DNA of 64,000 bases from a virus (IMGVR_UViG_3300038457_000086:3097-67096); one strand, 5' to 3'. Counted from the first letter of the stretch, positions 1 to 64,000 are shown. The notes: generated from the sequence alone by a model not told the origin. A program made the numbers and translations.

Positions 1-2
1 GC

Positions 3-235
3 ATTATGAGACTCCGTCTTATTTATGCTTTGGGTTCCGAGGGGTAAGCGACCCTGAGCGCACCGGGGTTTGGGGTGGTCGGGCTTCCGGCTGCTGGTTC
101 GATGGGTGCGTTGCACATCCGGCAGACCGTGGGCTGTCCTGCGAGGAGGGACTGGTTGACTGCGTTGTGGGGGCAAATCGTGCTTGGGCCTTCCATCGTG
201 CGCTCCTTTGATTATGAGACTGAGTCTTGTTTATG
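3..235. repeat. Pair of 25-bp AT-rich direct repeats (3-27, 211-235)
   Basis: attatgagactccgtcttatttatg vs attatgagactgagtcttgtttatg, 22/25 identical, with internal AGAC-N3-GTCT dyad. Confidence 0.8.
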
Positions 236-526
236 GGCTTGGAATGCGAGGATCGCCCGTTCCACATCCTGCTGGTACTCGGGCGCATCGGCACAGGCAT
301 CCCTGTGGGCTTCGAGGGCTGCTACGGCATGGGGACCGCCCGCGCGGAGGAGAAACATTGGTTCCCCTACCGGGAACGTGAAGCGAGCGCCGAGCTTGTC
401 CAGGTCGACATTCGCGAGATCCTCGGGCGAAAGAAGAGCGGCAAGGATGGTGCCTACATCCCCATCGGGGAACAGCCGGCCATAGCGCTGGTCGTGCGGT
501 GGGACGACGCGAAGACGGTCAGGCAT
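212..526 (-). CDS. Hypothetical protein
   Basis: ATG at 526 overlaps the end of the upstream gene; protein-like composition. Confidence 0.55.
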   Translation of the reverse strand: MPDRLRVVPPHDQRYGRLFPDGDVGTILAALLSPEDLANVDLDKLGARFTFPVGEPMFLLRAGGPHAVAALEAHRDACADAPEYQQDVERAILAFQAHKQDSVS

Positions 527-716
527 TAGATTCACCGGGGTACCCAGCCGCGATCCCTGCCGGTGAGATATTGGGAGCGGCCGTAGGTTTCTGGGCGACG
601 GCACGCGCTTCCGGTTCCAGGGGCGCTCCGCACTTGCGGCATTTCGTAATCATGCCTGGGACCCTGACTTGTTCTTCAGCGTCGTGTGGGCAGATCGTTG
701 CGAGGTTCTGAGGCAT
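519..716 (-). CDS. Small protein with Cys/His pairs (zinc-ribbon-like)
   Basis: CPH...CRKC motifs; AGGAG RBS upstream. Confidence 0.55.
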   Translation of the reverse strand: MPQNLATICPHDAEEQVRVPGMITKCRKCGAPLEPEARAVAQKPTAAPNISPAGIAAGYPGESNA

Positions 717-725
717 ACTGCTCCT

Positions 726-1109
726 TTAGATCGAGCTGTTGGCGACCCAGTAGACGCTTTCGCCAGCGGCAATGACATTACCCCCGGCCTGGACGCGGTA
801 CTCCCAACGGCCAGGGAGGGATGCTGCGACGATGGTCTGCCATACCCCGAGGCTCACGCGTTCCACCGAGGGTCGCGAAATGGTCCCTTGGGGGGAGCGG
901 ATCTCGCATACGACGGTCGTCGGTTCGACCGCTTCGTCTGCATCCAAGAAGGAGGCCATGATCGCGATATCGTTGCCGAGTGGTATCGGCTCCGTCGACG
1001 GCATCTGGGGGCTCGTTCGTATCTCAAGCACGAGTTCGGCTGTGATGATCGGGCTCACCGCACCCTCCCCCCCGTAATAGGTGTTCCCATAGGCTGAAGC
1101 TCCGTACAT
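726..1109 (-). CDS. Putative Ig-like virion accessory protein
   Basis: Beta-rich pattern (SPQG, GVWQ, PGRWEYRV); RBS-preceded ATG at 1109. Confidence 0.5.
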   Translation of the reverse strand: MYGASAYGNTYYGGEGAVSPIITAELVLEIRTSPQMPSTEPIPLGNDIAIMASFLDADEAVEPTTVVCEIRSPQGTISRPSVERVSLGVWQTIVAASLPGRWEYRVQAGGNVIAAGESVYWVANSSI

Positions 1110-1498
1110 TTCGTGACCCTTCGTTGCGCTACGTGTCGCGGCCACCTGGTATCGGCATCATGGGCGGCCGACGACGACCCACCGGTGCCAGCAGCTCAGT
1201 GGTCCCGAGACCGCCGAGATAGATCGACGTGACATCGAGCCGAACGTGACCGAGCGTCCGTTTCGCAGACAGGGCACGGGCCATGCTTCCACTTCTCCGT
1301 GAACCACTGGTTGAGCTTGTCGGGGTCGAGTTCCACAGCCGCCTACTCGCTCGTGCGCTCCATAGATCCGAGGCTACCATCTGCGCCCTCCCGGCGTCGA
1401 GTCGGCTACGCATTGCTCGAACGATCCCCTCGCGGTCGGCTGTGCCGAAGGTCACGCACAGCGACAGCCGCAGCCGCGACCCTAACCGTCGGTGATCT

Positions 1499-1846
1499 TC
1501 AAGGCTTCGCGGCCCGTTTGGGCTTTGCTTTCGCTCGCCGTGCCGCACGGTTTGGTGGTTTGATTGCGGGCGCGCTGCTGGAGGACGAGAGAACGCGCTC
1601 AGCGGCCGTCGTAGCCTTCGTTTTCGCTCGACGTGCTGCACGATTCGGCGGCGGCGGCTCGGACGCCGCATCGAGCTTCGCCTGCCATTCGGCAAACTCG
1701 CGCGGGAACCGCTCAGAGCTATACGTCGGCCATTCACTCGCGGGGATCATCGTCGCGGGGTGCTCAAGCTCCACCATGTTCTCCCCGTCGTCGAGAAGCA
1801 CGACCGGCTGTACAGCGACCTTGACGAGACGTAGCTTGGCGCTCAT
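1499..1846 (-). CDS. Hypothetical protein with two PNRAARRAK basic repeats
   Basis: ATGA overlap with the fibre gene stop; duplicated Arg-rich motif. Confidence 0.6.
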   Translation of the reverse strand: MSAKLRLVKVAVQPVVLLDDGENMVELEHPATMIPASEWPTYSSERFPREFAEWQAKLDAASEPPPPNRAARRAKTKATTAAERVLSSSSSAPAIKPPNRAARRAKAKPKRAAKP

Positions 1847-4206
1847 CCCATCACCGAGCCAAATAGCTGCAACCCAGCAGTCGGTGCGGTCCCGAACGTG
1901 ATTTCCACTTCGGAAGCGGAGATCGGCTTCCACGTGAAGTTCCCCGCGCCGGCGGCGTTCAACATTCCTTCTTCCGGTTCTTCCGCAGCCGCTTTCTGAA
2001 CCATGACATGGACGAGCCTCGTTTCGAGTTTGTGTTTGACCACGAATTTGACTAGGGCGTTGTCCCCCGTAAGCGTGAAGCCGACCTTCTGGCAAGGTGT
2101 GAGAGCTGTAGCCAGGACCGCTTTTTCGGCCTGTTTAGCGGGCTTAGCGGCAGGAGCCCCGAGCTGTTTGGTCGTGACCGTTGCGTTAGTGAGCTTTTCC
2201 CCGGTGATCGTTTCTTTGGCGATGAGCGCCGCCGTGATCGCCAGAAGTTTGATCTGAGGCGCATCGACGGACGCCAGGACGAGCTTCGCCGCCGAGATGG
2301 TTTCTTTTTTGATCGCGGCTGCTTCTACAGCTTCCGCGCCGAGCTTCGCGGCGGTGACAGCGCCAGCGGCGAGCTGGCCGCTTTCCACTGCGAGCAGTTT
2401 GATCTTTTCCGTGGTGACCGCTTCTTTAGCAAGGGCCGCTGCGGCTACGGCTTCAGCGTTTAGCGTGATCGTCGTCGCCGAAAGCGTCCCGAAGACTTTC
2501 ACTGTTTTGCCTGAGAAGTCTCCCAGGATCAAAGGTTCGGTGGTTTCCGAGTTACTGATGTAGAGCTTGTTGGAGCCTAACTCTTTCTTTCCCGCTTCGT
2601 TGCCAAGGAACAAGTTGCCTTCGCCTTCGTTTTCGTATCCCGAGTAGCTGCCCAGTGCAACTTGTTTTTTACCCGTTTTCGATTTCGCTAGCGCGTGTCC
2701 GCCTACGGCCACGCAGTTGGCGGCGGTGGTTATCGCGGTGCCAGCAGCGAATCCCAACCCGGTGTTTTCATTACCTGTACTGTGCTGCAAAGCGGCCTGC
2801 CCGAACGCGCTACTTCCAAACCCGGTTTTGTTTTCGTTCAACGCATACGATCCAAACGCACTGTTTTTTTCACCTCCGGTGTTTGCCGCGAGGGTGCCAA
2901 ACCCTCCGAACGCCGCGTTATCCGAGCCCCCGATATTTAGGGCCAGCGCGCTGGCCCCGAACGCTGCCAGATGCGATCCTGTCGTGTTTTCCTTTGCCGC
3001 AAATGCGCCTACCGCCGTGTTGTTGTTCCCAGTCTTCTGGGACATCAAAGCCCAAAGGCCCAGCGCCGTGTTTTCTTCCCCTGACGTGAGTTCAACTCCG
3101 GCCCACTCACCTAGCAGCGTATTGCCGCCACCATAGGTAAGGCTCCGGCCCGCCTCGAACCCTATCGCCGTGTTGTCTTCGCACGACGCCGACAGGATCA
3201 TCACGGTAGACGCAGCTTTTAGTTCCGCGCCACCGATCGTGACGATGTTTTCACCTTTACCGTATTTTTCTTCGATCTGCGCTTGCGTCACCGGATATCC
3301 GCCAGCCTGGATAAGTTCAAATTCAGTGCCCGCCGCCCCGACGATCCAGTAAGGCAAGCCCTTTTCTATCCCAGTGACGCCGGGTGTGATTTCCGAGAAC
3401 GTGATGTTAGGTATGTTGTTGGTTTTCCAGTTGACGGTCACGGCCCCCGACGGCATGTGAAACTTTTGGGAGGCGATCGCTGTACCCGCTGACGGTTTGC
3501 CCTGTTCGATGACACCGTTGAGGTGTTGTAGAGCCCCGGAACCCAATGCCGTGTGATTGAAGTGTTTTTCCTGTTCAACTTTGGACGCGGCTGCAAGCGC
3601 GACGAGTGCATTGACGCCCACGCCCAAGCTGGAGCCCGCATATGCGGACTGAACGTGGAGCTGTTCTTCGAGTTCTTTCTGGGTCTTTGCCACCCCCGAC
3701 CCAGCAGAGTTTTCACTCCACGTCAAGAGCGTCGTATCGACCGTCACTTTCCCGACGTTTGCCATCACCCACACCGACCCAGCGTGTTCTTTACCAGCAA
3801 CGATCGGCTCGAACGTCCCATACTGTTCACTCCCAGACACAAACCCTGCCGGCCTGACCCACGCCCCCGCCTTCACTTCCCACGGCCCATTCTGCGATTT
3901 CACAGTCTGCCCCACCAACAACACAATCTGGTTAGCGACCAACGTCACTTCATCCGTTTCCCCTTTCGCAGGGATACCCGTAAGCGACGCAATATTCCCA
4001 GTCGCGACAGCCGTGGCAGCCGGGAGTTCCGTCTTCTTGACCGCTTCCCCGGCAATCTGTTCCGCTTCCGCCTTGGTGAGGTTCGCGCCCCACGCATAGC
4101 CATTGGAGCCATTCGCTATAGGCACCAGAGCGTTGCCTGCGCCACTGCTGCTTACCACCGAGGCGGGCAATTGCACTTGGCCGCTGGACAAAACCTTTAC
4201 GCTCAT
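1843..4206 (-). CDS. Fibre/adhesin-like virion protein with YadA-head-like and AVT-x-x-KL repeats
   Basis: Many ~14-residue repeats (NTAIGFEA, NTALGLWAL, NNTAVGAFA, NSAFGSYAL); C-terminal AVTTEKIK/AVTAAKLG repeats; N-terminal VLLVGQTVKSQNGPW fibre motif. Confidence 0.75.
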   Translation of the reverse strand: MSVKVLSSGQVQLPASVVSSSGAGNALVPIANGSNGYAWGANLTKAEAEQIAGEAVKKTELPAATAVATGNIASLTGIPAKGETDEVTLVANQIVLLVGQTVKSQNGPWEVKAGAWVRPAGFVSGSEQYGTFEPIVAGKEHAGSVWVMANVGKVTVDTTLLTWSENSAGSGVAKTQKELEEQLHVQSAYAGSSLGVGVNALVALAAASKVEQEKHFNHTALGSGALQHLNGVIEQGKPSAGTAIASQKFHMPSGAVTVNWKTNNIPNITFSEITPGVTGIEKGLPYWIVGAAGTEFELIQAGGYPVTQAQIEEKYGKGENIVTIGGAELKAASTVMILSASCEDNTAIGFEAGRSLTYGGGNTLLGEWAGVELTSGEENTALGLWALMSQKTGNNNTAVGAFAAKENTTGSHLAAFGASALALNIGGSDNAAFGGFGTLAANTGGEKNSAFGSYALNENKTGFGSSAFGQAALQHSTGNENTGLGFAAGTAITTAANCVAVGGHALAKSKTGKKQVALGSYSGYENEGEGNLFLGNEAGKKELGSNKLYISNSETTEPLILGDFSGKTVKVFGTLSATTITLNAEAVAAAALAKEAVTTEKIKLLAVESGQLAAGAVTAAKLGAEAVEAAAIKKETISAAKLVLASVDAPQIKLLAITAALIAKETITGEKLTNATVTTKQLGAPAAKPAKQAEKAVLATALTPCQKVGFTLTGDNALVKFVVKHKLETRLVHVMVQKAAAEEPEEGMLNAAGAGNFTWKPISASEVEITFGTAPTAGLQLFGSVMG

Positions 4207-4241
4207 ATCAGTTTCCTTTCACTGCATAGCGACAGTCACGA

Positions 4242-7200
4242 CTAGCCCTCGATACCTGCGATAGCCCACGCGAAGTTCGTGCCCCAGCCCACGACCGGTG
4301 TCGCTGATCGCAACGACGCATCGGCTGGCAGCGGCATCATCCCTTTTTCTGCAAAGACCGTTTCATCGGGGGTTGCCGCAGTTACAAAGTAAAGCGGGTC
4401 TTCCGTCGCCCAGGACGCGGTGCGTATTTCGGCAGTCGAGCCTGTTTCCTGAAAGGACAGCACGAAGAAGTAGGACCGGCCAGCCATCAGCCACACAGGA
4501 GCTATCAACGGCACGTACTTGCGACCCGTTGCTCCGTTGATGACCCCTTTGACGGCTCCCGAATGGCCCAGCAGGTTGAATCCCTCGTCGTAGATGCCGA
4601 TGTCTATTTCGCCGTTGGCTTCTGCTTTGGCAGACAGCGCGAACGCGAGCTCGGTGATCCGCATGTTGCGCGCCGGGACGACCCTATGTCCCCTGGCTAC
4701 TCCGGCTTGCCCCGACCCCTGCGTTGACCACACCCAGCCCGGACTCGGCGGACCAGGACCGATCCCTGCCTTGCGTAGATCGGGACCGTCACCCGCACCC
4801 GCTTGTTCTAGCTGGATCTTGTTCAGCAGCGTGATGAGCGTCAGTTGGGATTCGGGAGTGACGGCCTTCGACGGGTGGAGGGCACGTGGCTGGACGAGAT
4901 CAACGGCCACTGGTTTCGCCGTCGTCCATGTCACGAGGTCGGCGGAGTCGCTGTAGTAGGTGACACCCTGCCCGTAGCGGTCCATGTAGATGCGCCACGG
5001 GTTCGGGCTGTTGCCGGTGTTGATGACCTGCGGTGCCTCGTATCCGTCGCCCCAGCCTGCCCAATCTCCTTTTGTCCAGGCAGACCATGTCCCGTGAAGC
5101 GCGGTTGCGGTAGCCTTCCAGATGTAGGTTACGCCGCCGGATTCCTTGGCAAACGCCACGTATTCGCCAGGCGCCTTGATGACAACAACGGTGTCTAGGG
5201 CGGTGTTTTCCATGCCTGGGAGTTCTTTTGGAGCCGACCACGCTGTCATCGCTTCGTTCGTCGGGTGCATCTCGTAAACCGCATTGACGAGGATATGCAC
5301 CGACCCGTCGCTGTCCACAAACCAGTTGGGTGTCCAGACGGGTTTCTGGCCGGTCACGGTCACCGGACCGATCTGGGTCCAGTTGATCAGGTCCGGCGAA
5401 GTTGCCAGCCCGAAGGTTTCATCTTCCCCGCCTATCTTTTCGTTGGAGTATGCCAGCCACCAGAGGCCGTTGTGCCAGAGAAGTGAGGCGTTGCGGACGT
5501 AGGTGGCGAAGTTCGGCGGCTGGTAGCTACGCCAAGTAATCCCGTCGGCTGAGACGCCGATGAATAGCTGCTGGATTTGGTAGTTGTTCGCCGCGCCCCG
5601 AAAGTAGGGTGCAACATAGAGCGGGGGGGCGGCTCTTACGACTCCGGTACTGTCAGTTACCACCGAGGCGGGCAACTGACCCGCTTTGATGTTATACGCT
5701 TCGAGTTCCGCAAGCGTCACGAACCCGCTGATTCCTACTCCCGGCACCGACACGTACAGCGTCGAACCATCCGGGCTGTAAACATCCACTTCGACCGACG
5801 CTTCTTTTTCGGTATTGATCGGGGCTACGGCGGTATGCGTACCGTCCGAAATCGTAAGAGTATGGCCCCCGGTGCCGTCCTGTGTGAGCAGAAGCTTGGC
5901 CCGCGCCCCAACAGCGATCCCGGTGAGCGTGACCGTCGTGTTCTGCGTCAGGGTGCCGTAGAGCCACGCTTCCTTGTTCTGAGCAACGGCCAGAGATGTA
6001 CTTGCGGCCAAGTTGCCAGGCGTTTCAGCGCTTCCAGTAACCACCGAACTCAGGAGCGGCACCGAGCCGCCCCCAACAGCCGGTGCTTTCCTCGCCGGGT
6101 CCGTCCCGATGACCTCGGCGGAGACAGCCGCCGCAGCCCCGGATTTGTCACTCGCCGCTTCGGCTTCGGTCTTCGCGGTCGCCGCAGCCCCGGCTTTGTC
6201 CGATGCGGCTTCCGCTGCTGCCTTGGCGGTCGTAGCAACCTCGTGCGCAAACGCGGTAGTCGCGAGCTGCGTGTTGCTGGTCACTTCGGCGGCTGTCGGG
6301 GCGGTCGGGGTGCCCGTCAGCGCCGGTGATGCTAGGGGTGCCTTCAGGTTCTCCGCGGCTTCCGCGCGTTCCTTCTCCACTTTCACGTCAGCCGCAGCGG
6401 TGCCCGCCGGGTCGGAGCTCGTTTCCGCTTCGCCCTTCGCTACCTGGACGGCTGCCATCGTCGCGAGCTGCGTCGTGTTCGTTTTCGCGGCAGCAGTTGG
6501 GGCAGTCGGTGTCCCTGTGAGAGCGGGCGACGCCTTGGGCGCAAGCAGCCCCTCTGCCGTTTCAGCGCGCGTCTTCTCGACTGCGACCTCGGCTTCCGAG
6601 ACTACTTTCGCCGCCGCCTCGGCGACGGACTCTGAGGCGGCTTCGGCTTCGCCCCTTGCGGTCTGCACGAACTGATCCGTGGCGATCGCCGTCGTATTGT
6701 CTTTCGCGGTCTGGGTTGGGGCTTTGGGCGTGCCTGTGAGGGCGGGAGACGCGAGCGGAGCGAGGAGCGACTCTGCGGCCTCCGCGCGAGCGGTCTCGGC
6801 CGTCAGCGCGGTCGTTGAAGCCTTCGTTGCCTCGGCCGTTTCAGCCCGAGCCTTCTCCGTCGCGGTTTCGCCTTTGGCGGTCGAAATGCCGGTCGAGAGA
6901 GCGCTCTCCACTCCCTCCGCGCGCGAAGTCTCGGTGGTGATCGCCGTGGCGTTGATGGCCTCGGCTGCCTCGGCGCGCGCCTGCTCGACGGCGACTTCTG
7001 CTTTCGCCGCGCTGCTCCCGGTTTCGATGAGGATCTTGAGGTCTTCGATCGTCTTCGCGGTGAGCATGTCCGCGAACTGCCAGCCCGGTTCGATCTGCTT
7101 CGCCGAGGTCTCCTCCTCCTCTCGAGCGCTTAGGGCCACCGAGTCCTGGCTGATGCTTTCCACGCGGACGATCTCCGCATTCGAGGCGGTGGGCATTACA

Positions 7201-7349
7201 CCAGGGGGCCATACCGTCGCATTGAACGGCGGCTCGGGCATGATCTCGCCGCCGCCCGCGTTCAAGACGAGCGCCAGTCCGCTCCCAGGGGGAGATGGCG
7301 CGACCGCGACAGCGGACAGCGCGAAATTGCGTCGTGCATCGATACTCAT
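4242..7349 (-). CDS. Tail fibre/spike with C-terminal beta-propeller glycoside hydrolase-like (GH43/GH32-like) domain
   Basis: Three AP-x-ASPALTGTP-x-APT fibre repeats and Ala/Glu coiled coil; SADGITW, SPDLINW, SADLVTW and YEAPQV motifs. Confidence 0.7.
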   Translation of the reverse strand: MSIDARRNFALSAVAVAPSPPGSGLALVLNAGGGEIMPEPPFNATVWPPGVMPTASNAEIVRVESISQDSVALSAREEEETSAKQIEPGWQFADMLTAKTIEDLKILIETGSSAAKAEVAVEQARAEAAEAINATAITTETSRAEGVESALSTGISTAKGETATEKARAETAEATKASTTALTAETARAEAAESLLAPLASPALTGTPKAPTQTAKDNTTAIATDQFVQTARGEAEAASESVAEAAAKVVSEAEVAVEKTRAETAEGLLAPKASPALTGTPTAPTAAAKTNTTQLATMAAVQVAKGEAETSSDPAGTAAADVKVEKERAEAAENLKAPLASPALTGTPTAPTAAEVTSNTQLATTAFAHEVATTAKAAAEAASDKAGAAATAKTEAEAASDKSGAAAAVSAEVIGTDPARKAPAVGGGSVPLLSSVVTGSAETPGNLAASTSLAVAQNKEAWLYGTLTQNTTVTLTGIAVGARAKLLLTQDGTGGHTLTISDGTHTAVAPINTEKEASVEVDVYSPDGSTLYVSVPGVGISGFVTLAELEAYNIKAGQLPASVVTDSTGVVRAAPPLYVAPYFRGAANNYQIQQLFIGVSADGITWRSYQPPNFATYVRNASLLWHNGLWWLAYSNEKIGGEDETFGLATSPDLINWTQIGPVTVTGQKPVWTPNWFVDSDGSVHILVNAVYEMHPTNEAMTAWSAPKELPGMENTALDTVVVIKAPGEYVAFAKESGGVTYIWKATATALHGTWSAWTKGDWAGWGDGYEAPQVINTGNSPNPWRIYMDRYGQGVTYYSDSADLVTWTTAKPVAVDLVQPRALHPSKAVTPESQLTLITLLNKIQLEQAGAGDGPDLRKAGIGPGPPSPGWVWSTQGSGQAGVARGHRVVPARNMRITELAFALSAKAEANGEIDIGIYDEGFNLLGHSGAVKGVINGATGRKYVPLIAPVWLMAGRSYFFVLSFQETGSTAEIRTASWATEDPLYFVTAATPDETVFAEKGMMPLPADASLRSATPVVGWGTNFAWAIAGIEG

Positions 7350-7367
7350 GGGACTCCTCGAGGGGGG

Positions 7368-7589
7368 TCAGCAGGTCAAGTGGTCCAGCGAAATGTTGTG
7401 CTGGCGAAACCGCAGGTCGCTACGGGCTTGCCGATGCAGGAGCGGTTCCAGCGCGCGGGCTTGCTCGGGCGTGAGCTGCGAGAGAACCCAGCCATCTTCC
7501 GCAGTGCGCCACGGTACGAGCCGGTTCAAGCCGCGTGCATCCCCGCGCGAGGGCGGCGTGCTCTCAGTAGTCCTATGCCGCATGGGCAT
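7368..7589 (-). CDS. Hypothetical protein
   Basis: Fills the gap between adjacent minus-strand genes; start uncertain. Confidence 0.3.
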   Translation of the reverse strand: MPMRHRTTESTPPSRGDARGLNRLVPWRTAEDGWVLSQLTPEQARALEPLLHRQARSDLRFRQHNISLDHLTC

Positions 7590-8169
7590 CCTTTGTGGTC
7601 ACGCAACTCCCCGCAGCTTCCCGGAGACATTCCCCGCACATGCTCGACGGACGCTCGATGATCTTCCATCGCCATCCGTTGCTTGTCCATACCCGTGACC
7701 GTCGCGTCGTCCTCCCCCGGGGGTTCTGGCCGCACTGCAGGCACCGGTCTACATGATCAATCGGCACTTCCTCCTCGGCTTCCCCGCCGAGTGCCACCAG
7801 GATCTCCAGAAGGGTTGCGCGCCAGCGTCGCCCAACCGTTCTGCGGCCCAATCCCAGCCTCGAGGCGACTTCCTCATCTGTATATCCCTGCAGCCGGAGC
7901 TGCGTGAGCGCAATATTCTCCTTGTTCACGCGGATACGGGCCGCAGCCATGTTGACCTCACTCCACCGAGCGATGAAAGGTGCGTCGCCGTCATCCACCG
8001 CATTCGTGTCGTGGGATTCGTCGCTACCGAGTCGTCCGATGCTATCCCTGAGCCCCGCGGCATATTCCAAGGCCTCCTGATGGTCGAGGCTCAAGAGGAA
8101 CGCGACCTCATTACGGGTGTAGCCGACCCTACGGAAATCCCGGCTGGTCTCGATTGTGCTGGCGGCCAT
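7573..8169 (-). CDS. Sigma-70 region 4/LuxR-like HTH protein with C-terminal Zn finger; candidate late transcription activator
   Basis: QGYTDEEVASRLGLGRRTVGRRW HTH; CLQC...CGEC; GGAG RBS; position at the end of the early operon. Confidence 0.65.
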   Translation of the reverse strand: MAASTIETSRDFRRVGYTRNEVAFLLSLDHQEALEYAAGLRDSIGRLGSDESHDTNAVDDGDAPFIARWSEVNMAAARIRVNKENIALTQLRLQGYTDEEVASRLGLGRRTVGRRWRATLLEILVALGGEAEEEVPIDHVDRCLQCGQNPRGRTTRRSRVWTSNGWRWKIIERPSSMCGECLREAAGSCVTTKDAHAA

Positions 8170-8414
8170 TGATTCTCCCGTCCGAAGGTTTTGGGAATAT
8201 TCCGTCGCACGTTGAGGAGCGTGTGTCCAGCAATGTCTCGACCAGGGCCCGCTCTGCCAAGAAGCGGGCCTTCGTCGTTCCAAGGGGGGCTACACGCTCT
8301 TCATCTCCTCGATCGCGGCGCGTGCTGTCTTCTGCGCGCCCTCAGCGGTCCACTCGCCACGAGCGATGCTGCGCAACGCGCCAGCAGCTACGTGGAGACG
8401 GTTCATCATGGATG

Positions 8415-8671
8415 ATGGGGTATCCACTTAGATGACCTCACAAGAGTTTGATCTGCGGCGTGAGCAGATTCCGGTAGGGATGAGGTTCGGTCACGACGCC
8501 CTGCTCAATCAGCCGGTAGAACAGCAGGCCCCTGGAGCGGCTTGCGCGTCGGTTGAAGCGGAACACGTACTCGTCGCAGTAGTAGTCCAACTGCTCACGG
8601 CTCATGCCGCCTTGGTGCGTTCCGAGAAGCCACCGCTTCAAGAGCGGCGCGACGCGGTGCGCGTGCGGCAT
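8415..8671 (-). mobile_element. IS1595-family transposase C-terminal remnant plus terminal inverted repeat
   Basis: HRVAPLLKRWLLGTHQG...LDYYCDEYVFRFNRR...LFYRL is the typical IS1595 transposase C-terminus; TIR atggggtatccacttagatgacc from 8415. Confidence 0.85.
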
Positions 8672-8966
8672 CCACGTTGACCGCTACGTGCGCGAGCGCC
8701 GCGAATGGCTTGACGCCTACAAGCGGGAGCGCGGGTGCCTGGACTGCGGCACGACCGAGGGACGACTGGACTTCGACCATCGGCCCAGCACCGACAAGCG
8801 GCTCAATCTCGGCCGTCCGCGAGCGTCTTGGGCAACGATCAAGGCTGAGGTTGCCAAGTGCGACGTGCGATGCGCGAGCTGCCACACGAAACGTCATGCT
8901 GCCGCCTCCCCGGGATTACGAAGTCCCTCAAGCTCAACCGTCCCGAGTGAGCCATCCCCGGCGTAG
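8670..8966 (+). pseudogene. HNH endonuclease fragment (no clear start)
   Basis: YKRERGCLDCG...LDFDH...AEVAKCDVRCASCH; 5' end abuts the transposase remnant. Confidence 0.65.
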
Positions 8967-9511
8967 TCCCAGCCGAAACGCGCACGGCGAGCAAAACACT
9001 CAAGACGCGGGGCCGGGCTCGCCTGCTCAACAACATCGAGGAAAGCGTCGGGCTTAGCCGAATGGGTCGGGCCGCCGCCGTGGATGTAGGGGCGCGACCA
9101 CTCCCACCATGTGCGCTCGACCCGGGAGAGGGCCGGGAGCGTGCCTTTGCGGGCGAACAGCACGAACTCCGTCGTATTGACGAACGTCCCGCCGAGGCCG
9201 AGGCCCATCGGCTTCTTGCACCACGTCAGGAGCGTCGAAGGCCTGAACCCCCACGCTCGCGCCACGGCGTAAGCCTCGGGCAGATAGGCGTTGACGGCCC
9301 ACAGGTACAGATGCGCGTCGTCAGCGGCTAGGTCACGAATCGAGAGCGCTTCGATCTCCGCGATCGACAGCCGCTCATACGGCACCACGGATCGCTTGCC
9401 AGCCGTTCCCTGCCCGCGTTCCCAGTAGCCGCCGCTCGACGCCGTGCGCGGGCCACTGTCCTTGATCGGCCACGGCGGATCGGCGACGATTGTGCGGTAC
9501 TTGCCGCTCAC
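8894..9511 (-). CDS. MT-A70-family N6-adenine methyltransferase
   Basis: IVADPPW, HLYLW, TWCK, TEFVLFARKG, HSAKP, LECFAR motifs. Confidence 0.9.
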   Translation of the reverse strand: MSGKYRTIVADPPWPIKDSGPRTASSGGYWERGQGTAGKRSVVPYERLSIAEIEALSIRDLAADDAHLYLWAVNAYLPEAYAVARAWGFRPSTLLTWCKKPMGLGLGGTFVNTTEFVLFARKGTLPALSRVERTWWEWSRPYIHGGGPTHSAKPDAFLDVVEQASPAPRLECFARRARFGWDYAGDGSLGTVELEGLRNPGEAAA

Positions 9512-9523
9512 GAGAGCACCTCG

Positions 9524-9829
9524 TCACCCATCCTTGTCCTCCTTACCCGAACCGAGCCGCTCCTGCTCGGTGTCCCGCACGCCAAGAATGGACATCGCAA
9601 TCTCTCTAGCATCCTTCTTACGGCTAGGCCGAAGATCGTCCACGATGAGTTGCTGAATGCGCCAGATCTCGCCCTCGTCCGGTCGCTCGGTGTCCTCACG
9701 GCCGGCGCCGATCAGTTCATCAACGATGGCACCTTTCCGCGGCTCCTCACGGGCAGCGCGAGCAGCTTCTCTGATACCGAGCCGTGGACGGCCAGGCGTG
9801 TCGATGCGCGGGTGAAGGCGAAACCTCAC
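9524..9829 (-). CDS. Modular early protein (AAREEP-REDTERP-VRDTEQE joints)
   Basis: Three repeat joints; module shared with 24333..25235. Confidence 0.7.
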   Translation of the reverse strand: MRFRLHPRIDTPGRPRLGIREAARAAREEPRKGAIVDELIGAGREDTERPDEGEIWRIQQLIVDDLRPSRKKDAREIAMSILGVRDTEQERLGSGKEDKDG

Positions 9830-10485
9830 GCCGCGACCTTTGCTCGGGTCTCAGCCAGCAGGAAGCGGCCTATGTGTTCGGTGTATGCCGGCGGGATCGC
9901 CTCGCAGACCTCACGGACGTTCGACATCCAAGGCACCCCCATTTGCTCAGCCGCCGCTCGGACCCAGGCTTTCGAGTGGCGCCCGCCGTGGATCGACATG
10001 AACGGCGCCGCTGGGTTCGGTAGGTAGCCATTCCGAGCGCATCGCGCGACATGCCTTGTGTGCCTTGGCGTGTCGAGCTCGACACTGGACTCGAAGGCGC
10101 GATGTCGATAGATCCGGAGCCCGAACATCGGGCCACACAGCCGCACGGGATCGAGAAGCGGCGCCTGGGGGACGTTCTCGATCACATACGGCAGCCCGGT
10201 CTGTAGGAGTAGCGCGCGAACTGAGTCAACGAGGTCGGGGTACTCCTTGCCGTTGTAGGCATTCAGCGGCGAATAGGCCTGGCACGGCGGCGACGCGTGG
10301 ATCGCGTCGAAGTCGCAGATATCCCATGGCCCGTAATCATTGGCCAACGCATCGGTCTGCCAGAACTCAAACGGGTAGTTCGGCTGGGGCTGGTTGTCCA
10401 CGCCCACCACCTCGAAGCCTGCCCGGTGATAGCCCACCGCAGCGCCACCCGCGCCGCAGAAAAGATCGAGGAGGCGCGGTCTCAC
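9826..10485 (-). CDS. Short C5-cytosine DNA methyltransferase
   Basis: LDLFCGAGG (motif I), ASPPCQ (IV), IENV (VI), RHRAF, EAIPP (X). Confidence 0.88.
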   Translation of the reverse strand: MRPRLLDLFCGAGGAAVGYHRAGFEVVGVDNQPQPNYPFEFWQTDALANDYGPWDICDFDAIHASPPCQAYSPLNAYNGKEYPDLVDSVRALLLQTGLPYVIENVPQAPLLDPVRLCGPMFGLRIYRHRAFESSVELDTPRHTRHVARCARNGYLPNPAAPFMSIHGGRHSKAWVRAAAEQMGVPWMSNVREVCEAIPPAYTEHIGRFLLAETRAKVAA

Positions 10486-10694
10486 GCCGCGCTCCGGTAC
10501 CGCTCGCGCAGCTTGTCACTGACAACCTCGACCGGCTCATCATCAGCCCATCGTTCGGTCTCGCATAGCCCGCAAATCTCTAGGCCACCGCCAGCGGCGA
10601 TCCAAGAGTGCCCGGCGAAGCCGCACTCAATCCCGGTCGGCTCGTCGCTCCACCCGTCCCGCTCCGCCTCGTCGATACTCCGTGGCGCGCTCAT
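10482..10694 (-). CDS. Small Cys/His protein
   Basis: CGFAGHSW...CGLC; 4-nt overlaps at both ends. Confidence 0.55.
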   Translation of the reverse strand: MSAPRSIDEAERDGWSDEPTGIECGFAGHSWIAAGGGLEICGLCETERWADDEPVEVVSDKLRERYRSAA

Positions 10695-11776
10695 CGGGAC
10701 TGCTCCTGCTCGGTGTCCTGCGCGCCAGCAAGCGCGTTTTCGAGGACCGCACGGGAGTTGTCTCCCCAATAGCTGCGACCGTTAGTCTCCACGCACCACC
10801 TGCCCACGTCGTGCGGGTTCGACCACACCGTGACGCGACCCAGCGACGCGAGTCGATCGAGAAGGCCGTCCGGTCGCTCGGTGTCAACCTCTCGGTTCAG
10901 CGAAGCTGCAACCGAAGGTTCCTTGGCCTCACGGGCGCTTAGTAGCCGAATTGACTGAATGCGACCGCGCCCTGTACCCGCCCATTTTAGCTCTCGATCA
11001 ACGGCGTCTAGCTGGCGCTTGAGACTGGCACGCTCGCGGGCAATCCTCTGGGTCTCGGACAGCTCGCTGTATGGCCGCTTGTCCCGGTCGGGATCATAAT
11101 CAGCCTCACGGACGGCGACGAAAACAACACCTACCGCAGCGCGAGCTTCGTTGTAGGCGAACTCTCTCTGCCGATCAGACAGGTCCTCCCATCCCCGGCG
11201 AGAAGTCGTCGGCCCCGCTTCCCACATTGCTCGTGCGGCACGCCAGACCAGCGCAGCGTCAGGCTCACCTAAGTCCTGCGCCTCCTCACGGGCAGCGAGC
11301 TTGGCGCGGAGTTCGTCACGCTCCTTTTCCACAGTGCTGCGCTCAGCAATCCAAGCCTCACGGGCGGCGACACAGAGGCTCTTCAGGTGATTCCGCGCCC
11401 AAGCCTTCGCGTCAGCGGGCTCGCCGGGGAGCTTAGGCAGACCCTCCAGGAGAGCATCGATCCTGAGAAACTGCCCGTGCCGTGTCGGGCCTTTCCCCGG
11501 GCGTTCGTCGAGAGGCTCGTCACAGATCGCCTTGACCGCGGTGAGTAGATCGGAGGCGCGGCCGAAGAGATCGTGCTCTTCGGCTAGATGCTCCGTGATT
11601 CCCATCAGAATACTCGATGGCGGCTCCTCACGGACAGCGAGAGCGGCCCGGTAGTAATCGCGAGCCGCCATCCAACCCTTGTAATAAGCGCTGTGCGCGA
11701 TGGCTCCCCCGAAGGCACTAATCGGTGGGCGATCTTTCTCCAGCGCCTCGCGCTCTTGACCGTCGAGATCAGACAT
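10691..11776 (-). CDS. Modular early protein with eight repeat joints
   Basis: QEREALE, AVREEP, AAREA, AAREEA, AVREA, SAREA, REVDTERP, QDTEQE. Confidence 0.75.
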   Translation of the reverse strand: MSDLDGQEREALEKDRPPISAFGGAIAHSAYYKGWMAARDYYRAALAVREEPPSSILMGITEHLAEEHDLFGRASDLLTAVKAICDEPLDERPGKGPTRHGQFLRIDALLEGLPKLPGEPADAKAWARNHLKSLCVAAREAWIAERSTVEKERDELRAKLAAREEAQDLGEPDAALVWRAARAMWEAGPTTSRRGWEDLSDRQREFAYNEARAAVGVVFVAVREADYDPDRDKRPYSELSETQRIARERASLKRQLDAVDRELKWAGTGRGRIQSIRLLSAREAKEPSVAASLNREVDTERPDGLLDRLASLGRVTVWSNPHDVGRWCVETNGRSYWGDNSRAVLENALAGAQDTEQEQSR

Positions 11777-12026
11777 CGGCCAGCATCTCCTCTATCGAAG
11801 GCTGCTGAATCACGCAGACCCACTCGCGGTGCTTGTAAGCCAACTCCCAAGCCGCGTCGGGACCATTATCAAAGTACAGAACAAGCCCATCCGTGCCGTA
11901 CTGCTTGCGGCCGATAACCGTGCGCCAACAGCCTGGGCTCGGAGGATCGGTCAAAACCTTGTCGCCTTCGCGGACGTACGCCGCTTGCATTTTGACCTCA
12001 TGTCCTTGATCTTTGAGATCAGTCAT
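11769..12026 (-). CDS. Small SH3/KOW-like hypothetical protein
   Basis: AAYVREGDKV...WRTV pattern; GAGGAG RBS. Confidence 0.55.
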   Translation of the reverse strand: MTDLKDQGHEVKMQAAYVREGDKVLTDPPSPGCWRTVIGRKQYGTDGLVLYFDNGPDAAWELAYKHREWVCVIQQPSIEEMLADV

Positions 12027-12327
12027 CGCTCAGGCTCCTCTCACCACAACACACCCTCACCAACAAGACACGCTGACGGTCAGTAAGCGAACACACCTCG
12101 CGCCGCTCACCGATCCGCAACGTCCGGAGCGTCTTCGACACCCGCAGCTGACCCCACCGGCGCTGACACATCAACAAATCCCCAACACACAACGTCTGGC
12201 AGCACGAGTGGTCCATCGCCGCGGCCAAACTCATCCGGCCCATCGCGACATCACGCTTCACCCGAGCGCGCTCCAAACGCACCACGTTCGCTCTCTCGAG
12301 CGCATCCATGTACTGCGGCTGGCTCAT
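12019..12327 (-). CDS. Actinobacterial IHF (mIHF/sIHF, H2TH)-like nucleoid protein
   Basis: ALERANVVRLERARVKR...VGDLL...WGQLR...LRIGERREVCSLTDRQ matches the mIHF pattern. Confidence 0.75.
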   Translation of the reverse strand: MSQPQYMDALERANVVRLERARVKRDVAMGRMSLAAAMDHSCCQTLCVGDLLMCQRRWGQLRVSKTLRTLRIGERREVCSLTDRQRVLLVRVCCGERSLSDD

Positions 12328-13076
12328 GCGGCAACAGCCTCCGCGACGAGATCGGCCGCTGTTAGGAGTTCGATGAGCTTGTCCGCCGACGCCTTGTTAA
12401 ACGCAGCCCGCGCAGCCCGCGCATCCCGCGCAGCCCACGCAGCCCGCGCATCCCGCGCATCCCGCGCAGCCCACGCAGCCCGCGCAGCCCACGCAGCCCG
12501 CGCAGCCCGCGCAGCCCGCGCATCCCGCGCAGCCCGCGCATCCCACGCAGCCCGCGCATCCCACGCAGCCCACGCAGCCCACGCAGCCCACGCAAGCTTC
12601 TCCACCTCCTCGTCGCTAAGGGGGTTGCCCTCCACGTCGCGGGTATACCCGTCGGCCACGCGCCGGCAGATCGCCTTCACGTCCTCCCCCTCGGCGACGT
12701 TCACCAGGCCCCACTCCGGGTCGACCATCAGCCAGGCCGCGAACTGTGGCCACACCTTCGACAGGTCCGCACCGGGCTCGATCGCGCCCATGAACCGCTC
12801 CGGCCACGGGATCGCCAGCGGGTCAGGGAACGACTCGAAGATCCCGTCCTCCAAGTAGGCGAGCTGGGCTGGTATCCCGAACTCGCTCTCGTAGCGCATA
12901 TGGCCCCCGTTAAGGTCTTCCAGAACGCAACCCACCGCGCAGTACGTGGGCTTCTCGCCCGCTCGTACATAGGCGCCCTTCGCGATCTCATCCAGCAGGC
13001 GGTGCGCCTGGATCTTCCCCAGCACCTTGCTCTTCAACTCCGGTTTGCCGTGGTAGGCGATCAGCGTGTCGGACAT
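12324..13076 (-). CDS. Phage protein with C-terminal AWA/ARA/ARD low-complexity tract
   Basis: Globular N-terminus ([19 protein letters not shown]) followed by tripeptide repeats. Confidence 0.75.
12402..12594 (-). repeat. 9-bp tandem repeat GCG(C/T)GGG(C/A)T, about 21 units
   Basis: Directly visible array with two variable positions per unit. Confidence 0.95.
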
Positions 13077-13543
13077 GATTCTCTCCCTTGGTTGATGTCA
13101 CAAATCACGAACCTGACCGGAGTCTGCGCAGCCTTCTCCCACAGGCGTCCAAAGCGCACCGCGATCCAGTCCCGGCTATTCGCGGGGCACGCCAGCATCC
13201 ACACGCCATCGACGAAGCGGTGAGCGTGCACATCGTCGAGCCAGATATCGAAGACGAGCCCGTCGACCATCCCGCGCATCTCCCGACGCAGCGCCTCCCA
13301 GGCTGCCAGCAGCTCTGAGGACGGACTAGTGTTGTGCGGGTCAAGGAGCGCCCGGGAACGCTCCGCCCGGCCGTACTCGACGACAGCTTGCTCCGCTGCC
13401 AGGTGCTTAGCGTGGGCTCGCTCCGCGTCTTGGCGAGCTTGACGCGCTTCAGCAGTAAGGCGACGTAGCACTCGATCTTTCCCCAGCTGCTGGGCTGGAG
13501 CAGCGTCGCTACGGCCCACTGTTGCCACGGCATTAGCGCTCAT
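13061..13543 (-). CDS. Protein with C-terminal DnaA N-terminal (domain I)-like domain
   Basis: WEALRREM...FDIWL...LACPANSRDWIAVRFGRL resembles DnaA_N; adjacent to the initiator. Confidence 0.65.
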   Translation of the reverse strand: MSANAVATVGRSDAAPAQQLGKDRVLRRLTAEARQARQDAERAHAKHLAAEQAVVEYGRAERSRALLDPHNTSPSSELLAAWEALRREMRGMVDGLVFDIWLDDVHAHRFVDGVWMLACPANSRDWIAVRFGRLWEKAAQTPVRFVICDINQGRESCPTR

Positions 13544-14063
13544 AGTGATCCCCTAGCGCTTGTCTCGGGATAAGCCCCAGCCACCAATACAACACAGGGG
13601 TTTGTCCCTACTCTTTTCTTCTTCTTAACTTCGGGGGTGTGATTTCGACGTGACAAGCTCACGATGTCACGCCCCTATGTCCCGCGTGACCTTCGCGTGA
13701 CCTGCGCTTACGGTCACGCCACGCCTCACGTGTCTCGGACGGCTTGGGGTCTTTCTGTACGTCGTGCCAGTCGTGGACGTACTCAACGCCCATCTCGGCG
13801 TCCATCTCCAGCAGCTCAAACTGACGCATCTTCTTAACCGTCGAGCGCGCGATGGCCAGCGTGACGCCGGCTTGCGCCGCGTAATCCTCCTCGGTCGCCT
13901 TCTCGTTGTTAGCGATGAAGAGATATCCCCGCACGGGAGACTCTGCGGCGGTTGCCCACACGCCGAACACCGCGCACCATTTCTCGGCATGGCTGAGGCG
14001 CCGGAACTTTCGATCAGTGCCGAGTTTCGTGTAGACGAGGAAGAGGTCATAACCCTTGGCCAT
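13540..14063 (-). CDS. Putative replication initiator/replisome organiser; apparent frameshift near 13672
   Basis: KLGTDRKFRRL N-terminus, VHDWHDVQ, RDRKRRSR; the frame stops at 13659 but a shifted frame continues to an ATGA overlap at 13540. Confidence 0.65.
13610..13730. other. Candidate replication origin (GTGAC/GTCAC iterons next to an A/T-rich tract)
   Basis: Several cgtgac/gtcacg copies at 13649-13718 beside ctcttttcttcttcttaactt, inside the initiator 3' end. Confidence 0.5.
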
Positions 14064-14115
14064 TACGCTGTCGTGTTCATGGTCCCCGGCATCCAGCCGC
14101 GGTTTGGCGCGAGCA

Positions 14116-14310
14116 TCATGCTGCGCTCCTGCGAGAAGATTCACTAGCGGTCTCGGCGGCTTCCTTGGCGGCCTTGGCGCGTTCACGTGCGCGTCGTTTG
14201 GCTCGTGCCCGGATTTCCTTCTGGAGCGTGCGACTGAAATACGGCTGCCCTCCGACGATCCTGTACTGGTTTGCCCGGTTTCCCGCTGAGCGGTCGATAT
14301 CAGGTGCCAC
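14116..14310 (-). CDS. Small basic hypothetical protein
   Basis: Fills the gap in the operon; Arg/Ala-rich helix. Confidence 0.4.
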   Translation of the reverse strand: MAPDIDRSAGNRANQYRIVGGQPYFSRTLQKEIRARAKRRARERAKAAKEAAETASESSRRSAA

Positions 14311-14678
14311 TACGCCACCAGCCGTTCATAGTCGTAGGGAGACATAGGCTTCCGCTCAACCGTGTCGAGAGGCTCGGGGTCCACAGGAACGCCAGCGCCT
14401 GTCTGGTGAGCCTCTCCGGCGGACAGGACTAGCTCGCCTTTCCTGGGCTCACCGTCGCTCGCTGACGCTCCTGCCGACCCCGAATCTGCAAGGAGTGTGT
14501 ACCTCCAGCCTCCGGCGCTGAGACGCTGCTTAGCGATCCGATACCCGGCCTTCCTAAGCTCCTCTATACGTGCGCCGTACCTGACGATTCCCGCCTCGAC
14601 AAACTGCCCGTTAGTCACACCACGGCGGTCTACACGGGCCTGGTCGAGCATCCGGAGCACGTCCTGTTTCTGGGTCAT
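14310..14678 (-). CDS. Winged-helix DNA-binding protein
   Basis: GIVRYGARIEELRKAGYRI motif; ATGA overlap. Confidence 0.7.
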   Translation of the reverse strand: MTQKQDVLRMLDQARVDRRGVTNGQFVEAGIVRYGARIEELRKAGYRIAKQRLSAGGWRYTLLADSGSAGASASDGEPRKGELVLSAGEAHQTGAGVPVDPEPLDTVERKPMSPYDYERLVA

Positions 14679-15199
14679 GCCGCCTCCGCCATTGGCCGGT
14701 ATTCCCGCTCGAGCCACGGCATCAGATCGAGCCATTCAGCGAGCCTCACCGTTTCAGACGGCAAGTCCTCGAAGGGAATGCGGAGCTTGCGCGAACGGTC
14801 AAGCATCCCGTGGTGACCGTCGCAGCCACAGAGGCCACCGCACCCCGGCACCCATGTCGCCGGCAGTTCGCACAGCTCCTGCAATGACCGTGGGAACGGC
14901 CCGCAGCCATACAGCCCCCACGTCTCTGCTAGCTCGGCGCGCCTCGGCCATATCTCACGACGCAGCACTTGTTTGCTTATCAGGTGGCAGCGCACGAGCT
15001 GCCCGTCGCACGGTACGCCCGGCGCGAACCGTGCGAGGAAACACACGGCGGTCACGCCTGGCAGATCACACGCATAGGTGTATTTGGCTGCGCGGGCACA
15101 CTTACGACGACGCAAGCCCTTCACGGTCTTCTCTCGCTTCACCGGCCTCTCGACTGGCAGAACGGTCGCCTTGGCCTCACTGGACGGTAAAGGGCTCAT
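14675..15199 (-). CDS. Cys/His-rich HNH-like nuclease
   Basis: C...PCDGQLVRCHLI...PGC...HHGMLD. Confidence 0.5.
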   Translation of the reverse strand: MSPLPSSEAKATVLPVERPVKREKTVKGLRRRKCARAAKYTYACDLPGVTAVCFLARFAPGVPCDGQLVRCHLISKQVLRREIWPRRAELAETWGLYGCGPFPRSLQELCELPATWVPGCGGLCGCDGHHGMLDRSRKLRIPFEDLPSETVRLAEWLDLMPWLEREYRPMAEAA

Positions 15200-15687
15200 A
15201 GTTCGTTCCCCTCAGCCACGGTGACGGCGACAGCTAGCGCAGCCCAACAGTCGCCACTCATGCCGTACAGCGGCCCCGGTGTGGCCTTTTTGCCGATCGC
15301 CTTGTCCTTGCCTGGGCCGTAGCGGTCGATCAGCGCCTGGCGGACGTTCGGGTCTTTCGCCCGCGTGCTGCCGCACAGGTGTAGCTTCACATTCTTGCGA
15401 TAGATGCACGTGTGCTCCGGTCGTGCGAACTTCGCCTGCCCCATCCTCCACCGCTCAATGAAACGACCGGCCCAGACGCACGTGTCGAACACTGTGGCGC
15501 CGACAGCCATGCCGTAGCTGGCCACCATCTCAATCGCCAGCAAGTTCTCCGACCTCGACGACATCTCGATCATCGTCAGCGCAGTCACGTTGTCGACCTT
15601 TTCCCACTCGACCGGCAGACGACTCTCGGTGTCGTAGATCAGCAACGCCGATTCCTCGTTGCCGGGATCGATCGCCAACAGCCTCAC
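15196..15687 (-). CDS. RuvC-like Holliday junction resolvase
   Basis: LLAIDPG, LAIE, VKLHLCG...AKD, DCWAALAVA. Confidence 0.8.
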   Translation of the reverse strand: MRLLAIDPGNEESALLIYDTESRLPVEWEKVDNVTALTMIEMSSRSENLLAIEMVASYGMAVGATVFDTCVWAGRFIERWRMGQAKFARPEHTCIYRKNVKLHLCGSTRAKDPNVRQALIDRYGPGKDKAIGKKATPGPLYGMSGDCWAALAVAVTVAEGNEL

Positions 15688-15844
15688 GCCGCTCGCCTCC
15701 GCTCATCCCGAGCAAGGAACTCCTCACGAAGCCGGCGGTGTGTCTCCCGGATCTCTTCCCTCTCGCGATCCTCCTCTAGCCGTTTCGCCTGGGATACGGA
15801 GATGCCCTTGCGGGGCTTGTGGATCTCCCTGCCCTTCCACGCGC

Positions 15845-16234
15845 TCACGAAGACACCTCGGCGCGGGAAATCGGCGCGTAAATCGCTGGACACGTCGGAC
15901 CGTGCATCCCGCAGAAGGAAAGTCCTGGGCGTGTCCAGTCTTCAGCGGCGCACGCGGAGCAAGGACAATGGCGTCCGTGGGTGAGACGCGGCTCCTCACG
16001 GGCAGCGAGACGCGCCTCCGCCTGTTCAGCGCGAACCTTCCACTGAAGCCATGCGACACCGCACTCCGGACATGCGTCGTCGTCCGCATGGGACGGCTCC
16101 TCAGGGGCAGCGAGAGCGGCCCCGAAGCCATCGGCAAACTGCTCACTCACGAAGCCCACGATTTTCATTTCACCGCGAGCCTCGCAGCGCTTACGCCACG
16201 CCCCCTCCAGCGCCTCGCGCTCTTGACCGCCCAT
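15845..16234 (-). CDS. Modular early protein (QEREALE-AAPEEP-AAREEP) with Cys-rich modules
   Basis: Three joints; CPEC and CPCSAC modules. Confidence 0.65.
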   Translation of the reverse strand: MGGQEREALEGAWRKRCEARGEMKIVGFVSEQFADGFGAALAAPEEPSHADDDACPECGVAWLQWKVRAEQAEARLAAREEPRLTHGRHCPCSACAAEDWTRPGLSFCGMHGPTCPAIYAPISRAEVSS

Positions 16235-16470
16235 CAGACTTCGCCTACTTCCTCAATGCGAGCCTCGATGCACTCGATCGTGTTGGGATCGCGCACACGA
16301 CGACCACGGCCGATGATTTTCAGGTCAGACGGGCTTCCGGCGAAGTCCGGGACACCACCACTCAGTCGCTTAGCACGTGCCTCCTTAGCCGTGCGCGCTT
16401 TGACCCAAAACGGGCGAGGCAGTATCTCGACTTGCTCAAACTCATACCAGTACTCGCGCTCTTGACCCAT
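16234..16470 (-). CDS. Hypothetical protein starting MGQERE
   Basis: Start shares the QERE DNA motif; stop overlaps the next start. Confidence 0.55.
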   Translation of the reverse strand: MGQEREYWYEFEQVEILPRPFWVKARTAKEARAKRLSGGVPDFAGSPSDLKIIGRGRRVRDPNTIECIEARIEEVGEV

Positions 16471-16543
16471 CAGGCACCCCGACCTTGCGCACGGAGCAGC
16501 TTGCGTCGGTGGCAGCGGATGGCGCCGACGATGCACTCACTAG

Positions 16544-16861
16544 TCACGATCGCCCCTGTGCCTTCAGAATTGCCATACCGATCGCAGCACGCGTGTCCAA
16601 GACCTTGACAACACCGCGCAAACCCTCCCAACGGCCCTCCTCCTCCACGCCCATCAGAGCGGTCTCCTGGTCGGCCTTCGCGGACCGTTCCGCGACCGTG
16701 CCCTCCGCTTTCATGAACTCTTCGGCGCGGGTCTTCTCCTTCAAGCGCCGGGCGAGGAAGTGAGCTTGCGCGGCCTCCTCGTACTCATTCTGGTGCACGG
16801 CCAGCGCCTGGTCGATTGCCTCAAGGCGTTCTTGTACCGCTGCGGGATGAGAGAGGGTCAC
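16544..16861 (-). CDS. Helical hypothetical protein of the recombination module
   Basis: GTG start with RBS; GTVAERSAKA coiled coil. Confidence 0.55.
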   Translation of the reverse strand: MTLSHPAAVQERLEAIDQALAVHQNEYEEAAQAHFLARRLKEKTRAEEFMKAEGTVAERSAKADQETALMGVEEEGRWEGLRGVVKVLDTRAAIGMAILKAQGRS

Positions 16862-16949
16862 GACTTGCCCTTCCCGTCGCAGGCCGGGCACTCTTTGATG
16901 TGCTCGCCGTGCTTGACCCAGCCACCCCCGTTGCACTTTCCGCAGACGC

Positions 16950-17804
16950 TCATGCTGCCGCCTTCCTCGCCGCTTTGCGCTGGACCGCCATGTCGGCGTT
17001 GATCCGTTTCCGTGACTGGTGGACGGCCAAGAGGCCGAGGAAGTCGAGCTCGGTGGCCTCGCAATGCACGAGCTCAACCTCGCCGAGGTCGCTGATGCCG
17101 ACGATGATGATGTCGTCGACTGGCTCGATCTGGGACGGCTCAAGCGCCATCGCGTAGCCGCGGGTCTGATAGTGCGCCTGCTCGTAAATCCTTCCTTTGC
17201 CGGTCTTGTAGTCGATCAGGGTGCGACGGTTGTTGATGCGGCAGATCAGGTCAGGGCGTCCCGCGTAACGGTGCGCGGGTTCGCAGACGATCTTCTCGGC
17301 CTCTTCGGGCTCCGGATCCAGTAGTAGCCACGCCCGCGCAGCGCCCTTGACCCATGCGCGCCACTCCTCCGGATAGTCGGCCAGCTTCGGTGCCTCACCG
17401 GTGGTCGCGAGCTTCTCGAACGCGGAGTGGATCGCCCTCCCACGCTCAGCCCCCTCATCCCGCGCACCTTCGGCGCCCATCTTCTCCCGGCGCACCAGGT
17501 TGACCGCTTGCTCCGGGCTCACGATGATCACGTCGTCGAGGACCAGGCGCGCCAGGCCTTCGATGCCCTTCTGCTCTGCCCACGGGATCAGGGCCGGCTT
17601 CTCCAGCGTGCCCGTGATCGATGACACGGCCGTGAAGTCGTCGCCGTTCAGGGCGTAGCGGCGCCGGTCCTTCTTCGCCGGCTCCCCCTTCTTCGTGAGC
17701 CATTCGCCCGGGCCCAGATCTTCAAAACGGAGCGTGCCAAGACCCTCGATCTCGCGCTCGACGATCTCCCCGTCGACGACTAGGTCTATCGCCGTGGCGC
17801 TCAT
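16950..17804 (-). CDS. PD-(D/E)XK exonuclease (Cas4/RecB-like)
   Basis: VSSITG, RGRAIH, YAGRPDL, IDYKTG, QTRGY. Confidence 0.85.
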   Translation of the reverse strand: MSATAIDLVVDGEIVEREIEGLGTLRFEDLGPGEWLTKKGEPAKKDRRRYALNGDDFTAVSSITGTLEKPALIPWAEQKGIEGLARLVLDDVIIVSPEQAVNLVRREKMGAEGARDEGAERGRAIHSAFEKLATTGEAPKLADYPEEWRAWVKGAARAWLLLDPEPEEAEKIVCEPAHRYAGRPDLICRINNRRTLIDYKTGKGRIYEQAHYQTRGYAMALEPSQIEPVDDIIIVGISDLGEVELVHCEATELDFLGLLAVHQSRKRINADMAVQRKAARKAAA

Positions 17805-18049
17805 GCCCTCGCCTCGAAAGCCGCGAGGTGATGGGAGTTGACGCTCGCCAGGTCACGCTCCAGGACCTCGACGTTCTCCCACTCCCGGAGCGGGTGATTC
17901 TCGGTCCAGCGCCGGAGCGCGACCCAGCAGTAGTCGGCCGATCCGCACGCGATCAGATCGAGAGATGGGCCGTGTCCGCGCAGCTCCTCGGCCGGATGCT
18001 CGCCGTCGGGGTCGCCGCTGAACATGATGACGCCGTAGTGGGTGTTCAT
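17801..18049 (-). CDS. Hypothetical protein
   Basis: ATGA overlaps at both ends; GAGGA RBS. Confidence 0.6.
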   Translation of the reverse strand: MNTHYGVIMFSGDPDGEHPAEELRGHGPSLDLIACGSADYCWVALRRWTENHPLREWENVEVLERDLASVNSHHLAAFEARA

Positions 18050-18927
18050 CGGGTCCTCACCGCCAGTCCGTCGACTTGCTCGATCGTGACGCCGGGGATC
18101 TCCCGCACACCGTCTTTGACGGCCGCGTTGATCAGGCGCTCGTCGACGATCAGGTACTTGCGCGGCACGAGGTCGGGGTCCACAACGGTGGCCTTCCACC
18201 GTTTCGTGCCCGAGGTCCCTGCAAGCTTCGTCCTGCCCACAGTGGTCGCCGGGGTGCTCTTCGCTGCGACCTCGGCCTGTGTTGCCTCGTCAGCCTCCCG
18301 GCGTGCCCGATCAGCACGCTCCTGGGCTTCCCGGCCGTCCTGACGCGCCTGTGCCTCTGCGGCGAGCAGCCGATACGCCTCGGAGCGTTCATCCGCGTTG
18401 CCGAGAGCGACTTCGAGGGCCTCGTCGCCCATGGCGGCGATCTCGCGGGCGCGCTCGTTCGCGGCCTCCCGCAGCTCGCGCTGACGTGCCTGCTCAGCCT
18501 CGCGAGCTTGACGCTCGATCCTCGCCGCCTCCTCCGCTCTCGCGCGGCGCTCAGCCTCGGCCTTCTCCTCCGCAGCACGGCGCTCGGCGTCGATGCGTGC
18601 CTGCTCCGCGGCGACACGCTCGGCCTCCTCGCGTTGGAACGCGATGACCTTGCCGCGCACGAGCTGGTCGGCCTCATCGAGCGGCGCTGCGGCTGATTTG
18701 AACCGGGCGTTGATCGCTTTGACATGGCTGTTCAGCGGGTCGACAAGGAACTTGCGTGCCGTCTCCCCTTTGCGCTTCGCCGTCGCGATCTCGCCGAGGA
18801 ACTCCGTCGCGGTCCGTGCCTGCTCGGGTGTGTTGACCTCAAGGGCCTGCGCACGCTGAACGACCGCGGAGACCTCCTCGGTGACCACGGCGACGGCCTC
18901 CTGATCGATGGTGGCCAGATCGCTCAT
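18046..18927 (-). CDS. Coiled-coil protein, Gp157/Gam-like
   Basis: Long EA/R coiled coil; C-terminal DPDLVPRKYLIVDERLINAAVKDGVREIPGV. Confidence 0.6.
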   Translation of the reverse strand: MSDLATIDQEAVAVVTEEVSAVVQRAQALEVNTPEQARTATEFLGEIATAKRKGETARKFLVDPLNSHVKAINARFKSAAAPLDEADQLVRGKVIAFQREEAERVAAEQARIDAERRAAEEKAEAERRARAEEAARIERQAREAEQARQRELREAANERAREIAAMGDEALEVALGNADERSEAYRLLAAEAQARQDGREAQERADRARREADEATQAEVAAKSTPATTVGRTKLAGTSGTKRWKATVVDPDLVPRKYLIVDERLINAAVKDGVREIPGVTIEQVDGLAVRTR

Positions 18928-19814
18928 GACGCCGCACCGGTCTTCGCAAGGTGCGCTCCGAGGGCCTGGCGGAACTCGTCAAGCAGTGCGGGCGTGAGAT
19001 CCTCTGTGCAGTCCACGCCGACCGAGGACAGGAGCATCGTCAGTGTGTTGTCGCTGATGCCCGCAGCGTTGAGCGCTTCGGTGAGCGCCGTGAGTTCCTC
19101 CTCGCTGATGCGCTCCGGCTCGTCTGTCGCTGCGCGGGTCTCAACGACGTCGGCCTCAACGTACTCCGTACCGTTCGATGCCGGCTCGGCGATCTCAACA
19201 GCGGTGGCTTGGACGATCTCGCCCTCGGCGTACACGCGGATGCCGTTCATCACATCCGGGCAGTACCAGGCGACCCCGTTGCTCATCGCCCGGGCGAAGA
19301 ACATGTTGCGGGGGTACTTGACGTAGTTCGACGGAGCGCCGCTTTTTGACGGTTTCGTCAGCAATGCAGCTTCGGCGTCGGCTTGAGTGAAGTCGGAGGT
19401 CCCGAACGCATCGGGCCACGGGAGCCACTGGCCGTGCTCATCCTTTCCGGGTGCGGTGCCGCGCCCAAACTCGATCGAGCATCCGTCAGCGTCGAGCTCC
19501 AGGACTCGGTAGTCGTACTTCCCCGAGGCCTTGACCTTCGACGCCTGCAGGTTTGCCGACATCTCGGGTTTCCCCTCGATGATGTGGATGTCCGTCATCG
19601 CCTGCGTGGCGCTGAGCCCGAGGTCCCGGCCGAAGATCAGCTTCGCGAACGCCTGATCGGCTTGGCGAGCATCCTTGAACATCCCGGACCTGGCGAGCCC
19701 GTTGCCGAGCCTGTACAGCATGTCTATCTCGCCGTTGGTGATCGGAGCGTCGATCTCCGTGGAATGCCGGTCGTCGAGCTCGGCTGGCTGTACGTCTATC
19801 GTCTGATCCATCAC
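18924..19814 (-). CDS. RecT-like ssDNA annealing recombinase
   Basis: LARSGMF...GRDLGLS..QAM..IHIIEGKP...YPRNMFFARAMS...CPDV. Confidence 0.75.
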   Translation of the reverse strand: MMDQTIDVQPAELDDRHSTEIDAPITNGEIDMLYRLGNGLARSGMFKDARQADQAFAKLIFGRDLGLSATQAMTDIHIIEGKPEMSANLQASKVKASGKYDYRVLELDADGCSIEFGRGTAPGKDEHGQWLPWPDAFGTSDFTQADAEAALLTKPSKSGAPSNYVKYPRNMFFARAMSNGVAWYCPDVMNGIRVYAEGEIVQATAVEIAEPASNGTEYVEADVVETRAATDEPERISEEELTALTEALNAAGISDNTLTMLLSSVGVDCTEDLTPALLDEFRQALGAHLAKTGAAS

Positions 19815-20044
19815 GAACCTCGATTCGTGGTCGCGCGCCCGGGTGTTCCAGCACCGCGGGCGCTATTTGTGTGTGAAAAGCCCGTTGCGCCGGACATGAC
19901 GCTCACCAAATGTCGGTTCACGCGCACATCGCTCTGCGCCTTACGCTCCTGCCGTTCCCCGAGCCGCTCACGGTCGAAGTCCTCGATCGTCGGCTGTTTG
20001 TTGCGCTTGCGAAGCCACTCGCTGAGTTTCTGCCCGTTCATCAC
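19811..20044 (-). CDS. Hypothetical protein
   Basis: Overlapping start and stop in the operon. Confidence 0.45.
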   Translation of the reverse strand: MMNGQKLSEWLRKRNKQPTIEDFDRERLGERQERKAQSDVRVNRHLVSVMSGATGFSHTNSARGAGTPGRATTNRGS

Positions 20045-20925
20045 TTGGGCTTCCGCTCAGCGTCTCGCACCATCTCACGGCAAGCGTCAGCGGCGTCCTC
20101 GTTGATCGGAGGATCGAGATCGGGCACCGGAAATACCTCGACCATCACCGCTGGTCCCTCCCCAGCCTTGTTGCTGAAGATCCGAGCGTGGAGCTTCGCC
20201 GCCCTTGCCACACCCTCCTCATCGCTGTGCGCGCCGTCTATGACATTCAGCCCCATGCCTGGCGGCTCACGACGCGCTAGATACAGCTCCCTCTCAGGCC
20301 CGTTGGCACGCTCGGTGACATCGACACACTCACCTATCGGAAGCGCCGGACCGTCCTCGATCTCAAAGAGTAGGTGCTTGCCGTGAAGCGTTTGCTTGAG
20401 AGTCCATCGCCTATGCCCCTCCGGTCGCTCGGTGTCCTCACGGGCAGCGAGGTCGTCACACACGGCGTCGATGATCTGCCCGTAGAGGTCAGCGTGTGCT
20501 TCCTCTGGCGACGGCTCACCGAAGGTGCCTGTCAAGACCTCCTCGGCCGCATGGAATGCTTGATCGCTCTGCAAGTCGTCGCGCGAGAATCGCGCGGGTA
20601 GGATGAACTCCTGCGGCTCCTCACGGGCAGCGAGGGCGGCCTCTGAGCAGGCGCCGTCGTGACCCTTAGGCAACTTGCAGGTAGGGTGGTGCGAGCCCTC
20701 GCCGCCGAAGCCGATCATGATGCGGCCACACCGATCGGCGTCTCCCGACGTGACCTCGCGGTCTTCGTTCACCCCCGGTGGCTCCTCACGGGCAGCGAGC
20801 GCGGCCTCGTACTTCTTGCGCCCGAGCCATCCACGCTCGAAACCTTTGATCCACTGAATCGGCAGCATCCGGCCATCACCAAAACGGGCCATCTCTGCCT
20901 CCAGCGCCTCGCGCTCTTGGGTCAT
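20041..20925 (-). CDS. Modular early protein (QEREALE-AAREEP-AAREEP-AAREDTERP)
   Basis: Four joints; one module duplicated at 22152-22345. Confidence 0.75.
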   Translation of the reverse strand: MTQEREALEAEMARFGDGRMLPIQWIKGFERGWLGRKKYEAALAAREEPPGVNEDREVTSGDADRCGRIMIGFGGEGSHHPTCKLPKGHDGACSEAALAAREEPQEFILPARFSRDDLQSDQAFHAAEEVLTGTFGEPSPEEAHADLYGQIIDAVCDDLAAREDTERPEGHRRWTLKQTLHGKHLLFEIEDGPALPIGECVDVTERANGPERELYLARREPPGMGLNVIDGAHSDEEGVARAAKLHARIFSNKAGEGPAVMVEVFPVPDLDPPINEDAADACREMVRDAERKPK

Positions 20926-20929
20926 GCGA

Positions 20930-21184
20930 TCACCAGCACTCGCCGGATGTCGGGTGATGTTCGTCCAGCCCGGCGAGGCGAGCCTTGTGCTCCAGGATCG
21001 CTTGCACCTCCAGGGGGTCGGCATCGGGAGTGATTGCGACGGTTCCGTCCGGTTTGACGCGGAACGCCCCCCGGTAGTTATCAGACGACCCCATAGGCTC
21101 AATGTAGGTGACGTCGGGACGTTGAACAACGGGAACCGTTGTAAGGTCTTTCCAGATGGGGTATCCACTTAGATGACCCTTCAT
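20930..21184 (-). CDS. Hypothetical protein whose N-terminus (GHLSGYPI) is encoded by an IS1595-type end
   Basis: ATG at 21184 reads through the TIR at 21156-21179. Confidence 0.5.
   Translation of the reverse strand: MKGHLSGYPIWKDLTTVPVVQRPDVTYIEPMGSSDNYRGAFRVKPDGTVAITPDADPLEVQAILEHKARLAGLDEHHPTSGECW
21156..21179. mobile_element. Solo IS1595-type terminal inverted repeat
   Basis: atggggtatccacttagatgaccc, 23/24 identical to the copies at 8415 and 63299. Confidence 0.85.
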
Positions 21185-21699
21185 AGCGCCCGCGTGTGCA
21201 GCGCACCGTCAGCGCCGCAGTAGACCTCTTTGGGACCGTCACCCTCAGGCCGCGCACGATGTGAGCGCAGCTCGGCGAGCAGGTCCTGCTCAATCCGCTT
21301 TATCGCCTCCGCAAAGCACTCCCACGCGGTCGACGATACACAACCGTGTGAACCGACCATGAGCGGCGCTGAATGATCGTCTGGACCGCATAGCGTCCAA
21401 CCCTTATCGCCGAACCTCTCGACGATATATCCAGCGTTCTTTACTCGTTGCTTGTCTGCCAGCGATACGGACGTGTGCGTAGATGGGGCGCAGTGGCGCT
21501 CGTAGATCAGCGCCTCGATCTCATCCAGCGTCAGCGTCACAGTCCGCTCAGAGGGGTCTGAGCGTTGATCGTGTTCGAGCATGATGGTCGCGAGAGCCGT
21601 CAGCGTCAAATCGCGGTCGAAGTCCTCCGGTACGCGCTGCCCAACGTGAAGGCTCGCGGCCTTCACTAGGTGCTGCCGCGCCTCGTCGCGGTCCATCAC
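21181..21699 (-). CDS. Hypothetical protein
   Basis: RBS and 4-nt overlaps. Confidence 0.6.
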   Translation of the reverse strand: MMDRDEARQHLVKAASLHVGQRVPEDFDRDLTLTALATIMLEHDQRSDPSERTVTLTLDEIEALIYERHCAPSTHTSVSLADKQRVKNAGYIVERFGDKGWTLCGPDDHSAPLMVGSHGCVSSTAWECFAEAIKRIEQDLLAELRSHRARPEGDGPKEVYCGADGALHTRAL

Positions 21700-21962
21700 T
21701 CACTCCCCTTTCCTGCTGGCTCAGGCCCCGCGTACCAACCTTCGACCTTGCGACGAACGCACCCACGGAACCGGTGGTAGTCGATCGTCTCCACATAGTC
21801 CGTGAGTTCGTCGCCGTTGCTTACAGCGTCCGAGACGTAGCGGTCGAGCCGGTCGAAGTCTTCCTCGGGCGTCCGGCCGTTTCCCTCGGCGTTGGCGACG
21901 AGCGCCTTGCTGGCCCGAACGGCCGCAAGAAGGATCGCGTCCAGCCGCTTGCTCTTGCTCAT
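21696..21962 (-). CDS. Hypothetical protein
   Basis: ATGA overlap, GAGG RBS. Confidence 0.6.
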   Translation of the reverse strand: MSKSKRLDAILLAAVRASKALVANAEGNGRTPEEDFDRLDRYVSDAVSNGDELTDYVETIDYHRFRGCVRRKVEGWYAGPEPAGKGSE

Positions 21963-22468
21963 GCCGCGTTCCTCTCGCTGTCGAACTCGAAGCCTTCGTA
22001 GGCCTCAAGCGCGCTGATAACCGTCGAGTGATCCGCGCCCGACTCTCCCGACAGCTCGCATGAACGCATGAAGGCAAGCGCCTCATGGAGATGGTGGGCC
22101 AACGCTCGGAGCCTCTCGGCTTCGCCCTCACGAGCAGCATCGCCCGCGCCTAGGTCGTCACAAACAGCGTCGATAATCTGCCCGTAGAGATCGGTGTGCG
22201 CCTCCTGTGGGGACGGGTCGCCGAAGGTGCCGGTCAGGATCTCCTCGGCCGCACGGAACGCCTCGTCGCTCTGCAAATCGTCGCGCGAGAATCGCGCGGG
22301 TAGGATGAACTCCTGCGGCTCCTCACGGGCAGCGAGGGCGGCCTCGGCTTCCTCGTAGATCAGCTTCATCGCGCCGCGCTGTTGCGAGCGCGCTTCATCC
22401 TTGTAGTGGCTCGCCCACGCACGGATTCGTCCCAGCGCATCGCGCTCTTGATCGTCGGGGTTAGTCAT
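21959..22468 (-). CDS. Modular early protein (QERDAL-AAREEP-AAREG)
   Basis: Contains the duplicate of module 20450-20643. Confidence 0.7.
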   Translation of the reverse strand: MTNPDDQERDALGRIRAWASHYKDEARSQQRGAMKLIYEEAEAALAAREEPQEFILPARFSRDDLQSDEAFRAAEEILTGTFGDPSPQEAHTDLYGQIIDAVCDDLGAGDAAREGEAERLRALAHHLHEALAFMRSCELSGESGADHSTVISALEAYEGFEFDSERNAA

Positions 22469-22547
22469 CACAGTCCCCCATCCCAGATGAGGAAGGCGAT
22501 GAACAGAGCCTCCAAGACGGCGACGATGCCGAGGAGCATTTCGCCGT

Positions 22548-23402
22548 TCACAGCGCATCTCTCAGCGTGCGGATTGCTACGGCAGCCACCTGTAGAACCT
22601 CAGCGCGGGTAGCCTCCCAATGCGTTGCCGCCCTCTCATCGCGCCATGCCTTCAGCGCCTCGGCGACCTCATCCTCCAGCGTCCCCAAGGCGAGCCGTGA
22701 CCGTCCTAGCATCGTGCCCTCGTAGCGCCCGTGCTTCTCGTCCTGTCGCTCGATCTCCCTTTCGAGGGCAAAGATCAACGGGTGGACGACGCGTTCCGTC
22801 AGTAGCTCATTGTCCCGCATGGCATCTGCCACTCGCTGGACCGCCGTCTGAATGCGCTCATGTCGTTCCACGTCGATAATCCAACTCGCCGCTTTGGCTA
22901 AATCAGCCCTGGCTTGCTGCAAGACTTTGATTAGCCACTCCGGTCGCTCCTCCGGTCGCTCGGTGTCCTCACGCGGGAGAGCAGCGACAATCAAGTGAGC
23001 CAGCCGCTCGGCCTCGTTGCTCGGGAAACCATCCCGTTCGAGAACACTCCGAATCCGCAAGACCATCCACGCAGCCTCGGGCATCTCGTACTCGTGCGTC
23101 TTAGCGGGTGGCTCCTCACGGATCGGGAAACGGCGACGTTTCTTCTCGTTTTCTAGACTCTCCTTGCATTTCTCCCACGCTCTGTCTGCGGCTGCGAGTT
23201 CGGCGCGCAGCCCCTCTAACTGGCGCTCCGCACTCTCAGCCTCCAGCCAGCGGCCGGGCATAGCCTCATGGCCACAGTTGCCGCACGACTGCCCCTCACC
23301 GTGATTCCCGCACGACAGGCACGTCCAGACGGTGATCTCCACCTGCGGCTCCTCACGGGCAGCGAGCAGCTTCGCCACGTTCTCAGCCTGCTCGTCAGTC
23401 AT
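22548..23402 (-). CDS. Modular early protein with Zn-ribbon module and C-terminal MazG-like NTP pyrophosphohydrolase domain
   Basis: AAREEP/IREEP/REDTERP joints; ERQDEKHG...LEDEVAEA...AEVLQVAAVA. Confidence 0.65.
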   Translation of the reverse strand: MTDEQAENVAKLLAAREEPQVEITVWTCLSCGNHGEGQSCGNCGHEAMPGRWLEAESAERQLEGLRAELAAADRAWEKCKESLENEKKRRRFPIREEPPAKTHEYEMPEAAWMVLRIRSVLERDGFPSNEAERLAHLIVAALPREDTERPEERPEWLIKVLQQARADLAKAASWIIDVERHERIQTAVQRVADAMRDNELLTERVVHPLIFALEREIERQDEKHGRYEGTMLGRSRLALGTLEDEVAEALKAWRDERAATHWEATRAEVLQVAAVAIRTLRDAL

Positions 23403-23561
23403 CGACAGCCCTTTCCACTCCAGTGATTGCTATGACATCCGTGTCCCACACATCGCGGCCCCCGTGGTCCTGGGCATTGGCCTTGATTTCAGCGTCGCTT
23501 TTGGATTTCGCCTCGATGTCGTAGGTGGCCTGCGTGCTCTCAACCACATGCACTCGATATC

Positions 23562-23864
23562 TCATCCCTCGTGCTCCTGCTCGGTGGCCCGCACGACCGG
23601 CCGCTCGATCGTGAGTTGGACGGCCTTGTCAATGTGCCCAACGAACATAGGCTCCCTATACGCCCAAGAACGGCCTTCGGACTCCCGTTGCGCATGTTCG
23701 TCAAGATCACGTTCTGCGGACGCCTGCGTAAAATGACCCCTCGCGTACCCGCAGTCGCAGCGAACGTGATAGAGCGGCACCGGCGGCAATTTGTTGTGCC
23801 TGCGCCCACCGCCCAGATCGGGCATCTGGCCCTTGAAGATCCTCGCGTTGATGATGTTGCTCAT
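23562..23864 (-). CDS. Small protein ending in the VRATEQE joint
   Basis: CDCG...H motif; terminal repeat variant at 23574. Confidence 0.55.
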   Translation of the reverse strand: MSNIINARIFKGQMPDLGGGRRHNKLPPVPLYHVRCDCGYARGHFTQASAERDLDEHAQRESEGRSWAYREPMFVGHIDKAVQLTIERPVVRATEQEHEG

Positions 23865-24340
23865 CGCTCCACCTTCGGTCGCCCGGTTTCCTCGCCCGCT
23901 AGGAACCGTTCGGCAGCCTCAATGTCGGTCGCCGCGTCGCTCTCGCTGACCTTACCGCGCACGACGCGCAACAGCCCCCCCACGATCGCCAGCGCAGGAT
24001 CACGTCGCTCGGTGTCCTCACGGGCGGCGGCCCATCGAAACACCCCGTCGCGCTCCTGAGGCGAATAGAGCACACCATCACCTTGCATCGCTTGGAGGTC
24101 GCGCACCACGCAGTAGGCCTCAATCGCAGGCACGTAGGCTGCACCGTCGATGACACGCTCGGCGTCCGCGATCCGGTTCGCGTGGTCAGCCCATGCCGCT
24201 ACCCCATCTGTCTGCGGCTCCTCACGGGCAGCGAGAGCGGCGCGGTAATAGTTACGTGCAGCGCGCCAAATGGCTCCACCATTTCCGAGTAATTCCGCTC
24301 TCTCTAATGCTTCGTACTCTTGTGGATCTAGATCAGGCAT
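23861..24340 (-). CDS. Modular early protein (QEYEALE-AAREEP-AAREDTER)
   Basis: Three joints. Confidence 0.7.
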   Translation of the reverse strand: MPDLDPQEYEALERAELLGNGGAIWRAARNYYRAALAAREEPQTDGVAAWADHANRIADAERVIDGAAYVPAIEAYCVVRDLQAMQGDGVLYSPQERDGVFRWAAAREDTERRDPALAIVGGLLRVVRGKVSESDAATDIEAAERFLAGEETGRPKVER

Positions 24341-25235
24341 CTGTCTCTAGGCGTCGCTGAATATGCCGGTCGGTGGTTCGCAGTGCGACAATCACGAGTG
24401 CCTGCTCGGCCTCACGGGCAGCGATCGTCGCTGTTGTAGCCCACATCGGCGCGTCCACATGAGCAAGGCCCTCCGTCGCCGAACCCGCACAATGAGCATC
24501 AACACCCCGCCGAGGCTGTATCTCCCCACAGGTAGTGCAAACCCAAACATCAAGCACCGTGCGCTCGGTGTCCTCTCGAACGGCGAGGGCATTAGAAAGT
24601 CGGTCCTCCAACTCGTCGACTTCGCGACCTGCCTCTAGTGCCCGCTCGCGCTGATCGTCGCGTTCCGCCGTAATACGCTCAATCGTGGATTGTGGCTCCT
24701 CACGGGCAGCGAGAGCGGCTTCTCTGATTACGAGCCGCAGATCCCTAGCCTCTCGGGACGACGCGGCCCGCACGCCGAGGACAGCCATCGCAATCTCTCG
24801 CGCATCTCTCTGGCGGCTGGGGCGTAGATCCTTCACGAGAAGCTGCTGTACACGCCAGATTTCATCCTCGTCCGGTCGCTCGGTGTCCTCACAGGCAGCG
24901 GCAGATGAGCCGATAAGCGCCTCTTTCGCCTTCTCGATCAGGCGCTCCAGGGTGATCGTCCGACGCACGCTCGCGGCGATCGGCTTATCCAGCGCCGCCA
25001 CGAACAATGCGAAGCTATGCGCGCGATTGTTCTGCTCCCACTCCTCGCGGTCAAGGACCACTTGATCAAGGCGAATATTCGCAGCGAGAGCGGCACGGTA
25101 GCCAGCGGCGAAATCATCGCCAGGCGACTGAGTCCCGGGCAGGTGCTTGCTGAAGTGCTCTCGCCGGGCGGCTCTCAGCTCTTTCTGCCTCACCTTCCAC
25201 GGCACCAGCGCCTCGCGCTCTTGATCGGTGCTCAT
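24333..25235 (-). CDS. Modular early protein (QEREAL-EDTERP-AAREEP-REDTER-AAREA)
   Basis: Five joints; module shared with 9524..9829. Confidence 0.7.
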   Translation of the reverse strand: MSTDQEREALVPWKVRQKELRAARREHFSKHLPGTQSPGDDFAAGYRAALAANIRLDQVVLDREEWEQNNRAHSFALFVAALDKPIAASVRRTITLERLIEKAKEALIGSSAAACEDTERPDEDEIWRVQQLLVKDLRPSRQRDAREIAMAVLGVRAASSREARDLRLVIREAALAAREEPQSTIERITAERDDQRERALEAGREVDELEDRLSNALAVREDTERTVLDVWVCTTCGEIQPRRGVDAHCAGSATEGLAHVDAPMWATTATIAAREAEQALVIVALRTTDRHIQRRLETDA

Positions 25236-25341
25236 AAGATTTCCTGCCAGATCGTCACACACAACACGACCGTGAACGTGAGCATTAGCGCGCAGACACA
25301 TCCGAGAACAACGGCGGCGACCACTTTTCCGATTGCGTCAC

Positions 25342-25956
25342 TCATGGCTCGGGCTCCTGCTCGGTGTCCCGCACGACCGGCGACATATCGCGTGAGGAGG
25401 CTGCGACGGCGCGATAAAGGCGCTGCATGGCGGCTTCGAGGGTGCGATCTTGCAGCAGGGACTTGGCGCGACGATGGAAGTAGTGGTCCAGCACGCCATT
25501 GGCGGCCTCCCGCAATCCCTGGTTGTCTTGGTCTGTGTCCTCACCTGCGAAGGCGTCACGAACCTCCTGAGCACACGCTTGAAGATCGGCAAGGTCGTCG
25601 TCGGAAGTGCGCGTGGCCGGTCGCTCGATGTCCCGCATGGCCCCAGTGGGGAGCTTCCTGCCATACCGCTGGAGAACACGCTCGGTCCGTTCAACCAGTC
25701 GCTCTTGCTCGCCCACTGACATCTCTACGTCTCGCAAGCCCGCACGGAACAGCCCTTCGATGATCTCTAGTGTCTCCGTGTCCGGTCGCTCGGTGTCCTC
25801 ACGGGCAGCGGCCAACTCCCGATAGCGTCTGTTAGCGGCGTCTCGTTCTAGTTCGGCCTCGTGCAGTCGCTCTAGGTATTTCCCAGCCTTCTCCATCCAG
25901 TCGGCACGCTCTCTTGCCAGCTCCGGTGCCAGCTCGCGTTCGGCCATGTCGCTCAC
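25342..25956 (-). CDS. Modular early protein (AAREDTERP...VRDTEQE)
   Basis: Joints at 25781, 25617, 25535, 25354. Confidence 0.7.
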   Translation of the reverse strand: MSDMAERELAPELARERADWMEKAGKYLERLHEAELERDAANRRYRELAAAREDTERPDTETLEIIEGLFRAGLRDVEMSVGEQERLVERTERVLQRYGRKLPTGAMRDIERPATRTSDDDLADLQACAQEVRDAFAGEDTDQDNQGLREAANGVLDHYFHRRAKSLLQDRTLEAAMQRLYRAVAASSRDMSPVVRDTEQEPEP

Positions 25957-26288
25957 GACGACACCAGTCCGTCCATCGCGCTCACATAGGCCGGGTAATC
26001 GTCCAGCTCCATGCGAACACGCTCCGCTAGGCCCTCGGCGATCTCGGCGTTTTGATCGCGCTCCTCTATCGCAAGGCGCAGTTCGCGTCGGAGAGATTCG
26101 TAGCTATCGGTTTTGCCTTCCACGAAACGTGAGCACTTGCAGTCCTTGTTCGCTTCGCATTCGCCCTGGCCCTGCTGACGCTCGACGTCTGACTGGTTGA
26201 TCCGTAGCTCGCTGGCGTCGAGGATCGCGTTGTGCCAGTGCGCTGTATGCCCGCAGGTGCAGACGCGGGCGTGTAGGTCGGCGCTCAT
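25953..26288 (-). CDS. Cys/His-rich small protein
   Basis: CTCGH...H...C...CKCSRF. Confidence 0.6.
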   Translation of the reverse strand: MSADLHARVCTCGHTAHWHNAILDASELRINQSDVERQQGQGECEANKDCKCSRFVEGKTDSYESLRRELRLAIEERDQNAEIAEGLAERVRMELDDYPAYVSAMDGLVSS

Positions 26289-26494
26289 CGGACGCCTCTC
26301 CGGTCCGGCATCCCCACGCCATCCCTAAAGACAGCGTGAGTGCGCGCCCCACAAGCAGGGGTCTCCCGTAGTTCCGCGAGCGCGTCGCGTTCCTGCTCAT
26401 CGCCGATCCGGGCTGCCGCACACAAAGCCAGCGCGAGTAGCAACGGCACGACCACCACAGACAACGCGGCGAAGATCAGGGCGACCGTGACCAT
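26285..26494 (-). CDS. Small single-TM membrane protein
   Basis: Hydrophobic N-terminus, LALALCAAARIGD. Confidence 0.55.
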   Translation of the reverse strand: MVTVALIFAALSVVVVPLLLALALCAAARIGDEQERDALAELRETPACGARTHAVFRDGVGMPDRRGVR

Positions 26495-26793
26495 TAGCGC
26501 CGCCCCTCGCCTTCGGCCGTATCCAGGCGGTCCGCGTGCTGCCACGGAGACACGTCCCACGGGTGCCGGTCAAACACCCGGGCCTCGGCGAGCATCTCCC
26601 CATAGTGCGCCTGCGCGCGCTCCCCCTCGCCGACCTCAAGAGCATGAGCGAGCTTCTGCAAAGCGATAGCCCTCGGGCTCCCCCCACGCGGATGCTCACT
26701 CCGTACCCCCAGCGCGCCGAAGCATTCGTCGGCGAACCTGACAGTCGCGGCCAGCGCCCGCGCCTCGTTCTCCTCCAGCTCCAAGCGGATCAC
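26494..26793 (-). CDS. Hypothetical protein
   Basis: GTGA overlap. Confidence 0.5.
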   Translation of the reverse strand: MIRLELEENEARALAATVRFADECFGALGVRSEHPRGGSPRAIALQKLAHALEVGEGERAQAHYGEMLAEARVFDRHPWDVSPWQHADRLDTAEGEGRR

Positions 26794-26948
26794 GCCTTCA
26801 CGCGCCCGCCGCATTTCGGGCAGCAAGCCCGCTCCCGCTGCTCCCGAGTATCCGCAGTCCGGTACCCAGACCAGCCACACTGCGCTGTCCGCTGGCAACG
26901 CACATACTCACGCCGCAGCAGGACGGGCGGCTCCTCTCGGGCGCTCAC
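26790..26948 (-). CDS. Small Zn-ribbon protein starting SAREEP
   Basis: C...CGWSG...CPKCGG; repeat variant at the start. Confidence 0.5.
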   Translation of the reverse strand: MSAREEPPVLLRREYVRCQRTAQCGWSGYRTADTREQRERACCPKCGGRVKA

Positions 26949-27298
26949 GATGCCACCCACCGGCATGGCCGCGTCAACACCGGGCCACACCACCCGACAT
27001 CAAGAACAGTAGGTCCGTCAACGCCTGACTACGCGCCGCCTGGTCCGTCTCGAGGAGGTCATACAGGCCGGAGTCGTAGGCGACCTCATCCAGCGTCGGT
27101 GAGAAGCCGGCACGGTCGAGCCATTCGGCTAGGGATGCCCGGCGAAGATTCACGACTGGCCTCGGTTCCGTCGACGGGCCTCACGCTGCGCCTTACGCGC
27201 TTTACGACGGGCCTTGTCACGCTCATCCTGCCGCTCACGTTCAGCGGCCAGCTCGCGGGCTTCCTGTTCCTGAAGGCGACGGGTATAGACGACACCGT

Positions 27299-27526
27299 TC
27301 ATGCCGCAACCCCGTCGAGCATCAGGTCCGTGACCTGCACACCGAAATACTCCGCGACCCGCAACGCCTTCGCCGGATGGATCGGCTCGCCAGCCTCAAG
27401 ACGCGCGAGCGTCCTGCGGTCTATATCGAGCACGGCAGCGAGCGAACCCACTGAGTGGCCAGCGTTCAAGCGAGCTGCTGCGAGGTCGAACCGCGCCTGT
27501 GCATGCCCTCGGTCTGTGTCGCTCAT
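27299..27526 (-). CDS. XRE-family (Cro-like) HTH regulator, leaderless
   Basis: ARLNAGHSVGSLAAVLDIDRRTLARLEAG...RVAEYFGVQVTDL. Confidence 0.85.
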   Translation of the reverse strand: MSDTDRGHAQARFDLAAARLNAGHSVGSLAAVLDIDRRTLARLEAGEPIHPAKALRVAEYFGVQVTDLMLDGVAA

Positions 27527-27562
27527 AGGCACAATGTAGCAGATTGCGCCACAATATGTCAA
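27527..27562 (-). promoter_or_regulatory. Sigma-A-type early promoter with candidate operator
   Basis: TTGACA (27562-27557)-N18-TACATT (27538-27533)-N6-ATG; imperfect palindrome ATTGTG-G-CGCAAT in the spacer. Confidence 0.85.
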
Positions 27563-27744
27563 GAGGCGTCAGGATATCGCGCGCAGAGGCACGCCAAACG
27601 CCCCACTCTCTCTAGTCATGGACGACTTCGATCACCCCCTTGAGCAGCGCATACGCCAGTTCGGGCCGGTCGTGGACGAATGGGCCATCGCACCGCGACT
27701 CTATAGAAACGGCCGTGGAGCTGCCCGTCTTGCGCCCCCAACAC

Positions 27745-27783
27745 AAAAGAGCCCCCCAGCCACACAAGGGGGCTGGGGGGCTC
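27745..27783 (-). terminator. Intrinsic terminator ending the late operon
   Basis: Perfect 13-bp stem GAGCCCCCCAGCC/GGCTGGGGGGCTC followed by TTTTG on minus. Confidence 0.85.
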
Positions 27784-27887
27784 ATGTTCGCAACGAGCCC
27801 GACGGGCTCTTGCATCTCGCCCGCCGAAGCGCAGCGAGGGGATATGTGGTGGCCTAGGTCCTCAGTTATTCCCCGGCCGGGAGGACT

Positions 27888-27934
27888 CCACGCGACGCCC
27901 GAGGGCGTTTCTGCTTTCGCTTCATCAGGCGTAG
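27888..27934 (-). ncRNA. Type I hammerhead ribozyme-like motif
   Basis: CUACGC-CUGAUGA-A-GC(GAAA)GC-A-GAAA-CGCC(CUCG)GGC-GUC-GCGUGG; stems I and III pair; stem II is short with A.A at 10.1/11.1. Confidence 0.7.
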
Positions 27935-27990
27935 TGCCGGGCCAGATGTCTCCATGTCAGCCACCGTGGGAGACCCACGCACAGCGAATG

Positions 27991-28416
27991 TTACCAGCAG
28001 CTCCACCGCGACTGTTCGCCACGGCTCCAGTACCACATGGCTCCCAGGGAGGACCAGTGCGCCGAGAACACCGAGTGGCGCGCGTACGGTGTCGCAGCCC
28101 ATGTGGCCGCTTCGAACTGCCATAGCCCGGCATCACCCGATTCGCTGTTGACCGCCGACGGATCGTCGCGGCTCTCGCACCACGCTACATCCTCGGCCTC
28201 GTCTACGGACTGGTGGTAGCGCTCTGCGGCCTGGACGATGCACGGGACCGGACGGGAGTTCGAGCACGTCGAGCTAACCGTGTAATGACGGCCGGGCGCT
28301 CGCCCGAGCATCGCTGGGCTTTGGCGGGGGCTCTGTCGGCGATGGTGCGTTGCTCTCTTGCCGGAAGCCACCGCTGGTTTCGACGATGGTGTGTCCTGTA
28401 CGCCGGTCAGAAGCAA
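27991..28416 (-). CDS. Secreted Rpf/SLT-like lytic transglycosylase
   Basis: VAWCES...AVN...AGLWQFEAATW...WSC; hydrophobic leader extends upstream in frame, but the RBS-linked TTG (28453) is 1 nt out of frame. Confidence 0.75.
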   Translation of the reverse strand: MLLTGVQDTPSSKPAVASGKRATHHRRQSPRQSPAMLGRAPGRHYTVSSTCSNSRPVPCIVQAAERYHQSVDEAEDVAWCESRDDPSAVNSESGDAGLWQFEAATWAATPYARHSVFSAHWSSLGAMWYWSRGEQSRWSCW

Positions 28417-28547
28417 CGCGGCGATTGTCAGAGTGGTTGCCAGGATCGGTCAAGGTGCCTCCTGTCTCGTTGAGCCACGGCGCGATGCCGAGGCCGGTCA
28501 CGCCCTCTTCGGCGTCATCGCTCCACTTCGAGCGGTAAACTCATGCG

Positions 28548-28748
28548 ATGGCCATGAGCGTCACGGTCGCGGAGATCCCCGTTTCGCAGATGCCGTGCTC
28601 GATCTGCCTGGTTAGACCAGCGCGCGTCAAGACAACGACAGACGGCCTCGACAAGCACACAGAACGCTTGCCGTGCGAGACCTGCGAACAGCTCTGGCCG
28701 TACTTCGAGACCAGGCTCCAGCCGGAGGACTACTCGCCACCCCAGTGA
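28548..28748 (+). CDS. Small antisense Zn-finger protein, leaderless
   Basis: TAAACT-N6-ATG; CSIC...CETC. Confidence 0.55.
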   Translation: MAMSVTVAEIPVSQMPCSICLVRPARVKTTTDGLDKHTERLPCETCEQLWPYFETRLQPEDYSPPQ

Positions 28749-28815
28749 AGTTCTAGGCCGGTCAACGCCAGCCGTCGGCGTTCATCCCGTCACATAGACG
28801 AGGTACGATCAGACG

Positions 28816-28947
28816 GTGGACGAGCAGTTCGACATGCGGCGCATCGCCCGCCTCTACGATGTGCCTCCCTGGATCGTCAGCGGGGACTACTCGGCGCCAC
28901 GCTTTCCGCGCCTGCGCTGGGCGCTACGGCGCATCTGGCCCGTTTAG
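28816..28947 (+). CDS. 43-aa antisense ORF, leaderless
   Basis: TACGAT-N6-GTG; (M)DEQFDMRRIARLYDVPPWIVSG... Confidence 0.45.
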   Translation: MDEQFDMRRIARLYDVPPWIVSGDYSAPRFPRLRWALRRIWPV

Positions 28948-29210
28948 ACGGTCCCCTGTAGACGACCCGCGTCCGAAGGCGTCCGGCGCACGCGCGCACA
29001 TCGCAGGACAGCCCAAGGAAACGGCCGAGCGCGCCACAGCTCCCTAGCTTCCCGCCGCCAGCCAACCACCCGGCCGTCTTCGTAGACGGGTTCGCCGGTC
29101 AACAGGAACAGGCGCATCAGTGACCTTTGCAGGGTTGGCCCGGCTCGGCACCGCACAACAGACAGGGCAGCGGAGAAGGCCACGGGCGCTTGGGCTTCCT
29201 GGACATCACG

Positions 29211-29393
29211 TCAGTCATAGAACAAGAACCACGAAGCGAACCAAACCAGCCCCACGGTGAGCGTCACGCCAATGAAGCCGAGCATGATGACGCTCCCGGT
29301 CGACTGATGCTTCTCGGCTGCTTCGACGAGCAGCCAGTCCAGAGGGACGGGCAGCGCGCCGAACCAGATAGCCATGAAGACGCGGCCGATCAT
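29211..29393 (-). CDS. Small two-TM membrane protein
   Basis: Two hydrophobic stretches; ATGA overlap. Confidence 0.55.
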   Translation of the reverse strand: MIGRVFMAIWFGALPVPLDWLLVEAAEKHQSTGSVIMLGFIGVTLTVGLVWFASWFLFYD

Positions 29394-30019
29394 GCCGCCT
29401 TGGCCTTGGCTTCCTGGCGCTGACGACCAACGATCGCCGAGTACTTGATCCGTGCGGCAAGCTTCGCCAACTGCACGGGGTTCGTGAACACCATCAGCGT
29501 GTTCTCCTGGGCCTTGAAGCCCTTGGCGTTCGCAGCGCCATGCAGGCCGATCCCCTGTCCCTCGCCGGAGGAACTCCAGTTCATTGAGCCCTCGTAGCCC
29601 ACGATCCCGTCGAGAACGCCGCCCTTCGTGTGGACGATCTGCGATGTCTCCGAGGTCGTGATCACGAAGTCGGCAGCGAACTTCACTGGGTCCTTAGCGA
29701 CGTCGGAGGCGACAATCTTCTTCTCATGAACGCCGCCGGACTGCGACTTGTCGAGCACGAACTCCGTCACGACGCTCGGGTCTTCGACCTTGCCCCAGAT
29801 CACTTCGTTGAGCTGGTCGTCATCGAAACCGAACATCGTGGACTCGATCGACAGCGACACCCGCTCGTATAGGTGCATCAGCACCCCGTGGCAGTCATCG
29901 CGGCCAACGAGAAACAGCCGCGAGTCCGGACTGTCGCTCGCCGAGAACGCGCCCTCAGCCGCGTACTGCGCCAGGTCGCCGAGGTCGAACGTCTGGAGGC
30001 TCGGCTGCGGAGTGCTCAT
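29390..30019 (-). CDS. Single-HKD phospholipase D/Nuc-like protein
   Basis: HTKGGVLDG...GSMNWS...QEN. Confidence 0.85.
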   Translation of the reverse strand: MSTPQPSLQTFDLGDLAQYAAEGAFSASDSPDSRLFLVGRDDCHGVLMHLYERVSLSIESTMFGFDDDQLNEVIWGKVEDPSVVTEFVLDKSQSGGVHEKKIVASDVAKDPVKFAADFVITTSETSQIVHTKGGVLDGIVGYEGSMNWSSSGEGQGIGLHGAANAKGFKAQENTLMVFTNPVQLAKLAARIKYSAIVGRQRQEAKAKAA

Positions 30020-30861
30020 GCTGTCAACTGCCTGAAGTCACAGGCGCCACTGATCGCGACGAGCGTCGAGGCATGGATGCGGTAGCAGCCCTGGTCGCCC
30101 CACGGTTTCGTCCAGTGATTCCTCCCACGGAGGACCGTGCTCACCAGATCCACATGGCCTGTAGGCAGGAACTTGATCGTCTCGATCGCCGTCAGCGACG
30201 TCTCATGTCCCCCGGCAACACCCGAGCGGATCGATTCTTCGATCGCCGCGACCGACCCATCCCCGTCGATGAAGCCCTGCGCGTCCGGTTCCTCCCACTT
30301 GTAGAACCACGGACTCCCCATCATCACGAGCCCTTTCTGCATCAGCGAGAGCAGGCTTTCCCCGGCGGACGCGATGACCGCGCCCTGGACAACACCGAGC
30401 TTCTGTAGCAGCTGCACCACGTACGCCCCGGTGGAGCCGCAGTCCGTGGGCGGCCACTCTTCCGCCGGCTGCCCCGTCTGATCAGTACACAGGTGATAGC
30501 CCGCTATCGCAGCGCGCTCGAGCTGCGGCGCCTGGTCGTAGCTCGTCGGGTGTTCAGCATAGTCCGAGCTGATCAGCCGCTTGCAAAACGCCAAGAACTC
30601 CGCCTCCGGCAGCAGCTTTGCAGTCGCCTCGATCGCCGTGTTGAACGTGCACGACCCGAGAGCCGTAGCGTCCGTCCTGCAGCCCGGAATGAACCGGGAC
30701 GTGTGGATGCCCTGCTCGACCAGATCAGACTGGTCGAGCACCGTGATCGGGGTTTCGTTATCGACCTCCTTCAACGGGGTCGAGGTGTCGTGCACATGCA
30801 GGCCGAGGAGCGCTGACGGAGCCTCCTCGACCTGGTAGCGGCCGTAGACGGGGTAGCTCAT
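30016..30861 (-). CDS. Papain-like (C1) cysteine peptidase
   Basis: GSC(TFN), GGHE, RNHWTKPWGDQG catalytic motifs. Confidence 0.8.
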   Translation of the reverse strand: MSYPVYGRYQVEEAPSALLGLHVHDTSTPLKEVDNETPITVLDQSDLVEQGIHTSRFIPGCRTDATALGSCTFNTAIEATAKLLPEAEFLAFCKRLISSDYAEHPTSYDQAPQLERAAIAGYHLCTDQTGQPAEEWPPTDCGSTGAYVVQLLQKLGVVQGAVIASAGESLLSLMQKGLVMMGSPWFYKWEEPDAQGFIDGDGSVAAIEESIRSGVAGGHETSLTAIETIKFLPTGHVDLVSTVLRGRNHWTKPWGDQGCYRIHASTLVAISGACDFRQLTA

Positions 30862-31241
30862 GACGCCGGCACCGTCTTCGAGATCAGCGCGTGCGCGATC
30901 TGGGCCGCCGCGATCACCACCGCAGTCACGATCACGACAATGTGCGCCGCTTCCGCTTCAGTGATGAACAGAAACGACACGAGCAGGGCAACGGCCTGTG
31001 TGACGACGGCCACGACAGACGTGACGATCGCGGACGGTTCGATCGCGCCCGTGTGAATCGCGTTGGCGACCAAGCCGACGGCGGCGATACCCGCCGTTGT
31101 CGTAGCGACAAGCAGGCCCTCCTGTGAGGAGGAAATCAGGCCGACGCCCACGATGAGACCACCAACAGCGGTCACGACCGCGAGGATCGTTGCGTTTAGC
31201 GAGCTTGCTTGGACTTTCAGCTTCAAGGCGACAGAAGACAT
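30858..31241 (-). CDS. Holin-like four-TM protein (internal duplication)
   Basis: Two similar halves, each with two hydrophobic helices; near the endolysin. Confidence 0.65.
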   Translation of the reverse strand: MSSVALKLKVQASSLNATILAVVTAVGGLIVGVGLISSSQEGLLVATTTAGIAAVGLVANAIHTGAIEPSAIVTSVVAVVTQAVALLVSFLFITEAEAAHIVVIVTAVVIAAAQIAHALISKTVPAS

Positions 31242-31260
31242 GGTTACCTTTCGTTAGTGG

Positions 31261-31488
31261 TCAGGCTGCTTCACAGACCGCCGGACGCTCGACGAGCGTC
31301 CCGTACTCCCTCGGCGGCACAACAAGCTCTTGACCCGTGGTTTCGATGACGGGGAACGGCTGGACCACGGCGAAGCCGGGGTGTAGCGGCGAATCGGGGA
31401 TCGGTTCGGGGATCGGTTCGTTAGTCACGATGATGGGCCACACCCGGCCAGCTTCATCGCGCATCGGGATGTAGCCGAGTTCGCGCAT
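31261..31488 (-). CDS. Hypothetical protein
   Basis: TGATG overlap with the upstream gene. Confidence 0.45.
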   Translation of the reverse strand: MRELGYIPMRDEAGRVWPIIVTNEPIPEPIPDSPLHPGFAVVQPFPVIETTGQELVVPPREYGTLVERPAVCEAA

Positions 31489-31844
31489 CAGCAGCTCTCC
31501 CACACGCCAGCGCGGAGATAGCCATGCCAATAGGTGCCGGTGCTGGCGGGGACGATCAGTGCAACCACGGGGACCACGTCTGCGCCCTGGATTGACCCCC
31601 CCACGCTGATCGAGCCGTCATCGTGCTCGGTGATGATGTGCCGACATCCGTTTTTGTCGTCCTCGTTGACCCACAGCCGAGTTGTCGAGCCATCGGGGCA
31701 GCACACGAACCAATCCCATTGCACGGCGCTTGTGTCGGAGCCAGCACCCGGCGTGACGTTACAGCGGCCGTAGTCGCCGGGCTTGATCTCGCCGTCAGCC
31801 GCACGGTTGAGCCATTCGTCGTCGGGTAGCCGCGTGCCCTGCAT
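31488..31844 (-). CDS. Hypothetical protein (CPDG...SI...WHGYLRAGVW, DUF6527-like)
   Basis: Cys/His motif pattern; starts immediately after the endolysin stop. Confidence 0.55.
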   Translation of the reverse strand: MQGTRLPDDEWLNRAADGEIKPGDYGRCNVTPGAGSDTSAVQWDWFVCCPDGSTTRLWVNEDDKNGCRHIITEHDDGSISVGGSIQGADVVPVVALIVPASTGTYWHGYLRAGVWESC

Positions 31845-32762
31845 CTAATACACCCCGATCCGATGAAACTTCAGGATCTCGCGGTTCTCGATTGCGCCCT
31901 GCACAAGCCAGGTCCGGCAGGCGTCCTTGTAGGCGCGCGTGCTGGGCTTCGGGTGGGGCCACGGTGGTTTGCGGCACTCGTGCCTTGTGAGCAGGGCACG
32001 CAGTTGCTCGCGGAGCCGGTAGTGCGCGTCGAGCTCCCGGTGCTCCCGCGCGAGGATCTCCGCATGCGAGGGCGGCTTAGGCTTCGAGACCGGGGTGAGG
32101 AACAGCCGCACCTCATCCGCACGCCGGACGGCGAGACCGGGGAGCACCTGGCCACCCGCATGGTCGTAGGCCAGCATCTGTCGTGACGCGGCGTAGAACG
32201 CCCGGGCGCGCAGATCCGCGCCGACCGTGGTGCCTTGGAAGATCCCGGCGCCGAGGTTGTAGACAAAAGAGCACAGGGCATCCCACTGGTTCTGGTTCAA
32301 GGTCACGTCCAAGGCGCGGAGCGCCCACTCGTATTCGCTCTCCACCGAGGACTTGAGGTTGGCTTCGGCCGCCGCACGCCCGGAGAAGCAGAAGCCTTGG
32401 TAGGCCCCATGGGTCTGCCCAAAACCCACCGTCCAGACCCCGCCATAAGGGTCCCAGTACGCGCAGCGGCTGTAGCCCTCGAACTGCTCGATCAGGTGCA
32501 GGCCCGCGGCGTCGACGTGTTTCTCCGACACGCCGAGGAACAACGAGACGGGAGGTGCCTCGGGTTTCGCGCCTTCCGGGACGCGAGCGGATTCCGGCGG
32601 CACCGCGATGCTCCCTGGTGGGATGCCAGTGGTGGTCGCCGGCTGGGGAGCCACCCGCGGAGGAGGGAGAGGGGACGAATGACCCCCACAGCCAGCGATC
32701 GTGGCCGCACACACGGCGGCGAGGAGTAGCGCGGCCGTGGCCGCGAGAAGAAAACGCTTCAT
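31845..32762 (-). CDS. GH24 phage lysozyme (endolysin) with lipoprotein-like signal
   Basis: FEG-x7-D-x5-TVGFG, QNQWDALCSFVYNLG, PGLAVRRADE; N-terminal MKR + hydrophobic + IAGC + Pro-rich linker. Confidence 0.9.
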   Translation of the reverse strand: MKRFLLAATAALLLAAVCAATIAGCGGHSSPLPPPRVAPQPATTTGIPPGSIAVPPESARVPEGAKPEAPPVSLFLGVSEKHVDAAGLHLIEQFEGYSRCAYWDPYGGVWTVGFGQTHGAYQGFCFSGRAAAEANLKSSVESEYEWALRALDVTLNQNQWDALCSFVYNLGAGIFQGTTVGADLRARAFYAASRQMLAYDHAGGQVLPGLAVRRADEVRLFLTPVSKPKPPSHAEILAREHRELDAHYRLREQLRALLTRHECRKPPWPHPKPSTRAYKDACRTWLVQGAIENREILKFHRIGVY

Positions 32763-32770
32763 GAGGTCTC

Positions 32771-33208
32771 CTATTCCGAGGGTGCGCGGCCGGACCGCTG
32801 CGGCTTGGGCTTCTGGTCAAGGGCCGCGTCATCTAGCCGGCCGTGTAGATCCGCAACGCTCTTGCCGAGAGTCTCGATCCGGTCCACGACGACCTGCAAG
32901 CCACCCGGCGACACGGGGTCCAGGCGGTCCAGCACGTCCGCGATCCCGCCGTCTGTCTCGGGGTTCAGCAGGTCGAGCACTTTCTTCATGTGCTCCGCGT
33001 GAACGTCGGCGCGCGCCGCTGCGGCGTCGAGCTTGCGGTGCATCTCCTCCACAGCACCCTTGTGCCAGAACCAGCCGAACAGCGCGAGGACCGCGAGGGG
33101 CAGCACGGCGACCACATTGCCCCATACGGCCGCTTCGTAGAAGTGCGGGCCGCCAGGCATCCCGAAAAAGAAGGCCCAGAAGTGTTCGGTGAGGAAGAAC
33201 GGCATCAC
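32771..33208 (-). CDS. Membrane protein with coiled coil (lysis cassette)
   Basis: One TM segment followed by heptads. Confidence 0.6.
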   Translation of the reverse strand: MMPFFLTEHFWAFFFGMPGGPHFYEAAVWGNVVAVLPLAVLALFGWFWHKGAVEEMHRKLDAAAARADVHAEHMKKVLDLLNPETDGGIADVLDRLDPVSPGGLQVVVDRIETLGKSVADLHGRLDDAALDQKPKPQRSGRAPSE

Positions 33209-33681
33209 TCACCCGGCCCGACGGTCAGCGTCGACGGTGGCGGCAACTGCTTCGAAAACGGGATCGGCGACGGCGGGACATAGGTCAGGGGGTCGTCGGT
33301 GGCAGGCACACATTTCGCTAATTCCGTCCACTGCTTGTCCTTCGCGTCCGCCTCTAGACCCGACGTGAACTCGTCGACGAGATGCCTGTCGCCCGCTTGC
33401 TGCGAGGGCGACAGCCGCCGGTCGGGTTCCTGTGGCTGCGCGAGGCTGATCCGGAGCAGCGCAGCGAGCGTCGAGTCGAAGCGGTAGTCGTCGAAGTGGC
33501 TACGGTTGTCCTCGGCCCTGATCACGTTCAGGCGGTGGCAGGACCGCAGCTGCGCGGTGCGTAGCGATTCCTCGCTGACGCCCTGGCTATGGATCTGCGA
33601 GAAGCCGAGTGCGATCAGCCCGATCGCGATCCATGGGCTCAGCTTGTCCAGCGCTCGCCCAACAGTCTTGAGCTTAGACAT
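33205..33681 (-). CDS. Membrane-anchored protein (lysis cassette)
   Basis: N-terminal TM, SCHRLN..R, C-terminal Cys and Pro-rich tail. Confidence 0.6.
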   Translation of the reverse strand: MSKLKTVGRALDKLSPWIAIGLIALGFSQIHSQGVSEESLRTAQLRSCHRLNVIRAEDNRSHFDDYRFDSTLAALLRISLAQPQEPDRRLSPSQQAGDRHLVDEFTSGLEADAKDKQWTELAKCVPATDDPLTYVPPSPIPFSKQLPPPSTLTVGPGE

Positions 33682-33765
33682 GGAACAAGCCGATCCACTG
33701 CGCGACCGCCGCGACCGCGCTACCCGCTAGCACCCACACCAGATGATGATGCTGTAGGCCCTGCA

Positions 33766-33987
33766 TCAGGGGCCGCCACGGGCGTCGTGGTCTTTGGAGG
33801 GGCGGGCAGACGCCACACGCTGGAACATCAACAGGGCTCCAGCGAATGTGATCGCCCCGAGGTTGGGTTCGTGGCCTCCCGCCCACCACGAGACGATCTG
33901 CTGCGCCCCGAGTAGGAGTCCCCCGATCTGCGCCCACCGGGGCCAGTCCCGGGACACGCGCCGCCATAGCTTCCTGACGGGCGCCAT
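33766..33987 (-). CDS. Small two-TM holin-like protein (followed by a 30-aa hydrophobic ORF 33674..33766)
   Basis: Two hydrophobic segments; TGATG coupling. Confidence 0.55.
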   Translation of the reverse strand: MAPVRKLWRRVSRDWPRWAQIGGLLLGAQQIVSWWAGGHEPNLGAITFAGALLMFQRVASARPSKDHDARGGP

Positions 33988-34107
33988 TCATCTGGCCGCT
34001 CTATGCAGGTTGCTTACGATCATTCCGGACCTCCCGGGGTTCCACGGGTTTGACGGCATGGGCGCTCTCCCCTTCTATGCCATCCGCCAGCCCGAACTGG
34101 CCAGTCG

Positions 34108-34680
34108 TCAGACCTGGCTCATCTGAAGATTGGCGCGCACCGCAACAGCCGATTTGGCCGCGGCGCTACCCGAAACCACGACCGCGACGGCATACAGGCC
34201 CGCGGATGGGCACGTGAACAGGCCGCTCGCCTGCTCAACCTGGACTTCTTTGGCTGGCGTTGTAAACGCAGCCGTCGACCCAGACACGACCGATCCAAGC
34301 GTCAATTCGACCTTTTTTTCCGCGCCAGCAGACCCAGACACCGGATACAACCCCACCGTGAACGTCACCGCAGGAGCAACCGCGTTCGTGACGCATGTTG
34401 CCTGGAGGTTCAGTTTCACCGTCCGTTCGTTGACCGCCGACTCTTTGTAGTCCGCCGGGTTCAGGTAGAACGCCGCGAGGCCGGCGAGTTCCGCCGTATG
34501 GATCACGTTCGGGCTCCCCGCGCCGAGCAGATATGTAGCGGCACCCGGTTCCTGGAGGAGCGTGGACTGCGCCAGCAGGTGCTTTTTGTATTCGTATGCG
34601 CCGCCATAGTCAGTGGCAATCGCGTTCAAATCACCAGGGAGTAGCGTGCCTCCATTTACGAAGACCTTGATGGCCGACAT
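34108..34680 (-). CDS. Short tail fibre/baseplate receptor-binding protein
   Basis: FVNGGTLLPGDLNAI N-terminal anchor motif; beta-rich. Confidence 0.6.
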   Translation of the reverse strand: MSAIKVFVNGGTLLPGDLNAIATDYGGAYEYKKHLLAQSTLLQEPGAATYLLGAGSPNVIHTAELAGLAAFYLNPADYKESAVNERTVKLNLQATCVTNAVAPAVTFTVGLYPVSGSAGAEKKVELTLGSVVSGSTAAFTTPAKEVQVEQASGLFTCPSAGLYAVAVVVSGSAAAKSAVAVRANLQMSQV

Positions 34681-34706
34681 GTGCGCTCCTTACTGTGGGG
34701 TTGGTC

Positions 34707-35477
34707 TTAGACGGCTTCGACTTCGCGGATGACCGCCGGAAGGCAGTCCGCGGGTTCGTAGCGTTCGACAGCGCGTTGGAAGGCTTTGCGATCGAACGTC
34801 AGCCAGCTACACACTTCGACCGTGAACTGATCCGGGGTCGGTGTGTTCTGCTGGATGGACACGAAGCCGTTCTGGCTGAAGATCAAGCCTGGACCTGCGC
34901 CGGGTGGTGTTTCGCCGGTAGCGCCGATCACATTGTCCGACGGCAGGCTCAAGGGGAGGACGGGGAACGTGAGCCCGTCTCCGTTAGCGGGGAAGATCAG
35001 GCCGGCAGTCGGCTCGTCGCCGGGGGCGAACTGGTAGAGCTTGAGCCCTTCACCGTTTGCTGGGAACGTGAACCCTTCCCCACCCGAGGGGAACGTGAGG
35101 ACCGCTCCCCCGGTGGTGTTGATCGATGTTTCCAGAAGCGCTGTGAGCGTGTTGAGGAGGCTCTCGAGGCTCCCGTCGGATTCCGCGCACGCTTTGATAT
35201 AGGAGCGGATCTGTTCGACCGTGGGGGGTAGCTGTTCCGACTGCAAGCCCCATGCGAACGCGAAGTTCCGCAACAGGCCTTCCCCGTCGGCCGTGTCGAG
35301 GACCGAGTTCAGATACGGGTTCTCCCACAGCCATGCGAGCTGGTCGAACACCACACCAGAAGCCGCGAGGAGGCTGTAGAGCGCCGAGTTCGGCTCGCGA
35401 GATGCCCACCAGTACGGCAGATGGTCTTGAAGGTCTTCGAGCGCCGGCGCGAAGTCTGGGGCGATCTCTTCGGCCAT
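34707..35477 (-). CDS. Baseplate wedge protein (P2 gpI-like)
   Basis: LQDHLPYWW...LDTADGEGL...WGL...Y-x-PA; position after baseplate J. Confidence 0.6.
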   Translation of the reverse strand: MAEEIAPDFAPALEDLQDHLPYWWASREPNSALYSLLAASGVVFDQLAWLWENPYLNSVLDTADGEGLLRNFAFAWGLQSEQLPPTVEQIRSYIKACAESDGSLESLLNTLTALLETSINTTGGAVLTFPSGGEGFTFPANGEGLKLYQFAPGDEPTAGLIFPANGDGLTFPVLPLSLPSDNVIGATGETPPGAGPGLIFSQNGFVSIQQNTPTPDQFTVEVCSWLTFDRKAFQRAVERYEPADCLPAVIREVEAV

Positions 35478-35529
35478 ACGGCCCCTCCATTCCGCTCACT
35501 GGACTGTTCTGGTAAGGTCCTCGACCCAA

Positions 35530-35979
35530 ATGGGCTTCCTCGACGCGCTCCACCGGCTCTACAACCAGCTCTGCGCCATCATCGCGGGCCTCTTCGTCGG
35601 CTACTGGGGGGCCGTCGGGTTCCACAACAGCTGGGCCGCACCGATGCGCTACCCCGCCCTGGGTGCTGTCTCAGGTCTCGCCGTGTTCCTGGCGGTCCTG
35701 GCGCTCGGAGCGCGGGGGGACCGCAAGCGAGCCCGCAAGCGCGTGAAGGCTCGTGAAGCGGAGATCGCATGGGAGGAGAGCGTAAGAGCCCGCTCACGGA
35801 CAACCCGGGAGCCCGAGAGCCTTCCCACGTGGGCGCGCCACACAGCCCCGGAGACAACAGACGCCTCCGAGCGGCGTGGCATACGCTGGGGACGACACCT
35901 CACGCTGCTCCTCGCTCCGATAGCTGTGCTCGCCGTCATCGCGGGACTCACAACCCTCTTAAGCCTCATCGGGTCTTGA
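35530..35979 (+). CDS. Antisense membrane protein (moron)
   Basis: Three hydrophobic segments; opposite to the operon. Confidence 0.6.
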   Translation: MGFLDALHRLYNQLCAIIAGLFVGYWGAVGFHNSWAAPMRYPALGAVSGLAVFLAVLALGARGDRKRARKRVKAREAEIAWEESVRARSRTTREPESLPTWARHTAPETTDASERRGIRWGRHLTLLLAPIAVLAVIAGLTTLLSLIGS

Positions 35980-36067
35980 CAGGCGTTCCGATCCGTGGGA
36001 TGCTGGGCCTACAAAGCGCCCCCGCGCGGTTGGACGCCGGGGGCATGGACACAGGAGGTTAGATCCC

Positions 36068-36550
36068 ATGTCACGCCCAAAGCTAGCAGCCATCCTCGCC
36101 GTACTCGTCTCGCTCTCGCTGCCCGCTAGCACAGTCGCCTATCCCATCGGGATGAATGTTGTCAACGGCCCCACATTGAGGGCTGAGGCCACCGCTACGT
36201 CCTACTGGGGGCAACAGCTCCATTGCCCGACGGGTGTGCGCGTGCAGTACAGCAGCACTGCAGGTGTGTCCTTCGCGGATGCTTCGTCGGATGCGGGGGT
36301 GCTTGCCTGGTCTATCGTTGATGATCCGCTGTGCGTGATTCACCTAAACGAAGAAGTATGGGCACGACGGAATCCCGCAACAACGGAGGCCATAAACTAC
36401 CGCTGGTTTTGTGATGTAGTGGTACATGAGGAGGGACATTTCGCGGGTATCCCTGACGGCGGTTCACCCAGCTCGATAATGAACGCCATCGTAGAAGAAG
36501 GCTCGCCTAACTTTGATGCTGTGCCTCAATGTCGTGTCGCTACAAGATGA
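36068..36550 (+). CDS. Secreted metzincin-like zinc protease (moron)
   Basis: Signal peptide; HEEGHFAGIPD and SIM Met-turn; AGGAGG RBS. Confidence 0.75.
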   Translation: MSRPKLAAILAVLVSLSLPASTVAYPIGMNVVNGPTLRAEATATSYWGQQLHCPTGVRVQYSSTAGVSFADASSDAGVLAWSIVDDPLCVIHLNEEVWARRNPATTEAINYRWFCDVVVHEEGHFAGIPDGGSPSSIMNAIVEEGSPNFDAVPQCRVATR

Positions 36551-36596
36551 TGACTGTATAGATGGCGTTGTCGCTGGCTGCCGGGTTCCACGGTGG

Positions 36597-37322
36597 CTAG
36601 CTAGCACTGAGGGCGACGAAGCTAAAGTTAACTCCAACCGCCACGTTTTCCGAGAACTGCCTCATTATAAAGCCTTTTGCGGTCGTCGTTTCTACAGTGG
36701 CCACGCAATTTTTGTTGGCGCATGTGCTAATCACCGCGTAGTTAGCCGATGACTTTTCTTTAGTCCAGGTAATTTCGTACTTACCTGTTTCGATTTTTAC
36801 CGCCGTAAAGTCCCCGCTCCCGGACAAAGTCGCTCCGGTGGTTCCGGTGATCTCGCCCCATGATAGGAAGCTTTGCGTGGTGCCCGTCTCCTGGCGCACG
36901 GTACCCTCACCGAGCTTCACTCCGGTGACAGCCGCGGCGGCAAGCTTGGGTTCCGTGACCGCAAGGTTCGCTAGTAGGGGGGTCCCAACCGATTCGGGCT
37001 CGGCCGAGACGAGGTCCCGGACGATATACACCGATTTGAGCCCCGCACCGGATATCAGGATGTCGTATGTAGCTGGCGCGATCCAGTAGCAGGCCCACGC
37101 CGGGGAGGCAGATTCGCCCTGGGTCAACGACCCCCTGCTGTCTGTCGTCAGTACGTTTGAGCCCGTGGTGGTCGCTTCGGTCTCGGTGGTATAGATGGTT
37201 GCGGCCGCCCCAGACCCGAGAGATTTGCCGGGTTCGTGAATCGTAAACGTGAATTTGTCGCCTACCAGCGCGGAGCCCGTAACTGGAGACTGGAGCACGA
37301 AAGGTATAGGGCAGCGTGCCAT
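36597..37322 (-). CDS. Tail fibre protein
   Basis: ATIYTTE...TDSRG...YDILISG N-domain, AVT-x-x-KL repeats, TGKYEITW C-domain. Confidence 0.65.
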   Translation of the reverse strand: MARCPIPFVLQSPVTGSALVGDKFTFTIHEPGKSLGSGAAATIYTTETEATTTGSNVLTTDSRGSLTQGESASPAWACYWIAPATYDILISGAGLKSVYIVRDLVSAEPESVGTPLLANLAVTEPKLAAAAVTGVKLGEGTVRQETGTTQSFLSWGEITGTTGATLSGSGDFTAVKIETGKYEITWTKEKSSANYAVISTCANKNCVATVETTTAKGFIMRQFSENVAVGVNFSFVALSAS

Positions 37323-37332
37323 TGTCAGCTCC

Positions 37333-38508
37333 TCAGATTTCCGTGAGGGTTAGGGAGATGTCTGATTCGGCCAGCGAGACGTACTGGTCCGGGAACGTCG
37401 GGATGTCCGTCGCCCCCGTTTCCGGATAGATCGCGAGTCTAGTAAGCGGAATGCTAATCGAGATCACGTTCGGGAGGGCGTGGATCGCCTCGATTAGCCC
37501 ACTCATAAACAGAGTGCCACCGAGGCCGACTTTCTGGACATATTCGACCGCGAGCTTCACGACTTCCGCTTCCAACGTCGTCGGGTCAATACCCGGTGCA
37601 TAGTAGATCGTCCCGCTGAACCGGAGACGCTGTTTGCCCCGTGGAGAGCCAAGGGCCGCCGCGGAGACCACGACCACTTTCTGGTTGATCGTGGCGGCTT
37701 CTTCACACGCCGACGTGACCGCCGCAAGGAGGCCTTCGACGCCCTGGTAGGCCACTTCGACATAGCTCGGTTCGACGACGGTGCTGTTGCTGCGCTCCGT
37801 GCCGGCCCTGAGCACACCGACCGATTCCACGCCGGGTACGGAGAGAGCGGCGCCTTCGAAGCTGACCTTGCGGCCCTTCACGCGGCCCTGCACAACCTTC
37901 GGGATGCGTGCTCGGTACGCTTCGTCGGTCTCTTCGTTGACGCCCCCTGTGAACGTCACGGAGACGACGAAGCCGGTGGCGCTCGAGATGCCGCTCACGG
38001 GACTGATCGGCACGAGCACCGTTCCCTCGGTGATGTTTCCGACGGTTCCGCCGATCACGGCCTGCGCTTGCACGGTCGCTTCCGTAACGCCTTCCGCAAA
38101 TTCAGCGTCCGTCGTCGTGAGGAACGCGACACCTTCCCCACCCGGTACCGACGGAGGCACAGTCAGCTGGCCCCATGCGGCGGGGATCGTCAGTGCTCCA
38201 TCGCCGGATTCGCGGGTGATCTTGACAGTGCCCGTCGCCTGAACAGCAGGGAGTCTGGTGACCTGCCAGTTGGAGCCCTGCGCATCCAACGCCGCTTCCG
38301 TCGCCGTTTCCAAGAACGAGTCCTGCTGGAGCTGGTCCGCGACCTGGGACTGGGTACTCACAAGGATCGCCGTGTTCTCAATCATCGTCCGCGTCGCCGA
38401 GCCTTCGCTAAAATCGCTTAGCGGCGAGTCTTCAGACTGCATGGAGGCGATCTGCAATCCGACGGCCGTATCGACGGGGATGTAGACGCTAGTGACGGGT
38501 CCGGGCAC
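37333..38508 (-). CDS. Baseplate J-like protein
   Basis: SDFSEGSATRT, ETATEAALD, ATGTVKITR, GGVNEETDEAYRARI, ALSVPGV. Confidence 0.9.
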   Translation of the reverse strand: MPGPVTSVYIPVDTAVGLQIASMQSEDSPLSDFSEGSATRTMIENTAILVSTQSQVADQLQQDSFLETATEAALDAQGSNWQVTRLPAVQATGTVKITRESGDGALTIPAAWGQLTVPPSVPGGEGVAFLTTTDAEFAEGVTEATVQAQAVIGGTVGNITEGTVLVPISPVSGISSATGFVVSVTFTGGVNEETDEAYRARIPKVVQGRVKGRKVSFEGAALSVPGVESVGVLRAGTERSNSTVVEPSYVEVAYQGVEGLLAAVTSACEEAATINQKVVVVSAAALGSPRGKQRLRFSGTIYYAPGIDPTTLEAEVVKLAVEYVQKVGLGGTLFMSGLIEAIHALPNVISISIPLTRLAIYPETGATDIPTFPDQYVSLAESDISLTLTEI

Positions 38509-38511
38509 GGG

Positions 38512-39057
38512 TCAGCTCCCTGTGATGTCATTTACCAAGCTGTTGACTTCCGATTCGTCTTCGATTTCGCGTGTTTCGTCTTCCCCCGCGAAGTAGGGCT
38601 GTTCTTCGAACGGGCTCAGGTCGGATTCCCCGGATACATTCCCGGTGAGCGTCACTTCGCTCAGCCGGACTTCGCCGGGTAGCCCGGAGACCGCGAACTG
38701 CTCACCGCCGGCCAGAAGCACGGTCACTTCGAGGGACACGGCCGTAGGGTTACCCGACGCGGGGTATTCCACGCCTGTCACGGTCGCGGACTGGATACGT
38801 GGGTCGTTGACTATCGCCTGCGCCAACTCGCCGTTCAACGCTGCCGCTACCGCGGTCGGGTCCATCTTCGACCCGGTCGGTAGGTCCGTACCGTACGTCG
38901 GGTGCAACGCGAGGTCGCCCAACGCTGTGCGTATGCGCAGCTGGAGGGCCTGCGCCATCACCTGGTATTCGCCGATTGTCGTCAGGCCGCCAGCCGAGTT
39001 GACCGCGAGATCCCCATCACCTTCGATCGCGAGGTCCACGCCGTATTCGTTGCCCAT
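38512..39057 (-). CDS. Baseplate gp25/gp46-like (sheath initiator)
   Basis: GDL...QALQLRIRTALGDLALHPTYG...DPRI. Confidence 0.85.
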   Translation of the reverse strand: MGNEYGVDLAIEGDGDLAVNSAGGLTTIGEYQVMAQALQLRIRTALGDLALHPTYGTDLPTGSKMDPTAVAAALNGELAQAIVNDPRIQSATVTGVEYPASGNPTAVSLEVTVLLAGGEQFAVSGLPGEVRLSEVTLTGNVSGESDLSPFEEQPYFAGEDETREIEDESEVNSLVNDITGS

Positions 39058-39058
39058 G

Positions 39059-39358
39059 TCAGCTCACCACTTTCGGCGCCCCACCGGTCTTGTCGCTCAT
39101 CACCTGGAGCACAACGCGCATCCGCTCGTCTCCTTGTAGTTCGCCGAGCAGCACCCTGTCTCCGATCTGCGGTTCGTACCAGAGCGGGTAGCGCGCACCG
39201 ACCGTCACAGAGCGCCCCGATGTCATCCGGGCATCCAGCTTGCCATGCGCATGGACCGTCACGACTTCGGCTTCGCGCAGCCCAGTGGCCGCGCCTGCGT
39301 TAGAGCGTGTGAGGCCTCGCACACCCTGTAGCCGGTCGATGTCGTTCTGGCGCAGCAT
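39059..39358 (-). CDS. Baseplate spike OB-fold protein
   Basis: YEPQIGDRVLL; position. Confidence 0.6.
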   Translation of the reverse strand: MLRQNDIDRLQGVRGLTRSNAGAATGLREAEVVTVHAHGKLDARMTSGRSVTVGARYPLWYEPQIGDRVLLGELQGDERMRVVLQVMSDKTGGAPKVVS

Positions 39359-41283
39359 TAGAAGCCCTTTGGGTGACGAACGACGAACCTCGACAGATCC
39401 TCATTACCATCCCCGCGCATGCCCTGATACCAGTGCCCTTCGCCGTGGTCCCAGGAGATCCCGGCGACGACCATCCACACGTGTTCGGCGTTGGCGTAGA
39501 TAGTCACCCACTTCCCAGGACCCGATTCGAACATTCCCTCGAGGTCGCCGCTCGTGGGTGTTTCGTTCCCGATCAGGCCAGCATGGAAGAGAAGGTAGTC
39601 GACTGAGCTGGAGCAGTCGTAGGATTGCGCCGGGGTTTCAAGGGATTGCCCGTGGCCACCGCCGTAGACATACGGCTTGTTGCGGATTTCGTTGCCGGCG
39701 GAAAGCATCTGCCGTACCTGCCGTGGGGCTTCAGCTGGTGCTACGGCTTCGCCGTTCGCGAGGACCTTGCCCGACTCGCCGGGGATCGTGTTCGCTTCCT
39801 GTCCTTCCGCAGCCCCCGAGTTTGGTTCGCTCACACCCCCGACTTCGGCGAGCATCGCGGCTTCCGACGGGTTAGCAGCGAGAACCATGCTCTTCCACTC
39901 GGGGTCCCACGGGTCCCGACCATGCGTCAGTTCGAGTGTGGTCTTGTAGCCCTGGCCGTCGATGTATTCGTGGCTGACACCTTCGATGTAGAAGGTCCGT
40001 TCGATTTTCTTTCCGCGCAAAGTGCCCTTGATCAGGATCGTCGTGCCGAGGCGAATGTTCGGCTCGCCGGGGATCGTCACGGTACCGGTCTTTGTGAGGC
40101 GGTTCCCGAGGAATTTCAGCAGCCCCTGGGCCTGGGCTTGGGCTTGGGCCTGGCTGACGAGCAGCGGGCTGGTGACCTGGTAGGGACGGAGCCCGTACTT
40201 GCGTTGCCGTCGGTACCAGTAGTTCTCGGCGCCCTTCTTTGTGACTTCGCCTTTCCCGTTCGCGTCGATCACGAATTCTTTGTCTACATAGGCGTGGCCT
40301 TCGTCCCCGGTGCCCGTGATGCTCGCGTGATAGTTTGATGGCATCGGAGCGCGACCAGCCGCCGTGGCTTGCTGTGCGGCGGTGCTGATTCCCAGCGCCC
40401 CGGATGGCACGACCTCTACGTAGGTCACGAGCCCGACATCGGAGCCGCCTAGCTGGTCGTTCAGGAGTCCTTCCGTGGAGAGCACGTAGTTGACGGGGAG
40501 ATCCCACCCTGGTGGGCGGTAGACGACGTACCCAAACTCGTCAACCCAACCCTCGGTGAAACCTGTGATCGTGAGCGCCGTGAGGACCTGGTCGGTGGTG
40601 TTTTCGTCGAACTGGATGTAGGGAACATGGTAGGTCCCCTCACCTTTGACTTTGACCTCTTCGAAGCGGGTGTCCTTGTTCAACCAGTGCTTGGCGGCGG
40701 GGGTGCCGGAGATCCCGACGCGTTTGGATTCACCGACTATGTAGCGTCGGTAGACGTAGCCAAAGATTTCCTTGGGGACGGTCACACTGACGGTCGTACC
40801 GGCCTTTTCGGTGCTATCACCCAGACCGAACGTCAACGCGGTTGGAAGGAGTCCCTGCGTTTCCCAGACCGGCAGGAACAGGCTGTTGATCTGCAAATAC
40901 TTCCCCATGCAGCGGCCTTCGATGACCGTGTTCTCCGAAGCCGATTCGAGTTCAGCCGCATCTTCTTTTTCGACGTTATCTACAACCCCGTGTAGAACTG
41001 TCGTCAGGGGTACGTTGTGCCCCTTGAGCTTGATGATCGCCACATCCATCGGAGCTATGGCGTGTTCGGCCCTGGCGTCCTTGAGTACGATCCGAAACGT
41101 CCCAGAGATGTTCGTGATGTTCTTCGACGTTTCGATACTGACGATCGACGTGGTATCGAACTCGCCGTGAATCACCTTCGCCGGGTTGCCGTCCCGATAC
41201 CAGTCGATCTGGTAGGCCGGGGTGTAGCGGCGGTCCCATGGGCCGAGCCTGACAACATCCTTTGAGATCGCCTGGACGGCCAT
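39358..41283 (-). CDS. Baseplate hub with C-terminal NlpC/P60-like peptidoglycan hydrolase
   Basis: GEPNIRLG, FYIEGVSH, TTLELTHG hub motifs; KPYVYGGGH...YDCSS...EHV. Confidence 0.85.
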   Translation of the reverse strand: MAVQAISKDVVRLGPWDRRYTPAYQIDWYRDGNPAKVIHGEFDTTSIVSIETSKNITNISGTFRIVLKDARAEHAIAPMDVAIIKLKGHNVPLTTVLHGVVDNVEKEDAAELESASENTVIEGRCMGKYLQINSLFLPVWETQGLLPTALTFGLGDSTEKAGTTVSVTVPKEIFGYVYRRYIVGESKRVGISGTPAAKHWLNKDTRFEEVKVKGEGTYHVPYIQFDENTTDQVLTALTITGFTEGWVDEFGYVVYRPPGWDLPVNYVLSTEGLLNDQLGGSDVGLVTYVEVVPSGALGISTAAQQATAAGRAPMPSNYHASITGTGDEGHAYVDKEFVIDANGKGEVTKKGAENYWYRRQRKYGLRPYQVTSPLLVSQAQAQAQAQGLLKFLGNRLTKTGTVTIPGEPNIRLGTTILIKGTLRGKKIERTFYIEGVSHEYIDGQGYKTTLELTHGRDPWDPEWKSMVLAANPSEAAMLAEVGGVSEPNSGAAEGQEANTIPGESGKVLANGEAVAPAEAPRQVRQMLSAGNEIRNKPYVYGGGHGQSLETPAQSYDCSSSVDYLLFHAGLIGNETPTSGDLEGMFESGPGKWVTIYANAEHVWMVVAGISWDHGEGHWYQGMRGDGNEDLSRFVVRHPKGF

Positions 41284-42176
41284 CAGGCCGGGACCGTGAT
41301 TATCTCGCCCTCATGGACATGGTTGCGCTTCACTTCTACCGTGGAGACCGGCGTTGTGCTGTTCAGCGGCGAGTAGATGTTCTCTGGCCGGTTCTTTGCG
41401 ATGCTCGGGTTGAGCTTGACGATCGCTTTCTCCATCGCCAGCGTTTGCTTCGCTGTCGGTTTCTTCCCAGCGAGTTGGGTGGCGATCTTCTTCAGCGTCT
41501 CGTTCGCTTTCACGCGGTAAGGCTTCGTCTTCCCCTTTGCCCCAGGGAGGGCGGTCGGGTTGGATGGCTTTTCGAGGCCGATCATCGTGATCGTGAGCTG
41601 CCACACGTTGTTCTGCGACACGGAGCGCATCAGCGAAAAGCTGTTCTGTGCCGGGAAGTACACGCGCTCGGGTATCTTCGCGGCGGCAGGTAGGCCAGCG
41701 AACAGGTGGTTGTCGTAGAAGAACACTTCCACGGGCGTATTGCTATATCCGGGACCTGCGGCTGGCACCCAGATCTGGTCGTAGAACCCGAGGACGCTCT
41801 CTCTCAGTGATTGGTATTCCCCGGGCTTCTGGATGCCAGCTCCGATGAGCTGGTTGATCTGGATCGAAGTTGGGCCGGCACCGAAGTCATCGACGTAGAA
41901 TGCTCCCCTGGTCGCAAACATCTGCGTTCTGGTAGTCGGAGACCGGGTGATCGCCTGCGGGTTGATCGAAAACGCCCAATTTGCGATTTCCTTGCCATCC
42001 TGCTTCAAAATCCAGCCGACGCGCGGGTTAGCTGTAGGGCTCTTAGCGTTCCACGAGAACGGGGACGCGTTGGCGGTCGCGAGCTGCTTGGTTGCGCCTG
42101 CAGCAAAGCCTTCGATTGCGCGTTCCCCGTCGAGCTTGAGGGCTTCCTGGCTACCGGGATAGGCGTAGACGCTCAT
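41283..42176 (-). CDS. Tail tube initiator with LysM-like C-terminus
   Basis: FSINPQAI...; YRVKANETLKKIA...LNPSI...GEIITVP. Confidence 0.75.
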   Translation of the reverse strand: MSVYAYPGSQEALKLDGERAIEGFAAGATKQLATANASPFSWNAKSPTANPRVGWILKQDGKEIANWAFSINPQAITRSPTTRTQMFATRGAFYVDDFGAGPTSIQINQLIGAGIQKPGEYQSLRESVLGFYDQIWVPAAGPGYSNTPVEVFFYDNHLFAGLPAAAKIPERVYFPAQNSFSLMRSVSQNNVWQLTITMIGLEKPSNPTALPGAKGKTKPYRVKANETLKKIATQLAGKKPTAKQTLAMEKAIVKLNPSIAKNRPENIYSPLNSTTPVSTVEVKRNHVHEGEIITVPA

Positions 42177-44521
42177 ACGAGCTGCCCTCCGACCTTGGCC
42201 TTGTGCTGTTCGACCTTTGACCCTCCGACGTTCACATTGACGTTGATGTGCAACTGCTTAGCGAGCGCCGCAAGATCTTCAGCCGACATGCGCGCATCCG
42301 TTCCGAAGTTGCCAGATGTACCGGTGCCCGGATATTGCCCGGTCAGGCCGAAGTTGCTCTTGGCCTTCCCGAAGCTCGACTCGGCCCCATAAACGCCCCA
42401 CAGAACGTTGAAGGGGATGCCGTACTTCTTAGCGTCCGCTTCAACCGTCGCGCGATCACCAGCGTGTGCTCCGCCGCCGGACTGTTCGCCGGCGAGCTGT
42501 TCGACGTGAGAGAGACCGTAGCTGTTGCCGCTGTACTTCTCGAGCACCGAGTTCCAGCCACCGCTAGCCGATCCGGAGTAGGACGCCAATTGAGTTCCCG
42601 CACCCGCGCTCATCGGGGTCGTGCCGCCCCCCTTCGATAGGAACGCGGCCATGACCATCCCCGGAACACTGGACTGCATTGCCGCTACCGCAGGTGCACC
42701 CATGAACGACGCGTTGTGCATCGCCGCACCCCCGCCGTAGGAGGTGCTGTGGGTGCCGGTCATCTTCGCGACGGCTTCGGAGAACTTCTTGACCGCTTCG
42801 GAGAACTGTGCCCCTTCCCCGCCGCCGCTAGCGGTCCCGGCCGCGTTGAGGGACTGCTGGAGAAGATGCGTCGCGGCCCATGGGTGCATGCTTGTCTGCG
42901 ATTCCCCGATCCCCACCGACGTCTCCTGGTCATAGTGGGAGTGCGGGTTGTTCAGTTCTTTTTCCATCCACTTGCGTCCGGCGCCCGTGTTCCACCCGGA
43001 CCCAAACTTTCGCTGGGCGGCAGCCGCGACCCCTTCGACGGCTTTCGCGTTAGCGCGCTGTTCGATCGCCTTGCGTGAGTTGCCCGACACGTTTCCAGAG
43101 AGGCCTCCACCGGTAAGTTTCCCGATGATGTCGCCGCTGCCACCCGGATCGATCAGCGACATGACCGTCGACAGTACACCAGCCGTTGCCACACCGCCGG
43201 CCAGATCCCCGAGCGTTGCACCACCTGCCTCCGCGGCACCCTCCGCGCCCCCGCCGAACAGTCCCTCTATACCGCTCTGCACTCCTCCGATGGCGGCTTT
43301 CCCCGCGCCCGCGCCAAGGATCAGTCCGCCAAGAGTCGCCCCAGCCCCGCCGAGGCTTCCGAATGCGAATCCCTGCACTTTGCCGGCGAGTTTCGACAGC
43401 CATGATTCAGGGGTCGTGAGAGTCTGTGCGTTGTGAGCTTCTTTGGCTTCCTTCTTCACCTGCGGCGTAGCGACATGTAGAGCCTTGGTCCCCCCATGCG
43501 TCGCGGATTCGATGCGTTCCAACGCGTCGGCCCCAGCCTCACCCTGGCCGAGTTCGAGGTACAAGAGGCGCCGCATTTTCCAGTCCGTTTCGGTGTTCCC
43601 GGGGTACTGGCGGTTGGCCTCCCGCACGATCTTTTCCATGGTGGCCGGGTCGTTGAACCCGAGCTGCGATTCCTTGAAGCTAACACCGGCCATTTTCATG
43701 AACGCGTACACGCGCGGGTTCTGGTAGGCACCCTGCAGAGTTCCACCAATGCCCTGCGCGGCCTGTTCGGCGACACCGGGCTGACGCAGCACGCTCCCAG
43801 GGCCGGAGATCGCGTTGATGAGCGAGGAGATCCCGCCAACGCTCACGCCCTTACCAGACCCCCCTGCAGTCCCGAGGGCCGCGGAGGTCGTGAGGTTCGA
43901 GACGACGGGCAGCATCCCTTCGATCTGCGAGCCGGGAAAGGCTGTGAGGTTCGCTCGAGCTTCTCCAAGCGTGTACGCAGACGCACTAGCTGTCGATCCT
44001 CGTCCCTCGGCCTGCAGCATCGGTCCCAGAATGGCTCCGAGCGTGGACGAGGGCATGCCGGTGACCTTGCTGTAGCCGGCGATGACTTCGGCGAGCATCC
44101 CGGCCTGTCCAGCGCGTGGGGAGAGGCCCACGCTCGCCGCGAGGGACCGCAGCGCGGATTCGGATTCGCCGACCGTCACGCCGGTGCGGGACTGCACGCC
44201 GAGCAGTTCCTGGCCGATGGGGTGATATGCGCCTGGGCCGCCGGTGACCTTGCCCATCGCGAGTGCGACATTTGACGCGGAGGTCTCGACCTTCACGAAC
44301 TTGTCCAGCAGCGCACCAACCCCGGCGACACCGGCGAGGTCGGCGACTGTGCGGGCGACGCCCTCCATCCCGGTCCCGATACGAGTAACGGTCTGCTCGA
44401 CTTTGGTGAACGACTCGTCCTGTTTCTTGAGCTGGTCTTCGATCGCCTGGGTGCCACCGCGGTCGATGATCAGTTTCAGGACCGCCTGCACAGGGATCGA
44501 GCCGCTGCTGTCAACTGCCAT
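42173..44521 (-). CDS. Tape measure protein with C-terminal lysozyme-like (SLT) segment
   Basis: Long Ala/Gly-rich ORF after the chaperones; AKKYGIPFNVLWGVYGAESSFG. Confidence 0.8.
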   Translation of the reverse strand: MAVDSSGSIPVQAVLKLIIDRGGTQAIEDQLKKQDESFTKVEQTVTRIGTGMEGVARTVADLAGVAGVGALLDKFVKVETSASNVALAMGKVTGGPGAYHPIGQELLGVQSRTGVTVGESESALRSLAASVGLSPRAGQAGMLAEVIAGYSKVTGMPSSTLGAILGPMLQAEGRGSTASASAYTLGEARANLTAFPGSQIEGMLPVVSNLTTSAALGTAGGSGKGVSVGGISSLINAISGPGSVLRQPGVAEQAAQGIGGTLQGAYQNPRVYAFMKMAGVSFKESQLGFNDPATMEKIVREANRQYPGNTETDWKMRRLLYLELGQGEAGADALERIESATHGGTKALHVATPQVKKEAKEAHNAQTLTTPESWLSKLAGKVQGFAFGSLGGAGATLGGLILGAGAGKAAIGGVQSGIEGLFGGGAEGAAEAGGATLGDLAGGVATAGVLSTVMSLIDPGGSGDIIGKLTGGGLSGNVSGNSRKAIEQRANAKAVEGVAAAAQRKFGSGWNTGAGRKWMEKELNNPHSHYDQETSVGIGESQTSMHPWAATHLLQQSLNAAGTASGGGEGAQFSEAVKKFSEAVAKMTGTHSTSYGGGAAMHNASFMGAPAVAAMQSSVPGMVMAAFLSKGGGTTPMSAGAGTQLASYSGSASGGWNSVLEKYSGNSYGLSHVEQLAGEQSGGGAHAGDRATVEADAKKYGIPFNVLWGVYGAESSFGKAKSNFGLTGQYPGTGTSGNFGTDARMSAEDLAALAKQLHINVNVNVGGSKVEQHKAKVGGQLV

Positions 44522-44810
44522 TGCGGAACTCCTCTATGCTCGCGGGCTGAAGATCCTTTGGTGAGTCGAGGCCCAGAGCCTCCCATTCCCCGGCTGCGGC
44601 GCGTCCTAGTTCCTCCTCGAACTCATCCTCAGCGTCGGCTGCGCTCGGGTCTACGAGGGCACCTTTCGCCTCGAGGTCGATGAATGCGAACTCGCGGAGA
44701 TAGTCGGCGTCCGTCCAGTCTTCTAGGCGGGGGTCGTTGAAGGGGAGTCCGTATCCACGGGCGACGATGCGTCGGACCCGTTGCCATTCGTCTCCCCGGA
44801 GGATTTCCCC
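44511..44810 (-). CDS. Tail assembly chaperone -1 frameshift extension (gpGT-like)
   Basis: G GGG AAA at 44810-44804; -1 frame EILRGDEWQRVRRIVARGYGLPFNDPRL... is open to a TGA just inside the tape measure start and has no start codon. Confidence 0.85.
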   Translation of the reverse strand, partial: GEILRGDEWQRVRRIVARGYGLPFNDPRLEDWTDADYLREFAFIDLEAKGALVDPSAADAEDEFEEELGRAAAGEWEALGLDSPKDLQPASIEEFRNGS

Positions 44811-45217
44811 AGGTCACCGGCCCTGTTCAAGAGGCTTTGGCGCCAGTCGCAGAAGTTGAGCCACACCCTGACGGGGATCTCCATGTTCTCGTCGTCCATC
44901 GGGTCGTAGAGGTGCTTTTCGATGCGCTCATGGCCGTCCTCGGGATCGACCGTACGGCTCTCTGCCGTCACGATCGGCGCGAAGATCACCCTGAACCCGG
45001 CGAGCGCGCCGGCGAAGCGTGTGGTGCCTTCGCTCGCGGCATTTGGGTCTCCCCCCATCTCCCGGATCAGGAGGTCACATTCGTTGGCGTGCTTGAGCCA
45101 ATCCCGGTTTTTCGGGAGGTTCGCCACCCGTGCGGTTAGCTCACCGTGCTGCGGGTGCTTGAAGGTCTCGCTCCACGGCACCGCGTCGCCCGCTGCGATC
45201 TGTTGAAGCTCGTCCAT
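44723..45217 (-). CDS. Tail assembly chaperone
   Basis: Between tube and tape measure; AGGAG RBS; DLGK slippery site. Confidence 0.8.
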   Translation of the reverse strand: MDELQQIAAGDAVPWSETFKHPQHGELTARVANLPKNRDWLKHANECDLLIREMGGDPNAASEGTTRFAGALAGFRVIFAPIVTAESRTVDPEDGHERIEKHLYDPMDDENMEIPVRVWLNFCDWRQSLLNRAGDLGKSSGETNGNGSDASSPVDTDSPSTTPA

Positions 45218-45245
45218 GTTCTCTCTCCTTTGCTCGTACAACGAC

Positions 45246-45343
45246 AAAAAGCGCCACGGGCCGTCCACCCGAATCCGTCCCCGAGAGACGGCTCAACCCC
45301 AGGGAGGGGTTGCGACCTAGGTTGGGTGGGCGACCTGTGGCGC
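45246..45343. ncRNA. Multibranch structured element/terminator between tube and chaperone
   Basis: About 22-bp imperfect closing stem enclosing two hairpins; TTTTT follows on minus. Confidence 0.5.
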
Positions 45344-45401
45344 CTATATGACGACACCCGGAGGGTGTCTATGTTCGTGGCTGCCTATTCGGCTGCCACT
45401 C

Positions 45402-45869
45402 TCAGCCTTCTGAAAGCTGGCCGCCCTGCGGCTGGCCGATGACGACTACCGAGACGTTCGCCGCAACCGTGGCCTGCCCCGCGGTGTACTGGCGGTCGAG
45501 GCTGTTGATCGCGCAGTATTTGAACAGGTCGAGGATTTCGGTACTGCCGCTGCCCGTGATGGGGTTCTGTGCGGATTCGTCGACGGTCTCGAGTTCGAAG
45601 ATCGCTCCCTGTTCGAGTTCGTCGATCACATCGTTGTGGACCCACATCTTCGCGATCGTGAACGTGTATTCGCTGATGCCCTTCTTCAGCTCTACGGCGA
45701 CCTGTGCGCCGAGCTCGCGGAGGACCTGCACGTTGTTGTTCGCGGAGCGTCCCATGCTTTGGACACGTCCGACGCGGTTGTTGTTGATCCGCAGGTTGAT
45801 CCGTGTCGCGTTGCGGGACGTGATCCCTCCGGCACCCGGTTCTTCTTTTGGCTGCAAGATAGTAGCCAT
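45402..45869 (-). CDS. Tail tube protein
   Basis: LRINNNRVGRVQS...LRELG; follows the sheath. Confidence 0.8.
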   Translation of the reverse strand: MATILQPKEEPGAGGITSRNATRINLRINNNRVGRVQSMGRSANNNVQVLRELGAQVAVELKKGISEYTFTIAKMWVHNDVIDELEQGAIFELETVDESAQNPITGSGSTEILDLFKYCAINSLDRQYTAGQATVAANVSVVVIGQPQGGQLSEG

Positions 45870-45874
45870 TCAGA

Positions 45875-47359
45875 TCACGCCCCTGTCTGGATCGCGTTGG
45901 GTGACTGGAGCGCCACTTCGATGAACGTGTACTTGTCCGCGTCGATCAGCATCACCGGCGCGTTGAGGATGTACGAGTTCGACGACGTAACCACCGCACC
46001 CGTAGTCGGCCCGGGCTCCACGGTAGGCGGCTTGAACGCACGGATGATCTGCGCCGACAGCAACTCTTTCAGCAGCAGTTCCGCTGTCTTTTCCTGGGAT
46101 TCGGCGGTCCCGTTGAGATTCTTTCCGCCCGTGTACTTTGCTTCGAGTTCAGTGCGCAGAAACCGCGACACATAGTCGGCCGAGCGTGTCTTGTGGTAGT
46201 CCCGGTAGTACCCGGCTGCTTCGTTGCTCGTCGAGAGACTGTCCACCACGTACGTCCCCCCACCGGGCTTGGGCGCGGATGGTGAGGCGCCGGCGAGCAG
46301 GAGCTGGTCGAGTTCCGCACCCTGCGCGGTGGAGTAGACGGTCTCGGGTGCCACCTCGATCGTTTCCTCATGGCAGAGGGATGTCGCGACGTCCGGTAGA
46401 CCGCAGTGCATGCCGGCGTACATCGCTGCCCGGTAGTAGGGGGGGTAGAGTGTGAGCTGCCCGGTGGAGTTGTAGAAGTACATGGCGGGGCAGGCGATCT
46501 GGGTGCGCTTGTTCTGCAGTGGGCTTGAGCCGTTGATCCGTTCGATCGTTTTCGTGTACGTCTCCCCGACCGCTCCGCCGCCGATCCAGGTGCGCTCTTT
46601 GCGAGCGTTCCCGTTGCTCATGATGTTGCAGTGTTCTTCGACCATCGCATGCACGCTCGCTTCAGCGGTCATCGGTGTGATGATGCTGATCGGCTGCGAT
46701 TCCAGCGCGGCGAGACCCGCAACCCAGTTGGCCGCTTCGGGGGCTTCTTCTTCACCACCCGCCAGTGCGGTAGCGGACGCTGTTTTCAGTTCGCCCGTGC
46801 CAGCCTTCGCTTCGGCGGTGACGAAGTTACTCGCGGTGTAGCCGAACAGTTCGCCGTTGATCGCCGCAGCGATATGCGCGTTGGTCGGTTTGCCAGATTC
46901 AAGGCTGGCGAAGTTCCATTTCTCACGGTACACGTTGCCGGACGGGTCGGTGTACTTGAGGACCACGATCGGGCCCGCTTCCACTGCGACGGTGATCGCG
47001 TTCGCCCATATGCCATAGCCGAAGGAGGTGAGCTTCACGAGCTCACCTGTCGCACCGGCCAGTTCGATGGTGGCCTGCGTGACTTTCTTGCCGACCCGTA
47101 CTACACAAACCTGCGAGCACTTCGCGAGCGCAATTCGGGCCCCATCGTATGCCGGTCCGGATCGCAGGACGGAGGCGAGGATACCCGGGGAGCTGAAGTA
47201 CATCGCTTCGCCCGACTTACCACCCGTGCAGGCACCCAGGATCGCGGGTATCGGACCGGTGTTGGGTGCGGGGTTTTGCAGTTCGCTCGCGTTGACCGCA
47301 CTATAGGCACCCGGCTGTACGACGTTGAAGTCGGGGCGCGTGACGAGATTAGCCGGCAT
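45875..47359 (-). CDS. Contractile tail sheath protein
   Basis: VQPGAYS N-terminus, YGIWANAITVAV, LAGG, RSADYVSRFLR...YTGG. Confidence 0.88.
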   Translation of the reverse strand: MPANLVTRPDFNVVQPGAYSAVNASELQNPAPNTGPIPAILGACTGGKSGEAMYFSSPGILASVLRSGPAYDGARIALAKCSQVCVVRVGKKVTQATIELAGATGELVKLTSFGYGIWANAITVAVEAGPIVVLKYTDPSGNVYREKWNFASLESGKPTNAHIAAAINGELFGYTASNFVTAEAKAGTGELKTASATALAGGEEEAPEAANWVAGLAALESQPISIITPMTAEASVHAMVEEHCNIMSNGNARKERTWIGGGAVGETYTKTIERINGSSPLQNKRTQIACPAMYFYNSTGQLTLYPPYYRAAMYAGMHCGLPDVATSLCHEETIEVAPETVYSTAQGAELDQLLLAGASPSAPKPGGGTYVVDSLSTSNEAAGYYRDYHKTRSADYVSRFLRTELEAKYTGGKNLNGTAESQEKTAELLLKELLSAQIIRAFKPPTVEPGPTTGAVVTSSNSYILNAPVMLIDADKYTFIEVALQSPNAIQTGA

Positions 47360-47540
47360 CTGGGTCCTCACTGGGGTTGAGGTAGGCGTCGAGTAGCTCT
47401 TGCCACTCCGCGTGGGTGTGCTGCTCGTTCCGCAGGTTTGGCCGCTCCGCAAGTAGGCCCGCGAACGGGATTCGTTCGCGTGTGTCGTCGCCGATCGCGT
47501 CCTCTGCGGAGACCGTCGGCTCTGTCGTTTTGCGGGGCAT
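47349..47540 (-). CDS. Small pre-sheath protein
   Basis: HTHAEWQELLDAYL; GGAGG RBS; typical position. Confidence 0.65.
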   Translation of the reverse strand: MPRKTTEPTVSAEDAIGDDTRERIPFAGLLAERPNLRNEQHTHAEWQELLDAYLNPSEDPDAG

Positions 47541-47549
47541 GCGCCCTCC

Positions 47550-48395
47550 TTAGTACGGCTCGATGTTCAGTTCGACGTCGACCGCCGCCTCGATCGATCC
47601 GATGACGGCCGGGTTGACCTGCACCTGTGTCGGGATCAGCGCCTCCGACCAGAATTCGACGGTGAAAAGGCTCACGTAGATGGTGTTCGGCTGCTCGTCG
47701 ACGGGGAGGTCCTGCTTCTCGGCCTGGACCTGCAGCTCCTTGACCTGTGAACTCGACGACGGCACGAGATGTCTGAGCGGGTAGAGCTTGCGGCGCAGCT
47801 GATTGTGCAGCCGATCTCGCTCGTCGCGATTGACATGGATCAGCTCGACTACGACAACGCTGTACAGCGGCTCCGCGTAGTAGGCACACGTTGCGACGAT
47901 GTTGTCTTCCCCATCGCGCACATACGCGTCCCCGGCGAAGCCACCCTGCCCGAGCCTCCCGGCGCCGTCCTCGCTCTCCGTAGCGATTGCCACGCCGATC
48001 TGCGGCATCGCCCCGGGGTAGGTGGGCCAGCCCTTGACGATCTTGATCGGGCTGTTCGTGATTCCGCTGACTGTGGGGTACGTTTCCGGGTCGATGCCGG
48101 CGAATAGCCCAATGTCGGGTGGTGTCTCGAATGTGAGGGGAAGGGTGAGGCCCTGGTCGGTGTCCTCTGGAAAGAACACGGCAACCTGCGTCGCATCGTT
48201 CAGGGTGTCCCAAACGATCTGCTCCGGATTCGGCAGATACGACGGGAAGAAACCGCTGGCGTCGGGTGCAACGGAAGGAAACGCAAGCCCTGCGGGACCG
48301 AAGTTCAGTCCTTCCCCGTTTTCGGGGAAAACGAGGCCTTCCTGTGTCGGGTAGGTGACGGTCGGCGTGGGGATTTCCGCGATCTGCTGCTCCAT
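47550..48395 (-). CDS. Tail completion/terminator protein
   Basis: GWP...PQIGV...ESED...LG, NRDERDRL; position. Confidence 0.65.
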   Translation of the reverse strand: MEQQIAEIPTPTVTYPTQEGLVFPENGEGLNFGPAGLAFPSVAPDASGFFPSYLPNPEQIVWDTLNDATQVAVFFPEDTDQGLTLPLTFETPPDIGLFAGIDPETYPTVSGITNSPIKIVKGWPTYPGAMPQIGVAIATESEDGAGRLGQGGFAGDAYVRDGEDNIVATCAYYAEPLYSVVVVELIHVNRDERDRLHNQLRRKLYPLRHLVPSSSSQVKELQVQAEKQDLPVDEQPNTIYVSLFTVEFWSEALIPTQVQVNPAVIGSIEAAVDVELNIEPY

Positions 48396-48397
48396 CG

Positions 48398-49165
48398 CTA
48401 CCTTTCCGCGAGGACCACCCTCACCTTCCCGCCAATAATCCGGCGCACGTCCTGTGTCGATGCCTGCGCCGCCGCGTCCATGAACGGCCGGGGCTTCGCC
48501 TCGGGGATGATCCAGCCCTTTTTACCGACCTTCCGGAACGCGATGAAGTAGCTGCCGCCGGACGCGGTGCGCTTACGGTCGAAGTTCATCGGCGACTTGC
48601 CCTGAGAGCGAAGTTTCTGCTCGAGGCTCTCGCTGCGATAGCTACTGGCGCGCTTCAGCACACCATCGGAGCCTTCGGTCAGGTATTCGGTCTTCCGCAA
48701 CCCGGTTGCCGAATATGGACCGGAGGGGTTCAGGGCCCGGGCGCCGAAGAACGGGACGGTCTTGCCGAGCATCGTCTTCTTCAGGTCGATCTCTTTGTGG
48801 CCGCGCTCGATCGCGCCAGCATACCGGCTGACCGGAACCGGCTTTCCCGGGTAACCACCCGTGTTCGAAGTTGAGGTGTGCGTGCCGTTGACGAACACGC
48901 GCGCGGTCCACTGGCTCGTGAACGGCCATTCTGTTTCCATCGCGCCCTTCAACGCCCCGGTCTTGACCCTGACCACGAACGCGCCGCCCGTGTACGTCAC
49001 GGGGTAGCCCGACACATTGCGGACTGCGCGCTGACGGATCTTCTCCGCGCCATCCCGCACGCCTTCGCCGAGCACACGGTTACCACCACCGAGCTGCGTC
49101 AGCGTGGCGCGTTTCATCAGGACCTGCAGGCTGCCCCGTTCGTAGCGCGCTTCGATGAGGGCCAT
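48398..49165 (-). CDS. Neck protein (HK97 gp10-like)
   Basis: VKTGALK, YAGAIERG, WIIPEAKPRPFM. Confidence 0.7.
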   Translation of the reverse strand: MALIEARYERGSLQVLMKRATLTQLGGGNRVLGEGVRDGAEKIRQRAVRNVSGYPVTYTGGAFVVRVKTGALKGAMETEWPFTSQWTARVFVNGTHTSTSNTGGYPGKPVPVSRYAGAIERGHKEIDLKKTMLGKTVPFFGARALNPSGPYSATGLRKTEYLTEGSDGVLKRASSYRSESLEQKLRSQGKSPMNFDRKRTASGGSYFIAFRKVGKKGWIIPEAKPRPFMDAAAQASTQDVRRIIGGKVRVVLAER

Positions 49166-49168
49166 GGT

Positions 49169-49684
49169 TTACACCCCATAGTTGACGAGCTGGTCGGCTT
49201 CGCTCGCGGACTGCAGGCTCACCCGCCACGCACGCTGGGCGCCAGCGAAGATAAAGGGCTTGGCTTGCGCGGCGGGATAGAAAACCCGGCCTTCCTCGGC
49301 GTCTCCTACGGCGGAGAGGGTGATGATCCGATCCCTGACGCGACGGTCGATGTAGCCTGGGCGGATGTCAAGTGGGGTTGTGAGCTGGGCTTCGCCTCGC
49401 TCCAGCTCCCCCTCCCGGCGAAAGGATAGCCAGCGGTCTTGGCTGCGGAACAGGCCTTTGATTTCTACTCGTGGGGCGTATATGACACCCAACCCCTTGC
49501 AAGGTTCGTGTCCCCACTCCGGCTGTTTGCTATCAGCCGAGTAGCACGAGCAGCGACTTGCCACCTCCCACCCTAGGGACACGGCACCCTCCCACGAGAA
49601 CAACTCTTCCATGACCGCCGAGTCCAAGTCCACTGTTGAGGGTGTGAACTGGGGGACGGGGCCGTTGGGAGATTCGAAGCTCAT
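49169..49684 (-). CDS. Head closure protein
   Basis: WE...CSC...CKGLGVIY, RDRI; position. Confidence 0.65.
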   Translation of the reverse strand: MSFESPNGPVPQFTPSTVDLDSAVMEELFSWEGAVSLGWEVASRCSCYSADSKQPEWGHEPCKGLGVIYAPRVEIKGLFRSQDRWLSFRREGELERGEAQLTTPLDIRPGYIDRRVRDRIITLSAVGDAEEGRVFYPAAQAKPFIFAGAQRAWRVSLQSASEADQLVNYGV

Positions 49685-50625
49685 CCGATCGTACTCATGA
49701 TGTAGCGGCGCTTGCGGCGACCCATCAGCTCGTCGCGCCGGGAGATCAGGGCCTGGACCTCCGACTGGAACGGGGAGGTGGAGAGGCCCCGGCTGTACCC
49801 GTCGAAGCTGACGCTCGAGACGACGCCTCTCGCGAGACCGGCCGACTGACCCAAGAATTCGGCCGCTGCATTGCAGACCGCGGCCTGCTGCAGGTTCCGC
49901 AGCCAGTTGAGCTGCTCTGGGTCACGGATGTCCCCTACATGCCAGTACCGTCCACCGTCGTAGCTTGTGCCAGGCCCAACCCCGACAGTGCCGCCGAATT
50001 CGTGCTCCGGGTCGAACAGCGGGTAGCCGTACGCGTAGGCGAGCTGCACCGCCTGGGGGAGTGGCGGGAAGAGGGAACCCCAGGCCTGGTAGTCGATCGT
50101 CTGCAGAAGGGCCTGCTCGACAGCCAACTTGTAGGTCCAGACCTTGACGACGCCCTCCTTGACGTAGTTCTTGATCTCTTCCGCCGTGTACACCCTCGTG
50201 TAGCCGAGGATCGGAGTGACGACCTGCAGTGCAGCTATCCGGGCAATCGGGCGCTTACGAGGCTGGATCTGGTTCGTGGTGTTCCCGTCGAACACCTCGT
50301 AGCCGACTTCTTCCCCGTACTCGAAGCACTGACCTTCGGGGAGCTTGAACCCCCGTTCGAGGATCTCTTTCCCTTCGCCCTGTTCGCCTTCGGGCTCCGG
50401 TTCGAGCGCGATGCCTTCCTGGGTGACGGGGAGATAGCGACAGTTGAATGCGGTGGTGGCCTGGTCCTCGACCCATGCGATCGACTCCCACAGGAGTTCT
50501 TCGATCAGCGGGTAGATCGTAACATCGCCCTCCTTCAGTTCGAACGGGGAGAGCAATGCTGCCGGTAGGGCTCCGAGCCGGCGCAGGACCTGCGAGACCT
50601 GGGGACGGTTGTCGTTTACGGCCAT
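49681..50625 (-). CDS. Head-tail adaptor protein
   Basis: RPIARI, QLAYAYGY, GVVSSVSFDGYSR. Confidence 0.7.
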   Translation of the reverse strand: MAVNDNRPQVSQVLRRLGALPAALLSPFELKEGDVTIYPLIEELLWESIAWVEDQATTAFNCRYLPVTQEGIALEPEPEGEQGEGKEILERGFKLPEGQCFEYGEEVGYEVFDGNTTNQIQPRKRPIARIAALQVVTPILGYTRVYTAEEIKNYVKEGVVKVWTYKLAVEQALLQTIDYQAWGSLFPPLPQAVQLAYAYGYPLFDPEHEFGGTVGVGPGTSYDGGRYWHVGDIRDPEQLNWLRNLQQAAVCNAAAEFLGQSAGLARGVVSSVSFDGYSRGLSTSPFQSEVQALISRRDELMGRRKRRYIMSTIG

Positions 50626-50647
50626 TGGTTCCTCTCCCTCAAGGGTG

Positions 50648-50724
50648 CCGGGCCGTCCCGCGAGCGGAGAGAGGGTGACGCGCGGGACGCCCGGCCGCTT
50701 CCGTCCTTGCGGGGAGGACGGAAG
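50648..50724 (-). terminator. Tandem GC-rich hairpins after the head module
   Basis: ccgggc-cgtcccgcg...cgcgggacg-cccgg and cttccgtcct...aggacggaag. Confidence 0.55.
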
Positions 50725-50728
50725 GTGT

Positions 50729-51454
50729 CTACTTCACGAGCTTTTTGTGGGCTGCAAGACCGCAGGCATGACTGTTCTCGAGCGACGCGTTGGAGCACTG
50801 GGTACCGTCACCCTTACGTGCCCAGCAGCGAGGCTCGCCGTCCGTGGTGAGCGGCTCGACGCCCTCGGGCAGCACAGCCTCATCCGGAGGGAGCACCTTG
50901 ACACTCGTGGTGATTTCCTTCGATTTGCCATCGGGGCCTTCCAGCGACGCGGTGTGTGGCTTGCCATCAGCCGGGAACTCGATGCCCTGTCGCTTCCCGC
51001 CATCCGGCAAAGCGTCCCCCGTCTTCTTGGTGTTCAGGTCCACACTACTGGCGACCATTGCCTCCAGCTCCGCGATCCTGGCCTTCAACTCCTCCGTCTC
51101 CGCTGAAGGTGCCACGGGCGCCACACGCTCTGGGATAGGGATGCCCTGGCTGCGCAGATACTCCTCCGATGCAGCTACCCGGGCCTCGGTCTCTGCCGGG
51201 GACTCCTGACGCTGCTGGCGGACATCACCGGCGATCTCCGCCGCGACATTCGGCACCTTCGGGGCTGCCGGTCCGGTGTAGCCTGGAACCATCAGCTTCG
51301 GATTGCGAAGCACCTCGGGTGCGTACTGCTCTGCGACCTTGCTACGGCCGTTCTTGAACTCCAGGGCGACTTCCCCCATCTGCAACGTGCAGTTGCTGTA
51401 AACGGGCTCGTCGTTGGAGTCCAAGACCGACAGTACGTCCAGCATCGTGTCCAT
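50729..51454 (-). CDS. Hypothetical protein with C-terminal C-x8-C-x9-C-x3-H finger
   Basis: RCWARKGDGTQCSN...CGLAAH; AGGAG RBS. Confidence 0.7.
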   Translation of the reverse strand: MDTMLDVLSVLDSNDEPVYSNCTLQMGEVALEFKNGRSKVAEQYAPEVLRNPKLMVPGYTGPAAPKVPNVAAEIAGDVRQQRQESPAETEARVAASEEYLRSQGIPIPERVAPVAPSAETEELKARIAELEAMVASSVDLNTKKTGDALPDGGKRQGIEFPADGKPHTASLEGPDGKSKEITTSVKVLPPDEAVLPEGVEPLTTDGEPRCWARKGDGTQCSNASLENSHACGLAAHKKLVK

Positions 51455-51478
51455 GTTCTCTCTCCTTCTGCTTGCTGT

Positions 51479-51982
51479 CTAGAAGCCGCCGACCGGCGAC
51501 TCGTTGCCCGCGCTGTACTTGATCGCCGTGAACGTGCAGAGTGACGTTTTGCTGGTGCCGACGGTGAACGATTCCGGCACCAGGATTTCCGCGACCGCGA
51601 TCCGCTTCGGTTTCGCTGCGGTACCAGCCGTCAAGGCCGGGAGGACTGGGGTTCCGGACGTGAGGGCGGACGCCGTGGCGAAAACTTCTTCCGCAGCGTT
51701 GACCTCGACGAGAACGAGGCACTTCTGCCCGGCGCCGGTCGTTGCCCCGGACGGTAGCGCAAGCGCTGTCTGGGCTTTGATCGACACCGGCAAAGAAACC
51801 CCGTCCGGTGCGTATTCCCCGGCAGTGATTTCGTATTTGACGGTGGTGCCTTCGGCTTTCGCTTCGAGACCGAAGATGATCTGCTGGGCGTTGGCCTGGC
51901 CGGCCTGGAGCTGCTCGGACTGGAAGACCTCCGCAAGCCGCTGTGCGCGCGGCTTCAGGAGATCGCGTGGTGTTGCTGGCAT
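51479..51982 (-). CDS. Putative head decoration protein
   Basis: Beta-rich, downstream of MCP. Confidence 0.55.
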   Translation of the reverse strand: MPATPRDLLKPRAQRLAEVFQSEQLQAGQANAQQIIFGLEAKAEGTTVKYEITAGEYAPDGVSLPVSIKAQTALALPSGATTGAGQKCLVLVEVNAAEEVFATASALTSGTPVLPALTAGTAAKPKRIAVAEILVPESFTVGTSKTSLCTFTAIKYSAGNESPVGGF

Positions 51983-52010
51983 GTCACGATCCTTTGTTTG
52001 CGGTGGTCTC

Positions 52011-52478
52011 TTAGCCTTCGACGACTCGAACTTCGGAGATCGTCGCGGTGGTCACTTCTACGAGCACCCACCACTTCGGCGGGAGCCGGAACTCCTCGAC
52101 GTTGACGGCGAGGGTCGTTGCAGCGGGGATGATCTCGTTCGTTTTCGCTTCCGCGATAGCCTTGGATGACCCGATCGAGACGTTGATTTTCCCGGCGGTC
52201 GCGGTCACGACATACCATGTCGACCAGACACCGGTGACGTCCTGGATCGGTTCGCCGGAGACCACTGTCGGTTTCGACACTGCGGCCGTAACACCGGGGG
52301 AGCCGAGCACGGTCGCGAGGCTCCCGTTCACCCAGTAGCCTTCACTGTTACGGGTGATGATGTCGCCCGTCGCAGGGCTGTTCTGGACGATCACGACAGG
52401 CCCGTTACCGGTCCCCGCAGGCCCCTCGCCGAGTGCGATCGGGTCGGGCCGGAGGATCTCTGGAGGGTATGCAGTCAT
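52011..52478 (-). CDS. Putative head accessory protein
   Basis: GAGGAAGG RBS; PATGDIITRNSEGYWVN repeat-type motif. Confidence 0.55.
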   Translation of the reverse strand: MTAYPPEILRPDPIALGEGPAGTGNGPVVIVQNSPATGDIITRNSEGYWVNGSLATVLGSPGVTAAVSKPTVVSGEPIQDVTGVWSTWYVVTATAGKINVSIGSSKAIAEAKTNEIIPAATTLAVNVEEFRLPPKWWVLVEVTTATISEVRVVEG

Positions 52479-52517
52479 GCTTCCTTCCTCACCTAGTTCT
52501 GTGATACCATATTCCAC

Positions 52518-52952
52518 ATGGAGCATGGGACCCTCAATGGATACAACTACCACGCCTGCCGATGTGAGGCATGTCGCGCCATACACCGCGAGTACAAGGG
52601 CAAACGCGAACGCCGCGTCGAACACGAACGCCGGGGCGCATGGTTCGCTGGGAAGATCTGCGTCAAATGTGGCTCAACCAAGCGCCTTGTTGCCCATCAC
52701 CGGGATAAGACCACGAAGGCCCCCAACTTTACGCGAGTGTGGCACTGGGGTCATGATCGCCGGGAAGCCGAGTTGGCTAAGTGCGACGTGCTCTGCGACC
52801 ACTGTCATCGCGCTCTGCACATCATGGAAAGACAATCGCCTTGGCGACATGGTACTAACGGTGGATACACCAACGGTCATTGCCGCTGCGACGCTTGTCG
52901 CGCTGCCCATGCTGGCGCAGCGCGAGCCTACCGAGAGAACTCAGGCTGTTAG
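52518..52952 (+). CDS. HNH-like endonuclease with HGT-x-x-GY-CRC-x-x-CR repeats, antisense, leaderless
   Basis: CVKCG...HHRD...ELAKCDVLCDHCH; two HGT..GY..CRC..CR motifs; TACCAT-N7-ATG. Confidence 0.8.
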   Translation: MEHGTLNGYNYHACRCEACRAIHREYKGKRERRVEHERRGAWFAGKICVKCGSTKRLVAHHRDKTTKAPNFTRVWHWGHDRREAELAKCDVLCDHCHRALHIMERQSPWRHGTNGGYTNGHCRCDACRAAHAGAARAYRENSGC

Positions 52953-53951
52953 CCCAGTTATTTCCGCGTTCCACTGGGGAGCGCGGCAGATGGGTGCCTC
53001 GTACTCATTTATCATAAACCTCTCCGAGTCGTCGATCTTCGCGAGGGGCTGCGAGCCGATTTTCTGGAGCTCGGCGATCTCGATGATGTTCTCGCCGGCG
53101 GTCTTCTCGCAGAACACGAACGCCTGCGATTCGTTGGTGCCAGCTTCCGGGGTGATGTAACGCGTGGGGATGATCGGCAGGCTGCCGAAGTCCGAGTCGT
53201 AGTACATAACCGACGTGCCGAGCTGGCGCTCGACGTGAACGACCCCGTCGCCGTTGTAGCGCACGAAGGACTGCAGCAGCTCGTTGAAGAACCGCTTCTC
53301 CCTCGCCCCTACCAGGATCGAGGTGGGCTCCCCGTTGTTGTTGTAGATTTTTTCGATCACGCTGTTCAGCAGCGGGATGCTGATCTTCGTGCCGCCGGCA
53401 AATCCGGAGGCGGAGAACACGACGCCGCCCTCGTTGTTGATGATCCGGCTGATACCGTCGAATTCGAGGAACTCAACGGTCTGTGACCCGTCGGCGTTGA
53501 CGATGGTCTTCGGGTTCGCCGCGGAGGCGTAGACAAGGCCTTTCTCCTCTTCCTGGAGGACACTGACCATCCGGGCCTGCTGCTCCAGCGCGAGCTGGTC
53601 CGCGAAGGAGCGACCTGCGGCGATCATCAGTCCCGTGACGCGGCCGACCTCGCCGATGCACTTGATCATCTTGCCCTTGCGGAGGTACTTCGTCGTTCCG
53701 TCCGGTGGGAGCTGTCCGTCGGCGTAGAACGCCCCGCCTTCCGGCGTGCCGAGTGAGGTGCGCTGCGTGTACTCGTGCGTGAGGCCGTTCGCTTTGATGC
53801 GACCCCACCGCTTACGCAGCGGTGTGCCTTTCATGTCGATCCGGGTGATTGCGGGCTCCAAGTCCTGTCGGATGAGAGCGCGCTCGGTTGAATCGACCGC
53901 CTTGTTCACGTCCGGCATGTCGAATGCGCCTGGGTCAATCCATTCAGCCAT
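52941..53951 (-). CDS. Major capsid protein
   Basis: ALIRQDLEPAI, TPLRKR, HEY, EFDGI, YDSDFGSLPIIPTRYI; strong GGAGGAG RBS. Confidence 0.88.
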   Translation of the reverse strand: MAEWIDPGAFDMPDVNKAVDSTERALIRQDLEPAITRIDMKGTPLRKRWGRIKANGLTHEYTQRTSLGTPEGGAFYADGQLPPDGTTKYLRKGKMIKCIGEVGRVTGLMIAAGRSFADQLALEQQARMVSVLQEEEKGLVYASAANPKTIVNADGSQTVEFLEFDGISRIINNEGGVVFSASGFAGGTKISIPLLNSVIEKIYNNNGEPTSILVGAREKRFFNELLQSFVRYNGDGVVHVERQLGTSVMYYDSDFGSLPIIPTRYITPEAGTNESQAFVFCEKTAGENIIEIAELQKIGSQPLAKIDDSERFMINEYEAPICRAPQWNAEITGLTA

Positions 53952-54090
53952 AGTTAACTCCTCCCCTCGTGGGGACCTTTCTGCTGGTTTATGAGATCCG
54001 CCAGAGGGGGCGGTTGTGTGACTCCCGCACGCGGGCGCGGGCAAGCTAGACAGCCATGGGGCTGTAGGGGATCTGGGTCTAGGCCCGGAT

Positions 54091-54357
54091 CTAGGCGGCG
54101 AGCGCTATGGGCTCGTCAAGGGTGAAGACGATGGCGCGTCGGACTGGCCGGATGGTGCTGTCCGGGTGCTCAACGGTCGTCCCGTCGATCGGTGAGACCT
54201 CTGGGGGGTTCCATCCGCAGGCGCAGCAGTGCCAGCCGTCACGGTCCGGGGGGTTGACCCAGCGCCACCACTCCGACATGTGCGCGTCGGAGCCGTGTGG
54301 GCCGGGGCAGAGACGCCGCACGGTGTACTCGCGTTGAGGCGCCTCACCCCAGCGCAT
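54091..54357 (-). CDS. Small Cys-rich protein inserted between scaffold and MCP
   Basis: Starts immediately after the upstream stop; CP...CCACG. Confidence 0.45.
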   Translation of the reverse strand: MRWGEAPQREYTVRRLCPGPHGSDAHMSEWWRWVNPPDRDGWHCCACGWNPPEVSPIDGTTVEHPDSTIRPVRRAIVFTLDEPIALAA

Positions 54358-55800
54358 CTAGTGGATGCCGTACGTCTCGCGGTTCATGACCTTCAGCACG
54401 TCCGTGACGGACTCGGCGTCGTCGATCTCCTTCTCCACCGTGGTCTCCGCGTCGTCCTCTTTGCCGTTCTTCAGGACGCGGGCGACGCTCTTACGGCCGG
54501 CCGGGAGCTTGCCGACGGTCTCCCTGAGCTCCATCAGCGCCTTCGCGACGAGCTCGAAGCCCTCCTTGGATTCGGTGCGCGTCTTCTCCAGATCCTCCGA
54601 CAGGTCGCCTGTCGCGAGCGCGACGACCTTCAGGACACCGGGGTCGACACCCTCGTCGGTGGCCATCTTCAGGACAGCGTCGCTGACCTTCTTGGACTTC
54701 GCCACCTCGGTGGCGGACTGCTGCTTCGCGTCGTCGGCCTGCTTCGCCAGAAGAGCCTCTAGCTCCTCAATGCGCTTCTCGAGATCCATCGTGGCCTCCT
54801 TGGACTTCTTGGTCGACTTCGACGGTTTGTCGTCGTCATCGTCGTCGTCCTGTTGGTTGTTATCAGCAGGCTTGTCCTCGGAGGATTCGCCATCGTTCTT
54901 ACTGCCGGCCCCGGAGCCATCGCCGGGGACGCTGTCTTCAAGTTCGTTCTTGCGCTTGTCCTGGTCCTGGCGTTCCTCCGGGGTCATGTCGACCGGGATA
55001 TCCGCCGCGAACTCGTGACCGCACTGGGGGCAGGAGAGGTGCCGCTCGGCCGGTTCGACGGTGTCCTCGTTGTCGTCGTCCTCGGGCTTGTCCTTGCCGT
55101 CGTCGTCGACGCTGAGGCCCTTGCTGCCGGGCTTCTTGGTGCCGGCGTTTCGTTTGCCGCCCGTTTCACTGTCCTGGCCGCTGTTACCGCCGCCGCCGGG
55201 CACCCACGAGCCCGTCACATCCTTCGCGATGTCCTCCTCTACGAAAGCGTCGTCGGCTGGCTCATCGCCGTCCCAGGTCTTGGCGACTGCGTGCGCGAAG
55301 CTGTGCTGGTAGGCAGGCTTGTCGGTCAGGCACATGTGGCGCGGGTCAACGAGGTCGAGTACCTTGCGCTTCTTGCCAGTGTCGGTGAGCTCGTGGAATG
55401 CGGCGCGGAGCTTGCCGCCGACCGACCATGCCATCTTGCGCTTGCGTGTCTCGTCCCACGCCTTGTCAGCGATCGCGTCGGCGCCCGCCGGGGGAAGCTC
55501 CGTCTTGATCATCAGCTGGTCGGTCTCGGGGTCGATGTGCGCCTGGACGACATCGCCGATCTCGGTCATCCAGTTCTGGTCATGGGTGCCTGCGGTGACC
55601 TTCACGCCGCCTGCGTTGATCGCGCGCATCATGCCGTCGATCGCGCGCTTGGACATGCGCTCGCCGTCCTGGTCCTCCTCGAGCCCGGTCGCAGCACCGA
55701 TGATGTAACGCTTCCCGGTGGCCTCGTCGATGTACGACTTCGTGATGTCGCCGACGTACTCGAAGTCCTCGTTAAGTGCAACTGCATCGGTGCGTTTCAT
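54358..55800 (-). CDS. Prohead protease with scaffold-like C-terminus
   Basis: IIGAATG..EDQDGE, H, WSVGG, LTDKPA; acidic/coiled-coil tail ending PAGRKSV. Confidence 0.85.
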   Translation of the reverse strand: MKRTDAVALNEDFEYVGDITKSYIDEATGKRYIIGAATGLEEDQDGERMSKRAIDGMMRAINAGGVKVTAGTHDQNWMTEIGDVVQAHIDPETDQLMIKTELPPAGADAIADKAWDETRKRKMAWSVGGKLRAAFHELTDTGKKRKVLDLVDPRHMCLTDKPAYQHSFAHAVAKTWDGDEPADDAFVEEDIAKDVTGSWVPGGGGNSGQDSETGGKRNAGTKKPGSKGLSVDDDGKDKPEDDDNEDTVEPAERHLSCPQCGHEFAADIPVDMTPEERQDQDKRKNELEDSVPGDGSGAGSKNDGESSEDKPADNNQQDDDDDDDKPSKSTKKSKEATMDLEKRIEELEALLAKQADDAKQQSATEVAKSKKVSDAVLKMATDEGVDPGVLKVVALATGDLSEDLEKTRTESKEGFELVAKALMELRETVGKLPAGRKSVARVLKNGKEDDAETTVEKEIDDAESVTDVLKVMNRETYGIH

Positions 55801-57434
55801 GCCGCTACCAGTGAGCGGAGCGCGTCAAAGGCCGAGGTCTCCTTCTCGGTCTTGGTGACACCGAGCAGTCCCTCAAGACACTTGTGTGTGGGCGCGCCCT
55901 CCTCGGTCTTGGCGTCGAGTTCGGCGATCACCTGACCGCAGTGCGGGCAGGTCGTTGGGACACCGGACAGGTTGCCGTGGTGGTCGCTGTCCTTGTGCTC
56001 CCGCTCGGGGACCTCGGGGCCATCCGGGTCAGAGGTGGCCTGCCCGGTCTGTTGGCCCTGGGAGTGGGGGGAGCCATCCCATGTCACGGTCTGGCCGCCG
56101 GCGCCCGGGTCGGCGGCGGCGCCGAACGCCTTGCGGAGCTCGCCGAAGGATGTGTTGGTCTTGTCAGCGACGCCGGGTGTGGAGCTGTCTTCGCTAGAGC
56201 CGTTGCCGTCGCCCTTCTCGCGTGAGATGACGCCGGGCTCGTGAGCCTTGAGGACCGTGTTGCAGTCCGGGCAGCGACCGTCGTCCGTGAGCTTGCCCTT
56301 CTGCTCCCGGCATTCCGGACAGTAGCTACCGGCACCCTTTGCGCCCGCGAGCGTCGCACGGCCTTCCTCCGCCTGGACTGCGGTCTCGGCGACCGTGACC
56401 TCCTTGGCGATCGTCGTGACGCCGGACCACTCGCTATAGGAGCGGAGGCGTTCGCTGGGGAGACGGACCTTCGCCACATTGAGCAGGGAGCCAGTGGTCT
56501 TGCCGAGGCTTTGGTGATGGGCAACGATCGCCTGGTGGGCTTCCCTATGCGATGCGAAGTGACCAGCAAGAGGCCGCGATGTGCTGCCCGTAATCCCACT
56601 GGCCGTGATGCCGTCCCGATTACTCGCATGGCTAGAGATGCCGATGACATTGCTGCCGTGATAGTGCTCGTGCATACCAGAGCGAAGGCCTCCAACCGTG
56701 ATCTCACTATGGCTATACCCCGGCTCACCCGCCGCCTTCGCTACATCGTCCTCGCCTAGCAGCGTCTTGAGGTGATCGACGACTGACCAGTCAGCGTCAA
56801 CGTCAGAGCGCCCGTTCGTGTTGCCCGGCCCCTCGCTGACGGGCTGTACAGGTGTTCCGATGTCCGGTGCCGCACCGCGCTTAGCGCCGTGCGCAATCTG
56901 ATCCCAAGCGGAAGGCGCCTCGGCAGTCGAACGCTCAGCAGTGGTCGTCGCGTTGTCCATCGACGGTGACCGGTAGCCGAGGAACTGGCCGAGATCGACC
57001 TCCACGGCCTTCCCTCCGCCGCGCGGTGCGACCATTACAACACCGTCCTGGCGTACGTGGTCGACGATCCCTTCGCTGTCCTGACCGTCGTAGATGAACT
57101 TGACCTGTGTAGAGGGCTGGAAGAGGTCGAACAGCGGGCCTTGACTCGACTGGTTGGCGGTGTGCTCGCCGAAGCCCTCGTCGAACATCGTCCCGCCGTG
57201 CGCGTCTGGCATGGAGGTCCACTCGCGCCAGTCGTCGAAGATTTCGCCGTGCTGCCCGTTCTCCGGTGCGGTCGGGTTGCCGAACTCATCGAAGTTCCTG
57301 CCAGCTCGGCCTGCAGGCTTCGGCTGGAGGTTGAACCCCTCGTCGAATTTCGCGCCGCCGTGTAGGGACTGCGGACGGTCGGGGAAGCTGTCGAACAGCG
57401 CGCCGTGCCCGGTATCGGTCTTGGTGGGAGCCAT
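55797..57434 (-). CDS. Mosaic head-associated protein with G-x-x-FD repeats and Zn ribbons
   Basis: Six GxxFD units; CPEC..CPDC; CPHC. Confidence 0.65.
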   Translation of the reverse strand: MAPTKTDTGHGALFDSFPDRPQSLHGGAKFDEGFNLQPKPAGRAGRNFDEFGNPTAPENGQHGEIFDDWREWTSMPDAHGGTMFDEGFGEHTANQSSQGPLFDLFQPSTQVKFIYDGQDSEGIVDHVRQDGVVMVAPRGGGKAVEVDLGQFLGYRSPSMDNATTTAERSTAEAPSAWDQIAHGAKRGAAPDIGTPVQPVSEGPGNTNGRSDVDADWSVVDHLKTLLGEDDVAKAAGEPGYSHSEITVGGLRSGMHEHYHGSNVIGISSHASNRDGITASGITGSTSRPLAGHFASHREAHQAIVAHHQSLGKTTGSLLNVAKVRLPSERLRSYSEWSGVTTIAKEVTVAETAVQAEEGRATLAGAKGAGSYCPECREQKGKLTDDGRCPDCNTVLKAHEPGVISREKGDGNGSSEDSSTPGVADKTNTSFGELRKAFGAAADPGAGGQTVTWDGSPHSQGQQTGQATSDPDGPEVPEREHKDSDHHGNLSGVPTTCPHCGQVIAELDAKTEEGAPTHKCLEGLLGVTKTEKETSAFDALRSLVAA

Positions 57435-57445
57435 GATGTGCTCTC

Positions 57446-57779
57446 TCAGTCGATGGTGAAGAGTGCGTTGACGGTCCCCGCGACACCGCTGCCACCAGCG
57501 GCGAGCGTGACTTTGATCGGTTTCCCCGGAGCACCTTGAAATTCGGGGTTGAGTTCCACCGGGCCAACAGCGGGCACAAGCATGGTCAGCGTGGTCACCG
57601 TGTCCGTGATCACCAGTTCGCCGCCCGAGAGTGTGCCGGGACCGTAGCCGAACAGCACCCGGATGAGACGCATCCTCATGCTTTCTTCCGGGGTCTTCGA
57701 TTCGGCTACAGCGGCTTTGTTTGCGGCGGGGGCGGCTGGCACCCAGGCAAGATTTTCACGCGGATATGGGATAGGGCAT
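57446..57779 (-). CDS. Small beta-rich virion protein; apparent frameshift near 57769
   Basis: AAGGA-linked ATG at 57779 is 1 nt out of frame with the open frame ending at 57446. Confidence 0.55.
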
Positions 57780-57900
57780 CAGTCCTTGCACATGCGGCAG
57801 TCGCAGGGGGAAGTGGATCAAGCGATGCGTCCGGGACCGCGAACGGGTGTCCCTCTCTGTAGTGCCTATGCCATGCGTGCCGGTAAAACGGTCACGGGGC

Positions 57901-58167
57901 TCAGATGCTGTCAGCGATGCGTGCCGCTGGGGTATCGAACTCCTTGTGCAGATCATCCCCTGGGTTGGGACGTCGTTTGCGTCCGATCCGACCAGTCACG
58001 TCGGTTGAGTAGAAGCCCGGGCCCCTGAAGCAGATCGCTGCGGGCGGCTCAAATACACGCCTCGCGCGTTTCCCGCAGTCGCACTGGATGTGCTCAGGGT
58101 GGTCGCTCATCTTGAACAAGCCCTCGGTGTGATGACCCTCGGGGCACCGGTAGGTATAAGTCGGCAT
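57901..58167 (-). CDS. FmdB-family zinc-ribbon protein
   Basis: MPTYTYRC..GH...CDCG...RRV....FRGPGFYSTD. Confidence 0.85.
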   Translation of the reverse strand: MPTYTYRCPEGHHTEGLFKMSDHPEHIQCDCGKRARRVFEPPAAICFRGPGFYSTDVTGRIGRKRRPNPGDDLHKEFDTPAARIADSI

Positions 58168-58186
58168 CGCAGGGTATCCTCTCTTT

Positions 58187-58459
58187 GTGGATCTCTTTGG
58201 CTCACCTAGCGACATGAGCTTCTGGAGCTCCTGTATGCACGCTGAGCACACGGAGATCCTTGACGGACAGGCGATATGCACGAGCTGCGGAGCGACGGTC
58301 GAACCGGCACTTACCGAGCGCGCTTTCGACCGTACATGCGAGCTGATATGGCGCGACTTCGGGGCTGCGGGCCGTCACTCACTTCGATGTGTTGAGACGC
58401 CCGACGGCTGGTGCTGTGCAGATGACTGCAAAATTATCCGGCGGCCAGCAGCTCTTTGA
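58187..58459 (+). CDS. Small antisense Cys-rich protein, leaderless
   Basis: TATCCT-N6-GTG; CMH..CTSC..H..C..CCADDC. Confidence 0.45.
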   Translation: MDLFGSPSDMSFWSSCMHAEHTEILDGQAICTSCGATVEPALTERAFDRTCELIWRDFGAAGRHSLRCVETPDGWCCADDCKIIRRPAAL

Positions 58460-60176
58460 CTTCCTGCAGCGGGCCGAAGTTCGACAGGTATGCCCAGGTG
58501 AAGTTCCCGCGGTCTTCCTGCCCGTTGCCGTCGAGGAACCCGATGGTGCGATCGTCGTAGAGGGTGTCCATCAGTGCCTGGAGTGGCTCAAGAGTGCCGG
58601 GCACTCGATCGGCTTGGTAGGCCGCAAGCAGATCCTGTAGTTCGTTCCCGGCTCGCTCGGCGTGCTGCACCCACTCGGGGTGCTCGTGAGCGAGTCGTCC
58701 TCCGGTGCCGGCGAGCATGTGCCCGTGCTTGACGTATTCGCCGTTCGCCGGCTGGGCCGGACCGATCACCCACGCGTCCCCGCCGACGTCGTAGACGCCC
58801 TGACCGGTATGGCGGATGTCCCGCTCGAACTCGTCCTCGGTGGCCTCAAGCCGCACGTATGCGTCTAGTCGAAGTCCGGGGGCGACCTCGACATCGGCCT
58901 TGGCGCGCTTGACCCAGGACTCCAGGAGCTTCCGTAGCTCCATCGGGCTCATGCCTGCCCACAATGGTCGGTCCTTGCGGACCTGCGCGTAGTCGATCAC
59001 GAGGTGCGTGTCCACATCCGGATAGGTCGGGGTGTGGTGCGAGCCAAGCCATGGGTGCGCCCAGCCCGTGCCCCACTGGTAGCTCGTGGCGGAGCCGGTG
59101 ATGTAGACCTTCGCCCATTCCCGCCAGCCGTCGCCGAGCACGCCCGTCCAGAAGTTGAGGATCGCGGTGCGGACGTCCGGCTTGAGCTGTTTGTCTTCCC
59201 ATACCAGCGGGTCGAGGCCGACCTGCGGCGGGTCGAAGAACCCCTTGCTCACCCGTCCCGTGGAGCGGACCTTCTCGACGACGTGGCCGAGCATGTGATC
59301 GAAGGGGTCGCGGATCGTCTTGCCGGCGAAGAACGCTTCCAGGCGCTCGTTGTGCGCGTACTGCGGTCGGAGCTGCCCGGACGTGTCGAACATCTCGCTC
59401 AGCGCCTCGTCGTCCAGGCCCGTGTCGCGCATGTGCGCGTACTGCTCCTGCGCTTCCTGATACAGCTCCTCCACATATGGCAAAGCCGCGTGACTACATC
59501 TGGGGTGCAATGGTATACACGGCACCCATTCCGCGCGTTTCTTGCCGTAGTTGCTGTTCGTCTTCAAGATGCTCGCGAGGAACACCCTATTCTCGATCAG
59601 CTCTTTGCAGGCTGCGCATGCGCCGGCATGGGGAGGGACCCAAACTTCGTCATAGCCCATCTGCACGCAGCCATCGAGTCGGCCCAGCGCATTGGCGCGT
59701 GCCATCTCGGTCTGTGCGACGAGCCGCCAGTCACGATCGGCGGCTTCCGTGGCCTTGTATAGCGCGCTCGCGACATTGACGGGGTTCGTCTCGCCCTGCA
59801 CCCCATACAGCACCGCGGAGCGGATGTCGTCCGCGTAGCGGTCCAGTGTGCCGGTGAGCTCGTGCTCGAGTAGCCATCGCAGCCACTCGCTCGTCGCACG
59901 GTCAGGCGCGGGCGTGACCATTGGTGCGCGGGTGCCGAGTAGCCGCAGGAACCGTGTGGTCTGCCCATGACCCTGCAGGTACGCCTGGTGCGGCATGTCC
60001 CGGGCACCGTGCAGGACGTTCTGCTTCCACCGCTGGATAGCGTCGTTGACCGCCTCCCAGCGCTTTGGGGTGAGCAGACCCTTGTGGAGGCCGAAGCGCT
60101 TGACTACATCTAGCTCATGCGCTGGGGTCGGGATGCTTAGCTGGGTGCGGAGGCCCGCGAGGAGATCATCGGTCAT
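58434..60176 (-). CDS. MuF/gp7-like head morphogenesis protein fused to a Pol-beta-like nucleotidyltransferase domain
   Basis: RDWRLVAQTE...ACAAC...PLHPRCS (MuF); VYITGSATSYQW...PDVDTHLVID (GS-DxD). Confidence 0.8.
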   Translation of the reverse strand: MTDDLLAGLRTQLSIPTPAHELDVVKRFGLHKGLLTPKRWEAVNDAIQRWKQNVLHGARDMPHQAYLQGHGQTTRFLRLLGTRAPMVTPAPDRATSEWLRWLLEHELTGTLDRYADDIRSAVLYGVQGETNPVNVASALYKATEAADRDWRLVAQTEMARANALGRLDGCVQMGYDEVWVPPHAGACAACKELIENRVFLASILKTNSNYGKKRAEWVPCIPLHPRCSHAALPYVEELYQEAQEQYAHMRDTGLDDEALSEMFDTSGQLRPQYAHNERLEAFFAGKTIRDPFDHMLGHVVEKVRSTGRVSKGFFDPPQVGLDPLVWEDKQLKPDVRTAILNFWTGVLGDGWREWAKVYITGSATSYQWGTGWAHPWLGSHHTPTYPDVDTHLVIDYAQVRKDRPLWAGMSPMELRKLLESWVKRAKADVEVAPGLRLDAYVRLEATEDEFERDIRHTGQGVYDVGGDAWVIGPAQPANGEYVKHGHMLAGTGGRLAHEHPEWVQHAERAGNELQDLLAAYQADRVPGTLEPLQALMDTLYDDRTIGFLDGNGQEDRGNFTWAYLSNFGPLQEVKELLAAG

Positions 60177-62098
60177 CAGACATGCGCGGTCAGCAGGTTC
60201 GCGCGTTTCTCCTCCAACTGCTGCGGATCTTTCGCCACAAGCGCCTCATGATGGGTGCGGCCGGCGAGCATCATCGCTTTCACACGATGCTGCCCGTCAG
60301 TGATCCAGAGACTGCCGTCTTCGCGCTCATTGACCTTCACATCGCCGTCCAACTCGATGCCAGCACGTAGGCGCTTGAGCATGCTCAACACCTTCTCGCG
60401 GTCTTCGGGACGCTGGTAGTCCGTGTCGACGCGCAGCTCAGCCAGGTTGACCTGCCGGCGCTGCGGCATCGTGACGGTCTTCCCAAGCGGCATTTGTAGG
60501 ATGCCCTCCAGCTCCTTGACGAGGCTGTCGGACGCTTTCTCGAAGACGCTCTCGGCATCCTCCTGCCGCTCAACGAGCTGAGGGTTGTGCTGGTCGAAAA
60601 CCTTTGCGGTCTTCTCGGCCTCTGGGCTTCCGAACTCCGGAGCGGACTCGCCCGTAGTGTTCCCGCCCTTCCCGCCGGCGTTTAGCTCCGCAAAGCGTTC
60701 CTTCGCTTCTTCGGACTTCTGCTCAGCACGAGCCGCCGGAGAGAGCGCTTCCAGATCCTCGGGCGTGGCGGGCAAAGGGAAGATTTCCGTGTCGGTGGTG
60801 TACTCGTCCAGGCCCTCGTTTTCGCCTGGTTCCAGGCCGATGGCCTCGCGCCACTCCGCACGGGTAGCAACGCCCTTTTCGACGCGGATCGAGAACCGTG
60901 CGTCGATTGCCTCCTGGCTCTCCTCCTCATCATCGAACGCGAACTTGACGTAGTCCCCGACACCTAGGCCGTGCTCGCCGATGACCTCGACCTCGAAGTA
61001 GTCCGCGATCAGCGTCAACAGCGGTTGGATGCCCTTTTCGGTTTCGCTCTGATCCTCGCTCTCCGCCGTGGAGTGGTTCACGTCCTGGATCAGGTTCATT
61101 TCCTTCGTCGTGATCTGGTAGTTCGCGCAGACCTTCTTCAACAGCCATTCCTGGTAGGCCATGTATTCCATGTCTTTGTTGCTAGCCCGCCACGGAATCC
61201 ACTCAGCCTGCGAACCGCCGACGATCGGGATCGCCCACGGCCGGCCCATAATCTCGTTCATCCAGTACAGCCGAAAAGCGTTCACGTCCTCCGGTGCGGC
61301 CTCCGGGCCGAGGTTGATCAAGCCCTCGGGAACTGAACCCTTCTCGAAGTAGCTCGCGTTGTACTTCGACGCATACAGCTCGGCGGTGACGGACACGATG
61401 AGGTTCTCGAGCGGACTGAACCCGAACCCGGACATCCGCACATCCGTCTGCGGGTTGTCCATCATCCAAATGATGTCCTCGATCCCGAACCGCGCGGTGA
61501 CCTGACCGTCCACGACCTGCACGTAGGCGTCGTCGTGGAAGCCGCCGCGCTCGTCCATGTTCGGCGCCATTGTCGCCCCATCCACGGGGTACATCGCGGC
61601 GATCCACTTGTCGACCGTCCACTCCTTCTCGATGATCCCCTGGTCGAGGGTGAGGATGTCGACGAGGACCTCGTTGATGAACTGCCGCCAACTCCGTGAG
61701 GTGGGCCGGCTGCCGTGCATGCTGGGGCGCTTCAACAGGTTCGTGATCTTCGTGCAGAGCGCTTCAACACCAGGGCTTTCATCGGCCTCGTCCTGGGGGA
61801 GAACGGACCAGGATGCCTTCCCGATCTGGTTCTTGCGGGTCTTGATGACCGCCGCTACCCATTCGCATCTGGTCGCCATCATCCTGAGCGTCTGATAAGT
61901 GATAGACGTCGGCTTAGGCTTGCCCCTGGATGGGTCCCACACCTGACTGAGGGTGGTGCCCTGGCTCTTGACGCGCTTTTCAACCTGGTCGAGCATCGCG
62001 TCCTGGTCGAGACGTTGGAGGGCCTGCGTGCTAGTGAGGGGCGTCCCTCCCACTACCGAGATCGGCTGTCCGTCAGGTCCGTAAATGGTCCGTGCCAA
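60176..62098 (-). CDS. Portal protein with C-terminal ParB/Srx-like domain
   Basis: VDGATM, GFSPLE, YFEKGSVPEGLI, NKDMEY, KGIQPLL; tail VDTDYQR...ITDGQHR. Confidence 0.9.
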   Translation of the reverse strand: MARTIYGPDGQPISVVGGTPLTSTQALQRLDQDAMLDQVEKRVKSQGTTLSQVWDPSRGKPKPTSITYQTLRMMATRCEWVAAVIKTRKNQIGKASWSVLPQDEADESPGVEALCTKITNLLKRPSMHGSRPTSRSWRQFINEVLVDILTLDQGIIEKEWTVDKWIAAMYPVDGATMAPNMDERGGFHDDAYVQVVDGQVTARFGIEDIIWMMDNPQTDVRMSGFGFSPLENLIVSVTAELYASKYNASYFEKGSVPEGLINLGPEAAPEDVNAFRLYWMNEIMGRPWAIPIVGGSQAEWIPWRASNKDMEYMAYQEWLLKKVCANYQITTKEMNLIQDVNHSTAESEDQSETEKGIQPLLTLIADYFEVEVIGEHGLGVGDYVKFAFDDEEESQEAIDARFSIRVEKGVATRAEWREAIGLEPGENEGLDEYTTDTEIFPLPATPEDLEALSPAARAEQKSEEAKERFAELNAGGKGGNTTGESAPEFGSPEAEKTAKVFDQHNPQLVERQEDAESVFEKASDSLVKELEGILQMPLGKTVTMPQRRQVNLAELRVDTDYQRPEDREKVLSMLKRLRAGIELDGDVKVNEREDGSLWITDGQHRVKAMMLAGRTHHEALVAKDPQQLEEKRANLLTAHV

Positions 62099-62101
62099 GT
62101 C

Positions 62102-62530
62102 TCAGCCCTTCCCTGCTCGCCAGCGGCGTGTTGCAGCTCGACGGCATGTCGCACATGCGCGCTTGCCGCGATGAATGTAGGTGTTGGTCTCGTCGTAGAC
62201 GTGACCCTGTGGGCAGTGCGTCTTGGCACGCTGACGTTCTCGCACAGCGTATCCCGCATGCCCCCGTCGAGAGTTCTCTGCGCTCGTAACGGGCTCAAGG
62301 TGCGCCGGGTTGACGCAGGCGCGGTTGCGGGAGAGGTGGTCGATCTCCAGCCCGGGGGCAACCTCACCGTGGACCAGTTCGTAGGCAACGCGCGATGCGA
62401 CACGAGAGCCGCCATTGATCCAGAAGCGTCCATAGCCATTGGCGCGAGCGGCCGTCCACTCCCAGCATGGGCCCAGATACGGCGACAGCATTCGCCCCCG
62501 GAAGTTGACCTTTGCCCAGAAATGCTCCAT
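62102..62530 (-). CDS. HNH homing-type endonuclease
   Basis: FWAKV..CWEW..GYG..RVAYE..DHL.RNRACVNPAHL..KTHCPQGH. Confidence 0.9.
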   Translation of the reverse strand: MEHFWAKVNFRGRMLSPYLGPCWEWTAARANGYGRFWINGGSRVASRVAYELVHGEVAPGLEIDHLSRNRACVNPAHLEPVTSAENSRRGHAGYAVRERQRAKTHCPQGHVYDETNTYIHRGKRACATCRRAATRRWRAGKG

Positions 62531-62621
62531 CAGCATGGCCGCCCGCACTTGATGCAAGTTCCGACCGGCAGGTCAGGTAGCGGGCGCGGCTTGCCGTCTT
62601 TGCCCTTGCAGACGCAGGCGC

Positions 62622-62924
62622 TCATAGCGGATTCTCCGCGTCGAACGGAAGACGGCCATGCTCTATCTGTTCGACCTCCTCGCGGAATCTATCCTCTACC
62701 ATACGCGCCAACCACACCACCTCGTCTGGGTCCTCGTGCGCGATAGAGACCGAGGGCAGCTCCCAGCGGACGAGCGCGTAAGTCCCGTGGATTGGAGCGC
62801 CATCCGGGACCCCGGCGAGAAGACAGCCGTGCCAGCGTCCCCGCTTTATCAGCGGGTCGGTAGCTCGTAGCGCGCCTACGCGCTCCTGCCACTGCTGGAG
62901 GTTCATAGCCTCGCCGACGCTCAT
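62622..62924 (-). CDS. Hypothetical protein
   Basis: ATGA overlaps. Confidence 0.5.
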   Translation of the reverse strand: MSVGEAMNLQQWQERVGALRATDPLIKRGRWHGCLLAGVPDGAPIHGTYALVRWELPSVSIAHEDPDEVVWLARMVEDRFREEVEQIEHGRLPFDAENPL

Positions 62925-63112
62925 GCGGATGCCCGCTTCCCTACGCGCCAGCCGATAACAGCGCCTATCCCCGCAGAGCCAAATACGACGAGGAACATTG
63001 CGATCAGAGCGATGTTCCCCAACACGGCAGCCCCAAAAATGGTGGAACCCACGATGCCAAACACGCTGCCGATGTAGGTACTCCAGAAACATGTCTCCAA
63101 CTGACCTTTCAT
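62921..63112 (-). CDS. Small two-TM membrane protein
   Basis: Hydrophobic; GGAGG RBS. Confidence 0.55.
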   Translation of the reverse strand: MKGQLETCFWSTYIGSVFGIVGSTIFGAAVLGNIALIAMFLVVFGSAGIGAVIGWRVGKRASA

Positions 63113-63326
63113 CGGCGCGCCCTCCGCTGACGCTCAGATTCATAGCGACTACTCCGAAGGGGGTTCTTGCGTCGCTCGCGCGCTGTAATCGCCGCACGCC
63201 GTATGCCCTCGGCGAGGAAACCGGCCATCTTGAGGCGCGAATCTAATATTGAGTCGGCCTCGGCCAATTCACGCCGGGCCTTGTCGCGCTCTCCGCTGAT
63301 GGGGTATCCACTTAGATGGCCCTGGC

Positions 63327-63557
63327 TCATGCGTCCTCACGATCAACGAGCCGGAACTGCTCCTCGAATCGTGGCAACGGGATCGAGTCGTGCATCGCGG
63401 GATCGATGCTGCCTTTCGAGTGCCAGTAGCCCGTCACGAGGGGCACGTCATGGTGGCCGCAGACGTGCATGACCGAGAAGCGCCCGCACGGAGACCGTCC
63501 GCTGAGGGCTACCTGCTCCCACACGTCACCGTGGCAAGGGCGCTCTTGAACGCTCAT
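63327..63557 (-). CDS. Cargo ORF 2, hypothetical
   Basis: ATGA-coupled to cargo ORF 1. Confidence 0.55.
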   Translation of the reverse strand: MSVQERPCHGDVWEQVALSGRSPCGRFSVMHVCGHHDVPLVTGYWHSKGSIDPAMHDSIPLPRFEEQFRLVDREDA

Positions 63558-63880
63558 CGCCGTGCTCCGATCCGATGCTGGTCGATGGCGGAGGACGAGC
63601 GGCATGGCCCGTCGTGACCGCCCGGAAGCTCGCAGACTGGATCGTAGGTGTCGCCACCACTCCCAATCAGCGTCCGCGCGCAGTGCATCGACAGTGGCCG
63701 AAAGGCGTTGTGGAGCTGCTCTCGCGTGACCATGATGTCTTTCCCGGCCATCGAGCCCGTCAGGCGCCGAAGACGCATCCGCTTACCAGCGCGAGCCGTG
63801 AGGATGATGACCATGCTTTCGGTCGGGCCGGACCAGTGGCCGCACCACACATAGCCGGGGATCATCTCGCTCTCGTTCAT
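63554..63880 (-). CDS. Cargo ORF 1 with C-x-L-x-x-GHDG-x-C motif
   Basis: GGAGGAG RBS just inside the TIR; CELPGGHDGPC. Confidence 0.6.
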   Translation of the reverse strand: MNESEMIPGYVWCGHWSGPTESMVIILTARAGKRMRLRRLTGSMAGKDIMVTREQLHNAFRPLSMHCARTLIGSGGDTYDPVCELPGGHDGPCRSSSAIDQHRIGARR

Positions 63881-64000
63881 CTCAGTTCTCCTCCGGGCCA
63901 TCTAAGTGGATACCCCATCTCCGCTGACCGTATGCAGTTCGCGATGCAGCGTGTCGATCTTCCCCAGCGCATCAGCAACTTTGTCGACGTCCGTGAGCCT

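Follow-up and report, generated by a model that had tools for sequence, protein, structure and literature searches.

Codon-locked, in-frame DNA repeats as probable crossover points between modules of mosaic phage proteins

Introduction

The promoter-early stem-loop (PeSL) cassettes of T4-type phages are characterized, in the passages that describe them (Arbiol et al. 2010, PMC2839356; Comeau et al. 2014, PMC4122927), by short repeated DNA motifs scattered over a variable region of non-essential genes, where the insertions, deletions, and replacements of close relatives arise by recombination between the motifs. According to the same passages, PeSLs are intergenic, combine a sigma-70-like promoter with a terminator hairpin, and move whole genes. 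In the T-even gp38 adhesin, conserved glycine-rich motifs lie between hypervariable segments (Trojet et al. 2011, PMC3157838, in the part on which we draw). Such short conserved in-frame motifs flank readily exchanged variable segments and, as far as that account goes, form the structural core of one family with one function (i.e., host recognition). The His-box motifs of gene 37 are said to be of the same kind.

In Gram-positive surface proteins, interdomain sequences named "Recer" are reportedly conserved as DNA between domain-coding modules and are said to have been proposed as an aid to in-frame shuffling without introns; that case concerns bacterial cell-wall proteins, one linker type, and few genes. 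The start-associated sequences of Cluster K mycobacteriophages reportedly consist of a conserved motif, including a Shine-Dalgarno sequence, just upstream of gene starts. The stoperators of Cluster A mycobacteriophages are asymmetric repressor-bound sites of 13 to 14 bp in one orientation relative to transcription, and their placement is frame-independent and mostly between genes.

Here we describe a locus in a 64,000-nucleotide stretch of DNA from an uncultured peat phage (IMGVR_UViG_3300038457_000086:3097-67096; referred to as the window), where small modules with no relation to one another are linked into about ten proteins, presumably accessory ones, by four kinds of short connecting sequence, which we call joints. 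As at PeSLs, the motif marks where relatives begin to differ and where they agree again. Unlike PeSLs as described in the cited passages, joints, which occur in a phage unrelated to T4, are translated and frame-locked, fall into four ordered classes, and move protein parts; mini-circles have been shown for PeSLs, and the runs examined here were covered as assembled contigs. PeSL-type intergenic units were rejected as an identity for the joints (20 of 20 copies of the core repeat lie inside open reading frames [ORFs], in frame), as was a PeSL-type promoter plus terminator stem-loop (the joints are read through as codons, and eight folds were no stabler than shuffles). Like Recer sequences, joints are in-frame inter-module sequences conserved as DNA, with module exchange at the linker, but they number about 35 in the gene array of a phage, fall into four classes, and are kept across several phage lineages. 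Recer membership proper (i.e., Gram-positive cell-wall-anchored binding proteins) was rejected for these phage proteins, which match 0 Pfam families. In contrast to gp38 and gene 37, the joints separate folds that are unrelated to one another and are spread over about ten different genes. The likeness to start-associated sequences concerns the terminal (T) joint only, which differs in being coding sequence (RDTEQE) at the end of the upstream gene. Joints share a single orientation with stoperators, a weak likeness because all genes lie on one strand; stoperator-type placement was rejected, all copies being intragenic and in one frame.

Results and discussion

The core repeat is the 14-mer CCTCACGGGCAGCG. 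The window contains 12 exact copies, all on the plus strand (9745, 11284, 15994, 20436, 20619, 20784, 22321, 23351, 24220, 24410, 24698, and 25797), at the positions where the initial annotation had placed them, while none were expected; dinucleotide shuffles contained a mean of 0.00 copies, and 0 of 100 reached 12. The entire 67-kb virus record (G+C content, 63%) contains the same 12 exact copies and no others. With up to two mismatches allowed, the minus strand has 20 coding-sense copies, each of which falls within a stop-free ORF of that strand (108 to 375 codons) and reads GCT GCC CGT GAG (i.e., AARE or a one-residue variant), and none is intergenic; the single orientation, intragenic position, and single frame claimed earlier were thus confirmed for this set. 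Two more copies at this threshold (40308 and 45548) are on the other strand from the genes. Because all genes of the window are on the minus strand, the orientation of the repeat says little.

The joints form four classes, namely, S (QEREAL), E (AAREEP), D (AAREDTERP), and T (RDTEQE). A peptide-level scan of the whole window located S (start) joints at 11738, 16205, 20899, 22430, 24302, and 25203, with a diverged one at 26378; AAREEP-type E joints at 9740, 11279, 11621, 15989, 16094, 20614, 20779, 22316, 23109, 23346, 24215, and 24693; AAREDTERP-type D joints at 9683, 10871, 20425, 22956, 24005, 24561, 24876, and 25786; and terminal T joints at 9560, 10703, 23574, and 25354. The scan recovered the classes that had been proposed, and all pattern matches fall in 9560-26945, with none elsewhere in the window, in agreement with the claim that the structural genes hold no full copy. 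The classes are ordered as had been noted, although not loosely; S before E before D before T is kept in 63 of 65 successive joint pairs. Non-allelic joint copies share exact identities of 17 to 30 bp.

All joint-bearing genes lie on the minus strand. At the low-coordinate end, g9524 (101 aa; 9524..9829) carries joints E (9740-9757), D (9683-9706), and T (9560-9577), and its module at 9574-9707 is duplicated at 24767-24900 (79% identity over 134 bp). The next, g10691 (361 aa; 10691..11776), has S (11738-11758), two E joints (11621-11638 and 11279-11296), AARE variants at 11351-11368 and 11099-11116, a D-like joint (10871-10891), and T (10703-10720), beyond which the next gene starts at an ATGA. 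In g15845 (129 aa; 15845..16234), S (16205-16225) precedes an AAPEEP variant of E (16094-16111) and a second E (15989-16006). The four modules of g20041 (294 aa; 20041..20925, ATG at 20925), designated N1, M1, M2, and M3, accompany joints S (20899-20919), E (20779-20796 and 20614-20631), and D (20425-20448). A second M2 copy is found in g21959 (169 aa; 21959..22468; S 22430-22450, E 22316-22333, and a degenerate AARE at 22121-22138), where 22152-22345 matches 20450-20643 at 89% over 194 bp. The 68 bp adjoining and including the joint are identical, with 21 differences in the remaining 126 bp; this tract looks like a conversion tract.

The gene g22548 (284 aa; 22548..23402) has two E joints (23346-23363 and 23109-23126) and D (22956-22979); one of its modules is zinc-ribbon-like, and the C-terminal one gave a weak lead toward MazG. 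In g23562 (100 aa; 23562..23864), the C-terminal T joint (23574-23591) leads into an ATGA overlap and an ORF of 56 codons (23395-23565). Joints S (24302-24322), E (24215-24232), and D (24005-24028) occur in g23861 (159 aa; 23861..24340), while g24333 (300 aa; 24333..25235, ATG at 25235) contains S (25203-25223), D (24876-24899 and 24561-24584), E (24693-24710), and an AARE variant (24405-24422). Finally, g25342 (204 aa; 25342..25956) has D (25786-25809) and T (25354-25371); after the latter come an ATGA overlap and a hydrophobic ORF of 37 codons (25232-25345), the stop of which overlaps the ATG of g24333.

When the joints were masked, matches were confined to two pairs of modules within the region and one weak pair involving 63554-63901, and the description of the modules as mostly unrelated was therefore upheld by this comparison. 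None of the ten joint-bearing proteins matched a Pfam family, and one had a weak PHROG match to a family of unknown function, so no benefit can be named for them. The "MazG-like" modules of the initial annotation were not borne out beyond a weak lead (scores below 0.9; 0 Pfam families). An AlphaFold model was uninformative (pLDDT, 35.9).

The joint DNA is codon-locked, silent positions included. In a peptide-defined set of 34 joints from eight sources, Arg is encoded by CGT in 33 of 34 joints (genome usage, 15.0%), Thr by ACC in 15 of 15 (36%), and Asp by GAC in 15 of 15 (66%). Nine of 11 AARE peptides are spelled GCT GCC CGT GAG, against an expectation of 0.5% each, and CAA encodes the Gln of the S joint in six of seven window copies. 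The two residues preceding the joint Arg vary (AA, AV, AT, TT, AG, PI, LP, LA, and VA). As had been proposed, synonymous sites in this set are therefore conserved and do not vary freely.

The same joints are conserved across phages that are otherwise unalignable in their "early-region" DNA, a transposon-type repeat excepted. In five other virus records (G001 to G005), the 14-mer occurs 3, 8, 0, 1, and 1 times exactly and 4, 8, 4, 3, and 1 times at up to one mismatch (reversed control, 0); 21 of 22 copies read as joints. Comparison of the window with these loci yielded only five alignments of at least 45 bp, with none in joint-bearing genes. The short matches are joints (20 to 37 bp; 90 to 100% identity, mostly 93 to 100%), apart from a transposon-type inverted repeat, while an orthologous gene pair has a DNA identity of only 71%.

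Natural mosaic boundaries coincide with the joints. Searches with four window proteins returned 31 non-self database proteins, many of which are mosaics of window modules at 90 to 100% identity, with identical modules before or behind different partners; a fixed module order, which would have spoken against module exchange, was thus not seen. For example, P0002 consists of g20041 residues 1-168 through AAREDTERP followed by a different C module, and P0007 has a different N module, then M2 (100%), and then the C module of P0002. The N module of g21959 precedes a new module and M3 in P0004, and P0019, P0020, and P0021 carry three different fronts on a 100% identical g22548 C module. P0029 joins g23861 residues 1-112 to the start of g20041 M3, whereas the g23861 N module is joined to a g9524 module in P0035 and to modules seen in G002 in P0033. 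Internal ends of shared blocks lie within three residues of a joint in 23 of 31 cases and within four in 27 of 31; the ends are not independent, as several matches share one boundary, and 16 of 22 distinct boundaries lie within three residues. None of 200,000 permutations reached 23/31 or 16/22, although three of the four protein searches were seeded by shared words that include joints. The remaining eight ends are 4, 4, 4, 4, 9, 22, 41, and 120 residues away.

Breakpoints at joints were also found in DNA. Contigs L134 and L140 differ by the presence or absence of a 476-bp cassette bounded by two joints, with flanks 98 to 99% identical. In L134, two D joints are separated by 476 bp and belong to different genes read in different frames; L140 shows a single hybrid joint and a single fused gene whose reading frame is still open. 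The crossover lies inside a shared 17 to 18 nt and left no scar. Cassettes are also replaced in two variant peat contigs, in each case at a joint or next to one and in whole codons. In one (run X14 record 13), 24030-24409 is replaced by 88 nt between two AARE cores (88 + 14 = 102 nt, i.e., 34 codons, with the frame kept), a fusion that also occurs as protein P0031; in the other (record 12), 173 nt stand in place of 22292-22431, which changes the length by 33 nt, and one end coincides with the S joint. Differences away from joints exist as well (21470-21557, replaced in two runs, and a 433-bp indel between L140 and L137 without a joint at its ends). All variant proteins and contigs are metagenome assemblies, and no recombination event was observed directly.

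Three recombination genes, all on the minus strand, sit mid-region among the joint-bearing genes. A RecT-like single-strand annealing protein (18924..19814; phrog_4171, E = 1.4e-09; phrog_561, E = 1.7e-08; no Pfam match) may catalyze the exchanges, with a PD-(D/E)XK exonuclease (16950..17804; PF12705, E = 6.3e-07; phrog_298, E = 1.4e-26) as a candidate partner. The third encodes a Holliday-junction resolvase-like protein (15196..15687; phrog_1770, E = 6.1e-16).

We consider it probable that the joints are short in-frame DNA repeats acting as preferred crossover points for homologous recombination. Crossovers would occur between different genes of one phage and also between co-infecting relatives, and a crossover at two joints of the same class would combine the upstream part of one protein with the downstream part of another. 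Since the joints have a single frame and a fixed class order (S behind the start codon, E and D successively in the interior, and T at the stop), frame and architecture would survive such an event, and modules of about 20 to 135 residues could be swapped, deleted, duplicated, or fused. The joint peptide probably serves as a neutral linker, in which the end of an alanine-rich stretch is followed by an acidic proline-containing one. The RecT-like protein, exonuclease, and resolvase of the phage would carry out the exchanges, the codon lock may be maintained by recombination itself (i.e., conversion) or by selection for recombination, and the products would be accessory proteins with useful variety. 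The initial annotation had likewise proposed in-frame recombination linkers permitting module exchange, and module order, breakpoints, and synonymous sites all came out in favor of that proposal. Exact tracts of 17 to 30 nt are short for efficient homologous recombination, which counts against the crossover reading.

It is conceivable, albeit doubtful, that S, E, D, and T, as position-specific and frame-locked linkers, are a true assembly standard, maintained without change across a phage lineage because dedicated machinery can thereby make new multi-module accessory proteins at a high rate during infection. Such machinery might comprise the phage annealing protein, exonuclease, and resolvase, or an unrecognized nuclease cutting the 14-nt core. 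If so, the locus would be a natural combinatorial protein generator, beyond a mere by-product of homology.

The T joint doubles as the ribosome-binding site of the next gene and includes an ATGA stop/start overlap. AGGAG followed after 8 to 9 nt by ATGA is present in three of the four window T joints (at 25368, 23588, and 10717) and likewise in L135, L139, and L137. This is the arrangement of translational coupling, in which a Shine-Dalgarno sequence stands 5 to 10 nt before a start that overlaps the upstream stop, and the downstream ORFs at 23395-23565 and 25232-25345 were confirmed; this class therefore has a plain translational role too.

This role, found in three of four window copies and in several relatives, lends some weight to the unlikely alternative that the codons are locked for the sake of some other function of the DNA or RNA and that recombination at the joints is incidental. 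Such a function might be that of a binding site for a phage regulator (cf. stoperators), a ribosome-pausing or processing signal on the GAGGAG/GAGGAC core, or a small RNA hairpin. The core is asymmetric, 14 nt long, in one orientation, and contains a Shine-Dalgarno-like GAGGA; a repressor-like HTH protein is encoded at 27299-27562; and four of six E joints form a 4- to 6-bp hairpin over the core. However, the 20 coding-sense copies are all intra-ORF in one frame, and internal joints have no start codon at a fixed distance downstream. The hairpin folds no better than shuffles (z-scores of -1.28 to +1.26 for eight joints), is missing from D joints without a preceding CTC, and would be made stronger by CGC instead of the locked CGT.

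A further reading, that joints matter as peptides only (e.g., as linker, docking motif, or phage protease site in polyproteins) and that random illegitimate recombination plus selection for working proteins left module boundaries at these linkers, seems quite improbable. The peptide is indeed conserved and placed between modules, and modules work in many contexts, as illustrated by the ITEYVTTREW module, terminal in P0002 and internal in P0020. No connection of the joints with a protease was seen. This reading leaves unexplained the locked rare codons (CGT, 33/34; S-joint CAA, 6/7) and the 93 to 100% joint DNA identity where orthologous genes are at 71%; furthermore, the L134/L140 crossover within 17 to 18 nt is scarless, and the genes lie in the replication/recombination region, not among virion genes.

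There is very little likelihood that the joints are leftovers from recent duplication of one ancestral gene, i.e., a paralogue framework without a role in recombination. The common S-E-D-T architecture and the two modules duplicated inside the genome would fit such an origin, but the stretches separating joints show no relationship even at the protein level, in contrast to the identical DNA of the joints themselves; phages without other alignable "early-region" DNA have retained these joints, and near-identical modules are found in different contexts. That the mosaics are artefacts, short-read assemblers having joined related phages at repeated joints, is scarcely credible: the variants do all come from metagenome assemblies, and many peat-contig "joints" with only 21 to 38 nt on one side are mere repeat cross-matches, but no exact repeat between different window joints is longer than 30 nt, which is less than k = 31, the M2 duplicate being the one case with a longer identical tract (68 nt), the 17 to 18 nt shared by L134 and L140 are too short for assembler collapse, P0007 occurs on three contigs (jgi, lgn, and ena), P0021 on four, and P0009 on three, P0031 and the X14 contig have the same fusion, and variants carry modules missing from the window.

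At the high-coordinate end of the region, a minus-strand ORF (26285..26560) contains the diverged S-type joint, QERDAL (26378-26395), which is written in different codons; it is doubtful that this ORF belongs to the joint system. Near 26928-26945, a copy reading SAREEP differs at 4 of 18 bases and sits in a doubtful 67-codon ORF.

In-frame joints of four ordered classes in the early region

The window comprises 64,000 of the 67,096 bases of the record, has a G+C content of ~63%, and carries its long open reading frames (ORFs) on the minus strand. The 14-mer CCTCACGGGCAGCG, which forms the core of the short in-frame linkers here called joints, occurs in 12 exact copies, every one on the + strand (expectation from 100 shuffles, 0.00). 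All copies listed in the initial annotation were recovered within a few bases of their reported positions. With up to two mismatches allowed, 20 coding-strand copies were detected. All 20 lie inside stop-free ORFs (108 to 375 codons) and encode Ala-Ala-Arg-Glu or a one-residue variant, in agreement with the earlier claim of one shared reading frame (AARE).

A peptide-pattern scan of the entire window separated the joints into S (QEREAL, a few codons past the start; seven copies, one diverged), E (AAREEP and close variants; 12 copies), D (AAREDTER[P]; eight copies), and T (RDTEQE, a few codons ahead of the stop; four copies) classes, with four further AARE variants that have other continuations. 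All matches fall within 9560 to 26945, and the structural genes carry no joint, as had been stated. In a self-BLAST of the window, the repeats appeared as islands of 21 to 44 bp (66 pairs), and the longest exact tract between two different joints was 30 nt. Longer module duplications numbered only two (i.e., 9574-9707 versus 24767-24900, 79% identity; 20450-20643 versus 22152-22345, 89%). Among nine window proteins and 31 database proteins, a sample biased toward relatives of four proteins, successive joints formed the pairs S-E (19), E-D (22), D-T (10), E-E (8), D-D (3), S-D (1), and D-E (2). Thus, the order S, E, D, T is kept in 63 of the 65 pairs, which bears out the proposal of ordered classes.

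Module exchange at the joints in related proteins

Protein searches with four joint-bearing window proteins (word-seeded for g20041, g24333, and g22548; exhaustive for g23861) yielded 35 proteins. Four of them were those of the window itself, and mosaics were frequent among the other 31. The architecture of g20041 is S-N1-[E]-M1-[E]-M2-[D]-M3, where N1 and M1 to M3 are its modules. The database protein P0002 matches g20041 exactly up to and including [D] (168 residues), beyond which its C module differs, while P0007 starts with a different N module, continues with [E]-M2-[D] (74 residues, 100%), and ends with the C module of P0002. P0009 combines the N module of P0007 with the part of g21959 from M2' (i.e., a second M2 copy) to the C module. 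P0004 carries the first 50 residues of g21959 (100%), an E-type joint, a new 30-residue module, and [D]-M3 (135 residues, 100%). Three unrelated fronts precede a 100% identical C module of g22548 (133 to 141 residues) in P0019, P0020, and P0021, with distances of 0, 0, and 1 residues between the switch and the D joint. P0029 has residues 1 to 112 of g23861 and, past [D], the start of M3 of g20041, an exchange that involves joints separated by 3.6 kb in the window. Fusions of the g23861 N module with a module of g9524, another joint-bearing ORF (P0035), and with modules found in G002, another virus record with joints (P0033), were also present. The module ITEYVTTREW... stands at the end of P0002, ahead of a T joint, but in P0020 it lies inside the protein with an E joint on each side.

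Ungapped blocks (≥30 residues, ≥90% identity) between the 31 database proteins and nine window proteins numbered 23, with 31 internal ends. Of these ends, 23 were within 3 residues of a joint and 27 within 4; the others were 9, 22, 41, and 120 residues away. As distinct boundaries, 16 of 22 were within 3 residues. Positions this close to a joint make up 14 to 43% of each protein, and neither boundary count was reached in any of 200,000 random draws, where the block ends are partly repeats of one boundary across matches and three of the searches were seeded by shared words. The expectation that relatives would differ in module order at identical joints was thereby confirmed, and these mosaics argue that relatives exchange modules at the joints.

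Cassette differences in DNA

Two loci from different phage records, L134 and L140, are 98 to 99% identical on both sides of a difference. In L134, two adjacent genes each contain a D joint; these joints are 476 bp apart and in different absolute frames, and the interval holds the end of the first gene, an ATGA overlap, and the S joint of the second. Only one joint is present in L140, where the upstream flank is that of the first L134 joint and the downstream flank that of the second, and the one fused gene retains an open frame. The tract common to both loci at the crossover is 17 to 18 nt, which is too short for assembler collapse.

Twenty listed runs, which come from 15 studies and carry the label peat metagenome throughout, contained DNA of the phage, and contigs from four of these runs were compared with window positions 8500 to 27600. 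In record 13 of run X14, 88 other nucleotides replace 24030-24409, and the ends coincide with the edges of the AARE cores at 24016-24029 and 24410-24423. Since 88 + 14 = 102 nt (i.e., 34 codons), two window genes become one. The exhaustive protein search independently recovered this fusion as P0031, in which two AARE motifs enclose a module of 30 residues. In record 12 of the same run, 173 nt stand in place of the 140 nt of 22292-22431, so that the contig gains 11 codons; one of the ends is at the S joint. Junction variants, which the initial annotation had proposed to seek in metagenomic data, are thus represented among assembled contigs by these two records and the 476-bp case. Many apparent breakpoints in the run table match over only 21 to 38 nt on one side; these are repeat cross-matches and were not counted. 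Contigs from runs X8 and X11 contain joins going back to 19975. Additionally, 71 other nucleotides take the place of an 86-nt stretch (21470-21557, in ORF 21181-21699) in two peat runs (X8 and X14), a difference of 5 codons; this variable patch has no joint at its bounds.

Fixed codon spelling of the joints

Joints were redefined by peptide only (i.e., Arg-Glu preceded by any two residues and followed by Glu-Pro or Asp-Thr-Glu, with no stop in the surrounding coding-strand stretch); the window and seven loci from other phages together contained 34 such joints. Arg is encoded by CGT in 33 of these 34 joints, whereas genes of the window use this codon for 15.0% of their Arg residues. All 15 D-class joints have GAC for Asp (usage, 66%) and ACC for Thr (usage, 36%). 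In a crude gene set, 9 of the 11 AARE peptides are spelled GCT GCC CGT GAG, where codon usage predicts 0.5% for each, and the minor codon CAA (usage, 21%) encodes the Gln of the S joint in six of the seven window copies. The two residues preceding Arg vary freely in the 34-joint set, and a few codons off the joint, conservation at all three codon positions is at background. The DNA spelling of the joints is therefore locked, and the conservation of synonymous positions reported earlier is upheld. Homogenisation, selection for exchange, or a further DNA or RNA function may maintain the lock.

Further roles of the joints

The T joint contains AGGAG, which is followed after a spacer of 8 to 9 nt by ATGA, a stop/start overlap. 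This arrangement is present at three window positions (25368, 23588, and 10717) and in three further phages. Since small ORFs are present downstream, the T joint is also a translational-coupling junction. Between a T and an S joint, a strongly hydrophobic ORF of 37 codons (25232-25345, minus strand) has ATGA overlaps on both sides and may encode a small membrane peptide. An RNA hairpin over the core can form in four of six E joints (4 to 6 bp), but most D joints lack it, CGC would pair more strongly than the locked CGT, and folding was not better than that of shuffles (z, -1.28 to +1.26); we reject it as a general feature. A role of internal joints as ribosome-binding sites was rejected because start codons lie at no fixed distance after them.

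Distribution in other phages

Scanning viral contigs with two joint-derived 20-mers identified six other virus contigs; the bare 14-mer gave at least 119 single chance matches and was uninformative as a probe. Five whole records contained 3, 8, 0, 1, and 1 exact copies of the 14-mer (4, 8, 4, 3, and 1 at ≤1 mismatch), confined to one strand per record, with none for the reversed control. The same peptide classes were read from 21 of 22 copies at ≤2 mismatches. Only five alignments of ≥45 bp were found between the window and the loci of these phages, none of them within joint-bearing genes; one represents an orthologous gene with 71% DNA identity. In a short-word search of the early region, the matches consisted of the joints (20 to 37 bp; 90 to 100% identity, mostly 93 to 100%) plus the 24-bp inverted repeat that a transposon-type element carries. 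Compared with the 71% of the ortholog, these values indicate that the joints are kept letter for letter while silent sites elsewhere are saturated.

Neither a prophage with the joint system nor a host was found by scanning one genome per prokaryote species with a D-joint 20-mer; the 15 single matches included none with a second joint, and several were in an unrelated conserved Streptomyces gene. Among 50,697 records of isolated phages, no megablast match to 9500-27000 or 40000-60000 and no tblastn match to g20041 were detected. The portal protein (60176-62098) has at most 28% identity to that of any isolated phage, with large Bacillus phages as the best matches. The lineage has no cultured relative in this collection. 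A metagenome scan with the RecT-like protein of the window returned 61 loci (≤71% identity), none with a joint, and only eight relatives of g23861 emerged when 1.84 billion representative proteins were searched in full with HMMER.

Candidate recombination machinery

The module-exchange interpretation is supported, and for it we infer both a mechanism and a benefit. The joint-rich region includes genes for a RecT-like annealing protein (18924-19814), a PD-(D/E)XK exonuclease (16950-17804), and a Holliday-junction resolvase-like protein (15196-15687), which together could carry out exchange at the joints. Phage annealing proteins that recombine short and diverged homologies and drive mosaicism have been described (De Paepe et al. 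2014, PMC3945230; PMC5499656). The duplicate of M2 contains a perfectly identical 68-bp tract abutting the E joint (20576-20643 versus 22278-22345), the rest being ~83% identical; this looks like a recent conversion tract that began at the joint. Lineage-specific changes common to two E joints of G003, another virus record, are as expected of concerted evolution. The rapid reshuffling of the ~10 orphan multi-module proteins suggests that they have an arms-race role.

Comparison with known modular systems

Literature searches on the joint peptides and on conserved in-frame linkers for domain shuffling in phages gave no description of such a system. The nearest published idea is that of the "Recer" interdomain sequences, which reportedly occur in Gram-positive surface proteins. 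The PeSL cassettes of T4-type phages act in a similar way but are intergenic units of promoter and terminator (PMC2839356). In gp38, a single adhesin, interchangeable segments are bordered by glycine-rich motifs (PMC3157838), whereas ~35 joints are spread over ten or eleven genes of a replication and recombination region. This extent is new, as are the four ordered classes, the conservation of joints over a lineage with no cultured member, and the direct correspondence of protein mosaics with DNA cassettes.

A long-standing question in the modular theory of phage evolution is whether recombination is guided by short conserved linkers or whether mosaic genomes result from random joining and subsequent selection. 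The joints make this question testable. Given their identical silent and rare-codon spelling, single frame and order, survival amid unalignable DNA, and match to the boundaries of exchanged modules, the locus provides one of the clearest natural cases for guided exchange within genes. The joints also provide a natural template for modular in-frame protein assembly.

Protein families and neighboring features

No Pfam family was detected in 10 joint-bearing proteins, and PHROGs gave one weak family of unknown function. Protein atlas leads for the C module of g22548 all scored <0.9 and were to MazG-like families. The AlphaFold model of g20041, made without an alignment, was not usable (pLDDT, 35.9).

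A 24- to 25-bp terminal inverted repeat of a small transposon-type element is located at 8414-8437, 21155-21178, 63298-63322, and 63894-63920 and also occurs in three other phage records (L136, L139, and L140). It is the sole early-region DNA besides the joints that these phages have in common. The stretch 8414-8671 is 89% identical to L139 10403-10660, and L140 differs from L137, another phage locus, by a 3.3-kb insertion with two of the inverted repeats. An ORF near the element (63554-63901) has 47% identity over 32 residues with M1 of g20041 (residues 147 to 178). Two DNA methyltransferase genes (8894-9511, MT-A70 type; 9826-10485, C5-cytosine type) flank the first joint-bearing ORF. Finally, ORF 12324-13076 contains an in-frame tandem array (12401-12594) of Ala/Arg/Asp/Trp repeats, with copies 87 to 93% alike, that is unrelated to the joints.
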